Source: an uncultured Gemmatimonadales bacterium (lineage in GTDB: Bacteria; Gemmatimonadota; Gemmatimonadetes; Longimicrobiales; RSA9). From it: 64,000 nucleotides of DNA. The notes beneath the pieces are model-generated. The model made no database searches. It had not been told where the DNA came from and saw nothing but the letters and a program-made list of their open reading frames with translations. Shown here in pieces: positions 1-64,000 of this stretch. The DNA lies in contig CAWCRS010000003.1 of assembly GCA_963798085.1 (NCBI GenBank), positions 352,001-416,000 on the forward strand. The letters are read 5' to 3'. The position numbers and the translations under genes were made by a program. Every line of letters starts with the position of its first letter. The stretch's first letter is position 1.

Positions 1-2339
1 CAGGCGCGGCGCCCGCCACGCGCACCGGTCTGCGCCTGCTGACACCGGAGTACGCAAGTCCGGAGCAGGCTGAGGGTGCGCCCGCGACCACTGCTAACGA
101 CGTGTATGCGCTGGGTGTGGTGCTGTACGAGCTGCTGACCGGGCGGCGTCCGCTTTCGTTTGCGGGGCTGTCGGCGGCGGCGGCCGAGCGCGTGCTGCTC
201 TGGCGCGAGCCGCCTCGCCCGGGTTCGCTGTTCGAGCCAACACGCGCGCACGGTGGCGGCGCGAGTGACGCGCCGGCGGCAGCCGACGTGGCCGGGCTGC
301 GCCGGGCGACGGCGCAGCGGCTGGCGAGGCGGCTGAGCGGCGACATCGATCGCATTGTCCTGATGGCGCTGCGCAAGGAGCCGGAGCGGCGCTACGCTTC
401 GGCGGAACAGCTGGCGGAGGACATCGAGCGGCATCTCGCGGGCAGACCGGTGCTGGCGCGCGGCGCATCGGCGCGCTACCGCACGTGGAAGTTCGTGGCA
501 CGGCATCGCTGGGGCGTGGCGGCCGCGGCGCTGCTGCTGTGCACGCTCTGTGGCGGAATCGTGGCTACGCTGTGGCAGGCGGGCCGGGCTTCGCGCGCGG
601 CCGCGCTGGCCTCGGCCCAGCGCGAGCGGGCTGAACAGGAAGCAGGCAACGCCCGGCGCGCGGCCGCCATGGTGATGGATCTCTTCAGGCTGTCGGATCC
701 GAACCAGACGCTGGGCGACACGATCACAGCGCGTGAGGTACTGGATCGCGGGACGGAACGTGTGCTGCGCGAATTCGGTGATCAGCCCGAGCTGCAGGCG
801 GGTTTGCTGGGAGAGACGGCGCGCATATACGCGAACCTCGGCCTGCTGACGCGCGCGGAATCGCTGGTGCGGCGATCGCTGGCACTGCGGGAACAGAAGT
901 TCGGCGAGAACAGCATGCCCGTATCGGAAAGTCTGGCGCAGCTGGGTCAGCTGCTGTCCAGTGCGGGGCAGCGCACCGAGGCGATCGCTGCGTTCCGGCG
1001 AGGCATCGCCATCCGCGACACGACAACGGCGCCGGACTCGCTGCTGGCTAACATGCAGATGGGCCTGGGTTGGGAGGTGCGTGCGCAGGGCGACTACGAA
1101 GAAGCCGGTGCCCTGTTCCAGCGGGCCGTTGCCACCGAGCAGCGACTCTTCGGCGATTCCTCGGCGCAGGCAGCCGCGGCCATGCTCGGCCTCGCCTCGA
1201 CGGAGCACGATCGCGGTCGCTTCGACGACGCGGAGGCAATGTTCGGTCGGGCACTCGCCGGCCACCCTGCGGATCTGGAGACGCCGCACCCCATGGCGGC
1301 AACCGCGCTGCTCAACATTGGCATGATCCGTCGCATCCGCGAGCAGTACGCGCAGGCCGAGCCGCTGGTGGCCACGTCGCTGGCCATGCGGGAGAAGCTC
1401 TACGAGCCCACACACCCGCAGGTGCTGGAAGCAGTGGCGGAGTACGCATTGCTGCAGCAGCTGCTCGGTCGTTATCGCGAGGCGGTGGATCTGCTGCGGC
1501 CGGCGCTGGAGCGTGCGCAGCAGACGCTGGGGCCATTGCACCCGGTGGTGGGGACACTGCGCGACGCACTCGGTCTTACACTGGAGGAAACGGGCCGCTA
1601 CGGCGAGGCGCTGGCGCAGTTCGACACCCTGATCGCGGGCAAGAGGGCATTGTTCCCCGGCGATCATCCGCAGACCGAGTTCGCGCTGGTGCACTCGGCG
1701 GAGCCGCTGCTCGAGCTGGGCCGGACACAGGAGGCGGAGCGTCGCCTGCGCGAGGCGGAGGCCATGGGCAACCGCATGTCCGGCGAGAACCGTGTTTACC
1801 GGGTGTTAGAGATATCCGGCCGGGCGCGCGCCGCCCGCGAGCGGCGCCAGCTCGCCTTGTCGGACTCGCTGTTCCGCACGGCGCTGGCGCTCGCCTCGCC
1901 GTTGCTGCGTCCGGATCACCGCTACGTGCTGGCGCTGCGCCGCGAATACGCGGCACTCCAGATCGAACGCGGACAGGCACGCGCCGCGATCCCGGCACTT
2001 GATTCGGTGCTCGCACTGCAGCGCGCACATCTGCCTGATCCGCACCCGCTCCCCGGCCGCACGCTGCGACTGCTGGGCAGTGCGTGGCTGGAAGCGGGCG
2101 AACCGGCGCGCGCCGAGACGCTGCTGCGCCAGGCGCTGGTACAGCTGAAGCCACTGCCCGCCGGTCACTGGCTCAACGGCGACACCCGCAGTCTTCTGGG
2201 CGCGGCACTGCGCGCGCAGGGACGTACCGCCGAGGCAGGGCCACTGCTGCAGGAAGGCGCGCGCATTGTGCGTGCGCATCTGGGATCCGCCGCAGCGCGC
2301 ACGCAGCGCGCCGAAGCCCGCCTGATCGACAATCACTGA
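1..2339 (+). CDS. Ser/Thr protein kinase with TM segment and C-terminal TPR repeats (5' end outside window)
   Basis: Frame open from the window edge: LLTPEYASPEQ...DVYALGVVLYELLTG kinase motifs, ALRKEPERRYAS, a TM helix, then many TPR-like repeats (LGPLHP, LFPGDHP). Confidence 0.92.
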   Translation, partial: GAAPATRTGLRLLTPEYASPEQAEGAPATTANDVYALGVVLYELLTGRRPLSFAGLSAAAAERVLLWREPPRPGSLFEPTRAHGGGASDAPAAADVAGLRRATAQRLARRLSGDIDRIVLMALRKEPERRYASAEQLAEDIERHLAGRPVLARGASARYRTWKFVARHRWGVAAAALLLCTLCGGIVATLWQAGRASRAAALASAQRERAEQEAGNARRAAAMVMDLFRLSDPNQTLGDTITAREVLDRGTERVLREFGDQPELQAGLLGETARIYANLGLLTRAESLVRRSLALREQKFGENSMPVSESLAQLGQLLSSAGQRTEAIAAFRRGIAIRDTTTAPDSLLANMQMGLGWEVRAQGDYEEAGALFQRAVATEQRLFGDSSAQAAAAMLGLASTEHDRGRFDDAEAMFGRALAGHPADLETPHPMAATALLNIGMIRRIREQYAQAEPLVATSLAMREKLYEPTHPQVLEAVAEYALLQQLLGRYREAVDLLRPALERAQQTLGPLHPVVGTLRDALGLTLEETGRYGEALAQFDTLIAGKRALFPGDHPQTEFALVHSAEPLLELGRTQEAERRLREAEAMGNRMSGENRVYRVLEISGRARAARERRQLALSDSLFRTALALASPLLRPDHRYVLALRREYAALQIERGQARAAIPALDSVLALQRAHLPDPHPLPGRTLRLLGSAWLEAGEPARAETLLRQALVQLKPLPAGHWLNGDTRSLLGAALRAQGRTAEAGPLLQEGARIVRAHLGSAAARTQRAEARLIDNH

Positions 2340-2490
2340 CGCGACAACCTGCACGGCGCATGCGTGCGCCGTGCACTCGCCGGCCATTCCGGAATTGCAC
2401 GGCATCATCGCGCCAATGTCCGTTTCAGAGCGCGAACCTCGCTTCCGCAGGATGAGCAGCACGACAGCAACAAGCCGGTGGAGACTCATC

Positions 2491-3900
2491 ATGGCACCGT
2501 GGAAACCGGATGCCACGTTCTACGCCTCACCCGGGCTGGCGATGGAAGCGCCGCCCGAGACGCTGGCATACGTGGCGTTACTGAATCCGACAGGCAGGGG
2601 CACGCGTGATGCGATCGGCGTGGTCAATGTCGATCCGGCATCAAAGGCGTACGGCCGGCTGGTGGGGCAGGTGGAGCTGCCGGATGCCGACAACGAGCTG
2701 CACCATTTCGGCTGGAACGCGTGCAGCTCGCATCTCTGTCCATACGCGCCGCACGCCCACGTCGAACGACGCTATCTGGTGGTGCCGGGCACGGGCAGCT
2801 CGCGCATTCACGTGATCGACACGAAGCCGAACCCGCGACAGCCCGAGCTGGTGAAGGTGATCGACGCCGGGACGGTCACGCGGCGCACGGGCTACACGGC
2901 GCCCCACACCGTGCATTGCGGGCCGGATGGCATCTACCTCAATGCACTGGGCGCGCGCGACGGCAACGGACCGGGCGGCGTGTTCATGCTGGATCATCGC
3001 ACGTTCAATGTGAAAGGCGCGTGGGAAGTGGAGCGCGGGCCACAGTATCTGGCGTACGACTTCTGGTGGCACCTCGGTCACGACACAATGATCACCAGTG
3101 AGTGGGGCACGCCTAACATGGTGTCAGAAGGCGTGAACCCGGAGCTGCTGCTGGCCGGCAGGTACGGCCACGCACTGCACGTGTGGGACCTGCAGACGCG
3201 GCGGCACCGCCAGACGCTGGACCTGGGTGCGCAGTACCAGATGGTGCTGGAGCTTCGACCCGCGCACAATCCCCGCCGGACGTACGGCTTCGCAGGCGTG
3301 GTGCTCTCGCTCCAGGATCTCTCCTCTTCCATCTGGATGTGGTACCGGCAGGGCGGCAACGGCACGAGTGAGTGGAAACTGCGCAAGGTGATCGACATTT
3401 CCGCGCAGCCGGCCGCTGCGGCGGACCTGCCGCCGTTGCTGCGGGGCTTCATGGCGGTGCCGCCGCTGGTCACGGACATCAACCTCTCGCTCGATGATCG
3501 CCTGCTGTACGTGTCGTGCTGGGGCACGGGCGAGCTGCGGCAGTACAATGTATCGGACCCGTTCCAGCCGAAGCTGCTGGCCACGCAGCGCATCGGCGGC
3601 ATCGTGCAGCGCACGCCGCACCCGTCGCAGCCGGGCCGTGCGCTGAACGGCGGGCCGCAGATGGTGGAGATCAGTCGTGATGGGCGGCGCGTCTACCTCA
3701 GCAACTCGCTCTACTCCCCATGGGACGCGCAGTTCTATCCGGACGGCATTCGCGGCTGGATCGCCAAACTCGATGTTAAGGTGGACGGCGGCATGGCGTT
3801 CGATGCGCGTTTCCTGCTGGAGACGGAAGGCGGACTGCGGCCGCACCAGGTGAAGCTCGAGGGCGGGGACGCGTCCTCCGATTCGTTCTGCTTCGCATGA
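2491..3900 (+). CDS. Selenium-binding protein SBP56 / SELENBP1-like (methanethiol oxidase family), no signal peptide
   Basis: Motifs DNELHHFGWNACSS, PHTVHCGP, YDFWW, SEWGTP, GGPQMVEISRDGRR, GGDASSDSFC. ATG at 2491 after GGAG. Confidence 0.9.
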   Translation: MAPWKPDATFYASPGLAMEAPPETLAYVALLNPTGRGTRDAIGVVNVDPASKAYGRLVGQVELPDADNELHHFGWNACSSHLCPYAPHAHVERRYLVVPGTGSSRIHVIDTKPNPRQPELVKVIDAGTVTRRTGYTAPHTVHCGPDGIYLNALGARDGNGPGGVFMLDHRTFNVKGAWEVERGPQYLAYDFWWHLGHDTMITSEWGTPNMVSEGVNPELLLAGRYGHALHVWDLQTRRHRQTLDLGAQYQMVLELRPAHNPRRTYGFAGVVLSLQDLSSSIWMWYRQGGNGTSEWKLRKVIDISAQPAAAADLPPLLRGFMAVPPLVTDINLSLDDRLLYVSCWGTGELRQYNVSDPFQPKLLATQRIGGIVQRTPHPSQPGRALNGGPQMVEISRDGRRVYLSNSLYSPWDAQFYPDGIRGWIAKLDVKVDGGMAFDARFLLETEGGLRPHQVKLEGGDASSDSFCFA

Positions 3901-4730
3901 GCACGGCGGCAACGTGGCCCCTGGGGATGATGCTGCTGCTCGGTGCCTGGCACGGCATCAATCCGGGCATGGGCTGGCTGTTCGCCGTCGCGCTCGGTCT
4001 TCAGGAGCAGGAGCGGCGCGCGGTGTGGCGTACGCTCCTGCCGCTGGCGGCCGGGCATGCGCTGGCGATCGCGCTGACCCTCTGCCTCATGCTGGTGCTG
4101 GGCACGATCGTGCCGCAGCGCGTCCTGCGCCTGGCGCTGGCACTGGTGCTCGTGGGGTTCGGCTTGCGGCGCCTGACGCAGGGCAAACACCTGCGTTATG
4201 GCGGCATGTGCATGAATCTGCGACAGCTCACGCTGTGGTCCTTTCTCATGGCGAGTGCCCATGGCGCGGGGCTGATGGTGCTGCCCTTCGCCATGCATTC
4301 CGCAACCCGGAAGACTGCCGCCCCTTCGCCTCCCGGCGTGGCAGCGGTCGGCACGAGCGGGATTGCCGCCGCGCATCCCGGACGCGCGCGACACGCCGCG
4401 CACGTGTCGCCGGACAATCCTGCGCCGGCAGCGCAAAATGGTGTTAACGGCTCCGGGGCGCTGGAGGTGCGCGAACTGCGCACGCCGGTTCCTGGCGGGG
4501 CCGGGCACGGGACGCATCTCGCCCGACCGGGCGGTGACGCCGGCGCCGGCAGCACAGGCACGCTGGTGCTGCTGCTGCATACACTCGGTTACCTGGCGGC
4601 GACGGGAGTGATCGCGACAGTGGTTTACGAGAGGCTGGGACTGCGGCGGCTGCGCGCGCTGTGGCTGAACCTCGACCTGGTCTGGGGCGGCGCGCTGATC
4701 CTGACGGGCATGGTGACGCTGGCGCTCTGA
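3897..4730 (+). CDS. Integral membrane protein coupled to the SBP56 gene
   Basis: ATGA overlap with the upstream stop; about 6 TM helices with His motifs (WHGINPGMGW, AGHALA, MASAHGAG, LHTLGY) and a long Ala/Gly/His-rich loop. Confidence 0.8.
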   Translation: MSTAATWPLGMMLLLGAWHGINPGMGWLFAVALGLQEQERRAVWRTLLPLAAGHALAIALTLCLMLVLGTIVPQRVLRLALALVLVGFGLRRLTQGKHLRYGGMCMNLRQLTLWSFLMASAHGAGLMVLPFAMHSATRKTAAPSPPGVAAVGTSGIAAAHPGRARHAAHVSPDNPAPAAQNGVNGSGALEVRELRTPVPGGAGHGTHLARPGGDAGAGSTGTLVLLLHTLGYLAATGVIATVVYERLGLRRLRALWLNLDLVWGGALILTGMVTLAL

Positions 4731-4743
4731 GCGTTTGGGCGCA

Positions 4744-5226
4744 TCAGTGCGGCCGGCCGCCTAACAGGGGCACGGGGTCGGCACTGTGGCCCCAGCGCTG
4801 GATCTCGAAGTGCAGGTGCGGGCCGATGGCATTGCCGGTGTGACCGGAGCGGCCGATCAGTTGACGGCCATCCACGTGCTGGCCCGCGGTCACGTCAATG
4901 TGCGAGAGGTGCGCGTACAGTGTGCGCGTGTGGCCGCCGTGGTCGATGACGACAGTCAGACCGTAGTCGCCGAATGCGCCCGCCTGTACGACGGTACCGG
5001 CTTTCATGGCGGCAACGGGAGTGCCGTCGGGAACGCTGATGTCCACGCCGCGGTGGATCTCGGGCAGAAGTCCGCGCAGCCGGAGGCCCCACGCGGAGGT
5101 GAGCGGACCCTGCACGGGCCAGCGGGGAATGGCGCAGCCGCCGGCCAGCACGACGGCGATGACCAGCCCTGCGATGCGAATCGCGCAGCGTGACGGGAAT
5201 GGAATGGGCGACGTCGCCTGCTCCAT
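4744..5226 (-). CDS. M23 family metallopeptidase, probable lipoprotein
   Basis: HRGVD, YAHL and GPHLHFE zinc motifs; hydrophobic N-terminus ending LAGGC. Confidence 0.88.
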   Translation of the reverse strand: MEQATSPIPFPSRCAIRIAGLVIAVVLAGGCAIPRWPVQGPLTSAWGLRLRGLLPEIHRGVDISVPDGTPVAAMKAGTVVQAGAFGDYGLTVVIDHGGHTRTLYAHLSHIDVTAGQHVDGRQLIGRSGHTGNAIGPHLHFEIQRWGHSADPVPLLGGRPH

Positions 5227-5443
5227 GATGCGTTTCTTTCCGAGAGTCCGCGCCATCAGCCTCCGTGTACGTGCGAACTGCGCATGCCGCAGCCGGTTGC
5301 GTGGGTTCTGCGGCGGGAATAGGTTCGGGTGTACACGTGTGGGACGGCGTCGAGCCGTGCGCTCAGGACGGCGTGGCGGAGCGGCGAGGTGGCAGGGCGG
5401 CCCGACGCCCGCGTGTGGTGACCGACGCATCCGCAGGAGATCC

Positions 5444-7128
5444 ATGCCCGAACAGACCCGTCGTCGCGGCAAGGGGCAGCGCCTGCGTCCCGCGCCCAAG
5501 GGCCGGAGCGTGGATCCGCAGGCGCATGCCACCGTGCTGCAGCTCCTTGGAGACGAGCCGCGCCGGCCGGATCTGCTGATCGAGCATCTGCACCGCCTGC
5601 AGGACGCGTTCGGTCAGCTCGGCACCGCGCACCTCACGGCGCTGGCGTTCGAGATGAACATGACGCCAGCCGAAGTCTTCGAGGTCGCGAGCTTCTATCA
5701 TCATTTCGACATCGTCCGTGATGGACAGGACGCGCCGGCGCGCGTGACCGTGCGCGTGTGCGAGTCCGTGTCGTGTCATATGGCCGGCGCCGATGCACTG
5801 CTCGAGACACTGCGCGGACTGGGCCTGACCGACACGCGAGTACTGCCGGCGCCGTGTGTGGGCCGCTGCGACCGGGCGCCGGTCGCCGTGGTCGGGCGCA
5901 ATCCCATCGATCGGGCGACCGCGGCAGCCGTAGAACAGGCAGTTAGCGCCGGCCGGACCGAGCCGGCCCTGCCCGACGCGATTCCGTATGCACAGTATCG
6001 GTGGGAGGGCGGGTACACCGATGCTCGCCGACTGCGTGAACGGGAAGACCAGCGTCGACGACTGGTCGTCGGAGCTGGAGGCGTCCGGGCTGCGCGGTCT
6101 GGGTGGCGCGGGTTTTCCGACGTTCCGCAAGTTCGGTTTCGTGCGTGCGCAGCCTCGAACCGCGCGTGCTGGCGGTGAACGCGGATGAGGGTGAGCCGGG
6201 CACGTTCAAGGACCGGCACTGTCTGGAGACCGATCCGCACCGCGTGCTGGAGGGCATGCTGCTCGCCGCGTGGGCGGTGCAAGCCGACGACATGTATTTC
6301 TACCTGCGCGACGAATACGCAGCGATCCGGGCACTGCTGACAATCGAGTTAGCGGCGCTCGAGTGCGGACCCGCCCGTGCGCTGCCGCGCATCCACCTGC
6401 GACGCGGCGCGGGCGCGTACATCTGCGGCGAAGAGAGCGTCGCTGATCGAATCGATCGAGGGCAAACGCGGCGAGCCGCGGCTGCGCCCGCCCTTTCCCG
6501 CCGAGTTCGGCGTCTTCGAGCCAACCCACGCTGGTGGACAATGTCGAGACGCTGTACTGGTGGCGCGAGATCATGGAGAGTGGCGGAGCGGCGTTCGCTG
6601 CCAGAGGCGCGGCGGGGGACAAGGGCGTGCGCTACTGGTCGGTCAGCGGGCGGGTGGGCGAGCCGGGCGTGTATCTCGCACCGAACGGGGTGAGCGTGCG
6701 CCAGCTGATCGATGAGCATGCGGGCGGCATGGTGGAGGGGCACGCGCTGTACGGCTTCCTGCCCGGCGGCGCGTCGGGCGGGATCCTGCCGGCGAGTCTG
6801 GCGGACGAGCCGCTGGACTTCAATGTGCTGGCGGTGCACGGGTCGTTCGTCGGTTCGGCGGCGGTGGTGGTACTGTCGCAGCAGGACCGCGCGACCGATG
6901 CGGCGCGGAATCTCATGCACTTCTTCGCCCATGAATCGTGCGGCAAGTGCACGCCCTGCCGGGTGGGCACGGCCAAGTCGGAGCAGCCTGATGTCGGAGA
7001 AGCGGTGGAACCTGCCGCTGCTGGCGGAGTTGTCCCAGTGCATGGCGGACGCTTCGATCTGCGGGCTGGGCCAGGCGGCGCCGAATCCGATGAAGAGCGT
7101 GGTCCGGTTTTTCGGGAGTGAGCTGTGA
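5444..7128 (+). CDS. NAD-dependent formate dehydrogenase beta subunit (NuoE-NuoF fusion, Fdh1B-like); 5 apparent frameshifts
   Basis: AGGAG RBS. Successive frames give DLLIEHLH, VCESVSC, PCVGRCD, GLRGLGGAGFP, NADEGEPGTFKD, GAGAYICGEES, HESCGKCTPCR and ASICGLGQAA. Each frame change is +1. Confidence 0.85.
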
Positions 7129-7368
7129 CCGGACCGTCTTGGCGTTCTTGGGTTTGGCCCAGGACAGCAACATCGTGGGGTCGCCAGCGGAGCCGCGGGG
7201 CGACCGCCGTCTGTCGCGCGACCCCTCTGATCATGGAGCTGCCCCATTCGCGAGGGTATCATGCGCGAGCCAGGCAGGTCGGGGCTGGAATCCTGGCTGG
7301 TGGCATAGTCGATGGAGCCACCGGCATGGGTAGACTCGCCAGAAGGAAAGAATGCCAAGACGGTCCGG
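7129..7368. repeat. Family A inverted-end element (240 bp variant)
   Basis: CCGGACCGTCTTGGCGTTCTT ... AAGAATGCCAAGACGGTCCGG. Confidence 0.85.
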
Positions 7369-7369
7369 A

Positions 7370-10300
7370 ATGAGTGAGACCAGCGGATTCTCCGCGTTTG
7401 CTCCGCCCGTGGCGCAAAGCTGGGGTGGGTCGGTGCACGGCCGGCCGATTCCCGGCGTGCAAATGCCGCGCAACAGCGAGGCGGTGAGCTTCCTGCTCGA
7501 TGGCCAGCCGATCACGGCCGAGCCGGGCGAGACCATCCTGCAAGCGGCGCAGCGTCATGGCATCGAGATCCCGCATCTCTGCTTCATGGCGGGCATGCGC
7601 GCGGACGGCAACTGCCGTGCGTGCGTGGTCGAGGTCGCGGGCGAGCGCGTGCTCGCGCCGTCCTGCTGCCGCGCGCCGCGCGAGGGCATGAAGGTCGCCG
7701 CGCAGAGCGACCGTGCCCGCGCCGCGCAACGCATGGTTATCGAGCTGCTGCTCGCCGACGCGCCGTCACCTGCCGCGCGCGCGGACTCCGAGTTGACGCA
7801 GTGGGCGGACACGTTGGGTGTAACGGGCGCGCGCTTCGCTGCACGTCACCAGCCCGCACCCGATTTCTCCCACCCCGCGATCGAAGTGCGCCTGTCCGCG
7901 TGCATCCAGTGCACGCGCTGCGTGCGCGCCTGCCGCGAAGTCCAGGTCAACGACGTCATCGGGTACGCCGGCCGTGGCGCCGAAGCGCGCATCGTTTTCG
8001 ATCTCGAAGACCCGATGGGCGAGTCGTCGTGCGTCGGCCTGCGGCGAGTGCGTGCAGGCCTGCCCCACGGGCGCGTTGCTGCCTGCATTGTCGAAGCATG
8101 TGCGGGACGGCTTGAACGACCTGAATGGCGTTGCCGGGGCTGGGACTCGGGCCGGGACCGGGGTTGGACTGGACGATGGTGTCGGTCATCGTTCGGCTTC
8201 TGCAGTCGGAGCCGGGTTCGGCAGCAGTTCGCGTGGCGGGATTCCAGACGCTGATGGTTCGGGCAACGATGCGGGTCCGGGTTCGATTCGGGAGGGCAGC
8301 CTTCGCAGCGATGGAAGTTCGACGGGCAATGGCGATCGTGCGACGGACGGGAACGCTGCACTCCCCTCGCATGTTCAGGCAGTGCCCGCAGTCGGCAGAA
8401 GCGACGTCGGCCGATCCGCAACCGCATTCGGACCCGCGCAACCGGCCCCAGCAACCAGCGCCAGCAACGCGGCCGAGTCCGTAATCCCCAGCCCCAGCCC
8501 CAGCCCCACCTCGAGCAGCGCCCCGATGGCTCAACCGCAAAAGCGGTGGACTCCCTCTGTCCCTACTGCGGCGTGGGCTGCCAGACGACCTTCCATGTTG
8601 CGTCTAACCATGTGTTAAAGGTGACGGGACGCAACGGGCCGGCCAACTGGGGGCGGCTCTGCGTCAAGGGTCGCTTCGGCTTCGACTACGTGCACCATCC
8701 GCAGCGGCTGCGCGTGCCGCTGGTGCGGCGCGCGGGCGTGGCCAGGGATCCCGAGCACATGGTGGACCCGGGCGACCCGCTGTCGGCATTCCGCGAAGCC
8801 ACATGGGATGAGGCGCTCGATCTGGCCGCTGCCGGTCTGCGCCGTGCGTTCGAGCGCGGCGGGCCGCCGGCCATGGCGGGCTTCGGCTCGGCCAAGGGCT
8901 CGAACGAGGAAGCGTACCTGTTCCAGAAGCTGATGCGCGCCGGATTCCGGACGAACAACGTCGACCACTGTACGCGACTGTGCCATGCGTCTTCGGTGGC
9001 AGCGCTAATGGAGGGTTTGTCGTCGGGCGCGGTGTCGAACCAGGTGAGCGACGTGCAGTTCGCCGACTGCATCCTGGTGATCGGCGCCAACCCGACGGTG
9101 AACCACCCGGTCGCCGCAACGTTCATGAAGAACGCCATCGAGCGCGGCACGAAACTGATCCTGGCGGATCCTCGCCGCACGGACATGTCGCGGCTGGCGA
9201 CCTTCGCGCTGCAGTTCCGGCCGGACACGGATGTCGCCCTGCTCAATGCGATGATGCACACGATCGTCGAGGAAAGCCTCATCGATCGCGACTTCATTGC
9301 GCGGCGCACGAAGGGCTTCGACGCGCTGCTGCGCGTGCTGCCCGCCTACAGCCCCGATGCCATGCAGCATGTCTGTGGCATTCCCGCCGACACGATCCGC
9401 GCCGCGGCACGGCTGTACGCCACGTCGAAGGCGTCGATGATCTTCTGGGGCATGGGCATCTCGCAGCACGTGCACGGCACCGACAACGCGCGCTGCCTGA
9501 TTGCGCTCGCGCTAATGACGGGTCAGGTCGGCCGGCGAGGCACGGGGCTGCACCCGCTGCGCGGCCAGAACAATGTGCAGGGCGCGTCGGACATGGGCCT
9601 CATTCCCATGGTGTATCCCGACTACCAGGCCGCGGACAGTGACGCCGCGCGCGCCTTCTTCGAGCAGCTCTGGGGTGTGCAGGGTCTCGATCCGAAGAAG
9701 GGGCTGACCGTGGTCGAGATCATGAGGGCCGCAAAGGCGAGGCAGATCCTCGCCATGTACATCATGGGCGAGAACCCGGCCATGTCCGACCCCGATGTGT
9801 CACACGCGCGCGAGGCGCTGGCCGGGCTCGACTGGCTCGTGGTACAGGACCTGTTCCTGACGGAAACGGCGTCGCTTGCTGACGTCGTGTTACCGGCATC
9901 CGCGTTCCCGGAGAAGACGGGCACGTTCACGAACACGGATCGTCGCGTGCAGCTGGGCCGGCAGGCGCTGGAGCCGCCCGGACAGGCGAAGCAGGATCTC
10001 TGGATCATCCAGGAGATCGCGCGGCGGGTGGGCCTGGACTGGAGCTACGCCGACGCATCCGACGTGTGGACCGAAATCCGCAAGGCAGTGCCCAGCTGCG
10101 GCGGCATCACGTGGGAGCGGCTGGAGCGGGAGGGCTCTGTCACGTACCCGTGTCGCAACGAAGGCGACCCCGGCGAGGAAGTGATTTTCGCGGAGGACTT
10201 CCCCACGCCGGATGGGCTGGCTCGCTTCGTCCCGGCCGAGTACGGTCACGCGGAAGGCGATGAGCATCCGGACGACGAGTATCCGTTCGTGCTGATCACG

Positions 10301-10682
10301 GGCCGGGTACTCGAGCACTGGCACACGGGCGCAATGACACGGCGGGCCAGCGTCCTGGACGCGCTCGAGCCGGTCGCGGCGGTGAGCGTGCACCCAGCGG
10401 ATCTTGCGGAGCTGGGCGCTCACGCCGGTGACAGCATTCGCACTGGAGACTCGACGCGGCCGGCTCGTCGCACAGGCGAGACCCGACATGCAGGTTCCGC
10501 GCGGCGCCGTCTTCATCCCCTTCTGCTATGTCGAAGCCGCAGCGAATCTGCTTACCAATCCCGCACTCGATCCCTTCGGCAAGATCCCCGAGTTCAAGTA
10601 CTGCGGCGTCCGTGTCGCTCGGGTGAGCGAGAGCATGGAGCAGGCGGGCTACGGCGTGGCGGCAGAGGTTGCCGGGGACTGA
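7370..10682 (+). CDS. fdhF: Formate dehydrogenase alpha subunit (Mo/W-bisPGD, Cys ligand); 3 apparent frameshifts; start may be 7463
   Basis: IPHLC...GNCRACVVE, CIQCTRCVRAC, CGECVQACPTGAL, CPYCGVGC, NNVDHCTRLCHASS, LRGQNNVQG, LITGRVLEHWHTG, KIPEFKYC. Shifts near 8038, 8541 and 10441. Confidence 0.88.
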
Positions 10683-10927
10683 CCGGCGGTTCCCGGGACT
10701 GACTTGGGGGTGCCGGGACTGACCGGAAGTTGCCGGGGACTGACCGGAAGTTGCCGCGGCTGACCGGAAGTTGCCCGAGACTGACCGGAAGTTGCCGGGA
10801 CTGACCGGAAGTTGCCGGGGCTGACCGGAAGTTGCCGGGACTGACCGGAAGTTGCCGCGGCTGACCGGAAGTTGCCCGGGGCTGACCGGAAGTTGCCCGG
10901 GACTGACTGGGGGTGCCGGGACTGACC
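10668..10927. repeat. Tandem repeat, about 12 units of 19-21 bp (CTGACCGGAAGTTGCCGGGA)
   Basis: Directly visible; the first unit supplies the TGA stop of the FDH alpha gene. Confidence 0.95.
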
Positions 10928-10968
10928 TGCGGTCGCTCGAAGCAAGCCGGCAGATGATAAGGCTCTGT

Positions 10969-11191
10969 TCGGCCGTTCCTGGCCGCGCGTTCCTCTTTGC
11001 CCATCGGATGTGCAGCTTCCGTTGCTCTGCATGGCACAGCCGGCCACAACCCAAGAACGCCAAGACGGTCCGACGGCGAGTGGGCGCAACCCGGCATGAA
11101 GCGGCGGGAATTCGCGCCACAAGCCGTGTTTTCGCCGGGAAACGGGTCATGTGGGTACGGCGCAGAACCCAAGAACGCCAAGACGGTCCGA
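10969..11191. repeat. Family A: one element with a degenerate left end plus a solo end
   Basis: AACCCAAGAACGCCAAGACGGTCCGA ending at 11073 and at 11191; decayed opposite end at about 10969. Confidence 0.75.
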
Positions 11192-11238
11192 GGGCGGCGG
11201 CGCCAGCATCAGCGTCGTCGCCCTCGAGCTTCCGGAGA

Positions 11239-13149
11239 TTACGGTGTGATCGTGCCGCTGCGGGATGCCATGGTCAGCACGATGCCATCGAGGAAGGTCG
11301 GCCCCAGCGTGCCGCCGCCGGTCCATGAGGAGCCGGTGTAGCTCCAGGTAGTGCTCGCCCCCGCGACCAGGCCCCATGCTGCCTGGAAGCCGGACAGGCC
11401 GCTCAGGTCCGCCATGGTGATGTCGAAGGCGGTGGAGCCGTTGAGGTACGCGGCCGAAACGGAGATGGAGACGGCGCGCGAGATGCCGCCGCTCGACTGA
11501 CCGAGCGCCACGCTCTGGTACTTGTTGTAGTCGCTCTCGATTGTGTGCTGCACACGCAGCCTTGCCGTGGGTGTGGCAGCGGCACTGGAGATTGTCACCG
11601 CGCCCATGGCCGCGCCGAAATTCAACGTCTTGTCCGCACCATCCTTCATGTAGGCGCCCACCGTGCGGGTGGTGGTCGGCGCAACGCCCGTCGAGGCGAT
11701 AGCGGTGACCAGGTGCAGGTCGCCTGTGATCGTGTTAGGCACGGTCGGGAACTGGTGCGTGGCCGCGGAGGATCCTGCCAGCTCGTTGAAGAGGATCCCG
11801 GTCGAGCCATTCGCTGTCAGGAAGGACTCGAGCACGATCGCCTGATCCGTGCCGAGCGCGCCCAGGGTCAGCGTCTTGGTGACGGGCGTGAAGCTCTCTG
11901 CCGCATTGAAATCGAAGACGGGCAGCGTGCTGCCGGTCGCCGGGTTGAGACCGCGGCGGATGATGCCCTTGTTCATCACCTGCGTGAAGCTGTTGCCCAC
12001 CTGCGTCTGCGTGACGCGGGAGGCGACGGCGTCGATCGTGCCATCCGGGACGTTCTGCACGCTGAACGTGTTGCCGGTCACCGGCAGCACGAAGGCGATG
12101 GCGCCACCGACGGAGATGTAGGCCACATCAGTGAGCGCCACGTTGGCGACGCTGCCGTTCACGGTCTTGGTCCCGGTGCTTGTGGTCTGGCAGGTGACGG
12201 CGCCCGTGTTCAGCTCCGCCTGCGTTCCATACATGTAGCTAGTCGTGTAATTGGTCGCCGTCGCCGTCACGGAAACAATGGCGCCGCGGCCGGAAGCGAG
12301 AGTGAACGTGATGGTGCCGTTGGTGATGGTGGCAACCGTGAACGGACCGTTGCCGTCCTGCACCGCGGCGAAGACGGGAATCGTGCCACACCACTTGAAC
12401 ACCGTGTTACCACCGCCCGTGCTGGCCGCTGTGACCTGGACGCTCAGCGTCGCCGTCCGATCAATGGTGCCCGAGGTGGCGTGCACCGTGAGCGTGTAGG
12501 TGTTGGCCGCGACGGCCGACGTGGCGGCCACGGTGATGCCGACGCTGCTGGCCGTCGTGCTCGTGGGATTGAAGGTGACGGTCATGCCGACGGGCGCGCC
12601 CGTCGCCGTGAAGGCGATGGAACCGGTGAAGCCGCCCGTGCGCGTGATGTTCGCCGTGCTGGTGCCCTGGTTGCCCTGCTGGAAATTCAGCGATGTGGGC
12701 GTGAGCGCGATGGTGTAGCTGCCCTGGGCACTGGCCGTGATGGTCAGCGTGAACGTGGCCGTCTGCTCCGTGACGCCCGAGCCGGTGGCGTGCACCGTCA
12801 CCGTGGCGCCGGCCGTGGCGGCGGCCGCGGCGGCGGCGGTGAACGTGATCGTGCTGGCACGCGTCCCGACCGGGATCACCGCGGGCGCCGCCGATGAGGT
12901 CACGTTGGCCGGCAGACCCGTGACGCTGATGGTGACGGAGCCGTCGAAGTTGCCGCCGCGCGTGATGTTCGCGGTCACCGTTCCGGCGGTCCCGCCCCCG
13001 ACCAGACTCAGTGTCGAAGACGAAAGCGAGAGGGTCAGCGTCCCGCCGCCGCCCTGGTTGTCCGGTCCGGTCGAATCCGATTTCTTGCATGCGCTGGCGA
13101 CGATCACGCCGGCCAGCACGATCCTTCCGAGCAGTCTGGTCCGCGACAC
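11239..13149 (-). CDS. Large Thr/Gly/Ser/Ala-rich surface lipoprotein with repeated Ig-like beta domains
   Basis: Lipobox VASAC after a signal peptide; two repeated domains (NITRGGNFDGSV / NITRTGGFTGSI); GGAG RBS before GTG. Confidence 0.82.
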   Translation of the reverse strand: MSRTRLLGRIVLAGVIVASACKKSDSTGPDNQGGGGTLTLSLSSSTLSLVGGGTAGTVTANITRGGNFDGSVTISVTGLPANVTSSAAPAVIPVGTRASTITFTAAAAAAATAGATVTVHATGSGVTEQTATFTLTITASAQGSYTIALTPTSLNFQQGNQGTSTANITRTGGFTGSIAFTATGAPVGMTVTFNPTSTTASSVGITVAATSAVAANTYTLTVHATSGTIDRTATLSVQVTAASTGGGNTVFKWCGTIPVFAAVQDGNGPFTVATITNGTITFTLASGRGAIVSVTATATNYTTSYMYGTQAELNTGAVTCQTTSTGTKTVNGSVANVALTDVAYISVGGAIAFVLPVTGNTFSVQNVPDGTIDAVASRVTQTQVGNSFTQVMNKGIIRRGLNPATGSTLPVFDFNAAESFTPVTKTLTLGALGTDQAIVLESFLTANGSTGILFNELAGSSAATHQFPTVPNTITGDLHLVTAIASTGVAPTTTRTVGAYMKDGADKTLNFGAAMGAVTISSAAATPTARLRVQHTIESDYNKYQSVALGQSSGGISRAVSISVSAAYLNGSTAFDITMADLSGLSGFQAAWGLVAGASTTWSYTGSSWTGGGTLGPTFLDGIVLTMASRSGTITP

Positions 13150-13396
13150 GGTTTCTCCTTGGCTGAGTGCGTCGGTTGGTGGGTCGGGTTGCGACAGGGC
13201 TTGCGTCCGTCCCTCTCGCTCGCTTCGCCGGCCCCGTGGCCGACCCCTGCGATCACCCGGTGCTGGCGCGCAAGCTACGCGCGCGCGTCATTCTGCGGGT
13301 CACAAGCGGATCAACTCGACAAGCTATGCGAATTTTCCGGGGCGTTGCCGTCACCCATTCGCGCGGGCGCCGGCTGCGACGCTAGATTGCGCCGCC

Positions 13397-14335
13397 ATGA
13401 GCACCATCCGAGAGCGCGTGTCGGTCCTGGAGGAGGCGGCAGCGGCGCAGGGACCGGCCGGTGGCTGGACCCGCCTGCGCTCGCTGGTTCGGCCGTTCTG
13501 GGAGCTGACCAAACCGGGGATTACCCGCCTCGTCGTCTTCACTTCCGGCGCCGGCTTCTATCTGGCATCGCGCGGTCCGCTCGAGTGGCTGACGCTCCTC
13601 AACATGCTGTTCGGCACCGCGCTCGTCGCCAGCGGCGCCAATGCCCTGAACCAGTACGCCGAACGCGACGCCAATGCGCTCATGCGCAGGACGGCGCGCC
13701 GGCCGCTGCCCTCGGGCCGCCTCGGTTCGGCCGAGGCGCTGATCTTCGCGGTTTCCATCGCGTTCATTGGCCTGGTGCACCTGTGGTTCCTGGTGAACCC
13801 GGTGACCGCCGGCGTCGTGCTGGCCAGCCTGCTGAGCTATCTGCTGGTGTACACGCCGCTCAAGCGGCGTACATGGTGGGCGACGCTGGCCGGTGCCGTG
13901 CCCGGCGCACTTCCAGCACTTGCGGGTTGGACGGCCGCCACGGGACGGATCGGCGCGGGCGGACTCGCGCTCTTCGGCATCGTCTTCGTGTGGCAGATGC
14001 CGCACTTCTTCGCGCTGGGCTGGATGTACCGCGAGGATTACGAGCGCGGCGGCTTCCGCATGCTGAGCCGTTTCGATCCGACGGGTATCCGCACCGGCCG
14101 GCAGACCGTGCTTTACACGATGGCGCTGTTGCCGGTCAGCCTGCTGCCCTCATTCCTGGGCGTGACCGGCAGGCTCTACGCCATGGGCGCGGTACTGCTG
14201 GGTCTGGGCTTTCTCGGACTCGGCCTGACCCTGCTCTCGGATCGCGCCCGCGGGCAGGCCCGGCGCGTCTTCGTCGGCTCGATCCTCTACCTGCCTGCGC
14301 TGCTGGCCCTCATGATGATCGACCGCGCCGGCTGA
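13397..14335 (+). CDS. cyoE: Protoheme IX farnesyltransferase (heme O synthase)
   Basis: ELTKPGIT, NQYAERDANALMRRTARRPLPSG, YTPLKR, WQMPHF, YREDY. Confidence 0.93.
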   Translation: MSTIRERVSVLEEAAAAQGPAGGWTRLRSLVRPFWELTKPGITRLVVFTSGAGFYLASRGPLEWLTLLNMLFGTALVASGANALNQYAERDANALMRRTARRPLPSGRLGSAEALIFAVSIAFIGLVHLWFLVNPVTAGVVLASLLSYLLVYTPLKRRTWWATLAGAVPGALPALAGWTAATGRIGAGGLALFGIVFVWQMPHFFALGWMYREDYERGGFRMLSRFDPTGIRTGRQTVLYTMALLPVSLLPSFLGVTGRLYAMGAVLLGLGFLGLGLTLLSDRARGQARRVFVGSILYLPALLALMMIDRAG

Positions 14336-14404
14336 CACCGCCAGGACCTCAGCCCGCTCCAACCAGCCCAACCCCGTTCAAGGCTATCCGACCGTTGTTG
14401 ATGG

Positions 14405-14702
14405 TCGGACCGTCTTGGCGTTCTTTCCTTTCGGCTTGAACCGCTATCCTGCCGACTCGCACCACCATGCAAACTGGTCAGTCGATAACGGCCTGCGTCG
14501 TCGGCATGTCCCGTAGTGGCACAACGCAAGAACGCAAAGACGGTCCGAAAAAACTGCTTCGGACCGTCTTGCCGTTCTTTCCTTTCGGCCGGAACCGCTA
14601 TCCTGCCGACTCGCACCACCATGCAAACTGGTCAGTCGATAACGGCCTGCGTCGTCGGCATGTCCCGGGGTGGCACAACGCAAGAACGCAAAGACGGTCC
14701 GA
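14405..14702. repeat. Family A: two tandem 144-bp copies (14405-14548, 14559-14702)
   Basis: Near-identical direct duplication with a 154-bp period, between convergent cyoE and ggt. Confidence 0.92.
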
Positions 14703-14707
14703 TGCCC

Positions 14708-16573
14708 CTACCACGCGACACCATAGTCCTCGCCGTGGTTGCTGGAGCCGCCCCAGAACGTGCCGTGCGCCCAGTCGAAGAAGATGCCGTTGATGGGCCC
14801 GGAGGTGATGTCGCCGGTCTCGATGCGGTAGCCCATGCGGCGCAGCTCTGCCTGTACCCAGGGCGGCGTCGCGGCCTGCACCAGCAGGCGGCCGGGCTCG
14901 GCGACATGCGCGCCGAATGAGGAGCGCATCTGGTAGCTGTTGATATTGGCCGCTTCCGCCGCCTGCTGCGCGTTCATGCCGAACTCGACGACGTTCAGGA
15001 AGAACTGCAGCAGGTTCTGATCCTGGCTGTCGCCACCCTGCACGGCGAAGGACAGAAAGGGTCGGCCATCCTTGAGCGCCAAACTCGGTGTCAGAGTGAC
15101 GCGCGGTCGCTTGCCTGGCTCGACCACGTTGTAAGGTCCCTCGGCGGGATCGGTCACGAACGACTGCATGCGTTGCGATAGACCCACCCCTGTGTGTCCC
15201 GCAATTACCGCGGGTACCCAGCCACCACTTGGCGTCACGGATACCACCCAGCCTTCCTCATCCGCGGCCTGCACCAATGTAGTGCCGGCGTAGAACGCGT
15301 CGAGGAACGCGGAATCCTCCGCCGTGCCCGCCTGTGTCGCCGTGGTTTTCCGGCCCCAGGCCTGCAGATAGTTCTGGAAGGGATTGGTGCCACCCTGGTA
15401 CGGATACGGATCACCGGGCCCGATGTCAGCGGTGTTGTGATTGTCATTGATCAGCTTGGCGCGCTCGCGCGCGTAATCCTTGGAAAGCAGGCCCTTGATG
15501 GGCTCATCCGGCGGAAAGTAGGGATCGCCGTAGTAGAAATCGCGATCGGCGAACGCCAGACTCATGGCCTGATATATCGTGTTAATGTAGCGCGCGCTGT
15601 TGTAGCCCATCGACTTGATGTCGAAGTTCTCGAGGATGTTCAGCGTCTGCAGCAGCGCCGGTCCCTGTGTCCAGCGATCCAGCTTGTAGACCTCGATGCC
15701 CTTGTACGTCGTCATGACCGGCTCTTCAATGCGAACCTTCCAGTTCGCAAGGTCCTGCAGCGTGAAGAGACCGCCCTGCTCGCGCACGCTGCGCACGATC
15801 TCCTGCGCGATGTCGCCCGTGTAGAAGCGGTCGTACGCGGCGTAGATGGCTTCCTTGCGACTCTTTCCCTGCGCCAGCGCCTGCTTCTCCGCATCCACGA
15901 GCTTGCGCAGCGTCACTGCCAGGTCGGGCTGGCGGAAGACTTCGCCGGCGTTGGGCGCTTCGCGCGGCTCGCCCGGATGCGTGAGGAAGAGCGCCTTCGA
16001 ATACGGCCATTGTTTGATCCACGACTTGTTGGTCTCGATCGAGTTCGCGGTCTGGGCTTCGATGGGATAGCCGTCCGCCATCTGGATCGCGGGCGCAAGC
16101 ACGTCGGCCAGACTCAACTTCCCCCATTCGGCGACCAGCGTGAAGATGCCGCCCGGCGTCCCCGGCGTGACCGCCGCGAGCGGGCCGTACTCGGGGGGGT
16201 ACTTCAGGCCTTTGCCCTTGAAGAATTCCGCGGTGGCGCCCGTGGGCGCGACGCCCAGCGCATTGAGCGCGATGACCTTCTTCGTGTGCGGGTTGTAGAT
16301 CAATGCCTGCGTCTCGCCGCCCCACGACAGCACATCCCACATGGTCGTGGTTGCCGCGATCATCGCAGCCGCCGCGTCCACCGCATTGCCGCCCCTCTGG
16401 AAGGTCATGGCGCCCGCCGTCGCCGCGAGCGGCTTGCCCGTTATGGCCATCCAGTGGCGCCCGTGCAGCACGGGCTTCGCCGTCTTCTGCGCCACCAGCG
16501 CGGTCGGCGTACTCACGAGCACCAGTCCGACGAACGGGCCGATCGCGGCACGCCAGCGAGTGCGCGCGACCAC
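14708..16573 (-). CDS. ggt: Gamma-glutamyltransferase family protein, secreted
   Basis: GGNAVDAAAA, SWGGE, PGTPGG, AFADRDFYYGDP, nucleophile region GTTLVQAAD, PGKRPRVTLTP, QGGDSQDQ; signal peptide. Start codon approximate. Confidence 0.9.
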   Translation of the reverse strand: MVARTRWRAAIGPFVGLVLVSTPTALVAQKTAKPVLHGRHWMAITGKPLAATAGAMTFQRGGNAVDAAAAMIAATTTMWDVLSWGGETQALIYNPHTKKVIALNALGVAPTGATAEFFKGKGLKYPPEYGPLAAVTPGTPGGIFTLVAEWGKLSLADVLAPAIQMADGYPIEAQTANSIETNKSWIKQWPYSKALFLTHPGEPREAPNAGEVFRQPDLAVTLRKLVDAEKQALAQGKSRKEAIYAAYDRFYTGDIAQEIVRSVREQGGLFTLQDLANWKVRIEEPVMTTYKGIEVYKLDRWTQGPALLQTLNILENFDIKSMGYNSARYINTIYQAMSLAFADRDFYYGDPYFPPDEPIKGLLSKDYARERAKLINDNHNTADIGPGDPYPYQGGTNPFQNYLQAWGRKTTATQAGTAEDSAFLDAFYAGTTLVQAADEEGWVVSVTPSGGWVPAVIAGHTGVGLSQRMQSFVTDPAEGPYNVVEPGKRPRVTLTPSLALKDGRPFLSFAVQGGDSQDQNLLQFFLNVVEFGMNAQQAAEAANINSYQMRSSFGAHVAEPGRLLVQAATPPWVQAELRRMGYRIETGDITSGPINGIFFDWAHGTFWGGSSNHGEDYGVAW

Positions 16574-16896
16574 CCGAGCCTCAGGATGCGTGGCCGAGGG
16601 AAAGGGAGGCGCGGTCCGTTGCCCGCGGACCCGGGCGCATGACAGGCGCCCGTCACGATGGCTGATGGAATGCGCACGATGGGAGCGCATGATACCTCCG
16701 CGGGACCGAGGAGCGCGGCAACATCCATGGCAGCAGATTGCCCCGCTCGCCAGCCACGCACAAGAGCCGGGACCCTGTCACTGGCAGGCTGCGGTACGAC
16801 AAGCGATCGCGACCGTACGCGCATTCCTGGTTGCGCCGATGCGCCATGCCGCTTCAGACCGTCCCGGCGTCCTGGGTGCCGGCGGTACCGGTCGCT

Positions 16897-17039
16897 TCGG
16901 ACCGTCTTGCCGTTCTTGGGTTGTGCGCCGCGCAGTCATGGCGGCGACTCACTGGCACATGGAATCGTCAAGCGGATCGCTACAGCGGGCGCCGACCTGT
17001 CTGCTCGAGCTGAAACGAAAGAATGCAAAGACGGTCCGA
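16897..17039. repeat. Family A element (143 bp)
   Basis: TCGGACCGTCTTGCCGTTCTT ... AAGAATGCAAAGACGGTCCGA. Confidence 0.88.
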
Positions 17040-17090
17040 TGCGCTATGTCGCTCCCCATGTCGGCCCGATGATGTGGTCAGCTGATGTGG

Positions 17091-18023
17091 TTAGCGCGGC
17101 GACCTGCCCTGTACGTATGGCAGATCGCGCGTACCCCAGTCGTGCCAGGAGCCATCGTAGAATTTCATGTCATAGCCGAGCATGCGGCCCACGAAGTAGT
17201 CCAGGCTGGCGCGTGCGCCAATCATGCAGTAGGCGACGACTGTCTTCGCCTTGTCGGCCCCGGCTCCGGCGAATTTCGCATGCAGTGCGTCGGGCGCGAG
17301 AAAGCCCGGGTCATCCTTCTGTGAGTGAACCAGCTGCTCCCAGTAGAGCTGCACGGCGCCCGGAATGTGACCGGGATGCGCCATGCCACCCATGCCGCCG
17401 TCCGCACCGGTGTACTCGTCGTCCGGTCTTGCATCCAGCAGCAGCGTGCTCGTGTCGCTCAGTCTGCCCTTGATGTATTCGGCATCGACCAGCATGCCGG
17501 GGCGCGTGCTCCCGGTCAGCCTGCCGGTATCGACCTCGGGCAGCGCCTGCGTGAGTGGCCGCTTCTCCGCGATCCAGCGCTGCAGTCCGCCATCCAGGAT
17601 GCTGGCGTCATCGCCCTTCGATATGTAATCCAGTGTTAGCCAGAGTCGTGTCGCCGCCAATGGATTACGGCTGTAGACGACGATGCGTCGTCCATCCGCG
17701 ACGCCCGCTCTTTCCAGCGTCTGGACGATCGCGGCGACGGGCGGGAGCTCGTAGCCGACGTGCGTCTCACCGTCCACGACGTAGTCGGAGGTCGACAGAA
17801 AGACTGCGCCCGGGATGTGACTGCCATCGTATTCTGTCCGCGACGGATCCGTGTGGATGATGACCACGTTCGGGTCGTTGAGGTGCTGGGCCAGCCAGGC
17901 CGTTGTGACCAGCATTCGTGGGTGCGCCACTGCAGGTGCGGTCTGGGCGCGGCCGCCCGCGGCCCCCGCGAACAGGAACGCCAGAACCGACCACACGCAG
18001 ATCCCTCGACGCGCAACTGTCAT
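17091..18023 (-). CDS. Tandem-domain rhodanese / sulfurtransferase with signal peptide
   Basis: LVTTAWL, HIPGA twice, LDGGLQRW, LLDAR, active-site loop YCMIGARAS, YDGSW. Confidence 0.9.
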   Translation of the reverse strand: MTVARRGICVWSVLAFLFAGAAGGRAQTAPAVAHPRMLVTTAWLAQHLNDPNVVIIHTDPSRTEYDGSHIPGAVFLSTSDYVVDGETHVGYELPPVAAIVQTLERAGVADGRRIVVYSRNPLAATRLWLTLDYISKGDDASILDGGLQRWIAEKRPLTQALPEVDTGRLTGSTRPGMLVDAEYIKGRLSDTSTLLLDARPDDEYTGADGGMGGMAHPGHIPGAVQLYWEQLVHSQKDDPGFLAPDALHAKFAGAGADKAKTVVAYCMIGARASLDYFVGRMLGYDMKFYDGSWHDWGTRDLPYVQGRSPR

Positions 18024-18227
18024 GACCCCTCCGAGGCAATCAACCGATGCCGACAATGTACGATGCCCTGCCTCCCGCGAGGCGACGAATTGCGTGTGCG
18101 ATCTGTGCAGGATCGGCAAACGGACCGCGGCAAACTTGCGTTGTGCGCCATCGGCGCATGCCCGGCCGGGTGAAAACCAGGTCGGCTCTGGCGTGGTTAC
18201 GCCAATCTCGGGGTGAAAGCCAACTTT

Positions 18228-18394
18228 CCGGACCGTCTTGGCGTTCTTGGGTTTGTTCCATTCCGCCATGGGTGAAACGCTGCCGACCCCGGGGAACGCG
18301 TCAGGCCAATAGCCGGGCGGCGACTTGCGCATGGCCGCCTGCGCCATCTGGATCGCCGTGGCGGGCCACAGCCAAGAACGCCAAGACGGTCCGG
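18228..18394. repeat. Family A element (167 bp variant)
   Basis: CCGGACCGTCTTGGCGTTCTTGG ... CCAAGAACGCCAAGACGGTCCGG. Confidence 0.88.
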
Positions 18395-18406
18395 AATCTG
18401 GACGCG

Positions 18407-19621
18407 TCAGCTCGTCTTCCGGCCGTCCAGCTCTTCGATCGTCTTCGTGGAGGGGCCGCGCTGCTTCTGCAGGCGGCTGGCGACGGACTCGGCCTGGCGC
18501 CACACGCGCAGGATGTTCTCGCCCGCCAGCTTGCGCAGGTCGGTCTCGCTCCAGCCTCGCCTGGCCAGCTCGGCGAACAGCGCCGGGAACTTCGATACGT
18601 CTTCCAGGCCCACGGGCACGGACGTGATGCCATCGAAATCGCTGCCGATGCCCACGTGATCGGCGCCGGCCACCTGTTTGATGTGGTCGATGTGATCGGC
18701 CACGTCCTGCAGCGTCGCCTGCGGACGGGGCGTGTTGGCGCGCTGCGCCTCGGGCAGCGCCTCCCAGTCCTTCACTGCGTTGTTCACGAAGCCCGGCACG
18801 AATGTCACCATCACAATGCCGCCGTTCTGCGGCAGGCGGCGCAGGATGTCGTCGGGCACGTTGCGGCCGTGCTCGACGAGCGCCCTTGCCGCCGCGTGCG
18901 ACCAGATGACGGGCGCCTCCGACACATCCAGCGCATCGCGCATGGTTTCAGGTGAGGTGTGCGCCAGGTCGACGAGCATGCCCAGGCGGTTCATCTCGCG
19001 CACTACTTCCTTGCCGAACTCGGTGAGGCCGTGGTGCAGGGGCGTGTCCGTGCCGGCATCGGCCCAGTCGATGTTGGCGGTGTGCGTGAGCGTCATGTAC
19101 CGCGCGCCCATGTCGTAGAACGCGCGCAGTGCGCCCAGCGAATTCTCAATGGCGTGGCCGCCCTCCATGCCTATCACGGACGCCACCTTGCCCGCCTTGA
19201 ACGCCTGCATGACCGCGGCCGGCGAAAGCGTCTCCTGGAACACGTCGGGATAGCGGGCAAACACCTGCTTAGCAATGTCCATCTGCTCCAGCTGCATCTT
19301 CGCCGCGCCTTCCTGCACGCTGGTCGCGGGGATGTAGACGGACCAGAACTGCGCGCCCACCATGCCGGCCCGCAGCCGCGCGATGTCGGTGTGACCGGGC
19401 GCCGTGCCGCGCAGGTCGTAGGCGTTCACGTTGCGCGGTGCGTCCTTGAATTCACGGATCGCCCACGGCAGATCGTTGTGGCCATCGAACAACGGAGTCT
19501 CGGATAGCACGCGCTTCGCCTTTTCCATGTTGGGGTCCCTGCGGGATTGCTGCGCAGCCACCTGACCGAACGCGACGGCGCCCTGCGCCGCGAGGATGAC
19601 GAACAACGCGGCGATTCGCAT
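18407..19621 (-). CDS. Membrane dipeptidase (peptidase M19), secreted
   Basis: DGHNDLPW, GAQFWSVY, MEGGH, YMTLTH, EMNRLGMLVD, RNVPD, GIGSDFDG. Confidence 0.93.
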   Translation of the reverse strand: MRIAALFVILAAQGAVAFGQVAAQQSRRDPNMEKAKRVLSETPLFDGHNDLPWAIREFKDAPRNVNAYDLRGTAPGHTDIARLRAGMVGAQFWSVYIPATSVQEGAAKMQLEQMDIAKQVFARYPDVFQETLSPAAVMQAFKAGKVASVIGMEGGHAIENSLGALRAFYDMGARYMTLTHTANIDWADAGTDTPLHHGLTEFGKEVVREMNRLGMLVDLAHTSPETMRDALDVSEAPVIWSHAAARALVEHGRNVPDDILRRLPQNGGIVMVTFVPGFVNNAVKDWEALPEAQRANTPRPQATLQDVADHIDHIKQVAGADHVGIGSDFDGITSVPVGLEDVSKFPALFAELARRGWSETDLRKLAGENILRVWRQAESVASRLQKQRGPSTKTIEELDGRKTS

Positions 19622-19911
19622 CTCGCTTCTCCGGATTGCCTGGCCCAGCGTACTCACGGTTCATCCCGTGCCCGCGGAATGTGGCCACGAAGCCGGCGGC
19701 GCGCAATTGACGCGGACAGGGAAGCGTCGCACACTTTGCCCGACCCGCAGCCGCTCACGGGCCCGCACACGAACGCACCGCTGCGCCCGCATCGTGCGTC
19801 TGGATGCGGATCCCGCCGACGCGAGGCGCCACGCATCGAAGGCGCGAGCCTGCCGGACAACGCGGGTACACCAACGCCACGATTGCTTCAGCCACACACA
19901 CGAGAAGGTTC

Positions 19912-21643
19912 ATGGGCATGAGAATCCGGCCATTGCGGGCCGCTGTCGCAGCTTCATTTCTGGCGACGATGCTGGTTCACCCTCTCAGCGCGCAGCATGC
20001 CGAGCTGCCTCGCCAGCACACGCCCGAGCCCACCACCGCCGGCATCACGGTGCGCGACGTGATGACGCGCACCTACATCATCGCTGATGATTCCATGGAA
20101 GGCCGTGACACCGGACGGCGAGGCGGGTTACGGGCGGCCGAGTACATCGCGCGCCAGCTGCAGACGCTGGGACTCGAACCCGCGGGCGATAACGGCACCT
20201 ACTTCCAGGGCATCCCCTGGATGTCGCGGCGGCCCGATCCGGATGCGGTGCTGCGCGCAGGCGAGGCGACACTCGTCGCCGGCACTGATTTTCTGCTGCT
20301 GCCCCGACTGGGTGCGCAGGTGTTCCTCGGCGGGCAACCGTATGGCGGCTCGTTCCACGGCCAGTCTGTGCCGACGGTGTACGGTGGGCGCATCGGAGCG
20401 ACCGACCTGCTCGATCCCGCGGCGGCGGCGGACAAGCTTGTCGTGTTCGATGCGCCTGCGGATCCCAGCGGCCGTCCGCTGTTCGCGTTCTGGCAGCGCA
20501 ACAGCCTGACGCAGTACGCGCAGGCCAGAGCGATTGCCGTGACCTCGCTCGACGCCGGTGCGCCGGGCAATCTGCGCGGCCCGCGCGACGCGTACTGGGA
20601 TTCGACGGGCACGGGCGCGGCAGTGCTGACGGTGCTCGCCATTACGAGCAGCGCGGCGGAGCGCATCTTCGGCGCGCCGGTCGCATCGCTGACTGCCGGC
20701 GACGCTGGCAGTCCGATAACAGGCGATGTGTCGTTCCTCAGCTCGCCCACGGAAGCACCCGCATACAACGTGATCGGCATCCTGCGCGGCCGCAATGCGA
20801 AGCTGCGCAACGAGTACGTCGCGGTGGGCGCGCACTACGACCACGTCGGCTTCACGGCACGTCCGCTCGATCACGACTCGGTGCGCGCCTTCAACAGCAT
20901 CGTGCGGCCGCGCGGCGCGGATGACCCGCCCCGCCGGGGCACGGAAGAGGAATGGGTGCGCGTGCGGGCCGTGCTGGACAGCCTGCGACGTGTGCATCCG
21001 ATGCGTCTCGACTCGATCAACAACGGCGCGGATGATGACGGCAGCGGTTCGGTCCTCAGTCTCGAGATCGCCGAAGCCTTCGCCGGCGCGGCGCGCCGGC
21101 CCGCGCGTTCCCTGCTGTTCGTGTTCCATACGGCGGAAGAGAAGGGTCTGTACGGCGCGCAGTTCTTCTCCGATCATCCCACTGTACCGCGCGATTCCAT
21201 CGTCGCGCAGGTGAACATGGATCAGATGGGCCGCGGCGAACCGGATGATGCGCCGCCCGGCGGGCCCAATGCGCTGGTCGTCATCGGCTCGCGTCGTCTC
21301 TCGACCGAACTCGGTGACCTGGCCGAACGCGTGAATCAGCGACCCGGGCACCGCTTTCATTTCGACTACGAATTCGACCGCGACGGCGACCCCACGAATG
21401 CGTACTGCCGCAGTGATCATTACATGTATGCACGGTACGGCATTCCTGTCGCGTTCTTCAGTGCGGCTGCGTGGCATCGCGATTATCACATGGTGACGGA
21501 CGAACCGCAGTACATCGCGTACGATCGCATGGCCAGGATCGGCCGTTACATCCCGGGATTTCGTGCAGGCCGTCGCCGACCTGGGGCACCGGCCCCGGGT
21601 GGACAAGCCGAAGCCGGACCCGCTCGGCACCTGCCGGCAGTAG
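19912..21643 (+). CDS. M28 family peptidase, secreted; +1 frameshift near 21555
   Basis: ADDSMEGR, GAHYDH, NGADDDGSG, AEEKGL, NMDQMGR, RSDHY, DYH. The C-terminus (VDKPKPDPLGTCRQ*) is in the +1 frame. Confidence 0.88.
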
Positions 21644-22163
21644 ATACCCTGGCCGCCTCGCCCATGGCAGGCCGGCAGCCTGTCGGGTTGCCGGGCCGTT
21701 CGCCTGTCATCATCTCGTGCAGGCGGGAATCCAACACAGTATTAGCCAGCTCGTGTGCGCCGGCGACGGGCCACTGCGGCGGATCGTTTGCTCCGGCCGC
21801 ACTCGGGTTCGCTTCGCCTCGTGCCAGCGGCCTGTGGCTGGGGTGGCGTCCCGAAGGGTCGCCTGGCGCGTCGGCCGGTCCGCTTCGTCCCGCCATGAGC
21901 GGGGGCCAACCTGCCGCGCGCGCCGTCTGTCCCCTCGCCCGCGCGACCCCTGCGCCGGCTCTGCAGGTTCGCGTGCGTGCGGCGTCTCCCGGCCACCGGA
22001 CAGCCGGCGGATGCGGAGCGATTGGCGAGCCGCGTCGTCGCCTCTCATGACGGCCCGATCCTGACCCGCTGGCGTGCCATCGCACGGCGGCCCGGCAGCG
22101 TGCGGCGGAGCCGACATGCCAACCCGCTCAAACACCACGTTACACCATGACCCGGGAGCGTCC

Positions 22164-23297
22164 ATGACGAGCCGACGCGAATTCCTCCGCCTTTCCGCCG
22201 TGGCCGGCGGTGTCCTGCCGTTCGCCGATCCGCTGTTCGAGCGGCTCGTGCCGCCCGCGCCGGCACCGCTCCGCATTCTGATCCTGGGCGGCACCAACTT
22301 CATCGGTCCCTATCACGTGCGTTATGCCGTAGCTCGCGGACATCACGTGACGGTGTTCAATCGCGGCCGCCACCAGGCCGATCTGCCGGCGAGCGTCGAG
22401 CACCTGCAGGGCGATCGCAGTCTGCCCGACGGCCTGGCGGCGCTGAAGGGGAAGACGTGGGACGTGGTGCTGGACAACCCGACGTCGCTTCCCAAATGGG
22501 TGCGTGATGCCGGCGAAGTCCTGCACAACGCGACGCAGCAGTACATCCTGACCTCGACCATCTCGGTGTACCCGGATCAGGGAACGCAGCCGGGCGCGGA
22601 CGAGGATGCGCCGGTCACCGAGTACAAGGGCAAGGATGCGTTCGCGGAGCCGCGCGTCACACTCGAGCTGTATGGCGCGCTCAAGGCGGTCGCCGAGAAG
22701 GAGGCGTACCGCCAGTTCCCCGGCAGCACGACCGTCGTGCGGCCCGGTCTCATTGTCGGCCCCGGCGATGCCACCGACCGCTTCAGCTACTGGCCCGTGC
22801 GCATCGACCGCGGTGGCGAGGTGCTGGCTCCGGGGGACGGCCTGGATCCCATACAGTACGTCGACGTGCGCGATCTCACCGAGTGGATGATCCATCTCGC
22901 CGAGAACCGCGTGTTAGGGACGTACAATGCCACCGGTCCGGCGGCCGCGCTCCACAGCGCCGAGCTCCTCTACGGCGTGCGCGCCGCCTGCAGTGGCAGC
23001 AACGACGTGCGTTTCACCTGGGTGCCTGCCGACTTTCTCGAGGCGCAGAAGGTCCAGCCCTGGAGTGACATGCCGGTCTGGATCCCGCGCGCCATGCCCG
23101 ACGCCAATGTGGCCATGGTCAGCGTGCGGCGCGCCATTGCCGCGGGCCTCACGTTCCGCTCGCTCGCGGTCACTTCCGCCGACACGCTGGCGTGGTTCAA
23201 GACGCTGCCGGCGGACCGGCAGGCGAAGCTGCAGGCCGGCCTCGCCGCGGACCGCGAGGCGGAGGTGCTGAAGGCCTGGCACGCCGCCGGGCACTGA
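22164..23297 (+). CDS. NAD-dependent epimerase/dehydratase (SDR) with Tat signal, paralog 1
   Basis: SRREFLR, LILGGTNFIG, FNRG, YGALK, VRPGLIVGPGD. Confidence 0.9.
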   Translation: MTSRREFLRLSAVAGGVLPFADPLFERLVPPAPAPLRILILGGTNFIGPYHVRYAVARGHHVTVFNRGRHQADLPASVEHLQGDRSLPDGLAALKGKTWDVVLDNPTSLPKWVRDAGEVLHNATQQYILTSTISVYPDQGTQPGADEDAPVTEYKGKDAFAEPRVTLELYGALKAVAEKEAYRQFPGSTTVVRPGLIVGPGDATDRFSYWPVRIDRGGEVLAPGDGLDPIQYVDVRDLTEWMIHLAENRVLGTYNATGPAAALHSAELLYGVRAACSGSNDVRFTWVPADFLEAQKVQPWSDMPVWIPRAMPDANVAMVSVRRAIAAGLTFRSLAVTSADTLAWFKTLPADRQAKLQAGLAADREAEVLKAWHAAGH

Positions 23298-23479
23298 AGC
23301 GCCGCTCGCCCTCGCCACACCCCTGACACGGGCGCGCGTCCCAACGCCCGGGGACGCTGCGGCTATCCAATTGCAGGCGACGATGCTGCGCTCCGCACCG
23401 TCGCCTCCGAAACGGGAACGCAGCGTCCGCGCTAACGCCGCGTTCGCCAGCCACAAGCGCTCGATCCGCGGGGCATTTC

Positions 23480-25891
23480 ATGAACATCATGCAGGCGCAG
23501 GATCTCCGTCACGCGCTGCGCACCATGCGGCGCCGGCCCACGCTCAGCCTCGCGGTGATCTCCGCCATTGCCCTCGGCATCGGCGCGCTGACCGCGGTGG
23601 CGAGCGTCATCGAGGGCGTGCTGCTGCGGCCGCTGCCCTACCCGCAGCCGGATCGCGTGGTATGGCTGAACGGCCTGAGCGCCAGTACCGCCGCGGCGAT
23701 TCACGGGCGCGCCAACCCCTACGATGTGGCCGACTGGATCCGCGAGACGCGCAGCTTCAGCGCCATTGCTGCGTTCCAGACCTCGCACTCGACGCTGCTG
23801 CTGCCGGGCGGTCCCGAACGCGTGGGCATTGCCGACGTCAGCCCGGGCATGGACCGGGTGCTGCAGCTGCCCATCGAGCACGGGCGCTACTTCCGTGCGG
23901 AGGATTTCGCGCCGGGCGTACGCAGCGTGATCGTGAGCGACCGCCTGTGGCGCACGCGGCTGGGCGCCGACCCGGACATCATCGGCAGTCGTATTACGCT
24001 GGACGCCACCTCGTTCGAGGTGATCGGCGTGCTGCGGCCAACGGTCCTGCCATTCCCTCCCGATGCCGACGTCTGGGCACGGCTGTCGCTGCCGCAGGAT
24101 GATGGCGGGACTCGTCGCGCCGGCGTCTGGCTGGCCGTCGTCGCCCGGCTCCGCGATAACGTGTCGTTAGAAACAGCGCGCGCGGAAATGCAGGGCGAGG
24201 TGGCCGCACTGCGCCAGCGCCACCCGCAGACCAACAGGGATCGCGGCATTGAGCTGCTGCCGCTGCGTGACGGGCTGGTGGGCAGTGCGCGCAGCGTGGT
24301 ACTGCTGCTGGCGGGCTCCGTGCTGCTGGTGCTGCTCATCGCCTGCGCCAACATTGGCAACATGCTGCTCGCCGCGGCCCTCGACCGGCGCCGCGAGTTT
24401 GCGGTGCGCAGCGCACTGGGCGCTGGCACGAGTCGGCTGGTTCGCCTGCTGCTCACGGAAAGCGCCGTGCTCGCCGGCATCGGTGCGGGTCTGGGACTGC
24501 TGCTCGCGCCCACACTGCTGCGTGCACTGCTGGCTCTCTATCCCGGCGGATTGCCGCGCGCCGCCGAGGTGAGCATCAACACTCCCGTACTCCTGCTGAC
24601 TGCGCTGGTCACGGCGCTGGTCACCGTGATCGCCGGGCTGCCTTCGCTGCGCCAGGCCCGGCGCCTGGATCTGCAATCGGTGATCCGGTCGGGCGAACGC
24701 GGGCTGGGAACGCGGCAGGAACGCTGGCTGCGCCACGGGTTCGTGCTGCTGCAGAGCGGACTGTCGGCGGCCATGCTCTTCATCGGTATCCTGCTGTTAC
24801 GCACACTGCTCGCGCTGCTGCATACGCCCGCCGGCTTCGACACCGCGCACCTGCTGACGTTCGAGGTCGGCTTGAGCGGACCGCGATTCGCCGAGCTGGC
24901 GCAGGAGAGCGCATTCGACGATGCGCTGCTGGACAGGCTGCGCGCGCTGCCGGGCGTGCTGCAGGCGGGCGCTTCCTCGATGCTGCCCCTGGCCAGGGGC
25001 GATTTCCTGGATGGATTCCGGCGGGAAGGCTTCACCGATGAGCTGCCGGACCTGCCGATCGCACGACTGCAGAACATAACACCAGGTTACCTGGAGACAC
25101 TCGGCCTGCCGCTGCGCGCCGGCCGCACCATCCTGGCGAGCGACAACCGCGCGGACGCGCCGCCGGTCGCCGTGGTCAACGAGGCGCTGCAGCGCGCCTA
25201 TCTGCCTGATGGAGCGCTGGGGAAGCGCATTATCTTCCGCGGCCACCTGCTCGAGGTCGTCGGCGTCGTCGGAGACAAGCGGCACGAGAGCCTGCGTGAG
25301 GCAGCGCGCCCCGAGCTCTATCTGCCCCGGGCGCAGAGTGACAATCCGCGCTCCTATGCATGGGTTGCGGTGCGCACGGCCGGCGATCCCCAAGCGCTCG
25401 CGGCCCAGGTGCGACGGGCACTGGCGGAGCTGGATCCGACGCTCGGCATGGAAGACATCGCGACCATGCATACGCGCATCGAGGACACACTGGCGCCCGA
25501 TCGTTTCCGCGCCGGCGTCATCGGCGCCCTGGCCGTGCTCGCGCTCGTACTCGCGGTGCTCGGCATCTACGGCGTCATCGCGTACGCCGTCTCGCGCGAA
25601 ACCCGCGAGATCGGCATCCGCATGGCGCTGGGGCAGTCCGCGAATTCGGCGGTGGGTGAAGTGCTGCGTCGCGCGCTGGCACTGGCGGGCGGCGGCGTCG
25701 CCTTCGGTCTCCTGCTCGGCCTCATGGCCGGGCGACTGCTTTCCAGCTTCCTCGCCGGCGTCACCGCGCGCGACCCGCTGGCCATCGTGCTCGTGCCCGT
25801 GCTGCTGCTCTCCGCTGCCGCGCTGGCCGCACTGGGACCGGCGCGGCGGGCAGGGCGCCTGGATCCCGCTACGGTTCTGCGCTCCGGCTGA
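23480..25891 (+). CDS. ADOP-type duplicated MacB/FtsX ABC permease
   Basis: LLRPLPYPQPDR, LLIACANIGN, REFAVRSALGA, second half REIGIRMALG, PARRAGRLDP. Confidence 0.92.
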   Translation: MNIMQAQDLRHALRTMRRRPTLSLAVISAIALGIGALTAVASVIEGVLLRPLPYPQPDRVVWLNGLSASTAAAIHGRANPYDVADWIRETRSFSAIAAFQTSHSTLLLPGGPERVGIADVSPGMDRVLQLPIEHGRYFRAEDFAPGVRSVIVSDRLWRTRLGADPDIIGSRITLDATSFEVIGVLRPTVLPFPPDADVWARLSLPQDDGGTRRAGVWLAVVARLRDNVSLETARAEMQGEVAALRQRHPQTNRDRGIELLPLRDGLVGSARSVVLLLAGSVLLVLLIACANIGNMLLAAALDRRREFAVRSALGAGTSRLVRLLLTESAVLAGIGAGLGLLLAPTLLRALLALYPGGLPRAAEVSINTPVLLLTALVTALVTVIAGLPSLRQARRLDLQSVIRSGERGLGTRQERWLRHGFVLLQSGLSAAMLFIGILLLRTLLALLHTPAGFDTAHLLTFEVGLSGPRFAELAQESAFDDALLDRLRALPGVLQAGASSMLPLARGDFLDGFRREGFTDELPDLPIARLQNITPGYLETLGLPLRAGRTILASDNRADAPPVAVVNEALQRAYLPDGALGKRIIFRGHLLEVVGVVGDKRHESLREAARPELYLPRAQSDNPRSYAWVAVRTAGDPQALAAQVRRALAELDPTLGMEDIATMHTRIEDTLAPDRFRAGVIGALAVLALVLAVLGIYGVIAYAVSRETREIGIRMALGQSANSAVGEVLRRALALAGGGVAFGLLLGLMAGRLLSSFLAGVTARDPLAIVLVPVLLLSAAALAALGPARRAGRLDPATVLRSG

Positions 25892-26163
25892 CACGGTTGT
25901 TACACGCGGAGAGCGCGTGCTCACTGCGACGTACTGCTCGTTGCTTGTTCGAGCCGTCGACTGATGGCCAGCCCGCGCGGCTGCTGGTGACACGGGCGAC
26001 ACCACATGACGGACGCCCTGCACTCAGGGCGCGCGCGTGTCGCCCGGATTGAAGGCGCCGGTGCACTGCATGTAGCGTATCCTTGCGAGAGATGTCTGGA
26101 GGGCGCCGGTCACGACGCGGAACGCGTCCGCTGTCGTCCGCGGCGTCGACGCGCGGGATCAGG

Positions 26164-26715
26164 CTATTTGCCCGTGCCCTGCCAGTTGGCTTTGGGATTG
26201 GTCAGGCCTGCCGCGCCGAGCGTGTCACCGGGCGCGGCCTTGCCCTGCTCTCGCGGGTCATTCCCCTGCCTGGGACCGGCCAGCTGATCGTCCAGCATCT
26301 TGCGCGTGCAATCGCCAGGACTGGACAGCTCGGTGGGCGCCGCGGCGGCTTCCGACTGGTAGATGGCGTACCACTGGTCACCCGCCGTTTCCGCGAAGAG
26401 ACAGACGGACGGATTCTCACGCGACTGACCCACTGTTATGTACACGCCACTCGCCGCATTCGCGGAATCGTGCAGCGGCAGCTCCGGCTCGAACGCCAGC
26501 AGCTGATTGCGGTCCGCCGTGAACGCATGATGCTGCTGCAGCCACGCCATCTCGACCATGAGCACGGTACGCACATTGGCGCGCGCGACGGCATCGTGCG
26601 CCTGCGATGTCGCCTTGTGCTGCATGGGCAGCATTATGCTTGCCAGCACGGCGAGCACAGCAAGCACCACCAGCATCTCGATCAGGGTCAGACCGGGTCG
26701 GTCGCGGAGTCTCAT
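26164..26715 (-). CDS. Prepilin-type N-terminal cleavage/methylation protein (type IV pilin or pseudopilin)
   Basis: G|LTLIEMLVVLAVLAVLASI class III signal with Glu at +5; C-terminal Cys pair. Confidence 0.82.
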   Translation of the reverse strand: MRLRDRPGLTLIEMLVVLAVLAVLASIMLPMQHKATSQAHDAVARANVRTVLMVEMAWLQQHHAFTADRNQLLAFEPELPLHDSANAASGVYITVGQSRENPSVCLFAETAGDQWYAIYQSEAAAAPTELSSPGDCTRKMLDDQLAGPRQGNDPREQGKAAPGDTLGAAGLTNPKANWQGTGK

Positions 26716-26910
26716 CCGTCGTCTGCTGTGAAAGCCCCGTAGAAGTATCGGCAGACTCACCGGGCAATGACTGTCGGGCTTCTCCCCGCACAAGAGCAGG
26801 GGATCGCCTCCTCCGTCCGCGCCCCCGGGCGACGGTCTGGCCACGCACGGGCTGCGGCAGACTGATCGCGATGCACCTCGCGGTAAGGATGGGCCCAGTG
26901 GTCATGGCCG

Positions 26911-27270
26911 ACCTGTGACTCGGACCGTCTTTGCATTCGTGGGTTGTGCCACCTTCCCCACCTGTGACTCGGACCGTCTTTGCATTCGTGGGTTGTGCCA
27001 CCTTCCCCCATGCTACAGGCTCACCCGCGTATCGACTGACCCCCTTGCATGCGGCACCGGGTCGCGGGCATGGCAGAAACGGCCGGAAGGAAAGAATGCC
27101 AGGCTGGTCCGACGGGATATGGCGATTCGGACCGTCTTTGCATTCGTGGGTTGTGCCACCTTCCCCCATGCTACAGGCTCACCCGCGTATCGACTGACCC
27201 CCCTGCATGCGGCACCGGGTCGCCGGCATGGCAGAAACGGCCGGAAGGAAAGAATGCCAGGCTGGTCCGA
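26911..27270. repeat. Family A: 49-bp terminal duplication plus two tandem 144-bp copies (26969-27112, 27127-27270)
   Basis: Direct repeats visible; colinear with the reverse complement of the 14405 copy. Confidence 0.92.
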
Positions 27271-27347
27271 TGACGCTTCATGGAGCTGGATAAGACCTGG
27301 AATCACCCCGCCACCAGGCGCGCCTCGGCGCGGGGAGCGCGACACGC

Positions 27348-28298
27348 TCAGTGCGCCGGAATGAGCGCGTCCAGCTGTTCATCGAGGGCCACCAGCGCGA
27401 CCGCGATGGTGCGCACACAGTGGACATAGAATCCGGGCTGGATGCGTTCGAAGTCGTCGGTCGGGCGGTGGTAGTCCGGGTGGTCCTCGACGCCGAAGTA
27501 GAGGAAGGGAATGCCGGCGGCGTGAAACGCGCCGTGATCGGAAGCGCCGGTCCAGTCGTCGGAGCCGGTGCCGGGTGTGTCGTGTCCCGTGCGCAGCGTC
27601 ACCGGTGCCCGCGCGGCCAGTTGCTCGATCAGCGGTCGCAGGAACGGATAGTGGCGCAGTCCCGACACCCATAACTCGCCCTTATCGTTGCGGCTCACCA
27701 TGTCCAGGTTGATGTCAATGGCGATGCGGGCGCGCGCCAGAGGCGGGTGGGCCACGAAGGCGCGTGCGCCCTGCAGCCCCTCCTCCTCCGCGTCCATGGC
27801 GACGAACAGCAGGCTGTGCGCCGGCTTCGTGCCCGCCATGGCGCGTGCGATCGCCAGAATCGCGGCTGTACCCGAGGCATTGTCGTCGGCTCCGTTGTAG
27901 ATGGCGTCACCCCGCCTGCCCAGGTGATCGTAGTGCGCGCTGACCACGATCACGCGGGTCGTATCCTGACCCTGCTTGCGGCCGACGAAATTCACGCCTT
28001 CTTCGCCTGTCGAGAGACGGAAGGGGCGACGATACGCGTCGCCCACCATTTCCAGGCCGGCGCCCGCGAACGCCCGGTCCAGATAACGCCTTGCCATTTC
28101 ACCACCCGGCGTCCCCGTGCGCCGGCCCTCCATCGAATCCGCCGACAGATTGCGAACGTCCAGCAGCAGTCGCGTGCTGTCGATGACGAGCGCCGCGCGG
28201 AGCGGGGTCCGGGCCACCTGCGCCGCCGCCCGACCTGTCATCGTCGCCGTCCATGCGAACACCAGTGTCACGAACACCGCCCGCTGCATTGCCCGCAT
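27348..28298 (-). CDS. M28 family peptidase, secreted
   Basis: SADSMEGR, SAHYDHLG, NGADDNASG, AEEEGL, NLDMVSR, SDH, DYH. Confidence 0.93.
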   Translation of the reverse strand: MRAMQRAVFVTLVFAWTATMTGRAAAQVARTPLRAALVIDSTRLLLDVRNLSADSMEGRRTGTPGGEMARRYLDRAFAGAGLEMVGDAYRRPFRLSTGEEGVNFVGRKQGQDTTRVIVVSAHYDHLGRRGDAIYNGADDNASGTAAILAIARAMAGTKPAHSLLFVAMDAEEEGLQGARAFVAHPPLARARIAIDINLDMVSRNDKGELWVSGLRHYPFLRPLIEQLAARAPVTLRTGHDTPGTGSDDWTGASDHGAFHAAGIPFLYFGVEDHPDYHRPTDDFERIQPGFYVHCVRTIAVALVALDEQLDALIPAH

Positions 28299-28894
28299 CC
28301 GGTTTCTCCCATGTTGCGCCCGGCAGCCGCAGATCGCGCTGCCACTCCGCCATGCCGTTGCTTACACCCGCCGCCCGCGAAGTTTGCCTTGCTCGCGGCG
28401 GCGCGCAGCGCTCGAGAGATCCGGAGCACGGACAGGACCCGTGCGCTGCCCGCCGACGCCCCGGCAGCCCCATGGACACGAGCCATTCCACATTGACGTC
28501 GCGCCTCCCATTGCTGCGCCCATCGCCTGGGCCGTCCAGTCGGGCACCAGTCGCGATCGCACCCCATGTCAGAGGCCGCTCGCCCGAGGTTTGGCGCCCC
28601 TCCGTCCCCCTGTGCCCTCTGTGTGAAAATGATCCGTTGAAACGCACATGTCGCGACTCGCCTGCGTTCGTGCGCCCCGCTCGTTGCGCCACCTGAGCAA
28701 GGCCACCTTCGCGCTCCGCACCCCGCGGCCTCACACGGCCGTCCCCCCGACCCCAACCTCCATCCCGGCTCCGCTCGGCTGGACCCGGCAAAGTGGCCCC
28801 TCACCCACCGCCGTGAGCATCCTCCGTTGCCCTCGAACCTCGCCCCGCCCGCGGCGCGCGGCTATCATTGCACCCTTCACCATCAGGAAACGAG

Positions 28895-30011
28895 ATGACC
28901 ATCGACAGACGCGAGTTCGTCCGGACCGCGCTAACGGCAGGCGCCGCGCTGCGGCTCGGGCTGGTGCCCGGCGCCGCCGCGGCCGAAGCGCCGCGCGCCA
29001 TGCGCATCCTCGTGCTGGGCGGCACGACGTTCCTCGGCCCGTTCCAGATCAAGTACGCGCTCGAGCGCGGCCATACGGTGTCGACGTTCAACCGCGGCCG
29101 CACCGTGCCCACCATTCATCCCGAGGTGTTCGATCACATCGAGCATCTCAATGGCGACCGCAACGGCGATCTCGAAATCGCTCGAAGGTCGCGACTGGGA
29201 TGCGGTGATCGACAACTCCGGCCAGCGTGTCGAGTGGGCCACCATGTCCGCGCAGCTCCTGAAAGGCCATGCGAAACGGTACCTGTATGTCTCGTCGACA
29301 GGCGTGTACTTCCCCTACCGCGGCCTGGACATACGCGAGGATTTCCCGACACCGCTGAACGACGATCCGCCCAGGGAGCCGCCCTCCTACAGCCCGATGA
29401 AGGCGAGGTCCGAACTGGAGGTGCGCAAGTTCTTCGGTGACGAAGGGACCATCGTGGTGCGGCCGCAGTACATCGTCGGCCCGGGCGATCCCTCGGACCG
29501 CTTCCCGTACTGGCCCGTGCGCATGGAGCGCGGGGGTGAAGTGCTGGTGCCCGGAAAGAAGTCGGACCCTGTGCAGCTCATCGACGTGCGCGATCTCGCC
29601 GAGTTCATGATCCGGCTGGTCGAGAAGAATGCATCCGGTGTCTTCAATGCCGCCGGTCCCGCGAATCCGTTGACCATGGACCGCTTCATTGCGGGCCTGC
29701 ACGATGCCATTCCCACGCAGGCCAGCTTCACCTGGATCGAGAATTACGATTTCCTCAAGGCGCAGAAGCTCGAGTACGCGATCCCGTGGCTGATGCCCGA
29801 CGCCGACAACATGGGTGCCGCGCGCATCAATATCTCGCGCGCGAAGGCGGCCGGCCTCACGTTCCGCCCGATGAAGACGACGGTGCAGGACACACTGGAG
29901 TGGTGGCACTCGAATGCCGTCCCGGAAACCCGCCGTGCGAAACCACGCTTCGTGCTGACACCGGAGCGCGAGGCCGAGATCCTCACTGCGTGGAAGGCGA
30001 AGCAGGGCTGA
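28895..30011 (+). CDS. NAD-dependent epimerase/dehydratase with Tat signal, paralog 2; +1 frameshift near 29173
   Basis: DRREFVR, LVLGGTTFLG; after the shift KSLEGRDWDAVID, YSPMK, VRPQYIVGPGD. Confidence 0.88.
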
Positions 30012-30052
30012 TCGGCCGCGCTCCGTTCACGCGACCCGAACGCCACGAGCGT

Positions 30053-31435
30053 ATGACACAGGACAACGGCAGTGCCGCGCAGGCTTCACCGCTGACCCTC
30101 GTTCTGCGGCGCATCGTGCAGGTGCGCCCGGCGGAGGTGCGCGCACTCCTGCTCGGCTGCGCGTACTACTTCACCGTCCTGACAGCGTATTACATCATCC
30201 GTCCGATCCGCGATCAGATGGGCCTGGCCGGCGGCGTGCGCAATCTGCCGTGGCTGTTCACCGGCACCATGACCGGCATGATCCTGGTCAATCCGCTGTT
30301 CTCGGCGCTGGTGGCGCGCTATCCCCGGCGCCGCTTCGTGCCGATGGCCTACCGCTTCTTCATGCTCAACCTGCTGCTCTTCTTCCTGCTGCTGCGCCTG
30401 GTGCCGCACGATGCCACGGTGTGGGTGGGTCGCGTCTTCTTCATGTGGGTGAGCATCTTCAATCTGTTCGTGGTGTCCGTGTTCTGGTCGTTCATGGCGG
30501 ATGTGTTCACATCGGAACAGGGTAAGCGACTCTTCGCCTTCGTCGCTCTCGGCGGGACGCTGGGTGCGGTGCTCGGAGCCTCCATCACGGCGCTGTTCGT
30601 CGAGCTGGTCGGACAGACCAATCTGCTGCTCATTTCCATCGCGTTCCTGCAGCTCGCCATCTGGTGCGCGGCCGGACTGGGACGCGCAGCCGGTGCATCC
30701 GAGGCAGCGGCAAGAAGCGCGGCGGGCGGGGGCGGCGAGGAGAGCGCGCGCGGCGATACCGTGATCGGGGGCGGCATGCTGGCCGGCATCGGCCACGTGC
30801 TGCGCTCGCCGTACCTGCTCGGCATCTGTCTGTTCATCCTGCTCTACACGATCGGCTCCACCATCGTCTACTTCCAGCAGGCCGGCATCATTGATGCCTC
30901 CGTGCCGAAGGGCGACCCGCAGACAGCGCTGTTCGCACGCATCGACCTCATGGTGAACGCGCTGACCATCGTGATGCAGCTGTACGTGACCGGCCGCATC
31001 GCGCGCTGGCTCGGTGTGGGCATCACCCTCGCCGTACTGCCCGCGCTGTCCATTGCCGGCTTCACTGCGCTCGCGCTGATGCCCGTGCTGGGCGTGATCG
31101 TCGCCTTCCAGGTGGTGCGCCGCGCCGGCGAGTACGCGGTCACCCGGCCCATGCGCGAGGTGCTCTACACCGTCATCAATCGCGAGGACAAGTACAAGGC
31201 CAAGAACTTCATCGACACGTTCGTGTACCGCGCGGGCGATCAGATCGGCGCCTGGTCATCGAAGCTCATCGGCGCGCTCGGCCTCACCATGGTCAGCCTC
31301 TCCTGGGTGGCCGTGCCGCTCTCCGCATTGTGGCTGGTGATCGGGTTGTGGCTGGGCAAGCGCCAGGAAGCCATGGCGAGGGCACAGCGCACGGAAACGC
31401 CGCCCGGCCGCGCCGCGGAGCCCGTACCCGCGTAG
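30053..31435 (+). CDS. MFS transporter of the TLC/Npt ATP:ADP translocase-like group
   Basis: About 12 TMs; YYIIRPIRD, VSVFWSFMAD, GKRLFA, REDKYKAKNFIDTFVYRAGD. Confidence 0.82.
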   Translation: MTQDNGSAAQASPLTLVLRRIVQVRPAEVRALLLGCAYYFTVLTAYYIIRPIRDQMGLAGGVRNLPWLFTGTMTGMILVNPLFSALVARYPRRRFVPMAYRFFMLNLLLFFLLLRLVPHDATVWVGRVFFMWVSIFNLFVVSVFWSFMADVFTSEQGKRLFAFVALGGTLGAVLGASITALFVELVGQTNLLLISIAFLQLAIWCAAGLGRAAGASEAAARSAAGGGGEESARGDTVIGGGMLAGIGHVLRSPYLLGICLFILLYTIGSTIVYFQQAGIIDASVPKGDPQTALFARIDLMVNALTIVMQLYVTGRIARWLGVGITLAVLPALSIAGFTALALMPVLGVIVAFQVVRRAGEYAVTRPMREVLYTVINREDKYKAKNFIDTFVYRAGDQIGAWSSKLIGALGLTMVSLSWVAVPLSALWLVIGLWLGKRQEAMARAQRTETPPGRAAEPVPA

Positions 31436-31601
31436 CCGGCGACAGAGGAAGCGTGCGACAGCGCGCCGGCTGCCGCAGGCGCGGCATGCGGTTCGTGCCC
31501 GCCGGAACAGCCCGCGCTCCCCGCGCGCACAGCATACGCATGAAAATGAGGAGGCGACGACGCGTCGTCGCCTGACACTCCGTTAACACGCGACGAATAC
31601 C

Positions 31602-32756
31602 ATGAAACCGAATCGCAGGGACTTCATCAGGGCAACCGCGCTGGGTGGCGGTGCGCTCAGCCTGGGCATGGCGCCCGGCACCTCGCCGCTGCGTACCACC
31701 CGTGAGGCTGCGCCGGTCGAACCGGCCCGCCGGCCGCTGCGTCTGCTGATTCTCGGCGGCACAGGGTTCACCGGACCGCATCAGGTGCGCTACGCCGTGG
31801 CACGCGGGCACACGGTCTCCGTGTTCAATCGCGGCCACCGCCAGACGGATCTGCCCGACGGCGTCGAACACCTGCAGGGCGATCGCAACAACGACCTGAA
31901 ATCGCTCGAGGGCAGGACGTGGGATGTCGTCATCGACAATCCGACGACGCTGCCCAACTGGGTCCGTCTCTCCGGCAAGCTGCTCCGCAATGCAGCGGAT
32001 CAGTACATCTTCATCTCGACCATCTCGGTGTACGGCGATACCAGCGTGGCGGGCATGGACGAGACCACACCCGTGCTCGAGTACACGGGCGAAACCGATG
32101 CCTTCGCGCTGCAGCCCGCCGATGCGGGCAGGTTCTACGGTCCGCTCAAGGCGCTGTCGGAGCGCGAGGCCGCGTACTGGTTCCCGGGGCGCGCCACCAT
32201 TATCCGACCCGGCCTCATCGTGGGACCGGGCGACGAGTCCGGTCGTTTCACGTACTGGCCCGCACGCATTGATCGCGGCGGTGAAGTGCTGGCGCCCGAC
32301 AAGCCCGCGGATCCCACGCAGATCATCGATGCCCGCGACCTCGCCGAATGGACCATACGCATGGCGGAAGACGGGCGCGTGGGCATCTTCAACGCCACCG
32401 GCCCCGACGAGCCCCGGCCCATCGGCGAGATGCTGAGCGGCATACGCACCGCGATTGGCTCTAACTGCACATTTACATGGGTCGACCAGGACTTCCTGCA
32501 GCAGCAGCAGGTGCGCGGCTGGAGCGAGCTGCCCGTGTGGGTGCCGAGCCGCGCGGACAATGCCGGCTTCATGCGCGTCAGCGTGGCCCGCGCCATCGCC
32601 CAGGGCCTGACATACCGCCGGCTGGCCCTGACCGCCCGCGACACCCTCGCCTACTGGAAGGCGATGACGCCCGAGCAGCAGCAGAAATCGCCCGCCGGCC
32701 TCAAGGCTGAAAAAGAGCAGCAGGTCCTGGCCGCATGGCATGCCGCCAGGGGATAG
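31602..32756 (+). CDS. NAD-dependent epimerase/dehydratase with Tat signal, paralog 3
   Basis: NRRDFIR, LILGGTGFTG, YGPLK, IRPGLIVGPGD. Confidence 0.9.
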   Translation: MKPNRRDFIRATALGGGALSLGMAPGTSPLRTTREAAPVEPARRPLRLLILGGTGFTGPHQVRYAVARGHTVSVFNRGHRQTDLPDGVEHLQGDRNNDLKSLEGRTWDVVIDNPTTLPNWVRLSGKLLRNAADQYIFISTISVYGDTSVAGMDETTPVLEYTGETDAFALQPADAGRFYGPLKALSEREAAYWFPGRATIIRPGLIVGPGDESGRFTYWPARIDRGGEVLAPDKPADPTQIIDARDLAEWTIRMAEDGRVGIFNATGPDEPRPIGEMLSGIRTAIGSNCTFTWVDQDFLQQQQVRGWSELPVWVPSRADNAGFMRVSVARAIAQGLTYRRLALTARDTLAYWKAMTPEQQQKSPAGLKAEKEQQVLAAWHAARG

Positions 32757-32789
32757 AAATGGATGGACGGCGTAGCTGGTGAGGATGAG

Positions 32790-33376
32790 AGACTTGAAAT
32801 GCGTTGCTGGGGCTGGTTGCTGGGGAACGATAACAGACTTGAACTGCGTGGCTGGGGCTGGTTGCCCGGGCGGGTTGCTGGGGCACGACAACAAGATCTT
32901 GAACTGCGTGGCTGGCCCGGGAGCTTGAACTGGCCGGCAAACCGATTGGCGGAAGCGGAACCAGAACCTCCAGCGTACGATCAGTGGGGTCAGGTCGGGT
33001 GAGCTGCGGAGTCTGGCTGCCCTGTGACGAACGGGGGGCAGAGGCGATGCAGGACTCGGGCCGCCTAACGAGTCGTTAGAATGGGCTCCCCCCGTGCGTG
33101 CGCCGGATCCAGGCCGGGCCACCACGCGTCCTGCGCCCGGCTCTGACGAGCGTCATTCCAGAGAGCCCTTCCGCTGCAAGCCCCAGACGGCACGTTTCAA
33201 TCCGTTGTCCGTCCCCCAGCAACCAGCCCGAGCAACCAGCGCCAGCGACGCATTTCAATCTGTTCGCCGTTCCCCAGTAACCAGCCCGAGCCACGCATTT
33301 CAATCCGTTGTCCGTCCCCCAGCAACCAGCCCGAGCAACCAGCGCCAGCAACGCATTTCAATCTGTTCGCCGTCCC
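32790..33376. repeat. Family B: two inverted arrays of CCCCAGCAACCAGC...ACGCATTTCAA units
   Basis: Left arm TTGAA at 32794/32839/32899/32925; right arm TTCAA at 33196/33254/33299/33357; mostly 45-bp and 58-60-bp units. Confidence 0.9.
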
Positions 33377-33409
33377 GACCGATCCAGCGGGAGCCGGCAT
33401 TCCAGTCGA

Positions 33410-34333
33410 CTAGAGGGCAGGCTCAGGCGCAGCGGTCGCGCCCGCCAGCCGTCGCATTCCGGCGCGCAGCATCGTAATCGCCGTGTAGAGCACCACGACC
33501 ACTACCAGCCAGCGCACGGCGGTGAGTGGCAGTGACTTCACGATGTAGGCGGCGATGAGCACGGCGGGTATGCCGCCCAGTGTCAGCCCCAGTGCCGGGC
33601 GAGGACTGTAGCTGCCGGCCTGGATGAACTTGGTGCTGGCGACGGGCATGAGGAACGCGCACGAGCCCATCATGATGGGAAACGCTGCGCGTGGATTCAT
33701 GCCCAGCAGGCTGATCATGATGAGGGCCGGCGCGTACAGGCCGATGCCCAGTGTCATGAGCGCGCCCAGCACGAAGTTGCCCGCGATCCCGAGGTAGAGC
33801 AGCGTGCCGTGCAGCGCCAGTGCATCGCCGCCGTGGATCACGGGTGTGCCGCGCATCTCGTCCAGGTTCTTCAGCACGAAGAACGCCGCCGCAGCCAGCA
33901 GCGCGAGCCCCATTCCCAGCTGGATCTTGCGACGCGGCCAGCGTGACACCACGCCTGCGCCCAGCCACGAGCCCAGCACGGATGAAGCGATCAGTAACAC
34001 CATTGTCAGCACGTCCACCTGCACGATCGACACGTAGATGAACGCTTCCGCGATCGTGGGCAGCGTGTGGCCTACGTTGAGCGTGCCCGGGATCACTTCG
34101 TCCGGCACCACCTTGCCGATGCGGAACATGGCGGTAGTGGGCGCAAAGGAGCCGATGCCCAGCGTGTCGAAGAAATTCGTGATGAAGCCGATGCCGGTCT
34201 GCGGCGCCGTGGGCAGGCGCGCGGGCTCACCCTTGCCCGTGCGCGCGCGCGCCCGCAGATCGCGCCACCAGATCAGTGCGTAGGCGATCGTGAACAACGC
34301 CAGCACCAGCAGCAATCCGTTCTTGGCAGTCAT
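33410..34333 (-). CDS. Sulfite exporter TauE/SafE (TSUP) family membrane protein
   Basis: NFFDTLGIGSFAPTT, PGTLNVG, GIGLYAP, AFPIMMGSCAFLMP; multiple TMs. Confidence 0.85.
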   Translation of the reverse strand: MTAKNGLLLVLALFTIAYALIWWRDLRARARTGKGEPARLPTAPQTGIGFITNFFDTLGIGSFAPTTAMFRIGKVVPDEVIPGTLNVGHTLPTIAEAFIYVSIVQVDVLTMVLLIASSVLGSWLGAGVVSRWPRRKIQLGMGLALLAAAAFFVLKNLDEMRGTPVIHGGDALALHGTLLYLGIAGNFVLGALMTLGIGLYAPALIMISLLGMNPRAAFPIMMGSCAFLMPVASTKFIQAGSYSPRPALGLTLGGIPAVLIAAYIVKSLPLTAVRWLVVVVVLYTAITMLRAGMRRLAGATAAPEPAL

Positions 34334-34924
34334 GCTCTGAACCTCGGCTCGCCAGTGTCGGAACTGTGAATGAGTCGGCGGGAGCGCCCAAAGTGCAGGC
34401 AGCGCCGGCCTGCAGCAACCATATCGGTCGCGCTTCGGTGGGCTGCGCGCAGACTCAGGGCAGGCGTTTGTCGACCTCGCCCCGGCCGCAACGCACGCTG
34501 CCGCACAATGGCGGCCATGGCCCGCGATTGATACCAGCAGTCGAGTCGCCTGCGACGCCGCAGCGCGACGCACGGCCGGCCGGCGCGCATACGCAGACGG
34601 CGGGTCGCTCGACCGGCCAGCCGGTCGCTGCACGCGGGTTCGCCTGCCCATTCTCGGCCTGCCGCGGCAATTCGCTCGCGGCGCCACCCTCCGGCCCGTG
34701 CAGGTGTGCTCGGTCCTGTCTGTCCGCGCGCGTGCGCGGCCGGCGCGCGCAGGGAAGAGCTGAAGCGCAGGATGCGTTGAAGGGGCGACGACCCGTCGTC
34801 GCCAACACCTGTTCCCGGATCCGCAAGTGAATCCTCGATGGCGATCCTATTGAGCCGGGAACGGAGGCTGAATATTGGTACGGAGCTGCAATCCGTTCCA
34901 CGTGCGTCTGGCGCTGCGCCGCCC

Positions 34925-34968
34925 TTCCCTATATACATATGGAATGACCCATATCAAGCTATGGGAAG
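34925..34968 (+). promoter_or_regulatory. Two tandem palindromic sites CCMTA-N6-TATGG, probable PadR operator
   Basis: CCCTA-TATACA-TATGG at 34927 and CCATA-TCAAGC-TATGG at 34949, 22 bp apart, immediately before the padR ATG. Confidence 0.6.
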
Positions 34969-34974
34969 ACGACC

Positions 34975-35331
34975 ATGGGAAACAGCGATTACCTGCTCCA
35001 CGGCACCCTCGACTTCCTCGTGCTCAAGGCGCTCGCCTGGGGCGAGATGCACGGCTTCGGCGTGGCGCGCTGGATCGAGCGCATCACCGAGGATGTGCTG
35101 ACCGTCGAAGAGGGTTCGCTCTATCCCGCGCTGCACCGCCTCGAGCGGGACGGCCTGGTGTCCGGGCGCTGGGGCGTGTCGCAGAACAACCGGCGCGCCC
35201 GCTTCTATCGCATCACGCCGGCAGGTGAGAAACAGCTGCGCGCGACGTATGCGAACTGGTCGCGTTTCGCCGCGGCCATCGAGAAGGTCGCAGCGGCGCA
35301 GCCCACGCGACGCGGCCCGAGGCCGGCGTGA
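34975..35331 (+). CDS. PadR family transcriptional regulator (Acidobacterial ADOP-associated type)
   Basis: GTLDFLVLKAL, MHGFGV, VEEGSLYPALHRLE, WGVSQNNRRARFY. Confidence 0.93.
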   Translation: MGNSDYLLHGTLDFLVLKALAWGEMHGFGVARWIERITEDVLTVEEGSLYPALHRLERDGLVSGRWGVSQNNRRARFYRITPAGEKQLRATYANWSRFAAAIEKVAAAQPTRRGPRPA

Positions 35332-35401
35332 GCGCCGCGGGATCGCGCCGCGACCACCATGGACGCGTTGAGCGTCACCGCCAATTCGAGATGAAGGCGA
35401 C

Positions 35402-38113
35402 ATGAGTCGATCGTGGCGGCAGCGGTTGCGGCGGCGTCAGACGCGTGCCCGCGATGCCGACGTGCAGGACGAGCTCGATTTCCATCTCGACATGCTGACG
35501 CGGCAGAACCGGGCGCGCGGCATGGACGAGGCGTCGGCGCGGCGTGCGGCGGAACAGCGTTTCGGCCGGCGCGACTCGTTCGCGCGCCAGATGCACCAGT
35601 TGGATGCGCAGCGGGCACAGCGGCAGCGGCACGGCGACCGGCTGGGCGAGGTGCGGCGGGACGTGGCGTTCGCGCTGCGTGCGATCGCGCGTCGACCCGG
35701 CTTCACCATGATCGTGGTGCTCACGCTGGCGCTGGGCATTGGCGCGACCACGGCCATCTTCAGTCTTGTTAACTATGTGTTATGGCAGCCGCCAGTCGGG
35801 CTGGCCGACCCGGACGCACTGGTGACGGTCCGCTTTCCCGCGGCCAATTCGCCCGGTGCGTTCTACGTCATCTCCCATGCGGATTACGCCGATCTGGCCG
35901 GCGCTGTCCCCGCGCTGCGCAGTCTGGCGGCGAGTACGCAGCTGAATCTGCACGTGGTGACGCCCGGCGAGCTGCCGCGCCGAATGGCGGGCGATCTGAT
36001 AACCGACAATTACGCGGCGACACTCGGAATCCGTCCGCGTGTCGGCCGCATTCCTGCGCCGGCGGACCGCGACTATCCGCACGAGGCGCTGATCAGCGAT
36101 CGCCTCTGGGCCGAGGCGTACGAGCGTGCGCCGGATGTGACGGACCGCACGATCGTGGTCAACGGCAAGGCGCTCCGCATCAGTGGTGTAGCGCAGCGCG
36201 GATTTCGCGGTACGGTGCTCTGGCCGTCCGCAGGCGGCAGCGATCTGTGGATTCCGGTCGCGGCGTATCCGGAGGTATGGGGTGGCCGACGCGGCGACCT
36301 CCTGACGGACCGGCGGCAGCTGGTGTATCCCGGCGCCATCGGCCGTCTCGCCCCCGGCGTCACGCCCGCACTGGCGGAGGCACAGCTCACAGCGACGGCC
36401 GCGCGCATCGTGCAGGACCACCCGGAGGCAACGCTGAAGGGGCTGGTGCCGCGCGTCACGCCCGGTGTCGGTCTCAATCCCTGGGCGCGCCAGCAGGTGG
36501 CGGAGACGATGCGGATCCTGTTCGGCGTCGTCGCCTTTCTGCTGCTGCTGGCCTGCGCGAATGCTGGTAATATGCTGTTAGCGCGGGCCTCGGCGCGTGG
36601 CACCGAGCTGTCGCTGCGCCGGGCGCTCGGTGCGAGCCGCGCTCGCCTGGTGCGCCAGCTGCTCACGGAGGCGATGCTGCTGGCCGGGCTGAGCGGCGGC
36701 GGCGGCGTGGCGCTCATGTGGTTTTCACTGCGCCTTTTCCGCGGCGAGCACCTGATGTCGTTCCTGCCCGCCTTGCAGCGCGTGCCGGTGGATGCGCGCG
36801 TGCTGCTCTTCGCGCTGCTGCTTTCGACCCTGACCGGCGTGCTTTTCGCGATCCTGCCGGCGTTCGTGGCCACGCGCAGCGCGAGTGCCGCCCTGCACGC
36901 GCATGGGCGCACGGCCGCCGGGCGCTCTCCGGTACGCACAGCCCTCGTGGTGGCACAGGTCGCGATCTCGCTGACGCTGCTGGTGGCCGCGGGCCTGCTG
37001 CTTGCCTCCGTGCACGCGTTGCGCTCGGTCGATCTGGGTTTCCAGCCGGACGACGTGCTGGAAGCATCGGTGGATCCGTTCACCCAGGGCTACGACAGCG
37101 TGCGTACGGCGAGGCTGCTCGATGGCCTGCTGCAGCGCGCCCGCCAGCTGCCCGGCGTGACGGCGGCTGGCATGGCGTGGGCTCCCATACAGGGTCATAT
37201 GGGGGCGGGACTGCCCGTGCGGCCGGAAGGCGAAGCACGCGAGAGCGAGCACACCGTTTCCGCCTCTGCCAACCACATCACGGCGGGCCTGCTCCCGGCC
37301 ACCGGCATGCGGCTCGAGGCGGGTCGCGACTTCCAGGATAACGAAGCGTTTGCGTTCAACCCGCACGGCGGCGTCGCCATCGTGAATGCCACGCTGGCGC
37401 ACAAGCTGTTTCCCGCGGGCGCCCTGGGCCGTCGCATCGATGTCGGGTACGACGCGCCGCGCGTGCTGCGCATCGTGGGCGTAATTGCGGATGCACGGGT
37501 CGATCGGGTGAAGGACCCGGCTGACGCGCTGATCTACGAGCCGGTGGGCCAGCCGTGGGGCACACCATGGGCTACGCTGTACGTACGCCAGGCGCCGGGC
37601 GCGTGGAATCCGGCCGCGCTTGCCCAGCAGCTGCGCGCGGCCATGCGCGAGCTGGATGGCGCACTGCCCCTCTACGACGTGCAGCCCCTGACCCGGCGCA
37701 TCAGTGCCGACATCGCGGGGGAGCGCCTTCTCGCGCGCATCACCACCGTGTTCGCCACGCTGGCGCTGGCGCTCGCCGCCTTCGGCCTCTACGGCGTGCT
37801 GGCGTTCACGGTGGGACAGCGCACGCGGGAGATTGGTGTGCGGACGGCTCTGGGGGCGGGCGCCGGCCGCATCCTTGCCATGGTGCTGCGCCAGGGGCTG
37901 GGGGCGGCGCTGGCGGGCACGCTGATCGGCCTGTTCGCGGCCACCCAGCTCACGCGGCTGCTTTCTAACCGTCTGTTTGGCGTGTCTCGCCTCGACCTGC
38001 GCGTCTTCGGCCTGGCCGCACTTCTGCTGCTGGCCGTGGCCGCGCTGGCCTGCTGGGTGCCGGCCCGCCGCGCCACGCGCGTACACCCGACCGTCGCCCT
38101 GCGCACGGACTAG
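35402..38113 (+). CDS. ADOP-type duplicated ABC permease with N-terminal prefix domain
   Basis: DELDFHLDM...ARRAAEQRFG prefix, LALGIGATTAIFS, LLLACANAGN, REIGVRTALGA, PARRATRVHP. Confidence 0.92.
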   Translation: MSRSWRQRLRRRQTRARDADVQDELDFHLDMLTRQNRARGMDEASARRAAEQRFGRRDSFARQMHQLDAQRAQRQRHGDRLGEVRRDVAFALRAIARRPGFTMIVVLTLALGIGATTAIFSLVNYVLWQPPVGLADPDALVTVRFPAANSPGAFYVISHADYADLAGAVPALRSLAASTQLNLHVVTPGELPRRMAGDLITDNYAATLGIRPRVGRIPAPADRDYPHEALISDRLWAEAYERAPDVTDRTIVVNGKALRISGVAQRGFRGTVLWPSAGGSDLWIPVAAYPEVWGGRRGDLLTDRRQLVYPGAIGRLAPGVTPALAEAQLTATAARIVQDHPEATLKGLVPRVTPGVGLNPWARQQVAETMRILFGVVAFLLLLACANAGNMLLARASARGTELSLRRALGASRARLVRQLLTEAMLLAGLSGGGGVALMWFSLRLFRGEHLMSFLPALQRVPVDARVLLFALLLSTLTGVLFAILPAFVATRSASAALHAHGRTAAGRSPVRTALVVAQVAISLTLLVAAGLLLASVHALRSVDLGFQPDDVLEASVDPFTQGYDSVRTARLLDGLLQRARQLPGVTAAGMAWAPIQGHMGAGLPVRPEGEARESEHTVSASANHITAGLLPATGMRLEAGRDFQDNEAFAFNPHGGVAIVNATLAHKLFPAGALGRRIDVGYDAPRVLRIVGVIADARVDRVKDPADALIYEPVGQPWGTPWATLYVRQAPGAWNPAALAQQLRAAMRELDGALPLYDVQPLTRRISADIAGERLLARITTVFATLALALAAFGLYGVLAFTVGQRTREIGVRTALGAGAGRILAMVLRQGLGAALAGTLIGLFAATQLTRLLSNRLFGVSRLDLRVFGLAALLLLAVAALACWVPARRATRVHPTVALRTD

Positions 38114-38192
38114 CTCGCCGCGACGGTCGTGCGCAGATTGGGCGGATGAGCAGCCGCCACCGGCGCCGGTGCGCCGCAGCCGCGTTCTCGCG

Positions 38193-38699
38193 GTGAGTCA
38201 GCCGGCCGTGCGCATCCTCCCCATGTCGCGCGACCACGCGGAGGATGTCCTGGCGATCCATGGCCAGGGCATCAGCACCGGCAACGCGACCTTCGAGACG
38301 CGTGTGCCCGCCTGGGAGGAGTGGGACCTGCGGCACCGCGCGGACTGCCGCCTGGTGGCCGTGCGTGATAACATGGTGTTGGGATGGGCGGCGCTGAGCG
38401 CCGTCTCGACCCGCCCGGTCTATGCGGGTGTCGCCGAGGTCAGCGTGTACGTGCGAGCCGGGCACCGGGGCCGGGGCATCGGCCGGCAGCTGCTGCAGGC
38501 ACTGATCGCCGCATCCGAGGCCGCGCGCATCTGGACCCTGCAGTCCAGCGTGTTTCCCGAAAACCTCGGCACCATCCGACTGCACCAAAGCGCCGGTTTC
38601 CGCATGGTCGGCCGCCGCGAGCGCATCGGCCAGATGCACGGTCAGTGGCGCGACACCCTCCTCCTGGAACGGCGCAGCACGATCATTGGCTGCGACTGA
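38193..38699 (+). CDS. GNAT N-acetyltransferase (phosphinothricin/methionine sulfoximine acetyltransferase-like)
   Basis: ATFET, AEVSVYV, RGRGIG, FPENLGTIRLH, GFRMVG, WRDTLLLERRS. Confidence 0.88.
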   Translation: MSQPAVRILPMSRDHAEDVLAIHGQGISTGNATFETRVPAWEEWDLRHRADCRLVAVRDNMVLGWAALSAVSTRPVYAGVAEVSVYVRAGHRGRGIGRQLLQALIAASEAARIWTLQSSVFPENLGTIRLHQSAGFRMVGRRERIGQMHGQWRDTLLLERRSTIIGCD

Positions 38700-38792
38700 T
38701 CCGCGTCGGTGCGTCGGGTGTGTGCGCATAATCGCGCAGCACCGCGCAGCAGATCGAGGCCGGTCGACACCTGGATTGTCGCTGGAGCGACG

Positions 38793-39091
38793 ATCGCATC
38801 GGACCAGCCTGGCATGGTCCCTTTGGCCATATCACATTCGGACCAGCCTGGTGTGGCCCCCTTTCGCTATATCGCATCGGACCAGCCTGGTATGGTTTCT
38901 TTCGCTATATCGCATCGGACCAGCCTGGCATTCTTTCCTTTGGGCCGCTGCCACTATCCGCGCGACCCCAAGACGCATGAGAAGTGGTCAATCCATTCGC
39001 ATTCGCGTCGCTGTCATACCTGGAACGGCCATAACCCAAGAATGCCAAGACGGTCCGGCAGGCTGGCTGGCTACACGCCAGGACGGTCCGA
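38793..39091. repeat. Family A: three 38-39-bp tandem copies of one end, a full 144-bp copy (38915-39058) and a partial end
   Basis: GGACCAGCCTGG at 38801, 38840, 38879 and 38917; CCAAGACGGTCCGG ending 39058; ACGCCAGGACGGTCCGA at 39075. Confidence 0.9.
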
Positions 39092-39123
39092 CCCGAACGC
39101 CTGGGCGCGGCCCGCAGGAAGCG

Positions 39124-40905
39124 CTAACGGTACACGGCTTCGCCGGTGTGGGGCGAGCCGCCGGGGTTGGGCGCGAGCGTCACGCTCACGCGCAGGACGG
39201 CGCCCGTCTTGCGCACGGTCCAGGAGACCGAGCGCACCGTGTCCGACACGGCTTTGGAGAACGGGTTCGAACCGCGCAGGTGGCCCACCACTACGCGCGC
39301 GGAACCCACCACTTCGCCACCCACCACGTTCAGGATGGCGACCGGTGGCGTCACGATCTGGTCCGTCACCCGGCCATCACTGCCCGTGCGGCCGGTCGCG
39401 CCGCGCTCGGTCAGGTTGGTGGGCAGGTAACCGGTGTTGCGCACCGCGATCTCGACGTGCACCTGGCCGCCGGATGTCCCGGCGACGTGCAGCGCGCCCA
39501 GCTCGAGGCGTGGCGACTTCTGCAGCAGTGAGAAGATCCAGGGCAGCTGCACTGCACATTCCTTCTCCAGGAACTCGGCGGGCGGATTCTGTCCCCAGAA
39601 GTGCGTGTGCCAGCCGCCGATCTCGACTTCGCCCAGCTGCGGATGCGCGAAGCGCTTCCAGTTCGAGAAATACTTCCCCTTCAGTTCCTCGTCGTCGAAG
39701 CGCATGGCTTCTTCGTCAGAAATGCGGCCGTCGCCATTGTAGTCTGTAACCCACGCGTTAGCGGGTACGTACTCGGGCACCCAGCCGATGATGCCGCGAA
39801 TGTCGTAGGCCCAGCCGATCAGCGTGCCATAGCGGTGATCGGTGGGATCGGTCGAGCTGGCCTGCACGGGCCGTCCCGTCGTTTCCGTGTACGGCTTGCC
39901 CATGGCTTCGATGAGGGCGAGGTCGGTGACATTGAAGGTCGCGGGATCGGATGACGAAGGCAGCCGGTACACGAAGCCGCCCGCCGTGTGACCGTGCACG
40001 ATGCTGGCGATGTTGGGATGCTCCACGATGAACTTCACCGTGGCGTACGTCTCGGGCTCCGACAGTGAGAAGGCGCCCGCGCCGTCCTGGATGTACTCCG
40101 GCTCCCAGTTGCGCGGGAAATTGCGGTTCATGTCAATGCCGCCCACGCCGTCCTCGTTGAAGCGGCCATCATGGTCGTTGTCGATTCCCTCGCTCAGCAG
40201 GAAATAGAACGGACCGGTGCTGTCGCGAGGCGTACGGCGCACCATGATGCGCGGGTCGCTGCCCAGCTTCCAGTCGCCCTTCGCGTCGCGCACGCGCATC
40301 TGCGTGATCCAGCCATCGCCGTCCAGGTCTTCGGGCGGATCCTCATCGGCCGTGCCGTCGCCATCCTCATCCCGGGGGCGCACCGTGCTGCGCAGGCGCT
40401 GGTCGTGCTCCAGCACGAGGTCCGATCCGTCGGGATTGAACTTCGGGCGAACATACAATGCGCGCGTGTCCAGCAGCTGTGTAACCAGGGAGTCCTTGCC
40501 GTAGTGCTCGAGCAGATAGCCGATCGTGTACAGCGCCACGGCCGACCCGGTCAGCTCGCCCGCGTGGATGCCGCCATCCAGATACAGTGCCGGTTTGTCC
40601 GCGGCCTTTCCGGTTTCTTCGCTGGTCACTTCCATGAGCATGAGTTCGGCGCCCTTGTAGCTGCGGCCGATGGAGTACAGCTCGGTCAGGCGGGGATAAC
40701 GCGCTGCAAGGGTGCGCATGATGGTGTTGTTCTGCGCGGCCGTGTAGTAGCGGTTCCAGTCCACCTTGCCGGCGGCGCTGACCAGCGGTTTCTCCTGCGC
40801 CGGGCGCCGGGCCGTCTGCTGCGCCCGCGCACGCCCCGCGCCTGCCAGCACCGCGAGCAGAAGCAACGACGGCAGCGCGGAACGGACATGCGTCGCCCGC
40901 ATCAT
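39124..40905 (-). CDS. M14 family zinc carboxypeptidase, secreted
   Basis: GGIHAGE, NPDG, DMNRNFP, SEPET, HGHTAGG; acidic DGDG repeats; signal peptide. Confidence 0.92.
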   Translation of the reverse strand: MMRATHVRSALPSLLLLAVLAGAGRARAQQTARRPAQEKPLVSAAGKVDWNRYYTAAQNNTIMRTLAARYPRLTELYSIGRSYKGAELMLMEVTSEETGKAADKPALYLDGGIHAGELTGSAVALYTIGYLLEHYGKDSLVTQLLDTRALYVRPKFNPDGSDLVLEHDQRLRSTVRPRDEDGDGTADEDPPEDLDGDGWITQMRVRDAKGDWKLGSDPRIMVRRTPRDSTGPFYFLLSEGIDNDHDGRFNEDGVGGIDMNRNFPRNWEPEYIQDGAGAFSLSEPETYATVKFIVEHPNIASIVHGHTAGGFVYRLPSSSDPATFNVTDLALIEAMGKPYTETTGRPVQASSTDPTDHRYGTLIGWAYDIRGIIGWVPEYVPANAWVTDYNGDGRISDEEAMRFDDEELKGKYFSNWKRFAHPQLGEVEIGGWHTHFWGQNPPAEFLEKECAVQLPWIFSLLQKSPRLELGALHVAGTSGGQVHVEIAVRNTGYLPTNLTERGATGRTGSDGRVTDQIVTPPVAILNVVGGEVVGSARVVVGHLRGSNPFSKAVSDTVRSVSWTVRKTGAVLRVSVTLAPNPGGSPHTGEAVYR

Positions 40906-41354
40906 GATGGGGCTCCCGGCTCCGCGAATTCGACTTCATCGCCCACGTGAATCTCGCCCTCGACCAGCACTTCGGCGAACGCGCCGCCGCCCCATTCGGG
41001 ATAGAGCGTGGCGCGCAGGCCGGCCAGCGCTTCTTCCATGATGTTGCACGGTTTGGTCTCGCCCATGATGCGCAGGTGACACCTGCCAATGCGCAGGACC
41101 CGCCCGCGCGAGTCGCGCAGCGCGGCGCCGCTCACCATGAGGTTGGCGCGGCGTGTCGAAGGATCGAGCGTTGCGCCCAGCTGCGTCATGGCGAGTTCCC
41201 ACACTTCCTTCTCGATGAGCGTGACCTGGCGGCGCCCACCCTGGTCCGCATTGCCGCTGATGCCGCGATCCAGCACCAGCCTGGCGCCGTCGACCGGGTC
41301 CATCACGCCGCGATGTGCGCGCTTGATCCAGATGGCTTCGAGTCTTCCGGGCAT
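40902..41354 (-). CDS. MOSC domain protein
   Basis: RQVTLI, RRANLMVSG, ETKPCNIME, GEIHVGD; overlaps the M14 start. Confidence 0.88.
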   Translation of the reverse strand: MPGRLEAIWIKRAHRGVMDPVDGARLVLDRGISGNADQGGRRQVTLIEKEVWELAMTQLGATLDPSTRRANLMVSGAALRDSRGRVLRIGRCHLRIMGETKPCNIMEEALAGLRATLYPEWGGGAFAEVLVEGEIHVGDEVEFAEPGAPS

Positions 41355-41523
41355 CGTCGTTGCGGTTGCGGGTGTCCAGGGAGCGCGCCCATGCGGCACA
41401 ATGTGTGTGGGCGGTCGCCGCGCAGGCACTGACCCGGGGACCAGTGCCGCGCGCGGGCTTGCCCTGTGCTGCTGCGCACGCCAGACTGCGCGCTCACGCT
41501 CACCGGCAAGATAGCGACCCGCA

Positions 41524-42675
41524 ATGATACAGTCACCGCTCGCGCTCGCGGCACTCGTCACCGGCCTCACGGGGCTGGCGTTCTGGCTCGACCGGAACGT
41601 CCCCGTGCTGTCGCGTGCGGGCGCCGGCATGATCGCGGTTCTGCTGGGTGCGCTGCTCTCCAACGTGGGCCTCGTGCCCGCCGATTCCGTGGTGTACGAC
41701 GCCGTGAGCGGACCGGTCACGTCGCTGGCCATCACGTGGCTGCTGCTGGCCGTCAATCTCGCGGACCTGCGCAAGGCGGGCGGTCGTGTGCTGGGCGCAT
41801 TCGCCCTGGCCTGCTTCGCCACCTGCGTGGGCGCCCTGCTGGGCAGCCTCGTGCTGGCGCGCACCTTCGGCGCGGAGACGTGGAGGCTGAGTGCGACGCT
41901 GACAGCCACGTACACAGGCGGTGGCATCAATTTCGTGGCAGTGGGTCGAGGCGTCGGACTGCCTGATCAGCTGTTTGCCGGCGCCACTGCAGCAGACAAC
42001 GTCACGACTGCGCTCTGGCTGGCCGCCACGCTCATGATTCCGTTGTGGTTCAGTCGTTTCTTCCCCGCCCCGCCAGCGAATCTGATCAGCGGTTCACGGG
42101 AAGATGCGCCGGGCACGGAGGAGCATCCGTTCTTCGCGGCTGCGCCCATGTCCACGCTGGATATCGCGCTGCTCGTGGCGACCGCGTTTCTGCTGCTGGT
42201 GCTGGCGCAATGGACCGCAGCGCGTGTACCCGCCATTCCCATGGTGCTGTGGCTGACCACGTTCGCGCTGCTGGCCGGTCACCTGACGCCGCTCGGTCGC
42301 GTGCCGGGCGCTCTGCAGCTGGGCAATCTCGCGCTCGTCTACTTCTTTATTACCATCGGCATCCATTCCCGCATTGCCGATATTGTCGCCGTGGGCGTGG
42401 GCGTGTTCTGGTTTACGCTCATGGTTGTGGCGATACACGGTGTTATCACGTTCGGCATCGGCCGGCTGCTGCGCCTGGATGTGGCGTCGCTGGCCATTGC
42501 CTCGCAGGCCGCCGTGGGCGGCCCGTCCAGCGCGCTGGCCGTGGCCGTGTCGCGCGAATGGCCCGGCCTGGTGCTGCCCGCCGTCATAACTGGCCTGTTA
42601 GGGTATGCCTCGGGCAACTACCTCGGCTTCGCCATGGGCTGGCTCACCCGCCATCTCGGGATCGGCATTGCCTGA
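41524..42675 (+). CDS. DUF819 family membrane protein
   Basis: About 10 TMs; TYTGGGINF, AADNV, ASQAAVGGPSSA, LLGYASGNYLG. Confidence 0.85.
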   Translation: MIQSPLALAALVTGLTGLAFWLDRNVPVLSRAGAGMIAVLLGALLSNVGLVPADSVVYDAVSGPVTSLAITWLLLAVNLADLRKAGGRVLGAFALACFATCVGALLGSLVLARTFGAETWRLSATLTATYTGGGINFVAVGRGVGLPDQLFAGATAADNVTTALWLAATLMIPLWFSRFFPAPPANLISGSREDAPGTEEHPFFAAAPMSTLDIALLVATAFLLLVLAQWTAARVPAIPMVLWLTTFALLAGHLTPLGRVPGALQLGNLALVYFFITIGIHSRIADIVAVGVGVFWFTLMVVAIHGVITFGIGRLLRLDVASLAIASQAAVGGPSSALAVAVSREWPGLVLPAVITGLLGYASGNYLGFAMGWLTRHLGIGIA

Positions 42676-44285
42676 AGCGGAACAGCCCCCCGGCCCGGAC
42701 AACGGCGCAGACCACCGCCCTCGCTGGCGGCGCGTCCTTGTGCCGCTGCTCGACCTGGTCCTGCTGGGTCTGGCCGTCTGGATCTTCGACCGCATCCTCA
42801 CGCAGTACAACTACAGGGATGTCCTCACCGCACTGAGTCAGAATGCCCTGGGTGTACGCGCTGGCATCGCTCGCCCTAACCATCGCCGGCTATCTCGCCC
42901 TGGTTTCCTACGACTGGCTGGCACTGCGTTTCATCAGAAGGGCGCTGCCCATTCACCGCGTGCTCATCCCTTCCTTCATCAGCTACGCCGTGAGCAACAA
43001 TGCGCCCGCTTCCGTCGTCACCGGCGGAGGCGTGCGCTATCGTCTGTATTCAAGCCTGGGTCTGTCGGCCACCGAGATGGTGGCGGTGGCCGCGTTCGAC
43101 GTGGCCACCTACGTGGCGGGCCTGCTCACTGTGGCGGGCGTGGCCTTCGTGCTGGCGCCCGTGTCGCTGCCCGGGCACGCGCACCTGCACCTGGCCACGG
43201 TGCGCCCGCTGGGCGTGGTCTTCCTGCTGCTCATTCTAACAGCCGTGTTAACGGGCCGGCCGGGCGGGCGCGAGCTGCAGATCCGCCGCTGGACCATCCG
43301 CATACCCGGCCGCAGCATGCTGCTGCAGCAGGTCGTGATTTCGTCGTTCGACTGGATCCTGTCGTCGGCCGCGCTCTATGTGCTGCTGCGGGCCGCGGGA
43401 CCCGTACCCTATCTGCCCTTCCTGTCTGCGTTTCTGCTGGCGCAGATGATCACGCTGATCGCGCCGCTGCCCGGCGGTGTGGGCGTGTTCGAGGCGATCA
43501 TCCTGCTGCTGCACCCGGGGCACGCACCGGCGCCCGCAGTGCTGGGCGCGCTGCTCGTCTATCGCGTCGTCTACTATCTGCTGCCGCTGCTCGCCGCCGC
43601 GCTGCTGCTGGCCTTCGAGGAGCGCCGCATCCGCCAGGCCGGCGGCATCTCGCTCGTCGAACCGCTCGTGCGCGGCATCGTGGCGCTCGCGCCGCAGGCC
43701 CTGGCGGTCGTCACCTTCCTGGGCGGCATCACACTGCTCGCAACCGGCACGCTGCCCGCACGACCGGGACGCATGCAGTGGCTCGGCCGGCTCTTCCCGC
43801 TCGCCATCATCGAAGCATCACATTTCCTGGGCAGCATTGTCGGCACGGCGCTCATCATGGTGGCGTGGGGCCTTGCCCGGCGCGTGCGCTTCGCCTTCGA
43901 TCTGACCGTGCTGCTCATTCTCATGGGTGTGCCACTGGCGCTGCTGCGCGGCCTCGATTTCGTTGCCGCCGGTGTGCTCGTCGTGCTGCTGCTCGCACTG
44001 TGGCCCGCCCGCGGTGAATTCAATCGCCTGACGTCCCTGCGCGAGGAGCCGCTCGCGCTCGAGTGGGCACTCGCCTTCGCCGCCGCGCTCTTCGCCGGCG
44101 CCTGGCTGAGCCGTTTCGCGTACAGCAATGACGGCTACTCGGGCGATCTCTGGTGGCGCTTCGCCCTGCAGGGCAATGCATCGCGGGCACTGCGCGCGGC
44201 TGTGGGGGTCGCCATGACCGTGCTGGTCTTCGCCCTGGCCCGCCTGCTTCGCCCCGTGCGCCGCCACAAACGCGGCCCGGAGTGA
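42668..44285 (+). CDS. MprF-like flippase/TM region lacking the C-terminal aminoacyl-PG synthase domain; +1 frameshift near 42842
   Basis: YDWLAL, GGGVRYRLYS, PGGVGVFE, YRVVYYLLP, IIEASHFLGS, LWWRFAL; stop follows the last TM. Confidence 0.8.
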
Positions 44286-44399
44286 CGGACCCGGTTCCGG
44301 GCGCCGCTCCATCACGCGGCGTGGCTCGATCCATTTCGCGCAGCGGCCGCAGGCGGTGCGCCGCCGGTCGCCTGCGATCCGGGCGCTCCTAACCAGCCA

Positions 44400-44876
44400 T
44401 TACAGCGGCGGCACGGCCACGCGCTCGTGGTACGCCCGGCACAGCTGCACCAGGTGCGCAAGGATGCGGCCCAGCTCTTCCGGTGCCGGCGTCGCGCCGG
44501 CGCGGCGGTCGCGGTGGGCGACGACGCGGTCCGCGAAGTGCTCGGCCGGCTTCGCCACGCGGCGCAGCTCCGCAATGTCACGGCGCACCGTCCCGGCGTC
44601 GACGCCGGCAGCACGCGGGTTCGCGGCCACATCCTCCAGCAGCCCGGCCAGCGAGATGTTGCGCGAGCCGGGCTTCAGCTGCCGGCGAATGCCGATGGCG
44701 AGCGCGTGCGCGTACACTTCGCGCATGGTGCTCAGGAACTCGGGGTCGACCGCCGTGCCGCGGGCGGTGAGCGCCTGTTGCGCGGCCTCGAACACGCGCC
44801 GCCAGGACGACAGCCGCGCCAGGTCCTCGTCCAGCACACGCACCCAGCGACGCCACTTGTCGGACTTGCCGGACAG
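44400..44876 (-). CDS. Small HEPN (AbiU2-like) domain protein
   Basis: Helical ORF with AIGIRRQ, NISLAGLL and FADRVVAHRD; possible CTG start 6 nt after GGAGG (alternative GTG at 44843). Confidence 0.55.
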   Translation of the reverse strand: MSGKSDKWRRWVRVLDEDLARLSSWRRVFEAAQQALTARGTAVDPEFLSTMREVYAHALAIGIRRQLKPGSRNISLAGLLEDVAANPRAAGVDAGTVRRDIAELRRVAKPAEHFADRVVAHRDRRAGATPAPEELGRILAHLVQLCRAYHERVAVPPL

Positions 44877-45163
44877 CTTCGCCTCCCATCATTGCGGGTT
44901 CATCCGTCCCCGCCTGCGTTCCGCCCACTGCTGATTGCGCCTGCCACCGCCGCACCCCACTATCCTCGCCGCACTACGCAGACGCCAGCCCCCCGGAAAT
45001 CAGTCGTTCCCCATCAGGAGCCATCAATGCCAGCAACGCAGCAGCGCAGCTGCACCCCTCGCCAGGCTCGCGCCGGCGCGCGCCCGGCGCCACATGCGTG
45101 CGCACGTCGAACACTGTGTTCCATGAAGGACTCCCTGACCACCCTTCGACGCACCGATTACTG

Positions 45164-46483
45164 ATGGAAAACGAAAACCGGGTTACCGACGCGCGGCCCT
45201 GGCCGCTCTGGCAGCGCATCCTGTTCCGCTTCTTCTTCATTTACCTCCTGCTGCAGATCGAGCCGTGGGGCTGGTTCAACCGCATTCCCGGGGTGATCAA
45301 CGTCACGCGCTACTGGTACCGGCTGGACGACTGGGCGGTGCGCGCGGGCAACCGCTCTTTCTTCCATGTGCGCGAAACGCTCGTGCCCGTGAATGGCAGC
45401 GGCGACACCTCATGGGCATACGCACAGCTCTGCCTGTTTCTCTCGCTGGCGGCCATCGGCTGCATCCTCTGGAGCGTGCTGGACCGGCGCCGCATGCGCT
45501 ATGACCGCCTGGGCTACTGGCTGCGCACCATCGTGCGCTATTACATCGCGACGTTCGCGCTCAGCTACGGCATCATCAAGCTGTTTTCAATGCAGATGTC
45601 CTTCCCCACGCTGAGCCAGCTGTCCACGCCGCTGGGCGACCTGCTGCCCATGCGCTTCTCCTGGCTCTTCATCGGCTATTCCACGAAATACCAGTTCTTC
45701 TCCGGCATGGCGGAGACCGTCGCCGGCCTGCTGCTGCTCTTCCGCCGGACCGTCACGCTGGGCCTGTTCGCCGGCGCAGGCGCGTTCCTCAATGTCGTGA
45801 TGATAAACATGAGTTATGACGTGCCGGTGAAACTGTTCGCCAGCCATCTCCTGTTCGCGTGCGTATTCCTGCTGCTCTGGGACGCACCCCGCCTGTTCAA
45901 CTTCCTGGTGCTGAACCGGCCGTCGCCCGCCACATCGCTCTACACACCCCGCTTCACGCGACCCTGGCAGCAGTACGCGGCCTGGGCCGTCAAGGCGGTG
46001 CTGGTGTGGTTCATCCTGATCACGCCGTTCCGCAATGCGCGGCGCAACTACACGATGATCACGCACCAGCCGCCGGCACTGCCCTTCCGGACGGGCGTGT
46101 ACGACGTTCACCGCTTCGCCATCAACGGCGACACGCTCCCGCCTCTCATGACGGACGCGCGCCGCTGGCACGACGTGATCTTCGACAATGCCGGCGCCGG
46201 CAGCATCGGTACCGATGACACGCTGTTCTGGCACCGCTACGGCCGTGGCTACTTCCGCTACCGCGCGGACCAGAAGCAACAGACTGTTGCGGTCTGGAAG
46301 ACATCAACCAGGCTGGACAGCACGTGGCTGTTCACCATGCGCTACGAAACGCCCGACACCAGCACCATCCGTCTGTGGGTGCCGCTGCACGACGACTCCG
46401 TGTTCGTCGAGCTGGTGCGCACCGACCGGCATTTCCAGCTGGCTGAGCGCCAGTTCCACTGGCTTTCGGAGTACAACCGGTAG
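45164..46483 (+). CDS. DoxX-like membrane protein
   Basis: NGSGDTS, YGIIKLFSMQ, PLGDLLPMRFSWLFIGYS, NMSYDVPVK, RQFHWLSE. Confidence 0.78.
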   Translation: MENENRVTDARPWPLWQRILFRFFFIYLLLQIEPWGWFNRIPGVINVTRYWYRLDDWAVRAGNRSFFHVRETLVPVNGSGDTSWAYAQLCLFLSLAAIGCILWSVLDRRRMRYDRLGYWLRTIVRYYIATFALSYGIIKLFSMQMSFPTLSQLSTPLGDLLPMRFSWLFIGYSTKYQFFSGMAETVAGLLLLFRRTVTLGLFAGAGAFLNVVMINMSYDVPVKLFASHLLFACVFLLLWDAPRLFNFLVLNRPSPATSLYTPRFTRPWQQYAAWAVKAVLVWFILITPFRNARRNYTMITHQPPALPFRTGVYDVHRFAINGDTLPPLMTDARRWHDVIFDNAGAGSIGTDDTLFWHRYGRGYFRYRADQKQQTVAVWKTSTRLDSTWLFTMRYETPDTSTIRLWVPLHDDSVFVELVRTDRHFQLAERQFHWLSEYNR

Positions 46484-46616
46484 CGGGCGCGGTCACACGG
46501 TCCGGTGTTCTGACCGCCGCGTGCGGGCCGCTCGTCATGGCTCGAGAAGGATCGCGCCGCGACGGGCGTATCATGGCGTCCTCGATCGCCACAGTCCGAT
46601 CCCCCGGAGGAACGCC

Positions 46617-47060
46617 ATGACGGTCTGGAAATCTGCGCCCATCGGTGTGCTCCTGTTGCTGCTCGCGGCCTGCAACGACCGGGCGAGGGAGCCGGAGCCG
46701 CCCGCAGGTTCGTTCTCGACCGATTCCGCGTCGATCGCGGTGGACAGTCAGGACAGCGTCAAGGTCGCGGTTGCGTTGGTCACACCCGCTTTCTTCGAAG
46801 CCCTGAACACTCATCCGCTGCTTGGCCGGCTCTTCGTTGCCGGCGATTACCAGCAGAACAGCACGCGCCCGGTACTGCTCGCCTGGAGCCTGTGGCAGGC
46901 GCACTTTCATGCGCGGCCCACGATCATCGGCACAACTGTCACTGTGCGTGGCAGACCGGCGATGGTCGTCGGCATCATGCCGAAGGGCTTCGAACAGCCG
47001 GATCACACATCGCTCTGGCTGCCCGCGCGCGACTCCACGACCGTGCGCGGTTCGAGCTGA
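46617..47060 (+). CDS. Lipoprotein consisting of a stand-alone MacB/ADOP periplasmic core domain
   Basis: GGAGG RBS, lipobox LAAC, then VTPAFFEAL..PLLGRLF..VVGIMPKGF..LWLP, which aligns with the ADOP proteins in this window. Confidence 0.8.
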   Translation: MTVWKSAPIGVLLLLLAACNDRAREPEPPAGSFSTDSASIAVDSQDSVKVAVALVTPAFFEALNTHPLLGRLFVAGDYQQNSTRPVLLAWSLWQAHFHARPTIIGTTVTVRGRPAMVVGIMPKGFEQPDHTSLWLPARDSTTVRGSS

Positions 47061-47205
47061 CGGCGCCTGCGCGTCATGGCGCCTCCAGGGCGGAGCGCCA
47101 ACACGCCGTTGCGCGCCGGCCCGCGACCACGCAATCTGCAACCGGCGGGCGCATGTGCCCGTGTTGCTCCCGGCTGGTCCAGCCCTCTCGTGACGCCGCG
47201 CAGCC

Positions 47206-48057
47206 ATGTGCCGCTTCGTGTTCTACCGGGGAAAGCCGCTGCGGGTCAGCGCACTGCTGACCGAGCCCGCGCATTCCCTGATCCATCAGAGCTTCCATTC
47301 CGACGAGCGCGACGAGCCGCTCAACGGTGACGGCTTCGGCCTCGCCTGGTATGTCGATGGCGAGACGGAACCCGCGCTGTTCCGCTCGGTTTCGCCCGCA
47401 TGGAGCAACACGAATCTGCGCGAGCTGGCGCGCGTCACCAGCAGCGCGTGCATTCTGGCGCACGTGCGCGCCGCCAGCCGTCAGCTCGACGTCAGCGAAG
47501 CCAGCTGCCATCCGTTCAAGAGCGGCGCATGGACGTTCATGCACAACGGGGAGCTGGGCGGCTTCCCGCGGATTCGCCGCGCTCTGCTGGAGAGTCTGGG
47601 CGACGATGCTTTTCACGTCATTCGCGGAACCACGGATTCGGAGCACCTCTTCGCCGTCTTCATGGACGAGCTGCTGCGCCGGCCCGCACCCACCGCAGCC
47701 GACGCGGCGCTCGTGCTGGAAGCCGCGATCCGCCGCGTGTTCGCACTCATCGATCGCTACGCGCCAGGCGAGCCCAGCTACCTGAACCTGGTGATCAGCA
47801 ATGGCGACTGCGCCGTCGCCTGCCGTGTGACTACCGACTCGCCCGAGCAGGCCGATTCGCTCTACTTCAGCAAGGGCCGGCGCTACGTGTGTGAGGGCAA
47901 TGTCTGCCGCATGCTGACCGCGGATCAGCAGGGCAGCGCAGTCCTGATCAGCTCCGAGTGCCTGAGCGATGATGCCGCGTGGCACAGCATCGAAGTGGGT
48001 GACATGGTGCTCGTCGAATCCGACCTGAGCGTGGATCTGCGGGCGATCCGCGTGTGA
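47206..48057 (+). CDS. Class II glutamine amidotransferase (EgtC/YafJ/Dug3-like)
   Basis: N-terminal MCR, NGDGFGLAWY, PAWSNTNL, AHVRAAS, CHPF, FMHNG, GTTDSEH. Confidence 0.92.
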   Translation: MCRFVFYRGKPLRVSALLTEPAHSLIHQSFHSDERDEPLNGDGFGLAWYVDGETEPALFRSVSPAWSNTNLRELARVTSSACILAHVRAASRQLDVSEASCHPFKSGAWTFMHNGELGGFPRIRRALLESLGDDAFHVIRGTTDSEHLFAVFMDELLRRPAPTAADAALVLEAAIRRVFALIDRYAPGEPSYLNLVISNGDCAVACRVTTDSPEQADSLYFSKGRRYVCEGNVCRMLTADQQGSAVLISSECLSDDAAWHSIEVGDMVLVESDLSVDLRAIRV

Positions 48058-48146
48058 CCCACGGGCGGCGCGTGGCACCCCGCGGCCGGGCTGCGTACCT
48101 TGTGCATCCAGCCCCCGGCCTGGCTGACCTCGGCATTGGGAGAGTG

Positions 48147-49685
48147 ATGACTTCCGGGTTATCGGGAACGCACAGCCCCGCGGCGCGCATCGCGGCGACG
48201 GTCTTCGTTATTCTGTTCGCGCGCATATCGCCTGTGGCCGCACAGCGTGGCCAGGCTCGCGACTCGACTGTCGCACGCCTCGCGTACGCCAGCCTGAGCG
48301 AAATGCTGGCCGCACTGCCCGACATTGCGGCGCCAACCCTCGACGAAGCGAATGCGCTGTGGCTGGGCGCCTTGCCGCTCGCATGCCTGGACCGGTTGCA
48401 GCCGCGCGTCCCCAACCGCGGCGGCGGCGCTGGCCGCGCCAATGCCGACTCGGCGGCGGAGAATGCCGTGCGCGACACGGCCGCGCGTCGCACCGCAGCC
48501 CGCGGCGCGCAGGCCGGCGAGCGACGGGCCCGTGGCGCTGGCGCCCGCGGCGCCAACCCCGCCGACCCCGACACACTGCTCGCACGCGGGCGCAGCAACA
48601 ACGGCGCGGAGTACTTCTGGCTGCCCACCTATCATCTCGTGCCCGACTACAATCGCAATCGCGCCTTCTGGGGTTGCAGCGACTGGCATTCCGCGGTCAG
48701 CTCGACGTGGGTGGCGGTGAAGCTGCTGGAAGACTTTCCGCACCTCGGGCTCCAGGAGCTGGCACGGGAGAAGCTCAACGATCATCTCGGCAAGACGAAT
48801 CTGGCAGGCGAGATCGCGTTCTTCCGCGATGCCGCGGGCGCATTCGAACGGCCCTACGGCTACGCCTGGCTGCTGCGCCTGGCGGCCGAACTGCGCGCCT
48901 GGCCCGACTCGCAGGCCCAGCGCTGGTCGCAGAACATGACGCCCCTCGCCAGCTGGATGGCCGACAGCCTCGTCGCCGCGCTGCACGCACTGCCCCGGCC
49001 CGTGCGCACCGGCGGCCCGACAAACACTGCGTTAGGAATCACGCTGGCCCTCGCCTGGGCCTCGCCCGCTTCCGCCCTCCACGACAGCCTCGCCGTGCTG
49101 GCGCACCGCTTCTTCGATGCCGACACCGACTGCAGCACACAGTCGGAAGCGGCGGCCGCGCGCGGGCGAGGCGCACGCGGCGACAGCACGGCGGCCGGAC
49201 GAGGCCGCGGGCGGGCCGGCGGGCGAGCCGGTGGCGTCAACGACCTGTCGCGCGGCAACGGGCGAGGCACACGCGGCGGCGGCGCAGGCGGCGGCTTCAC
49301 GCCGGGCGGTGGCGCCGACATCGTGTCGCCCTGTCTCACGGAAGCCGCGCTCATGGCGGATGTCATGGAGCCGGCGCCGTTCGCTGCCTGGCTCGATGCC
49401 TTCCTGCCTCCACTGCAGTCGACGCGCTTCACGCCGCTCGTCGAGCTTCCGCCCGACAGCAGCAGCAGCGCCGATGCCGCGCGCTTTGCCGCACTCTCCT
49501 TCCAGCGCGCGCAGACCATGGCGAGAATCGCGCGCGCGCTGCCGGCGAGCGATGCGCGCGTGCCCGTGTTGCGCCGGCTGTCCGCAGTGCACGCAGACCG
49601 CGCGTTCACGCTGATGCGCGCAGACACGTCGGGCACGAACTGGGTGCCCGCGTTCGCGCTCCTGTATTTCACTTCGAGCAACTGA
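48147..49685 (+). CDS. DUF2891 family protein, paralog 1 (signal peptide, Arg/Gly-rich insertions)
   Basis: AFWGCSDWHSAV, FERPYGYAWLLRL, SPCLTEAALM. Confidence 0.8.
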   Translation: MTSGLSGTHSPAARIAATVFVILFARISPVAAQRGQARDSTVARLAYASLSEMLAALPDIAAPTLDEANALWLGALPLACLDRLQPRVPNRGGGAGRANADSAAENAVRDTAARRTAARGAQAGERRARGAGARGANPADPDTLLARGRSNNGAEYFWLPTYHLVPDYNRNRAFWGCSDWHSAVSSTWVAVKLLEDFPHLGLQELAREKLNDHLGKTNLAGEIAFFRDAAGAFERPYGYAWLLRLAAELRAWPDSQAQRWSQNMTPLASWMADSLVAALHALPRPVRTGGPTNTALGITLALAWASPASALHDSLAVLAHRFFDADTDCSTQSEAAAARGRGARGDSTAAGRGRGRAGGRAGGVNDLSRGNGRGTRGGGAGGGFTPGGGADIVSPCLTEAALMADVMEPAPFAAWLDAFLPPLQSTRFTPLVELPPDSSSSADAARFAALSFQRAQTMARIARALPASDARVPVLRRLSAVHADRAFTLMRADTSGTNWVPAFALLYFTSSN

Positions 49686-49689
49686 GGTC

Positions 49690-50898
49690 GTGATGCCCGG
49701 CGTGAAACCATCCTGGCGCAGCGCGCTGACCGCGCTGTTCATCGTTTGCGGCACGGCCGCGGCGCAGGCGCCACGCTCGCGCGCGGATTCGGCAAAAGCG
49801 GCGAGGCCGGAGTATCCGGATCTGCAGTCGTTCTTCGCATCGCTGCCGTCGGTGCCACCGCATCCGCTCGACCTGCCGACCGCGCTATCCCTGGCCGCCA
49901 TGCCGCTTTCCTGCATGGACCATCCGCACGCGAAACCCAACACCGTGCCCTACCTCTGGGACGTGACCTGGACACCGCTGCCTGACTTCGACACGAAGCG
50001 CGCGTTCTACGGCTGCAGCGACTGGCACTCCGCGGTCAATTCGGCATGGACGCTGGTCAAGCTGATGAAGCTGCAACCCGCGCTGCCCACCGCAGCAGTG
50101 ATCCGCGAGAAACTGAACGAGCATTTCGGTACGTCCAGCATGGCGGGTGAGCTGGAGTATTTCCGCAGCGCGGGCACCTTCGAGCTGCCCTATGGCTACG
50201 CCTGGCTCCTGCGGCTGCAGGGTGAGCTGCGCTCGTGGAAGGACTCCGATGCGCAACGCTGGGCCGCGGCCATACAACCGCTCGCAACCTTCATGGCGGG
50301 CCGCATGACCGCGTACCTCGCCAGGCTCGACCAGCCGGTGCGTACCGGTGTGCACCCTAACACGGCGATGGCCATCGACAACATGCTCGAGTATGCCACG
50401 GCCTTTGACCCGACACTGCTGGCTGCCATACGCGAGGCCGTGCCCCGACTGTTCGGCAACGACGTCCATTGCAACACCGCGGAGGAGCCCGGCAGCAGCG
50501 ACTTCATGTCGCCCTGCCTGATGGAAGCCTCCATCATGAGCCGGTTCCTTCCCCGCGCCGCGTTCCTCGCCTGGCTCGACAATTTCCTGCCGGCGCTCCA
50601 ATCGCTCGAGTTCCGGCCGCTGACAGAACCGTTAGGCCCCGAGTACATCGACAATCCCTCCGCCATCGCGGCACGCTCGCACATCATTGCGCTCGCGTTC
50701 GCGCGCGCCAAGTCGATGGGCGAGCTGGCCAACGCGCTGCCGCCCGGCGACCCGCGCATCGAGGTGCTGCGCCGCATTGCCGCGATCCAGGCGGCCAAGG
50801 GCTTTCAGGTGATCGGCGCCGTCGGCTATGACGGCTCCCACTACTACGCCACCTACGCCACCATGTACCTGCTCACTACGCTTTCCGGCGATCATTGA
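49690..50898 (+). CDS. DUF2891 family protein, paralog 2 (signal peptide)
   Basis: AFYGCSDWHSAV, PYGYAWLLRL, RTGVHPNTA, EPGSSDFMSPCL, YDGSHY. Confidence 0.85.
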   Translation: MMPGVKPSWRSALTALFIVCGTAAAQAPRSRADSAKAARPEYPDLQSFFASLPSVPPHPLDLPTALSLAAMPLSCMDHPHAKPNTVPYLWDVTWTPLPDFDTKRAFYGCSDWHSAVNSAWTLVKLMKLQPALPTAAVIREKLNEHFGTSSMAGELEYFRSAGTFELPYGYAWLLRLQGELRSWKDSDAQRWAAAIQPLATFMAGRMTAYLARLDQPVRTGVHPNTAMAIDNMLEYATAFDPTLLAAIREAVPRLFGNDVHCNTAEEPGSSDFMSPCLMEASIMSRFLPRAAFLAWLDNFLPALQSLEFRPLTEPLGPEYIDNPSAIAARSHIIALAFARAKSMGELANALPPGDPRIEVLRRIAAIQAAKGFQVIGAVGYDGSHYYATYATMYLLTTLSGDH

Positions 50899-50908
50899 AG
50901 GCGGAGCA

Positions 50909-53566
50909 GTGACCCTCCCGCCCCTGCCCGCCGCGCACGTGCCGCGGCCGCGGCTGCTGCAATTGCTGCCCGCGGCGCCCGGCGATGTCGCAGCCATTAC
51001 GGCGCCTGCCGGCTGGGGCAAGACCACGCTGCTCGCGGAATGGGCGCGCCAGTGGCCGGGCAGCATTGCGTGGATCGCGCTCGACGCACGGCACCGCAAT
51101 GGCGGACTGCTGCTCGACGCCCTGCTCCGCTCGCTGCGGGCTGCGGGCGTGGCGCCGCCGCGGGCGGCCGGCCTCGTTGCCGACACCACCCGCCCCGTTG
51201 CGGAGCGCGCGGCACTGCTCGCGCAGCGTGTACGGCTGCGTGCGGGCAAACCACTCGCATTGATCGTCGACGACGCGCACCTCACCGATGCCGGCGACGC
51301 TGGCGCCGTGCTGGCTGCATTCCTGAAGTCGCTGCGCGGCATCGCGTGCGTCATCGCGGCGCGCGAGCGGCCGGCCTGCCTCGATGCCCGCGAATTCGTG
51401 TACGGTCGCGTGCGCGAGCTGGGCTGGCGCGAGCTGGCGCTGAATGGCGAGGAGATAACACAGCTGTTCGCGGGGGTGCGGACCGCGGACGATGCGACGT
51501 TCCTCGCACAGGCTGGAGCCCGCACAGCCGGCTGGGCCGCGGGCCTTCGCCTGCTCCGCCTGCACGCGGATCGCGGGCCGGCAGGAACGGCCCTCCCCGA
51601 TGCGTTGCTGGCCGGCGACGAAGCGCTGGCGGCGTTCTTCGCGGACGAAGTGCTCGCGTCGTTGTCGGACGAGGAGCGTCGCCTCCTCCATGATGCTTCC
51701 GTCCTCGACAGGCTGACGCCGGCCGCGTGTGCCGCTGTGCTGCGCTCGACGGCCGCATGGCCGCTGCTCTGCCGCCTGGAACGGCGGGGCAGCTTCGTCA
51801 TGGCGGAGGACGCGGCCCGCGCGGCGCTGCGCATGCACGCGCTGCTGCGCGAGACGCTGCTCCACCGTCTCTGCCACGACGCGCCCCAACACGCTGTCAG
51901 ACTGCACGGCCGCGCCGCGCGCTGGCACGCCCGCCAGGCACGCATGGAGCCGGCCATCGATCACGGACTGGCCGCCTTGTCCATCGCGCAGCGTGCGCGT
52001 CAGGCGGGCGCCGCGTCCCGTGTAGCCGACCATACGGCGGCGCTGCTCGAGGACGCGGCCGGTTCACTGCTGCCGCGCGGCGCGCGCGACTGGTTCCTCG
52101 AACGTGTGGATCGCATTCCCGAAGCGACGCTGGCGGCGAGGCCGTACCTCGCGCAGATCGAAGCCTGGGTGCGCCGGCGCGAGGCGGGCTGTCAGAGTAC
52201 CGCGCACATCGCGGCCGACGCGCCGCGCGCACAGCACGCGCGCTGCCTGCTCGCCGTGCGCGAAGTCCTGCGTGGCGCTCGGGAGCGCCATCCCGAAGCG
52301 CTGCGTGCGGCGGCGCTGGCCGCGCGTGCCGCGTTGCCCGCTGATGACATGTGGCTGCGCAACACCGTGGTTTCCGCGTTGCAGGTGGCCTACCGCTTCG
52401 GCGGCGATCCCGCGGTGGCGAGCGCGGCGATCGAAGAAATGCAGACGCTCGTGCAGCGCACGGATCGCCCACAGGAAGCGGCGCAGGCCAGGATCATGCT
52501 GGGTGTACTGTGCATGATGCAGGGCCGTCTGCACGCGGCGGAGGAGGCGCTGCAGCACGGCTTGTCGCTGGCACTCTCGAAGCTGGGCGACAATGCCGGC
52601 CTCACGGGCATGGCCGTGCAGTTCCTGGGCTACCTGCGCTACGAATGGAATCGCCTGGACGAGGCCGCGGCCTGCCTGGAGCGCGCCATCCGCATCGCAG
52701 AGCCGCTGGGACACCGCGGCATTCTCACCGGCGCCTGGCGCGTGCTCGCGCTCGTGCGTGCCCGCACCGGTGATCACGATGGCAGTCGCGCTGCAGTGGC
52801 GTCACTCGCGCGCATCATGGAAACACCGGATGCGGCGCCCATCGATCATGAATGGATGGATGGCGTGCGCGCGGCCACAGCACTGGCGCGCGCCGAGTAC
52901 GATACGCTGCCCGCCTGGCTCGCGCGTCGCGCCTACGACGCCGCTGCGCTGGCTGCGCTGCCATCGGCCTTGCTGCACGCGCGTATGCAGGAATGCTGCG
53001 TGGTCGCCGAAGCCGTGCTCGTGCTGGGGCGCCCCACCGAGTCGCTGGCGCTGGCGCGCGCACTGGAACGGGCCGCGGCAGAAGGTGAGCGACTCGGCTT
53101 CCGCGTGTGCACGCTGGTGCTTCAGGCGGCTGCGCTCGAAACGCTGCGTTCGTTCGCTGAAGCCAATGCGGCATTGCAGTGCGCACTGCGGCTGGCTGCG
53201 CCGGAAGGCATGGTGCGCGCCATTGCGGACGGTCCGCCGGCGCTGCGCAGCGTGCTCGCACGACATTGCGCCAACGGAACGGATAACGCGTTCCTGGAAG
53301 CCGTGCATGCCGCCGCCGGCACGAGCCCGCTGAACGGCAGCGCCCTGACCGTGCGCGAGCGCGAAGTCCTGGTCCTGCTCGAGCGCGGCCTGTCCAACAA
53401 GGCAATGGCGAGCGAGCTGCAGCTCTCGCTCGCCACCATCAAGACGCACCTCAATCATCTGTACGACAAGCTGGACGCGCGCAGCCGCACCCACGCACTC
53501 GCCCGCGCCCGCGCCGCCGGCTGGTTGCGAACGGAACCCGAGGCGGCGTCGTCGCCTGCGCTCTGA
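50909..53566 (+). CDS. MalT-like STAND ATPase / LuxR-HTH transcriptional regulator
   Basis: Walker A APAGWGKTTL, LIVDDAH, GWAAGL, TPR-like middle region, C-terminal LTVREREVL...TIKTHLNHLYDKL. Confidence 0.9.
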   Translation: MTLPPLPAAHVPRPRLLQLLPAAPGDVAAITAPAGWGKTTLLAEWARQWPGSIAWIALDARHRNGGLLLDALLRSLRAAGVAPPRAAGLVADTTRPVAERAALLAQRVRLRAGKPLALIVDDAHLTDAGDAGAVLAAFLKSLRGIACVIAARERPACLDAREFVYGRVRELGWRELALNGEEITQLFAGVRTADDATFLAQAGARTAGWAAGLRLLRLHADRGPAGTALPDALLAGDEALAAFFADEVLASLSDEERRLLHDASVLDRLTPAACAAVLRSTAAWPLLCRLERRGSFVMAEDAARAALRMHALLRETLLHRLCHDAPQHAVRLHGRAARWHARQARMEPAIDHGLAALSIAQRARQAGAASRVADHTAALLEDAAGSLLPRGARDWFLERVDRIPEATLAARPYLAQIEAWVRRREAGCQSTAHIAADAPRAQHARCLLAVREVLRGARERHPEALRAAALAARAALPADDMWLRNTVVSALQVAYRFGGDPAVASAAIEEMQTLVQRTDRPQEAAQARIMLGVLCMMQGRLHAAEEALQHGLSLALSKLGDNAGLTGMAVQFLGYLRYEWNRLDEAAACLERAIRIAEPLGHRGILTGAWRVLALVRARTGDHDGSRAAVASLARIMETPDAAPIDHEWMDGVRAATALARAEYDTLPAWLARRAYDAAALAALPSALLHARMQECCVVAEAVLVLGRPTESLALARALERAAAEGERLGFRVCTLVLQAAALETLRSFAEANAALQCALRLAAPEGMVRAIADGPPALRSVLARHCANGTDNAFLEAVHAAAGTSPLNGSALTVREREVLVLLERGLSNKAMASELQLSLATIKTHLNHLYDKLDARSRTHALARARAAGWLRTEPEAASSPAL

Positions 53567-53572
53567 TCCGCT

Positions 53573-53728
53573 TCAGAACAGCCAGGCGAGGCCCAGCTGC
53601 AGGGAGCGGCGCGCGCCCGGTGTGAAGCTCAGCTCCGTGATGCCGCCCTCCGGTTCGCGCGCGGGTGATACGACAGCAGCCAGCGCAACGGCGAGGACAG
53701 GCAGGAAAGGACGGAAACCCGCACACAT
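53573..53728 (-). pseudogene. 51-aa ORF: signal peptide fused to a TonB-dependent-receptor-like C-terminal beta-strand (probable internal deletion remnant)
   Basis: GAGGAG RBS; MCAGFRPFLPVLAVALAAVVSPAR-EPEGGITELSFTPGARRSLQLGLAWLF* with terminal Phe. Confidence 0.5.
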
Positions 53729-54152
53729 GAGCCAGACTCCTCGCGATAACAGGCGATTCCGTTGCGTTCGGCTGAGGCCGTGATCGAGAAGCCCGACTCC
53801 TCGGTGAAGTAGCCCGTGATCGACCGGTTCGGTTGCTGCACGTCCTGCGTCGGGACCGCGGCGGCTGGATTGAGCGGCGGGCTCATCCGGGTCGGCAGCA
53901 CGCAACGGCTCGACCTGGATGCGGCGAATGCCCCCGTCCGCGGCAACGAGCGAGCGGCTCGGGGCCGGTCTTGCGAATCCGGGATTGGCCATCGCAGATG
54001 CGGACGGTAGCCGAGTCGTGCCTTCCACTTGAAACGATTGTCCTGCAACGACTTGCACCAGGGTCCATGCCTTGCCACTCACCGGTGCAGGAGCGCCGGC
54101 CGATGGCAGTGAAGTGACACGCGATTCCGGCCGGCAGCGAAGGAGTGGTCCC

Positions 54153-54335
54153 GTGAAATCGATCATGACAATGCGGCACGCGATTGCCGCCGCAGTCTCC
54201 CTGCTGGCGCTGGTCAGCATCGCGCTCGGTGCCCGCCCGCATCCGGCGGTGAGCGGCGCGAGCGACGCCGTTGTCTACCCGGCTGTTCGCAATGCGCCGG
54301 CCCCGGCCGCGGCGCCGCTCACCCGACGCGGCTGA
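54153..54335 (+). CDS. Small (60 aa) signal-peptide/single-TM protein coupled to the downstream permease
   Basis: AAGGAG RBS, GTG start, hydrophobic AIAAAVSLLALVSIALG; its stop overlaps the next ATG (TGATG). Confidence 0.55.
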   Translation: MKSIMTMRHAIAAAVSLLALVSIALGARPHPAVSGASDAVVYPAVRNAPAPAAAPLTRRG

Positions 54336-56746
54336 TGCGCCTGCTGCACGATCTGCGACTGGCGGCGCGCGCGCTGCGCCGCCGCCCCGGCTTCACGCTG
54401 GCCGCGGCCGGCACGCTGGCACTGGCCATCGCTTCCGTGACCGTCGTGTTCACGGTTTCTAACGATGTGTTGCTCCGGCCGCTGGCCTTTCCGCGTCCGG
54501 ACCGGCTCGCGCAGGTCTACGAGCGTCAGCTCGATCGCGGCTCCGGACACGTCGAGGAGCGCGGCTATTTCGCCTGGCAGAACTACGCCGACATACGGGA
54601 ACAGGTCCCGGCTTTTTCTGCGATCACGGCCTGGCAGTACTACGACAGGACGCTGATGGGCGTGCAGAATGCCCGCCGCCTCGCCGGCCGCATGGTGACG
54701 CCGGAATTCTTCCGCGTGTTCGGCGTGCAGCCGCTGCTGGGACGCGCGTTCGGTGCGGAAGACGCGACGGAAGGCCATCAGCGCGTCGCCATCCTGGGCT
54801 GGGGCGTCTGGCAGAATGCATTCGCCGGTGATGCCGGCATTGTCGGACGCACGATTTCGCTGGACGGTGACAGTTATGCGGTGGTGGGGGTGATGCCACC
54901 CGGCTTCGATTTCCCCTACGATGCCCAGCTCTGGATGCCGCTGGTGCCGTTTCTGGGCGACAACGGCGAAGGGGCACGACGCTTCCACCGTTATCGCGTT
55001 GCCGGCCGTCTTGCCGACGGCGCAACGCTGCTCACTGCACGAGCCGAGCTGACGTCGCTGGCGGACCGTCTGGGCAGGGCATTCCCCGAGACCAACGCGG
55101 ATGCAGGCCTGCGCGCGGTGCCGTTGCGCAATGTGCTGGTGGGTGATGCACGGCCCGGACTGCGCGCGCTGTCGGCCGCAGTGGCGTTCCTGCTGCTCAT
55201 CGCGTGCGCCAACATTGCGGGACTGATGCTGGCGCGAGCCGTGGGCCGGGCACGTGATCTCGGCGTGCGCGCCGCGCTCGGCGCGTCGCGTCGGCGCCTG
55301 CTGACAGAGCTGTTGACGGAGAGTCTGCTGCTCGCGCTGCTGGGTGGCGTCGCCGGGGTCATGCTGGCCGCGTGGGGCCTGCAGGCGTTCCTCGCGCTGG
55401 TGGGCGATGCGCTGCCCCGCGCCCGCGAGGTCCACATGGATGGTCAGGCGCTGCTGCTTTCCCTCGTCGTCACGGTCGCGGCGGGCCTGCTTTTCGGCAT
55501 CCTGCCGGCCGTGCGCTTCTCCCGCGACCCGTCACCCGCCCTGCTCCGCGGGGGACGCTCCGGCGCAGGTGACCTGGGCGCGGGCAGGCTGCGCATGGTG
55601 CTCACTTCGGCGCAGCTGGCACTCGCGTTCCTGCTGGTCAGCGGCGCCGCGCTCCTGCTGAACAGCTTCGTGCAGCTGCAACGCGGTGTTATCGGCGTCG
55701 ACCCGGTCGGTCTGCTGACCATGGACGTGTCGCTGCCCGAGGCCAGATACGCGACACCGGCACAGAGTGTGGGCTTCTATGACCAGCTGATCGCGCGCGT
55801 CCAGGCGCTGCCCGGCGTGCGCGCGGCCGCGGCCGGCCTCACCTGGCCGCTGGGTGGCAGCGGCTGGCGCAATCGCCTCTACATCGAAGGCGAAGCGCGG
55901 GCGGAGGCCGAACTGCCCCAGGTCGCCTATGACATCGTTACGCCCGGCTGGTTCCGCACCAGCGGCATCCGCCTGCTGAATTGCACGGACGTCAGCGCGC
56001 GCAGCGATCCCGCCGCGCAGACCGTCGTCATTAACCATGCGTTAGAACAGCGCTGGTTCGCCGGACGCGAGCCGATCGGTCGGCGCGTCCGCTTCGACCC
56101 GAAGTCGCCCTGGGCAACCATTGTCGGCGTCGCCGCTGATGTGCCACCGTCCTTGACCGATCCGCCCGAACCCGCCGTGTTCGTGCCCAGCACTCTCGAG
56201 CCGAACCTCTCCCTGACGCTGCTGGTGCGCGCCGAGGGGGACGCCGGCATCGTCGCCGGAGCCGTACGTTCCGCGCTGCGCTCGCTGGATGCCGACGTGC
56301 CGGTGACACGCGTCGCCACCCTGGATGAGCGCCTCGCCGAATCGATCGCGCAGCCGCGCTACCTGATGACCATCGTCGCATTGTTCGCCGCGCTGGCGCT
56401 CCTGCTCACGTGCGTCGGCTTGTACGGGGTCCTGGCGTACCTCGTGGGCAGGCGCACACGCGAGCTGGGCCTGCGCGTGGCCATTGGCGCGCGCCCGCGC
56501 AATCTGTTGACACTCGTTCTCGGCGAGGGTGTGATCATGGCGGCAGCCGGCATTGCGGCCGGTCTCGCCGGCGCACTCGCGCTGCGCCGCGCCATCGCCA
56601 CGCTGCTCTTCCACACGAGCCCCAGCGATCCGCGCATCCTGGCCGGCGTGGCGCTGCTCGTCCTCGCCGTTACGCTCCTCGCCAGCTGGCAGCCCGCCCG
56701 CCGCGCCGCCCGGATCGATCCCATGCGGGCGCTCCACAGCGACTGA
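54335..56746 (+). CDS. ADOP-type duplicated ABC permease
   Basis: DLRLAARALRRRPGF, LLIACANIAG, VRAALGASR, RELGLRVAIGA, PARRAARIDP. Confidence 0.92.
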   Translation: MRLLHDLRLAARALRRRPGFTLAAAGTLALAIASVTVVFTVSNDVLLRPLAFPRPDRLAQVYERQLDRGSGHVEERGYFAWQNYADIREQVPAFSAITAWQYYDRTLMGVQNARRLAGRMVTPEFFRVFGVQPLLGRAFGAEDATEGHQRVAILGWGVWQNAFAGDAGIVGRTISLDGDSYAVVGVMPPGFDFPYDAQLWMPLVPFLGDNGEGARRFHRYRVAGRLADGATLLTARAELTSLADRLGRAFPETNADAGLRAVPLRNVLVGDARPGLRALSAAVAFLLLIACANIAGLMLARAVGRARDLGVRAALGASRRRLLTELLTESLLLALLGGVAGVMLAAWGLQAFLALVGDALPRAREVHMDGQALLLSLVVTVAAGLLFGILPAVRFSRDPSPALLRGGRSGAGDLGAGRLRMVLTSAQLALAFLLVSGAALLLNSFVQLQRGVIGVDPVGLLTMDVSLPEARYATPAQSVGFYDQLIARVQALPGVRAAAAGLTWPLGGSGWRNRLYIEGEARAEAELPQVAYDIVTPGWFRTSGIRLLNCTDVSARSDPAAQTVVINHALEQRWFAGREPIGRRVRFDPKSPWATIVGVAADVPPSLTDPPEPAVFVPSTLEPNLSLTLLVRAEGDAGIVAGAVRSALRSLDADVPVTRVATLDERLAESIAQPRYLMTIVALFAALALLLTCVGLYGVLAYLVGRRTRELGLRVAIGARPRNLLTLVLGEGVIMAAAGIAAGLAGALALRRAIATLLFHTSPSDPRILAGVALLVLAVTLLASWQPARRAARIDPMRALHSD

Positions 56747-56778
56747 GCCCGACCCGTCCGCTGCGACGTCACCGTCGC

Positions 56779-56811
56779 CTGTTACATTGCCTTTACAGTT
56801 CCTTTACCCGG
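56779..56811 (+). promoter_or_regulatory. Pho-box-like 11-bp direct repeats upstream of pstC
   Basis: CTGTTACATTG-CCTTTACAGTT-CCTTTACCCGG; TTAC at 56782, 56793 and 56804. Confidence 0.7.
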
Positions 56812-56840
56812 CCGCTATGCGCCAGGCTGACGTTCCAGCC

Positions 56841-57845
56841 ATGGGTGTAATGGAGGTCCCCGAGAAGCCGGCGATCCTGGAGGCGGCGCCCGCGCGGACC
56901 TGGCGCGGCCCCGGCCAGGATGCGCGGCGCCGGTCCCTGGGCAACGGCATCTACGCCGGCGTAACACTGGTGTTCGCACTGTGCGTGCCGGGGCTGCTGC
57001 TGGTGATCGCCGGGGTGGTGCTGGTCGCGGCGTGGCCCGCGCTGCACACGTTCGGTCTCTCCTTCGTGACGTCCAGTGACTGGGACCCGGTGGCGCATCA
57101 TTTCGGCGTGCTGCCCGCAATGTACGGCACCGTTGTTTCATCCGCGGTCGCCCTGATCATCGCGACGCCGCTGGCGGTGGGCGCGGCCGTGTTCCTCTCC
57201 GAACTGGCGCCGCGCTGGCTGCGGCGCCCCGTGGCCAGCCTGATGGATCTGCTGGCGGCGGTGCCCAGCGTCGTCTACGGCTTGTGGGCGATCTTCGTGC
57301 TGATTCCATTCCTGCGCACGTACGTGATGCCGTTCCTGCGGGACACACTGCATCTGGGGGCGACGCCGTTCTTCTCCGGACCGGCGTACGGTCCGAGCAT
57401 GCTGGCCGCCGGCGTGATTCTCGCCATCATGGTGCTGCCCTACATCTCGGCTGTTTCCCGCGAAGTGCTTCTCACCGTGCCGCGCGCGCAGCGTGAGGCC
57501 GCGCTGGCACTGGGTGCGACGCGCTGGGAGACGATCCGGCGCGTGGTACTGCCGTTCGCCCGCTCCGGCATCGTGGGCGGCGTAATCCTCGGTCTGGGTC
57601 GCGCGCTGGGTGAGACCATGGCGGTGACCATGGTGATCGGCAATCGCAACGAGGTCGCGGCTTCGCTGTTCGCGCCCGGCAACACGCTGGCCTCGCTGGT
57701 CGCGAACAAGTTTTCGGAGGCGACCGGCGACCTCGAGCTGTCGGCGCTGATGGCTGCGGGCTTCGTGCTGCTGCTGATTTCGCTGCTGGTGAACGCGGGC
57801 GCGCGCTGGCTGGTGTGGCGCACGGCGAGGGATCTGCGCGTATGA
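56841..57845 (+). CDS. pstC: Phosphate ABC transporter permease PstC
   Basis: WDPV..FGVLP, LLAAVPSVVYGLW, REAALALGATRWE, GRALGETMAVTMVIGN. Confidence 0.95.
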   Translation: MGVMEVPEKPAILEAAPARTWRGPGQDARRRSLGNGIYAGVTLVFALCVPGLLLVIAGVVLVAAWPALHTFGLSFVTSSDWDPVAHHFGVLPAMYGTVVSSAVALIIATPLAVGAAVFLSELAPRWLRRPVASLMDLLAAVPSVVYGLWAIFVLIPFLRTYVMPFLRDTLHLGATPFFSGPAYGPSMLAAGVILAIMVLPYISAVSREVLLTVPRAQREAALALGATRWETIRRVVLPFARSGIVGGVILGLGRALGETMAVTMVIGNRNEVAASLFAPGNTLASLVANKFSEATGDLELSALMAAGFVLLLISLLVNAGARWLVWRTARDLRV

Positions 57846-58684
57846 GGGCCTCGCTGCTGCGCCGTTTCACGAACCGCCTGATGCTGGGCCTGGCGTTGCT
57901 GTGCGCACTCCTGACCCTGCTGCCGCTGTTCCTCGTGCTCTCCTATCTGCTGGCGAAGGGCGCCTCCAGCCTTTCGGTTTCGTTCTTCACGCACATGCCC
58001 AAGCCGGTGGGTGAAGCGGGCGGGGGCATGGCTAACGCAATGGTAGGGACACTGATCATCCTGGCGGTGGCTGCGCTGCTGGGTGTGCCCGTGGGCGTGG
58101 GCGCGGGTGTCTACCTCGCGGAGCACAAGGCCAGCTCGATCGCGTCGAGCGTGCGGCTGACCGCTGACGTTCTGGGCGGCGTGCCTTCCATCGTGATGGG
58201 CGCGTTCGCATGGCAGCTGCTGGTACGTCCGGTCGGGCATTTCTCGGCGCTCGCGGGCGGTCTGGCACTGGGCGTCATGATGGTGCCGACCGTGGCGCGC
58301 ACCACCGAGGAGATGGTGTTGACGGTACCGCTGCCCCTGCGCAATGCGGCGCTGGCCCTCGGCGCCGCGCAGTGGCAGGCGTCGCTCCGCGTCGTGCTTC
58401 CCACGGCAATGGCGGGCATCGTGACGGGCATCATGGTTGCCATGGCCAGGGTCGCTGGTGAAACAGCGCCGCTCCTGTTCACCGCGTTCGGCAATCAGTT
58501 CTGGTCGACATCGCTGCGCCAGCCCATCGCAGCCCTGCCCCTGACCGTCTTCAACTACGCCATCAGCGCCTACGAGGAATGGCACCGGCTGGCGTGGGCC
58601 GGCGCGCTCGTGCTGATCTTCCTCGTCTTTGTGATTGGCATCTTCGCCCGCTTCGCCGCGCGACAGCGCCACATCGAGCAGTAG
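57842..58684 (+). CDS. pstA: Phosphate ABC transporter permease PstA
   Basis: GGGMANAMVGT, GVPSIV, ARVAGETAPLLFT, LAWAGALVL. Confidence 0.95.
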   Translation: MRASLLRRFTNRLMLGLALLCALLTLLPLFLVLSYLLAKGASSLSVSFFTHMPKPVGEAGGGMANAMVGTLIILAVAALLGVPVGVGAGVYLAEHKASSIASSVRLTADVLGGVPSIVMGAFAWQLLVRPVGHFSALAGGLALGVMMVPTVARTTEEMVLTVPLPLRNAALALGAAQWQASLRVVLPTAMAGIVTGIMVAMARVAGETAPLLFTAFGNQFWSTSLRQPIAALPLTVFNYAISAYEEWHRLAWAGALVLIFLVFVIGIFARFAARQRHIEQ

Positions 58685-58714
58685 GCGTTTCCGGAGGCCG
58701 TCGGCCGAAGGCCG

Positions 58715-58758
58715 CAGTGACATCGCTGTTACGTAACTGTCGTTTTCGGTTTACCGCG
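58715..58758 (+). promoter_or_regulatory. Pho-box-like 11-bp direct repeats upstream of pstS
   Basis: CAGTGACATCG-CTGTTACGTAA-CTGTCGTTTTC-GGTTTACCGCG. Confidence 0.72.
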
Positions 58759-58841
58759 TAGTGATATGCTCCGTGGGCATGGTGCAGCGCGCTTCACGCT
58801 GCGGGCACCTGCGCCGGTACAACAATCCAGGAGAACCTTCG

Positions 58842-59880
58842 ATGACTCGCAAGCTGACGCTCGCAGTGCTCTCGCTGCTCATCGCAGCCCCGCCCGCCGC
58901 CGTCCGTGCACAGGGCGCTGACCTCACGGGCGCGGGCGCGACATTCCCGTATCCGATCTACTCGAAGTGGTTCGATACCTACGCATCGACCAAGGGTGTG
59001 AAGATCAACTACCAGTCGATCGGTTCCGGTGGCGGTATTCGCCAGCTCGTCGAGCAGACAGTCGACTTCGGCGCGTCGGACGGCCCCATGAGCGATCAGG
59101 AAATGGCGGGCGCAAAGGGGGGTGCGGTGCTGCACATTCCGACCGTCATTGGCGCGCTGGCCATCGTCTACAACCTGGACCTGAAACAGCCGCTGAAGCT
59201 CAGCGGCGACGTGGTCGCCGACATTTTCCTGGGCAAGATCACGAAATGGAATGATGCCCGCATGGTGGCGCTCAACCCGGGTGTCGTGCTTCCGAAAGGC
59301 GACATTCTCGTAGTGCACCGGTCGGAATGCCAGCGGCACATCGTACGTGTTCACGGACTACCTGTCGGCGGTGAGCCCGGCATGGAAGGCCGGACCGGGG
59401 CGGGGCAAGGATGTGGCGTGGCCGGTGGGTCTCGGCAGCAAAGGCAATGAGGGCGTGTCCGGCCAGGTCACGCAGCTGCCCGGCTCGATCGGTTATGTCG
59501 AGCTGGCCTATGCGAAGCAGAACGGCGTGAAGTACGCCCTGATCCGCAACGCGGCCGGCAAGTTCCTGGCGCCCTCGATCGAAGGCGCGACGGCGGCCGC
59601 CGCGGGCGTGGCTCAGGCACTGCCCGCCACCACGGATTTTCGCATATCCATTGTGAATGGAGCCGGCGACGCGGCGTACCCGATCTCTTCGTTCACCTGG
59701 ATCCTGATCTACAAGAATCAGCGCGATGCGGTGAAGGGCGCCAAGCTGCTGGCCTTCCTGCGCTGGGCCCTGCACGAGGGACAGCAGCAGGTCCCGGCGC
59801 TGGACTACGCGCCACTCCCCGCGAACATCGTGGCAATGCTCGACCAGCGTCTCAAGACGGTGAGCATGGCGGCGCGCTGA
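58842..59880 (+). CDS. pstS: Phosphate-binding protein PstS; +1 frameshift near 59327
   Basis: GAGATFPYPIYSKW, YQSIGSGGG, DFGASD; after the shift GKGNEGV-like SKGNEGV, IGYVELAYA, YPISSFTW. Confidence 0.93.
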
Positions 59881-59889
59881 CTTCTGTTT

Positions 59890-60087
59890 CCGGACCGTCT
59901 TGGCGTTGTTGGCTTTCGGCCGATCGACGCATGGGTTGGATCCGCATCCGTTCCAGGCCGGAGCTCGCGCTGGCTCGTCCGCGCATCAGCGCGACCGTTT
60001 GTGCCGGGCTCCGCCTGGATCAGGGACTCAAGCGGGTCCTTGCCATGAGCGCTTGAGACGCAACCCACGAACGCCAAGACGGTCCGA
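59890..60087. repeat. Family A element (198 bp variant)
   Basis: CCGGACCGTCTTGGCGTT ... GAACGCCAAGACGGTCCGA, starting 10 bp after the pstS stop. Confidence 0.85.
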
Positions 60088-60295
60088 GGGCGTTGCCCTT
60101 CTCCCCCAACAACTTGCATCACGCCGGACCGGTCAAAGTCGCCTTCCGGCCGATCCGGTCATGTAGCCTTCGTGGGATTCGCCTCGCACCCAACACCGCC
60201 GATCGCCGCCCCGCGCCACTTCTCACATCCCGACTGATCCGTCATCTTGGGCCCCGCTCGCGCACGCCGAGGCACGCGCTACGGAGGGAGGGAGC

Positions 60296-61732
60296 ATGGA
60301 CGCGGGTGAGTTTCGCCGCGTGGGACACGAGGTGATCGATCGGCTCGCCGATTACCTGTCATCGCTGGACGACCGCAGGCTGTTTCCACAGGTAGCGCCG
60401 GCCGAGCTCGAGCAGCTGTTCCGGGAACCGTTGCCTCGAAACGGTATGCCGGCTGAGGATGTGCTGGGCCTGCTCAATGAGAAGCTGCTGCCCTACTGCT
60501 GCCATGTCGGGCATCCGGGCTATTTCGGCCTGATCACGCCCACCCCCAACCCGGTCGGCATTCTGGGCGATCTGATCGCATCCGCGCTCAACCAGAACGT
60601 CGGCGCCTGGACCATCGGACCCTCGGCGGTAGCGGTCGAACGGCAGACTGTGCGCTGGCTGACGGAGCTGATCGGCTGGGGCGATGGCGCCGGCGGCAAC
60701 CTCACGAGCGGCGGCATGATGGCGAACTTCATCGCGCTCAAGCTGGCGCGGGATGCCGTGTCTGGTGATGCGGCGCAGCATGATGGCGTGCAGGGTGGCT
60801 GGGCCGCTTATACGTCGGAAGAGCGACACGTCTCGGTCGACAAATCCGTTGATGCTGTGGGCCTCGGTCGCAAAGGCCTGCGTGTGCTGCCCACGGACGA
60901 GCGCTTCCGCCTTCGCATCGACGCACTGCAAGACGCCATTGCGGCGGACCGGCATCGCGGCATCCGGCCCATGTGCATCATTGCCATGGGTGGCAGCACG
61001 AACACGGGTGCGGTGGATCCACTGCGCGAGCTGCGGCGCATCGCCGACCGTGAGGGCGTGTGGCTGCATGTGGACGCGGCGTACGGCGGCGGCCTGCTGC
61101 TGTCGCGCCGGCATCCGGGCGTGCTGGACGGCATTGCGCTGGCGGATTCGGTGACAATCGACCCGCACAAGTGGTTCTACGCTCCGCTCGATGCGGGCGC
61201 GATCCTCGTGCGCGACGAGAAGCGGCTCACGGCCTCGTTCGGCATGGCGCCCGCCTATCTCACGGATCGCATGGATCCGGCGGGCGAGCGTTACAACTAC
61301 TACGTGCACGGCTTCGAGCAGTCGCGCCGGTTCCGCAGTCTCAAGGTGTGGATGAGCTTCAAGCGTTACGGCGCCGATGAGATCGGCAGCTGGATCGATG
61401 GCAATGTCGAACAGGCGATGCATCTGTACGAGCATGTTGCGGCCAGCACCGACTTCGCGGCGGCTTGTCCACCGGTGATGTCCGCCGTGTGCGTGCGGCG
61501 CGTGAGCGCGGGGTTCGATGAAGCGGCGTCCGCCAGACTGCACGCGGAAGTCGCGCGTCGCATCGAAGAGAGTGGTCGCTTCTGGATTTCGACCACATCA
61601 CTCAGGGGTCGGAGCTGGTTCCGCATCAACCCGGTCAACTTCAGGACCCGCAAGGAACACATCGATCAACTGCTCGCGCTGCTGCGCGAGGAGTGCGCCG
61701 CGTTCGAGGCGAGAGAAAGGAGCAGGGCATGA
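60296..61732 (+). CDS. Group II PLP-dependent amino acid decarboxylase
   Basis: HPGYFG, TSGGMMAN, GSTNTGAVDP, WLHVDAAYGG, DPHKW (PLP Lys), SRRFRSLKVW. Confidence 0.92.
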   Translation: MDAGEFRRVGHEVIDRLADYLSSLDDRRLFPQVAPAELEQLFREPLPRNGMPAEDVLGLLNEKLLPYCCHVGHPGYFGLITPTPNPVGILGDLIASALNQNVGAWTIGPSAVAVERQTVRWLTELIGWGDGAGGNLTSGGMMANFIALKLARDAVSGDAAQHDGVQGGWAAYTSEERHVSVDKSVDAVGLGRKGLRVLPTDERFRLRIDALQDAIAADRHRGIRPMCIIAMGGSTNTGAVDPLRELRRIADREGVWLHVDAAYGGGLLLSRRHPGVLDGIALADSVTIDPHKWFYAPLDAGAILVRDEKRLTASFGMAPAYLTDRMDPAGERYNYYVHGFEQSRRFRSLKVWMSFKRYGADEIGSWIDGNVEQAMHLYEHVAASTDFAAACPPVMSAVCVRRVSAGFDEAASARLHAEVARRIEESGRFWISTTSLRGRSWFRINPVNFRTRKEHIDQLLALLREECAAFEARERSRA

Positions 61733-62127
61733 GGTCGAGAGTACGCACGCGAGCACTGCTGGCCGCGTTTCTGTGCAGCGGGTTGCTGGCGTGCAGCAGC
61801 ACGGACCCGGGAGACCAGCCGGTGACGGTGAGCAACAAGTCGGACGACTTCAGTTTCCAGCTCAAGGACTCACCGGACTTCTCGGGCCAGTACCACTACC
61901 TCTGGACCAACACCGGCACGACTGCCGCTGTCAATGTCAGCCAGGCTCCCGCCTCCGGCATCGGCACGATCGAGATCCGCGATGCCGACAACGCGCTGGT
62001 CCACACGGGTGACCTCCTGACGACTGGAAATTCGAACACGAGCCCGGGCCGCGCTGGCACCTGGACGATCGACATCGTCTTCGTGCGCGCGGCCGGCGCA
62101 CTCAGCCTTACGGTCAGGAAGAGCTGA
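61729..62127 (+). CDS. Hypothetical lipoprotein
   Basis: AAGGAG RBS, ATGA overlap with the upstream stop, lipobox LLAC, beta-rich mature part. Confidence 0.75.
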   Translation: MRSRVRTRALLAAFLCSGLLACSSTDPGDQPVTVSNKSDDFSFQLKDSPDFSGQYHYLWTNTGTTAAVNVSQAPASGIGTIEIRDADNALVHTGDLLTTGNSNTSPGRAGTWTIDIVFVRAAGALSLTVRKS

Positions 62128-62192
62128 GCAGAGGCTGACCGGGCAAGATCATTGGGGTGGCGGCGCCCACGCCAGAACTCGGCTGTGCTTCG

Positions 62193-63221
62193 TCAGAAAA
62201 CGAACTCCGTCTGAAACAGCAGTCGGTTGCGCGCAGCCGAGAGCGCCGCGGAGGGCGTGCCCTGGTAGCCCGTGTGCTCCAGGTCGCCGAGCACACGCAC
62301 GTTGCTCCCCAGCTTGTACGAGACGCCGCCCATGAAGCGGGTGTAGGCATTGTCGTCGACAGCAGTGTTAGGATCTACGCCGTCCACACGTGCGATGACC
62401 GACCATGGCGACCCGGGCACGTTGAGCACACCCATCAGGCTGAATACGCGGCCGTCAATGTCGTCGAGATTGCGGTTGGTGTTGCCGTCCCTGGTAACCG
62501 CGAACTCGCCGGCGAGCGTGGCGCGTGTGGAGCGCCAGGAGAGCATCCCCAGCCAGCGGTCGCGGACACCGCCATCGCTGCGTTTGCCTGCGTGGCCGTA
62601 GCCGCTGAGGCGCAGCCCGCCTACCCTGCTCATGTCGTCGCTCGTGCTGAGGCGGACCGACCCGCGCGCCTCGAAATCGCGGTACCGGCCACCCGCCGGG
62701 TGCGCGTAGCCTTCGCCGTTGACCACCGTGAACTGCGCGTTCACTCGCTCATCGCTGGCGCGCAGATCGACACCTGCGCCCAGGTCCGCGGACGTCAGGT
62801 AGCCCGCCCGATCGGTGGCCATGCTTCCCTGCATGCGATAACCCCAGAACGCCTCCTCCCAGTCCAGCCAGGGCGTATGGATGGCGCCGAACTTCAGCGT
62901 GGCCGGACTGTTGGCGGGTGTCCAGGCGAAGTACGCGTACTTCAGCCTGTAGCCAAGCGAGCCGTCCGGATTGCGATAGATGTCCGCCGTCACGCGGGTG
63001 GCAATCCCGTGATCGAACTTGCCCAGCACGTTCAGGTAGGCGCGCGTCACCTCGAACTCGTTGCGGTGCGTCGCTGTGTCGGACAACAGCGCGCGGAACT
63101 CCGAATACACCACGCCGGTCAGCCGCACCGGGTTCTCCTGCGCGGCCGCCAGACCCCGCGCCGCCAGCAGCACCACGCACACGCCTGCCGCCCGCCGCGC
63201 CCAGCCTCTACCATGTCGCAT
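62193..63221 (-). CDS. Outer-membrane beta-barrel porin, probably phosphate-responsive
   Basis: Signal peptide, FEVTRAYLNV, YRLKYAYF, alternating beta-strands, C-terminal FQTEFVF; near pst genes. Confidence 0.75.
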   Translation of the reverse strand: MRHGRGWARRAAGVCVVLLAARGLAAAQENPVRLTGVVYSEFRALLSDTATHRNEFEVTRAYLNVLGKFDHGIATRVTADIYRNPDGSLGYRLKYAYFAWTPANSPATLKFGAIHTPWLDWEEAFWGYRMQGSMATDRAGYLTSADLGAGVDLRASDERVNAQFTVVNGEGYAHPAGGRYRDFEARGSVRLSTSDDMSRVGGLRLSGYGHAGKRSDGGVRDRWLGMLSWRSTRATLAGEFAVTRDGNTNRNLDDIDGRVFSLMGVLNVPGSPWSVIARVDGVDPNTAVDDNAYTRFMGGVSYKLGSNVRVLGDLEHTGYQGTPSAALSAARNRLLFQTEFVF

Positions 63222-63293
63222 TCCGTTACGCTCCCGTGATGCTGTAAGTGATGACGCGTGATAGTGTCCCCGTTGCGTAACTGCAAAGGCGGC

Positions 63294-63317
63294 AGCAGAG
63301 TCACGGATATGTAACGA
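63294..63317 (-). promoter_or_regulatory. Pho-box-like pair upstream of the porin
   Basis: Minus strand TCGTTACATAT-CCGTGACTCTG (GTTAC and GTGAC 11 bp apart). Confidence 0.5.
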
Positions 63318-63321
63318 GGAC

Positions 63322-63364
63322 TCGTTGCTGGGGCTGGTTGCTGAGGCTGGTTGCTCGGGAACGG
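63322..63364 (-). repeat. Family B solo unit
   Basis: Reverse complement CCGTTCCCGAGCAACCAGCCTCAGCAACCAGCCCCAGCAACG matches the 32790-33376 units. Confidence 0.75.
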
Positions 63365-63781
63365 ATGTCGCTGGGCCCATTCCACCGCACTGGATCAACC
63401 CTCGGTCCAGTGCCACGTGCGATCCGGTGCCGAGGGCTCGTCGAGCCAATCCGGCTGGGACTGTGCTCAGGGACTGACCGTATGGACACCCAGCGCGTGC
63501 GTCAGGCGCAGCAGAGCGAGCCCCGTGTCCACGTCACATGGCGCGCAGCTGGGGGGCGCACTAACAGTGTCTTGCGGTGTGTGTCTGTGTGCGTGCGCGC
63601 GGCATGAAACCACCGGTCACGAATGACCCGACAACAGCGCGACCCGGTATGCTTCCGGCGACTTCAGGCGATTCGTTGCTCCTGACAGATCATTCGTGTT
63701 CCATCTTCACCGCCGGACGCAAGTCGCGGCACCACGCCCATCATGGCCGGTGCACGATCGGGTGATGCCGTCCTCGTTTTT

Positions 63782-63975
63782 TTGTTGTTGACGTCGTCCC
63801 GGGCCGGTTCCACACACGCCTTCGAGACAGCGGATGAAAATCCCCGCATCCGCCCATTTCGTTGTCGTTGACGACATTCCGGAACCCATCCCACCGACAC
63901 GCCTCGACGACAGCGGATGGAACGCCATGATCCGTCCACGTCGTTGTCGTTGAACATCATTCCAGATCCATCCCC
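63782..63975. repeat. Imperfect tandem repeat of about 80-82 bp with an internal hairpin
   Basis: TCGTTGTCGTTGA at 63859 and 63941, degenerate copy at 63782; ACAGCGGATG...ATCCG in two units. Confidence 0.75.
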
Positions 63976-64000
63976 GCCGGGATGTCTCCGGCGCGCGCGT

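Follow-up and report, generated by a model that had tools for sequence, protein, structure and literature searches.

The dispersed inverted repeats of the 64,000-nucleotide stretch analyzed here (the window) are, on sequence grounds, gene-less miniature copies (minis) of a TIRtron/TIRYT whose full-length copy sits on contig C8 of the same genome, an identity that rests on the ends common to the C8 transposase gene and the minis. It is probable that the enzyme binds both ends as duplex DNA, loops the DNA and places its nick at the tip, and that, as a result, the lengths that persist are those falling on a ladder of helical turns.

The repeat family and its ends

With a position weight matrix we could recognize 21 ends in the window, which make up nine inverted pairs plus three unpaired ends at eight loci (Table 1), and 218 ends, 93 pairs and 89 loci in the whole genome, where the reversed-sequence control gave one match at an equal score cut-off; counted as motif matches, the window contains 8 exact ones and 22 with up to three mismatches. 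The original prediction had recognized an inverted-end family from about 12 positions and had proposed the profile scan of the genome, which bears the family out. The motif or its flank lies at all of these positions, with 10969 being a weak degenerate look-alike and 11166 corresponding to the inner GGGTT of the end at 11171-11191. The expected hundreds of copies per genome come down to about 90 loci, the window being about 9-fold denser in ends than the genome (21 versus 2.24 per 64 kb).

Table 1. Family features within the window (positions counted from its first letter)
Feature	Position	Strand	Remarks
Long-class mini, 240 bp	7129..7368		Abuts TGA of the upstream gene; ATG of the next gene 1-2 bp on
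Promoter-like module in the 240-bp copy	7233..7262	+	ATGG ... GCCCC ... -10-like TATCAT; putative function
Unpaired end	11053..11073	-	Weak degenerate partner near 10969 only
Unpaired end	11171..11191	-	118 bp from the end 11053..11073, equal orientation
Mini, 144 bp, first of tandem pair	14405..14548		97% identical to the second, 10-bp gap
Mini, 144 bp, second of tandem pair	14559..14702		Stop codon 5 bp away
Mini, 143 bp	16897..17039		Partial end copy 43 bp outside, at 16854
Mini, 167 bp	18228..18394		Degenerate end at ~18120
49-bp duplication (stuttered end)	26920..26968	+	Spans the terminus of copy 26969..27112
Mini, 144 bp, first of tandem pair	26969..27112		98% identical to the second, 14-bp gap
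Mini, 144 bp, second of tandem pair	27127..27270		Partner 26969..27112
Mini, 144 bp	38915..39058		Stuttered partial ends: left, three 38-39-bp steps; right, one 33-bp step
Weak isolated match, possibly chance	46608..46628	-	3 mismatches, under the matrix cut-off
Mini, 198 bp	59890..60087		Stop codon 9 bp upstream

In 91 of the 93 pairs, most of the sequence falls outside called genes, as had been stated for the window, the gene caller being a crude, home-made one that overlooked a gene beginning just after 7368. The position right after a stop codon, also claimed at first, holds for the long copies, with 20 of 40 3'-side neighbors within 10 bp, and not for the short ones (8 of 54). Some long copies are squeezed between two convergent stop codons, and no bias of copy orientation with respect to GC skew was observed. 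The short class of about 144 bp (143 to 146 bp; 46 copies) is one homologous subfamily with a median interior identity of 0.50. Since just one pair of near-identical copies (94.6%) occurs at distant loci, recent spread must be rare; with this single pair and interiors about 0.50 identical, the recent-burst signature of a classical MITE was not found.

The family ends begin with NCGGACC and contain no GGGGWSAS motif. The two ends of a copy are distinguishable, as reported earlier, in 38 of the 46 members of the ~144-bp class and in seven of the nine window pairs; this does not extend to the longer copies, where it applies to 11 of 42 only, nor to the full-length element, both sides of which bear one end type. 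Single ends form no hairpin (mean folding z of -0.04, n = 209), the GTAG (or CGTC) foot is absent from the end profile, in agreement with the original reading, and the arms of one copy are no closer to each other than arms from different copies, with no sign of conversion between the two. Characterized IS200/IS605 and REP transposases act on folded single strands. The asymmetric subterminal hairpins and the lack of inverted repeats typical of IS200/IS605 were not found here, the ends being inverted and hairpin free. Likewise, the lack of a consistent target-site duplication was confirmed over the 93 pairs, with 10 flank matches of 2 bp versus 6.0 expected, one of 3 bp versus 0.9 and none of at least 4 bp; a long (~50 bp) target duplication was discarded, as the long flank repeats seen in 7 of the 93 pairs are all tandem arrays or stuttered ends.

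The Rfam look-up that had been suggested gave no matches for the family. The same end was found in none of 40 relatives, the scan of 300 genomes of the phylum yielded at most two one-mismatch matches per genome, equal to the control, and a metagenome search returned five single matches, all without a partner end. Judging by these comparisons of sequence, the end is new and restricted to the source genome among the genomes searched.

The full-length element and its transposase

The statement that no transposase is visible is correct within the window and does not hold for the genome: at C8:104626-105681 (1388-2443 of L001), a full-length element of 1,056 bp presents a transposase gene between two family ends, in answer to the proposed search for copies flanking a transposase. 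No other long pair of less than 2 kb occurs in the genome, and the gene of this element is the genome's single PF01797 match (33.4 bits versus 23). The encoded protein matches the NCBIfam model REP_Tyr_transpos (NF047646; E value of 8e-23, 80.9 bits versus a cut-off of 80) and contains the HuH (H59, H61), Y118-x-x-x-N-P and S139 motifs, which show little or no variation across 25 proteins, H59, H61 and Y118 being invariant. In the predicted model (pLDDT of 86.9), the N-terminal domain resembles TnpA-REP 4er8 (Z of 14.9), and residues 228 to 303 resemble domain IV of DnaA on duplex DNA (3pvp, Z of 9.5, rmsd of 2.4 over 74 residues; 1j1v, Z of 9.2). The Pfam HTH match of the C8 protein by itself is weak (E of 0.03), and HTH_23 is found in 15 of the 25 family proteins at E values up to 0.05. 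The homodimer prediction (score of 0.00) gives no answer. The reading frame overruns the right end by 12 codons, a tail of low confidence in the model.

Inverted ends of their own, mostly NCGGAC, accompany 20 of 24 full-length homologues (one of them weakly) and start 74 to 88 bp upstream of the transposase ATG. Several of these end types also make dispersed minis, and the end sequences vary by genome, tracking the local transposase type. The congeneric genome G001 (91% complete) has neither family ends nor the transposase gene, and a plasmid search gave N-domain matches only (below 36%, 12 records).

These features recall the TIRtrons or TIRYTs, a type described in 2013 by Di Nocera (PMC3733652), in the available text of which a RAYT-like tyrosine transposase gene is flanked at a fixed distance by long non-REP inverted repeats, which form moderately abundant dispersed families of singles, dimers and clusters. 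In our case, we noticed a Y1 RAYT-like transposase, non-REP terminal inverted repeats and a dispersed family including tandem arrays. The ends are NCGGAC here versus GGGGWSAS there, but the same text allows unrelated ends and reports GGGGWSAS in some only; the length ladder, the orthologous persistence, the terminal stutter and the mechanism discussed below do not appear in it. The view of an uncharacterized element devoid of a transposase fails because the full-length partner is present, an observation that the original prediction itself had named as contrary to it, and the architecture fits the TIRtron/TIRYT class as far as PMC3733652 was available. The proposed non-autonomous, MITE/REPIN-like nature is confirmed by gene-less minis sharing their ends with the C8 element, and the second reading put forward, a genome-wide protein-binding site, is likely right too.

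By features rather than by tree, and within the available text of the two sources, the C8 protein resembles TnpA-Y1 subclass 2.1.2 (Quentin 2018, 10.1101/279083), equivalent to RAYT group 1 (Bertels 2017, 10.1101/119735), in the Y---NP motif, the serine motif past the core, the long DnaA-C/HTH C terminus and the lack of REP hairpins. In particular, the C-terminal Bac_DnaA_C/HTH_23/HTH_28 domain of this subclass is found in the C8 protein model (Z of 9.2 to 9.5). Subclass 2.1 is the second-largest Y1 HUH group, present in 14.9% of strains (10.1101/279083). Different from RAYT group 1, the flanking 16-mers of which average 12 copies per replicon (10.1101/119735), the family counts about 200 ends.

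Length ladder and persistence of the copies

Pair lengths fall on a ladder of 10.5 to 10.6 bp, with 42 of the 46 copies outside the ~144-bp class lying within 2.5 bp of a rung, versus 47% expected. Without the 46 copies of 142 to 146 bp, the period is 10.55 (n = 46, R = 0.72, 0 of 2,000 jitter nulls), and one copy per sequence cluster gives R = 0.73 (n = 45). The ladder spans about 15 rungs, and the long interiors are unalignable (identity of ~0.35 versus 0.32 when shuffled); an internal repeat unit of 10 to 11 bp as the cause of the steps was rejected, as no subunit and only a slight lag-21 signal were seen. The ladder is a feature absent from the original prediction.

The ladder is repeated in relatives, with other ends and equal phase (91 pairs, 14 genomes, period of 10.45, 0 of 1,000 nulls). 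It concerns pairs up to 250 bp (n = 68, V = 0.69) and fades above this length, phasing being not significant at 251 to 400 bp (n = 17, 231 of 1,000 nulls) or beyond 400 bp (n = 6); it is also weak in genomes G072 and G008. Because the relatives' copies were located by end patterns, the conservation of the ends is partly ascertainment; nor do the related genomes count as independent. Over the combined natural set of 177 elements, the best period is 10.55. Pairs of family B (56 of 500 nulls) and 152 convergent intergenic lengths (R = 0.18), taken as controls, are unphased. A 10.6-bp A+T wave was detected in long interiors (8 and 0 of 500 nulls) and was missing from a third set (67 of 500); since the outer flanks, taken as a control, scored as well (2 of 300), its weight as evidence is reduced. 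A phased outward stutter of the ends as the mode of growth found no support, the stutter spacing being unphased (p of 0.14 and 0.075). In the literature searched, the reach of which covered few subscription papers, we found no length ladder or recognition mechanism for TIRtrons, and the helical-turn length steps of their minis appear to be new.

Copies stay at orthologous sites across related species, with length mostly kept and interiors turning over. In 9 of 11 groups the orthologous copies share one length class (0 of 20,000 simulations), and their interiors are 0.47 identical (0.375 when shuffled) versus 83 to 89% for the flanks; length changes are only in part whole turns (11, 13, 30 and 32, but also 6, 27 and 28). 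The suggested comparison of filled and empty sites was informative for the 240-bp copy, the orthologous junction of which in G001 is empty, with the stop and start codons overlapping. A duplication covers the terminus at 24 of the 186 ends of this genome and at 24 of the 111 ends of relatives, versus 12 of 400 control sites, and since such duplications concentrate at the termini, cutting there is suggested. No excision joint was found in contigs from three runs of one sample, with patchy cover and a low share of the genome. Furthermore, 14 of 40 long copies contain a -35/-10-like module at position 93 to 96 or 105, the strict form of which occurs 8 times inside elements versus once outside. 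The module resembles the transposase-gene leader of the homologues and has no consistent orientation with respect to neighboring genes; a decayed inner end preceding it was discarded, as 18 of 18 scored negative.

Mechanism, alternatives and significance

The ladder over 177 elements argues for duplex binding and for looped pairing of the ends. In the reading that we regard as probable, the C8 transposase would both bind and mobilize the minis, its predicted DnaA-type C-terminal domain gripping the two ends in double-stranded form. Looping of the short stretch in between would pair these ends, the nick would fall at the tip, with a predicted position not more than about 5 bases from the terminal NCGGAC, and copies would rarely be made, via strand transfer and without target duplication; only lengths on the one-helical-turn ladder would be likely to last. 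A parallel is offered by the Paramecium IESs, the natural lengths of which peak once per helical turn, read as looping in the transposase complex in the available text of PMC3464196, which also cites helical-twist experiments for IS1 and IS50. Their enzyme is, however, a piggyBac-derived one of the DDE type, in a ciliate where excision is obligatory, whereas a bacterial HUH family without a known need for excision is concerned here, and the parallel is one of analogy, not homology.

The ladder could instead result from host selection on domesticated TIRtron loops, with the transposase or a host protein such as gyrase or a nucleoid protein looping or wrapping the copies, and thereby insulating, terminating or repressing transcription. 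Such an explanation, which we judge unlikely, would agree with orthologous copies that keep their length despite interior turnover, with long copies adjoining stop codons, some between convergent stops, with the internal module and its enrichment in the strict form, and with the gyrase motif of 130 bp and 10.75-bp GC periodicity, BIME-2 being gyrase sites according to the available text of PMC6379681. However, ends that differ by genome with the local transposase type are nothing a conserved host protein needs, G001 lacks both ends and gene, the module is inconsistently oriented relative to neighbor genes, and the terminal duplications suggest cutting.

The REP/BIME/REPIN systems, as far as described in the available texts (PMC8266576; 10.1101/2021.07.10.451892), resemble the family in the single-copy HUH gene, the numerous intergenic doublets, conserved at their ends and variable in their spacers, the slow turnover and the tandem arrays; REPs are, however, GTAG-tagged hairpins processed as single strands, different from hairpin-free ends obeying a duplex-DNA length rule. 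That the copies are ordinary REPIN-like doublets, recognized as single-strand hairpins and with a ladder due to descent from few subfamilies, is very improbable, and hairpin recognition is already largely ruled out: REPINs, too, have conserved ends with spacers that vary, a RAYT-type gene in single copy and a long persistence (10.1101/2021.07.10.451892), and the ~144-bp class is one subfamily, but single ends lack hairpins, the GTAG foot and copy-specific arm pairing, and the ladder survives one-per-cluster sampling, spans about 15 rungs and recurs in genomes whose ends differ. Classical MITEs of a DDE insertion sequence, with the tyrosine transposase gene between the ends by accident, would share inverted ends and helical-phase constraints with IS1 and IS50 (cited in PMC3464196) and are scarcely credible, given that target duplication is absent, that ends of their own, at a like distance from the ATG, occur in 20 of 24 homologues, that the tyrosine transposase gene is what the genome's one long pair of less than 2 kb contains, and that the interiors of the 93 pairs contain no DDE gene.

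Returning to the duplex-binding TIRtron, the manner in which subclass 2.1 recognizes DNA, and the role of the C-terminal domain in repeat recognition, are left open in the available text of 10.1101/279083, and the literature searched contained no biochemistry on it. For this subclass, a cognate protein becomes available through the family, along with an end of 45 bp and a predicted nick region. If true, the mechanism would amount to a compact HUH enzyme of 300 residues that moves duplex cargo with short ends and no target duplication, of interest as a tool. It is possible to hypothesize, although we hold it doubtful, that TIRYTs are HUH transposases that have moved past hairpin recognition, with a DnaA-type grip on two duplex ends, a tight and phased loop and ends nicked and rewritten in place over millions of years, and that they may have left the host about 90 looping sites across the genome that it uses, some with an internal promoter, the bacterial equivalent of the IES ladder of Paramecium.

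Ends and copies of the repeat family

The original prediction had described a family of dispersed repeats with inverted ends, and its end motif was borne out in the window, with 8 exact and 22 near matches. By means of a weight matrix, 21 ends were recognized in the window, making up nine inverted pairs and three unpaired ends at eight loci. In the whole source genome (6.23 Mb, 12 contigs), the scan returned 218 ends, 93 pairs shorter than 2 kb, and 89 loci, versus a single match in the reversed-sequence control, and the density of ends in the window is about nine times the genome average. The contigs differ markedly, with 101 of the 218 ends on the 1.1-Mb contig C3, two on C2, and none on C10. 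Each end is about 45 bp long, with positions 2 to 26 almost invariant and, beyond the core, a weaker GGCC-like box at about 30 and a CATG/TATC box at about 42. We found neither a hairpin in single ends nor a target duplication at the family copies; furthermore, the family had no match in Rfam, and the exact end did not turn up as a family in any of 40 relatives, in 300 genomes from the phylum, or in a metagenome collection.

Other features of the region are listed in the table. The two split reading frames suggest assembly indels or pseudogenes. The GTTGCTGGGGCTGGTTGCT-core repeat occurs in the genome in 51 exact and 145 one-mismatch copies, often as inverted clusters, and its pair lengths lack helical phasing.

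Coordinates of the features discussed
Feature	Sequence	Coordinates	Remarks
Gene-less copy	window	7129-7368	240 bp, between two genes
Second dispersed repeat	window	8433-8470, 32784-33395, 63305-63369	GTTGCTGGGGCTGGTTGCT core
Tandem array	window	10675-10958	some 14 repeat units, each of 20-21 bp; array at the 3' terminus of a molybdopterin oxidoreductase gene, with two unpaired family ends just to its right
Split reading frame	window	5006-7128	NADH dehydrogenase-like subunit
Split reading frame	window	58761-59880	phosphate-binding-type protein
Full-length element	contig C8 (region L001)	104626-105681 (1388-2443)	1,056 bp
Right end of the element	L001	2360-2481	transposase frame crosses the end; stop 38 bp past it
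Empty site	L038 (congeneric genome G001)	600-930	about 50 bp duplicated imperfectly in tandem across overlapping stop/start

The transposase gene and its homologues

A search of the source genome for PF01797 matched a single gene, which sits on C8 between two family ends and starts 77 bp past the left one; no second copy was found there by tblastn. The protein (338 residues) scores narrowly above the NCBIfam cut-off for REP-associated tyrosine transposases and keeps the HuH, Y-x-x-x-N-P, and serine motifs. Its predicted model (pLDDT 86.9) matches TnpA-REP, and residues 228 to 303 match domain IV of DnaA, a duplex-DNA-binding fold (Z 9.2 to 9.5); the final 35 residues are modelled at low confidence. 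The gene-less copies very probably belong to this gene. In the available text of PMC3733652, the TIRtron/TIRYT class is already known, and the architecture of the element is that of this class; on domain features, the protein fits subclass 2.1.2 as presented in the available text of 10.1101/279083. In the literature searched, we found neither a ladder of lengths nor a mechanism described for TIRtrons.

Homologues of the transposase were found in 12 of the 36 genomes searched within the same family (one match being weak) and in none of the 24 that represent two other families in the order; the records of close homologues are mostly titled Longimicrobiales or Gemmatimonadales. Inverted ends of their own, mostly starting with NCGGAC, lie 74 to 88 bp before the ATG in 20 of the 24 full-length homologues; none were seen around the other four, one of which is truncated by a contig end. 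The congeneric genome G001 has neither the family ends nor the transposase gene; its junction orthologous to the copy at 7129 holds no element, and the duplication at this empty site is possibly the scar of an earlier one. The related genome G072 has several loci at which two end types are nested at a distance of 66 bp, as well as longer gene-less copies (250 to 450 bp) with weak phasing.

Lengths of the paired ends

Among the 92 pairs shorter than 400 bp in the source genome, 46 measure 142 to 146 bp and form one homologous subfamily, while the remaining 46 span 127 to 311 bp. The lengths of the latter have a best period of 10.55 bp (R 0.72; 0 of 2,000 jitter nulls), about one helical turn, with 42 of 46 no more than 2.5 bp off the ladder versus 47% expected, and the ladder persists with one copy per sequence cluster. 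Neither the pairs of a second repeat family (n = 29) nor 152 convergent intergenic lengths, both used as controls, were phased. Descent and slippage do not explain the ladder, since the interiors of the long copies (those beyond the 143- to 146-bp class) are hardly above shuffled identity and contain no 10- to 11-bp subunit. Single-base assembly errors, which the split genes in the window suggest, would blur a ladder without creating one. In the interior arms, an A+T wave of 10.6 bp was in phase in two sets out of three (of the 42 long copies, 40 were used, the two with internal stutters being left out), but we give it little weight because the outer-flank control scored as well.

In 14 related genomes with other end types, the matches listed by end-pattern searches include 91 gene-less pairs, gene-sized pairs of about 1 kb being excluded; their best period is 10.45 (0 of 1,000 nulls), with a phase equal to that of the source genome. 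This ladder stands out strongly among pairs of no more than 250 bp (n = 68) and is not significant at 251 to 400 bp (n = 17) or beyond (n = 6), and phasing is weak in G072 and G008.

Orthologous sites and a candidate mechanism

From congeneric genomes, 60 regions were fetched, in which 13 groups of copies occupy orthologous sites (flank identity mostly 83 to 89%). Two groups with a lost or shifted end were dropped, one of these two differing by 22 bp; both ends could be placed in the other 11 groups, and in 9 of them the length class is common to the copies (0 of 20,000 simulations). Interior identity in these 11 groups averages 0.47 (shuffled, 0.375) and end identity 0.82, the latter reflecting ascertainment in part. 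Length changes between orthologous copies are whole turns only in part. At one site, both ends change end type together (L122 and L128 versus L137 and L142), a pattern suggesting that the site was re-used or the ends replaced. Recent spread is rare: a single pair of distant copies reaches 94.6% identity, and there are several tandem duplicates. In contigs from three sequencing runs of one sample, with patchy cover, no junction left by the excision of an element was seen.

Short duplications across the terminus affect 24 of 186 ends in the source genome and 24 of 111 in relatives, versus 12 of 400 control sites; they peak at about -5 to +4, and their spacing has no helical phasing. As regards the neighbours, a stop codon lies within 10 bp of 20 of 40 long and 8 of 54 short copies, as judged with a crude gene caller. 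A -35/-10-like module similar to the leader that precedes the transposase genes is found at position 93 to 96 or 105 in 14 of 40 long copies, with no orientation relative to neighbouring genes.

When the spacing of two sites is helically periodic, this usually indicates a protein that loops duplex DNA. The paired ends of the family share such spacing with Paramecium IESs, for which looping was inferred on this ground in the available text of PMC3464196, where IS1 and IS50 experiments are cited. Unlike the substrate of TnpA-REP, which consists of folded single strands (PMC8266576, available text), the family ends do not fold; since, in addition, a duplex-binding domain is predicted in the protein, we infer that it probably binds both ends and pairs them across a DNA loop. 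It would also nick at the tip of the element; the terminal duplications would be traces of events that failed or were repaired, and new copies devoid of target duplication would arise by rare strand transfer. This looped duplex mechanism is the probable cause of the ladder. The main rival, looping or wrapping selected by the host, for which a gyrase motif speaks (PMC6379681, available text), appears rather unlikely.

A DnaA-box-like 9-mer, TTTTCCACA or one base off, stands immediately outside the terminus in the flanks of several copies, all of one end type (L127, L128, L130, L132, and L062); TTTTCCACA has one mismatch to the DnaA-box consensus quoted in the available text of 10.1101/279083. 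Its position beside the termini is of interest in view of the DnaA-type domain of the transposase.
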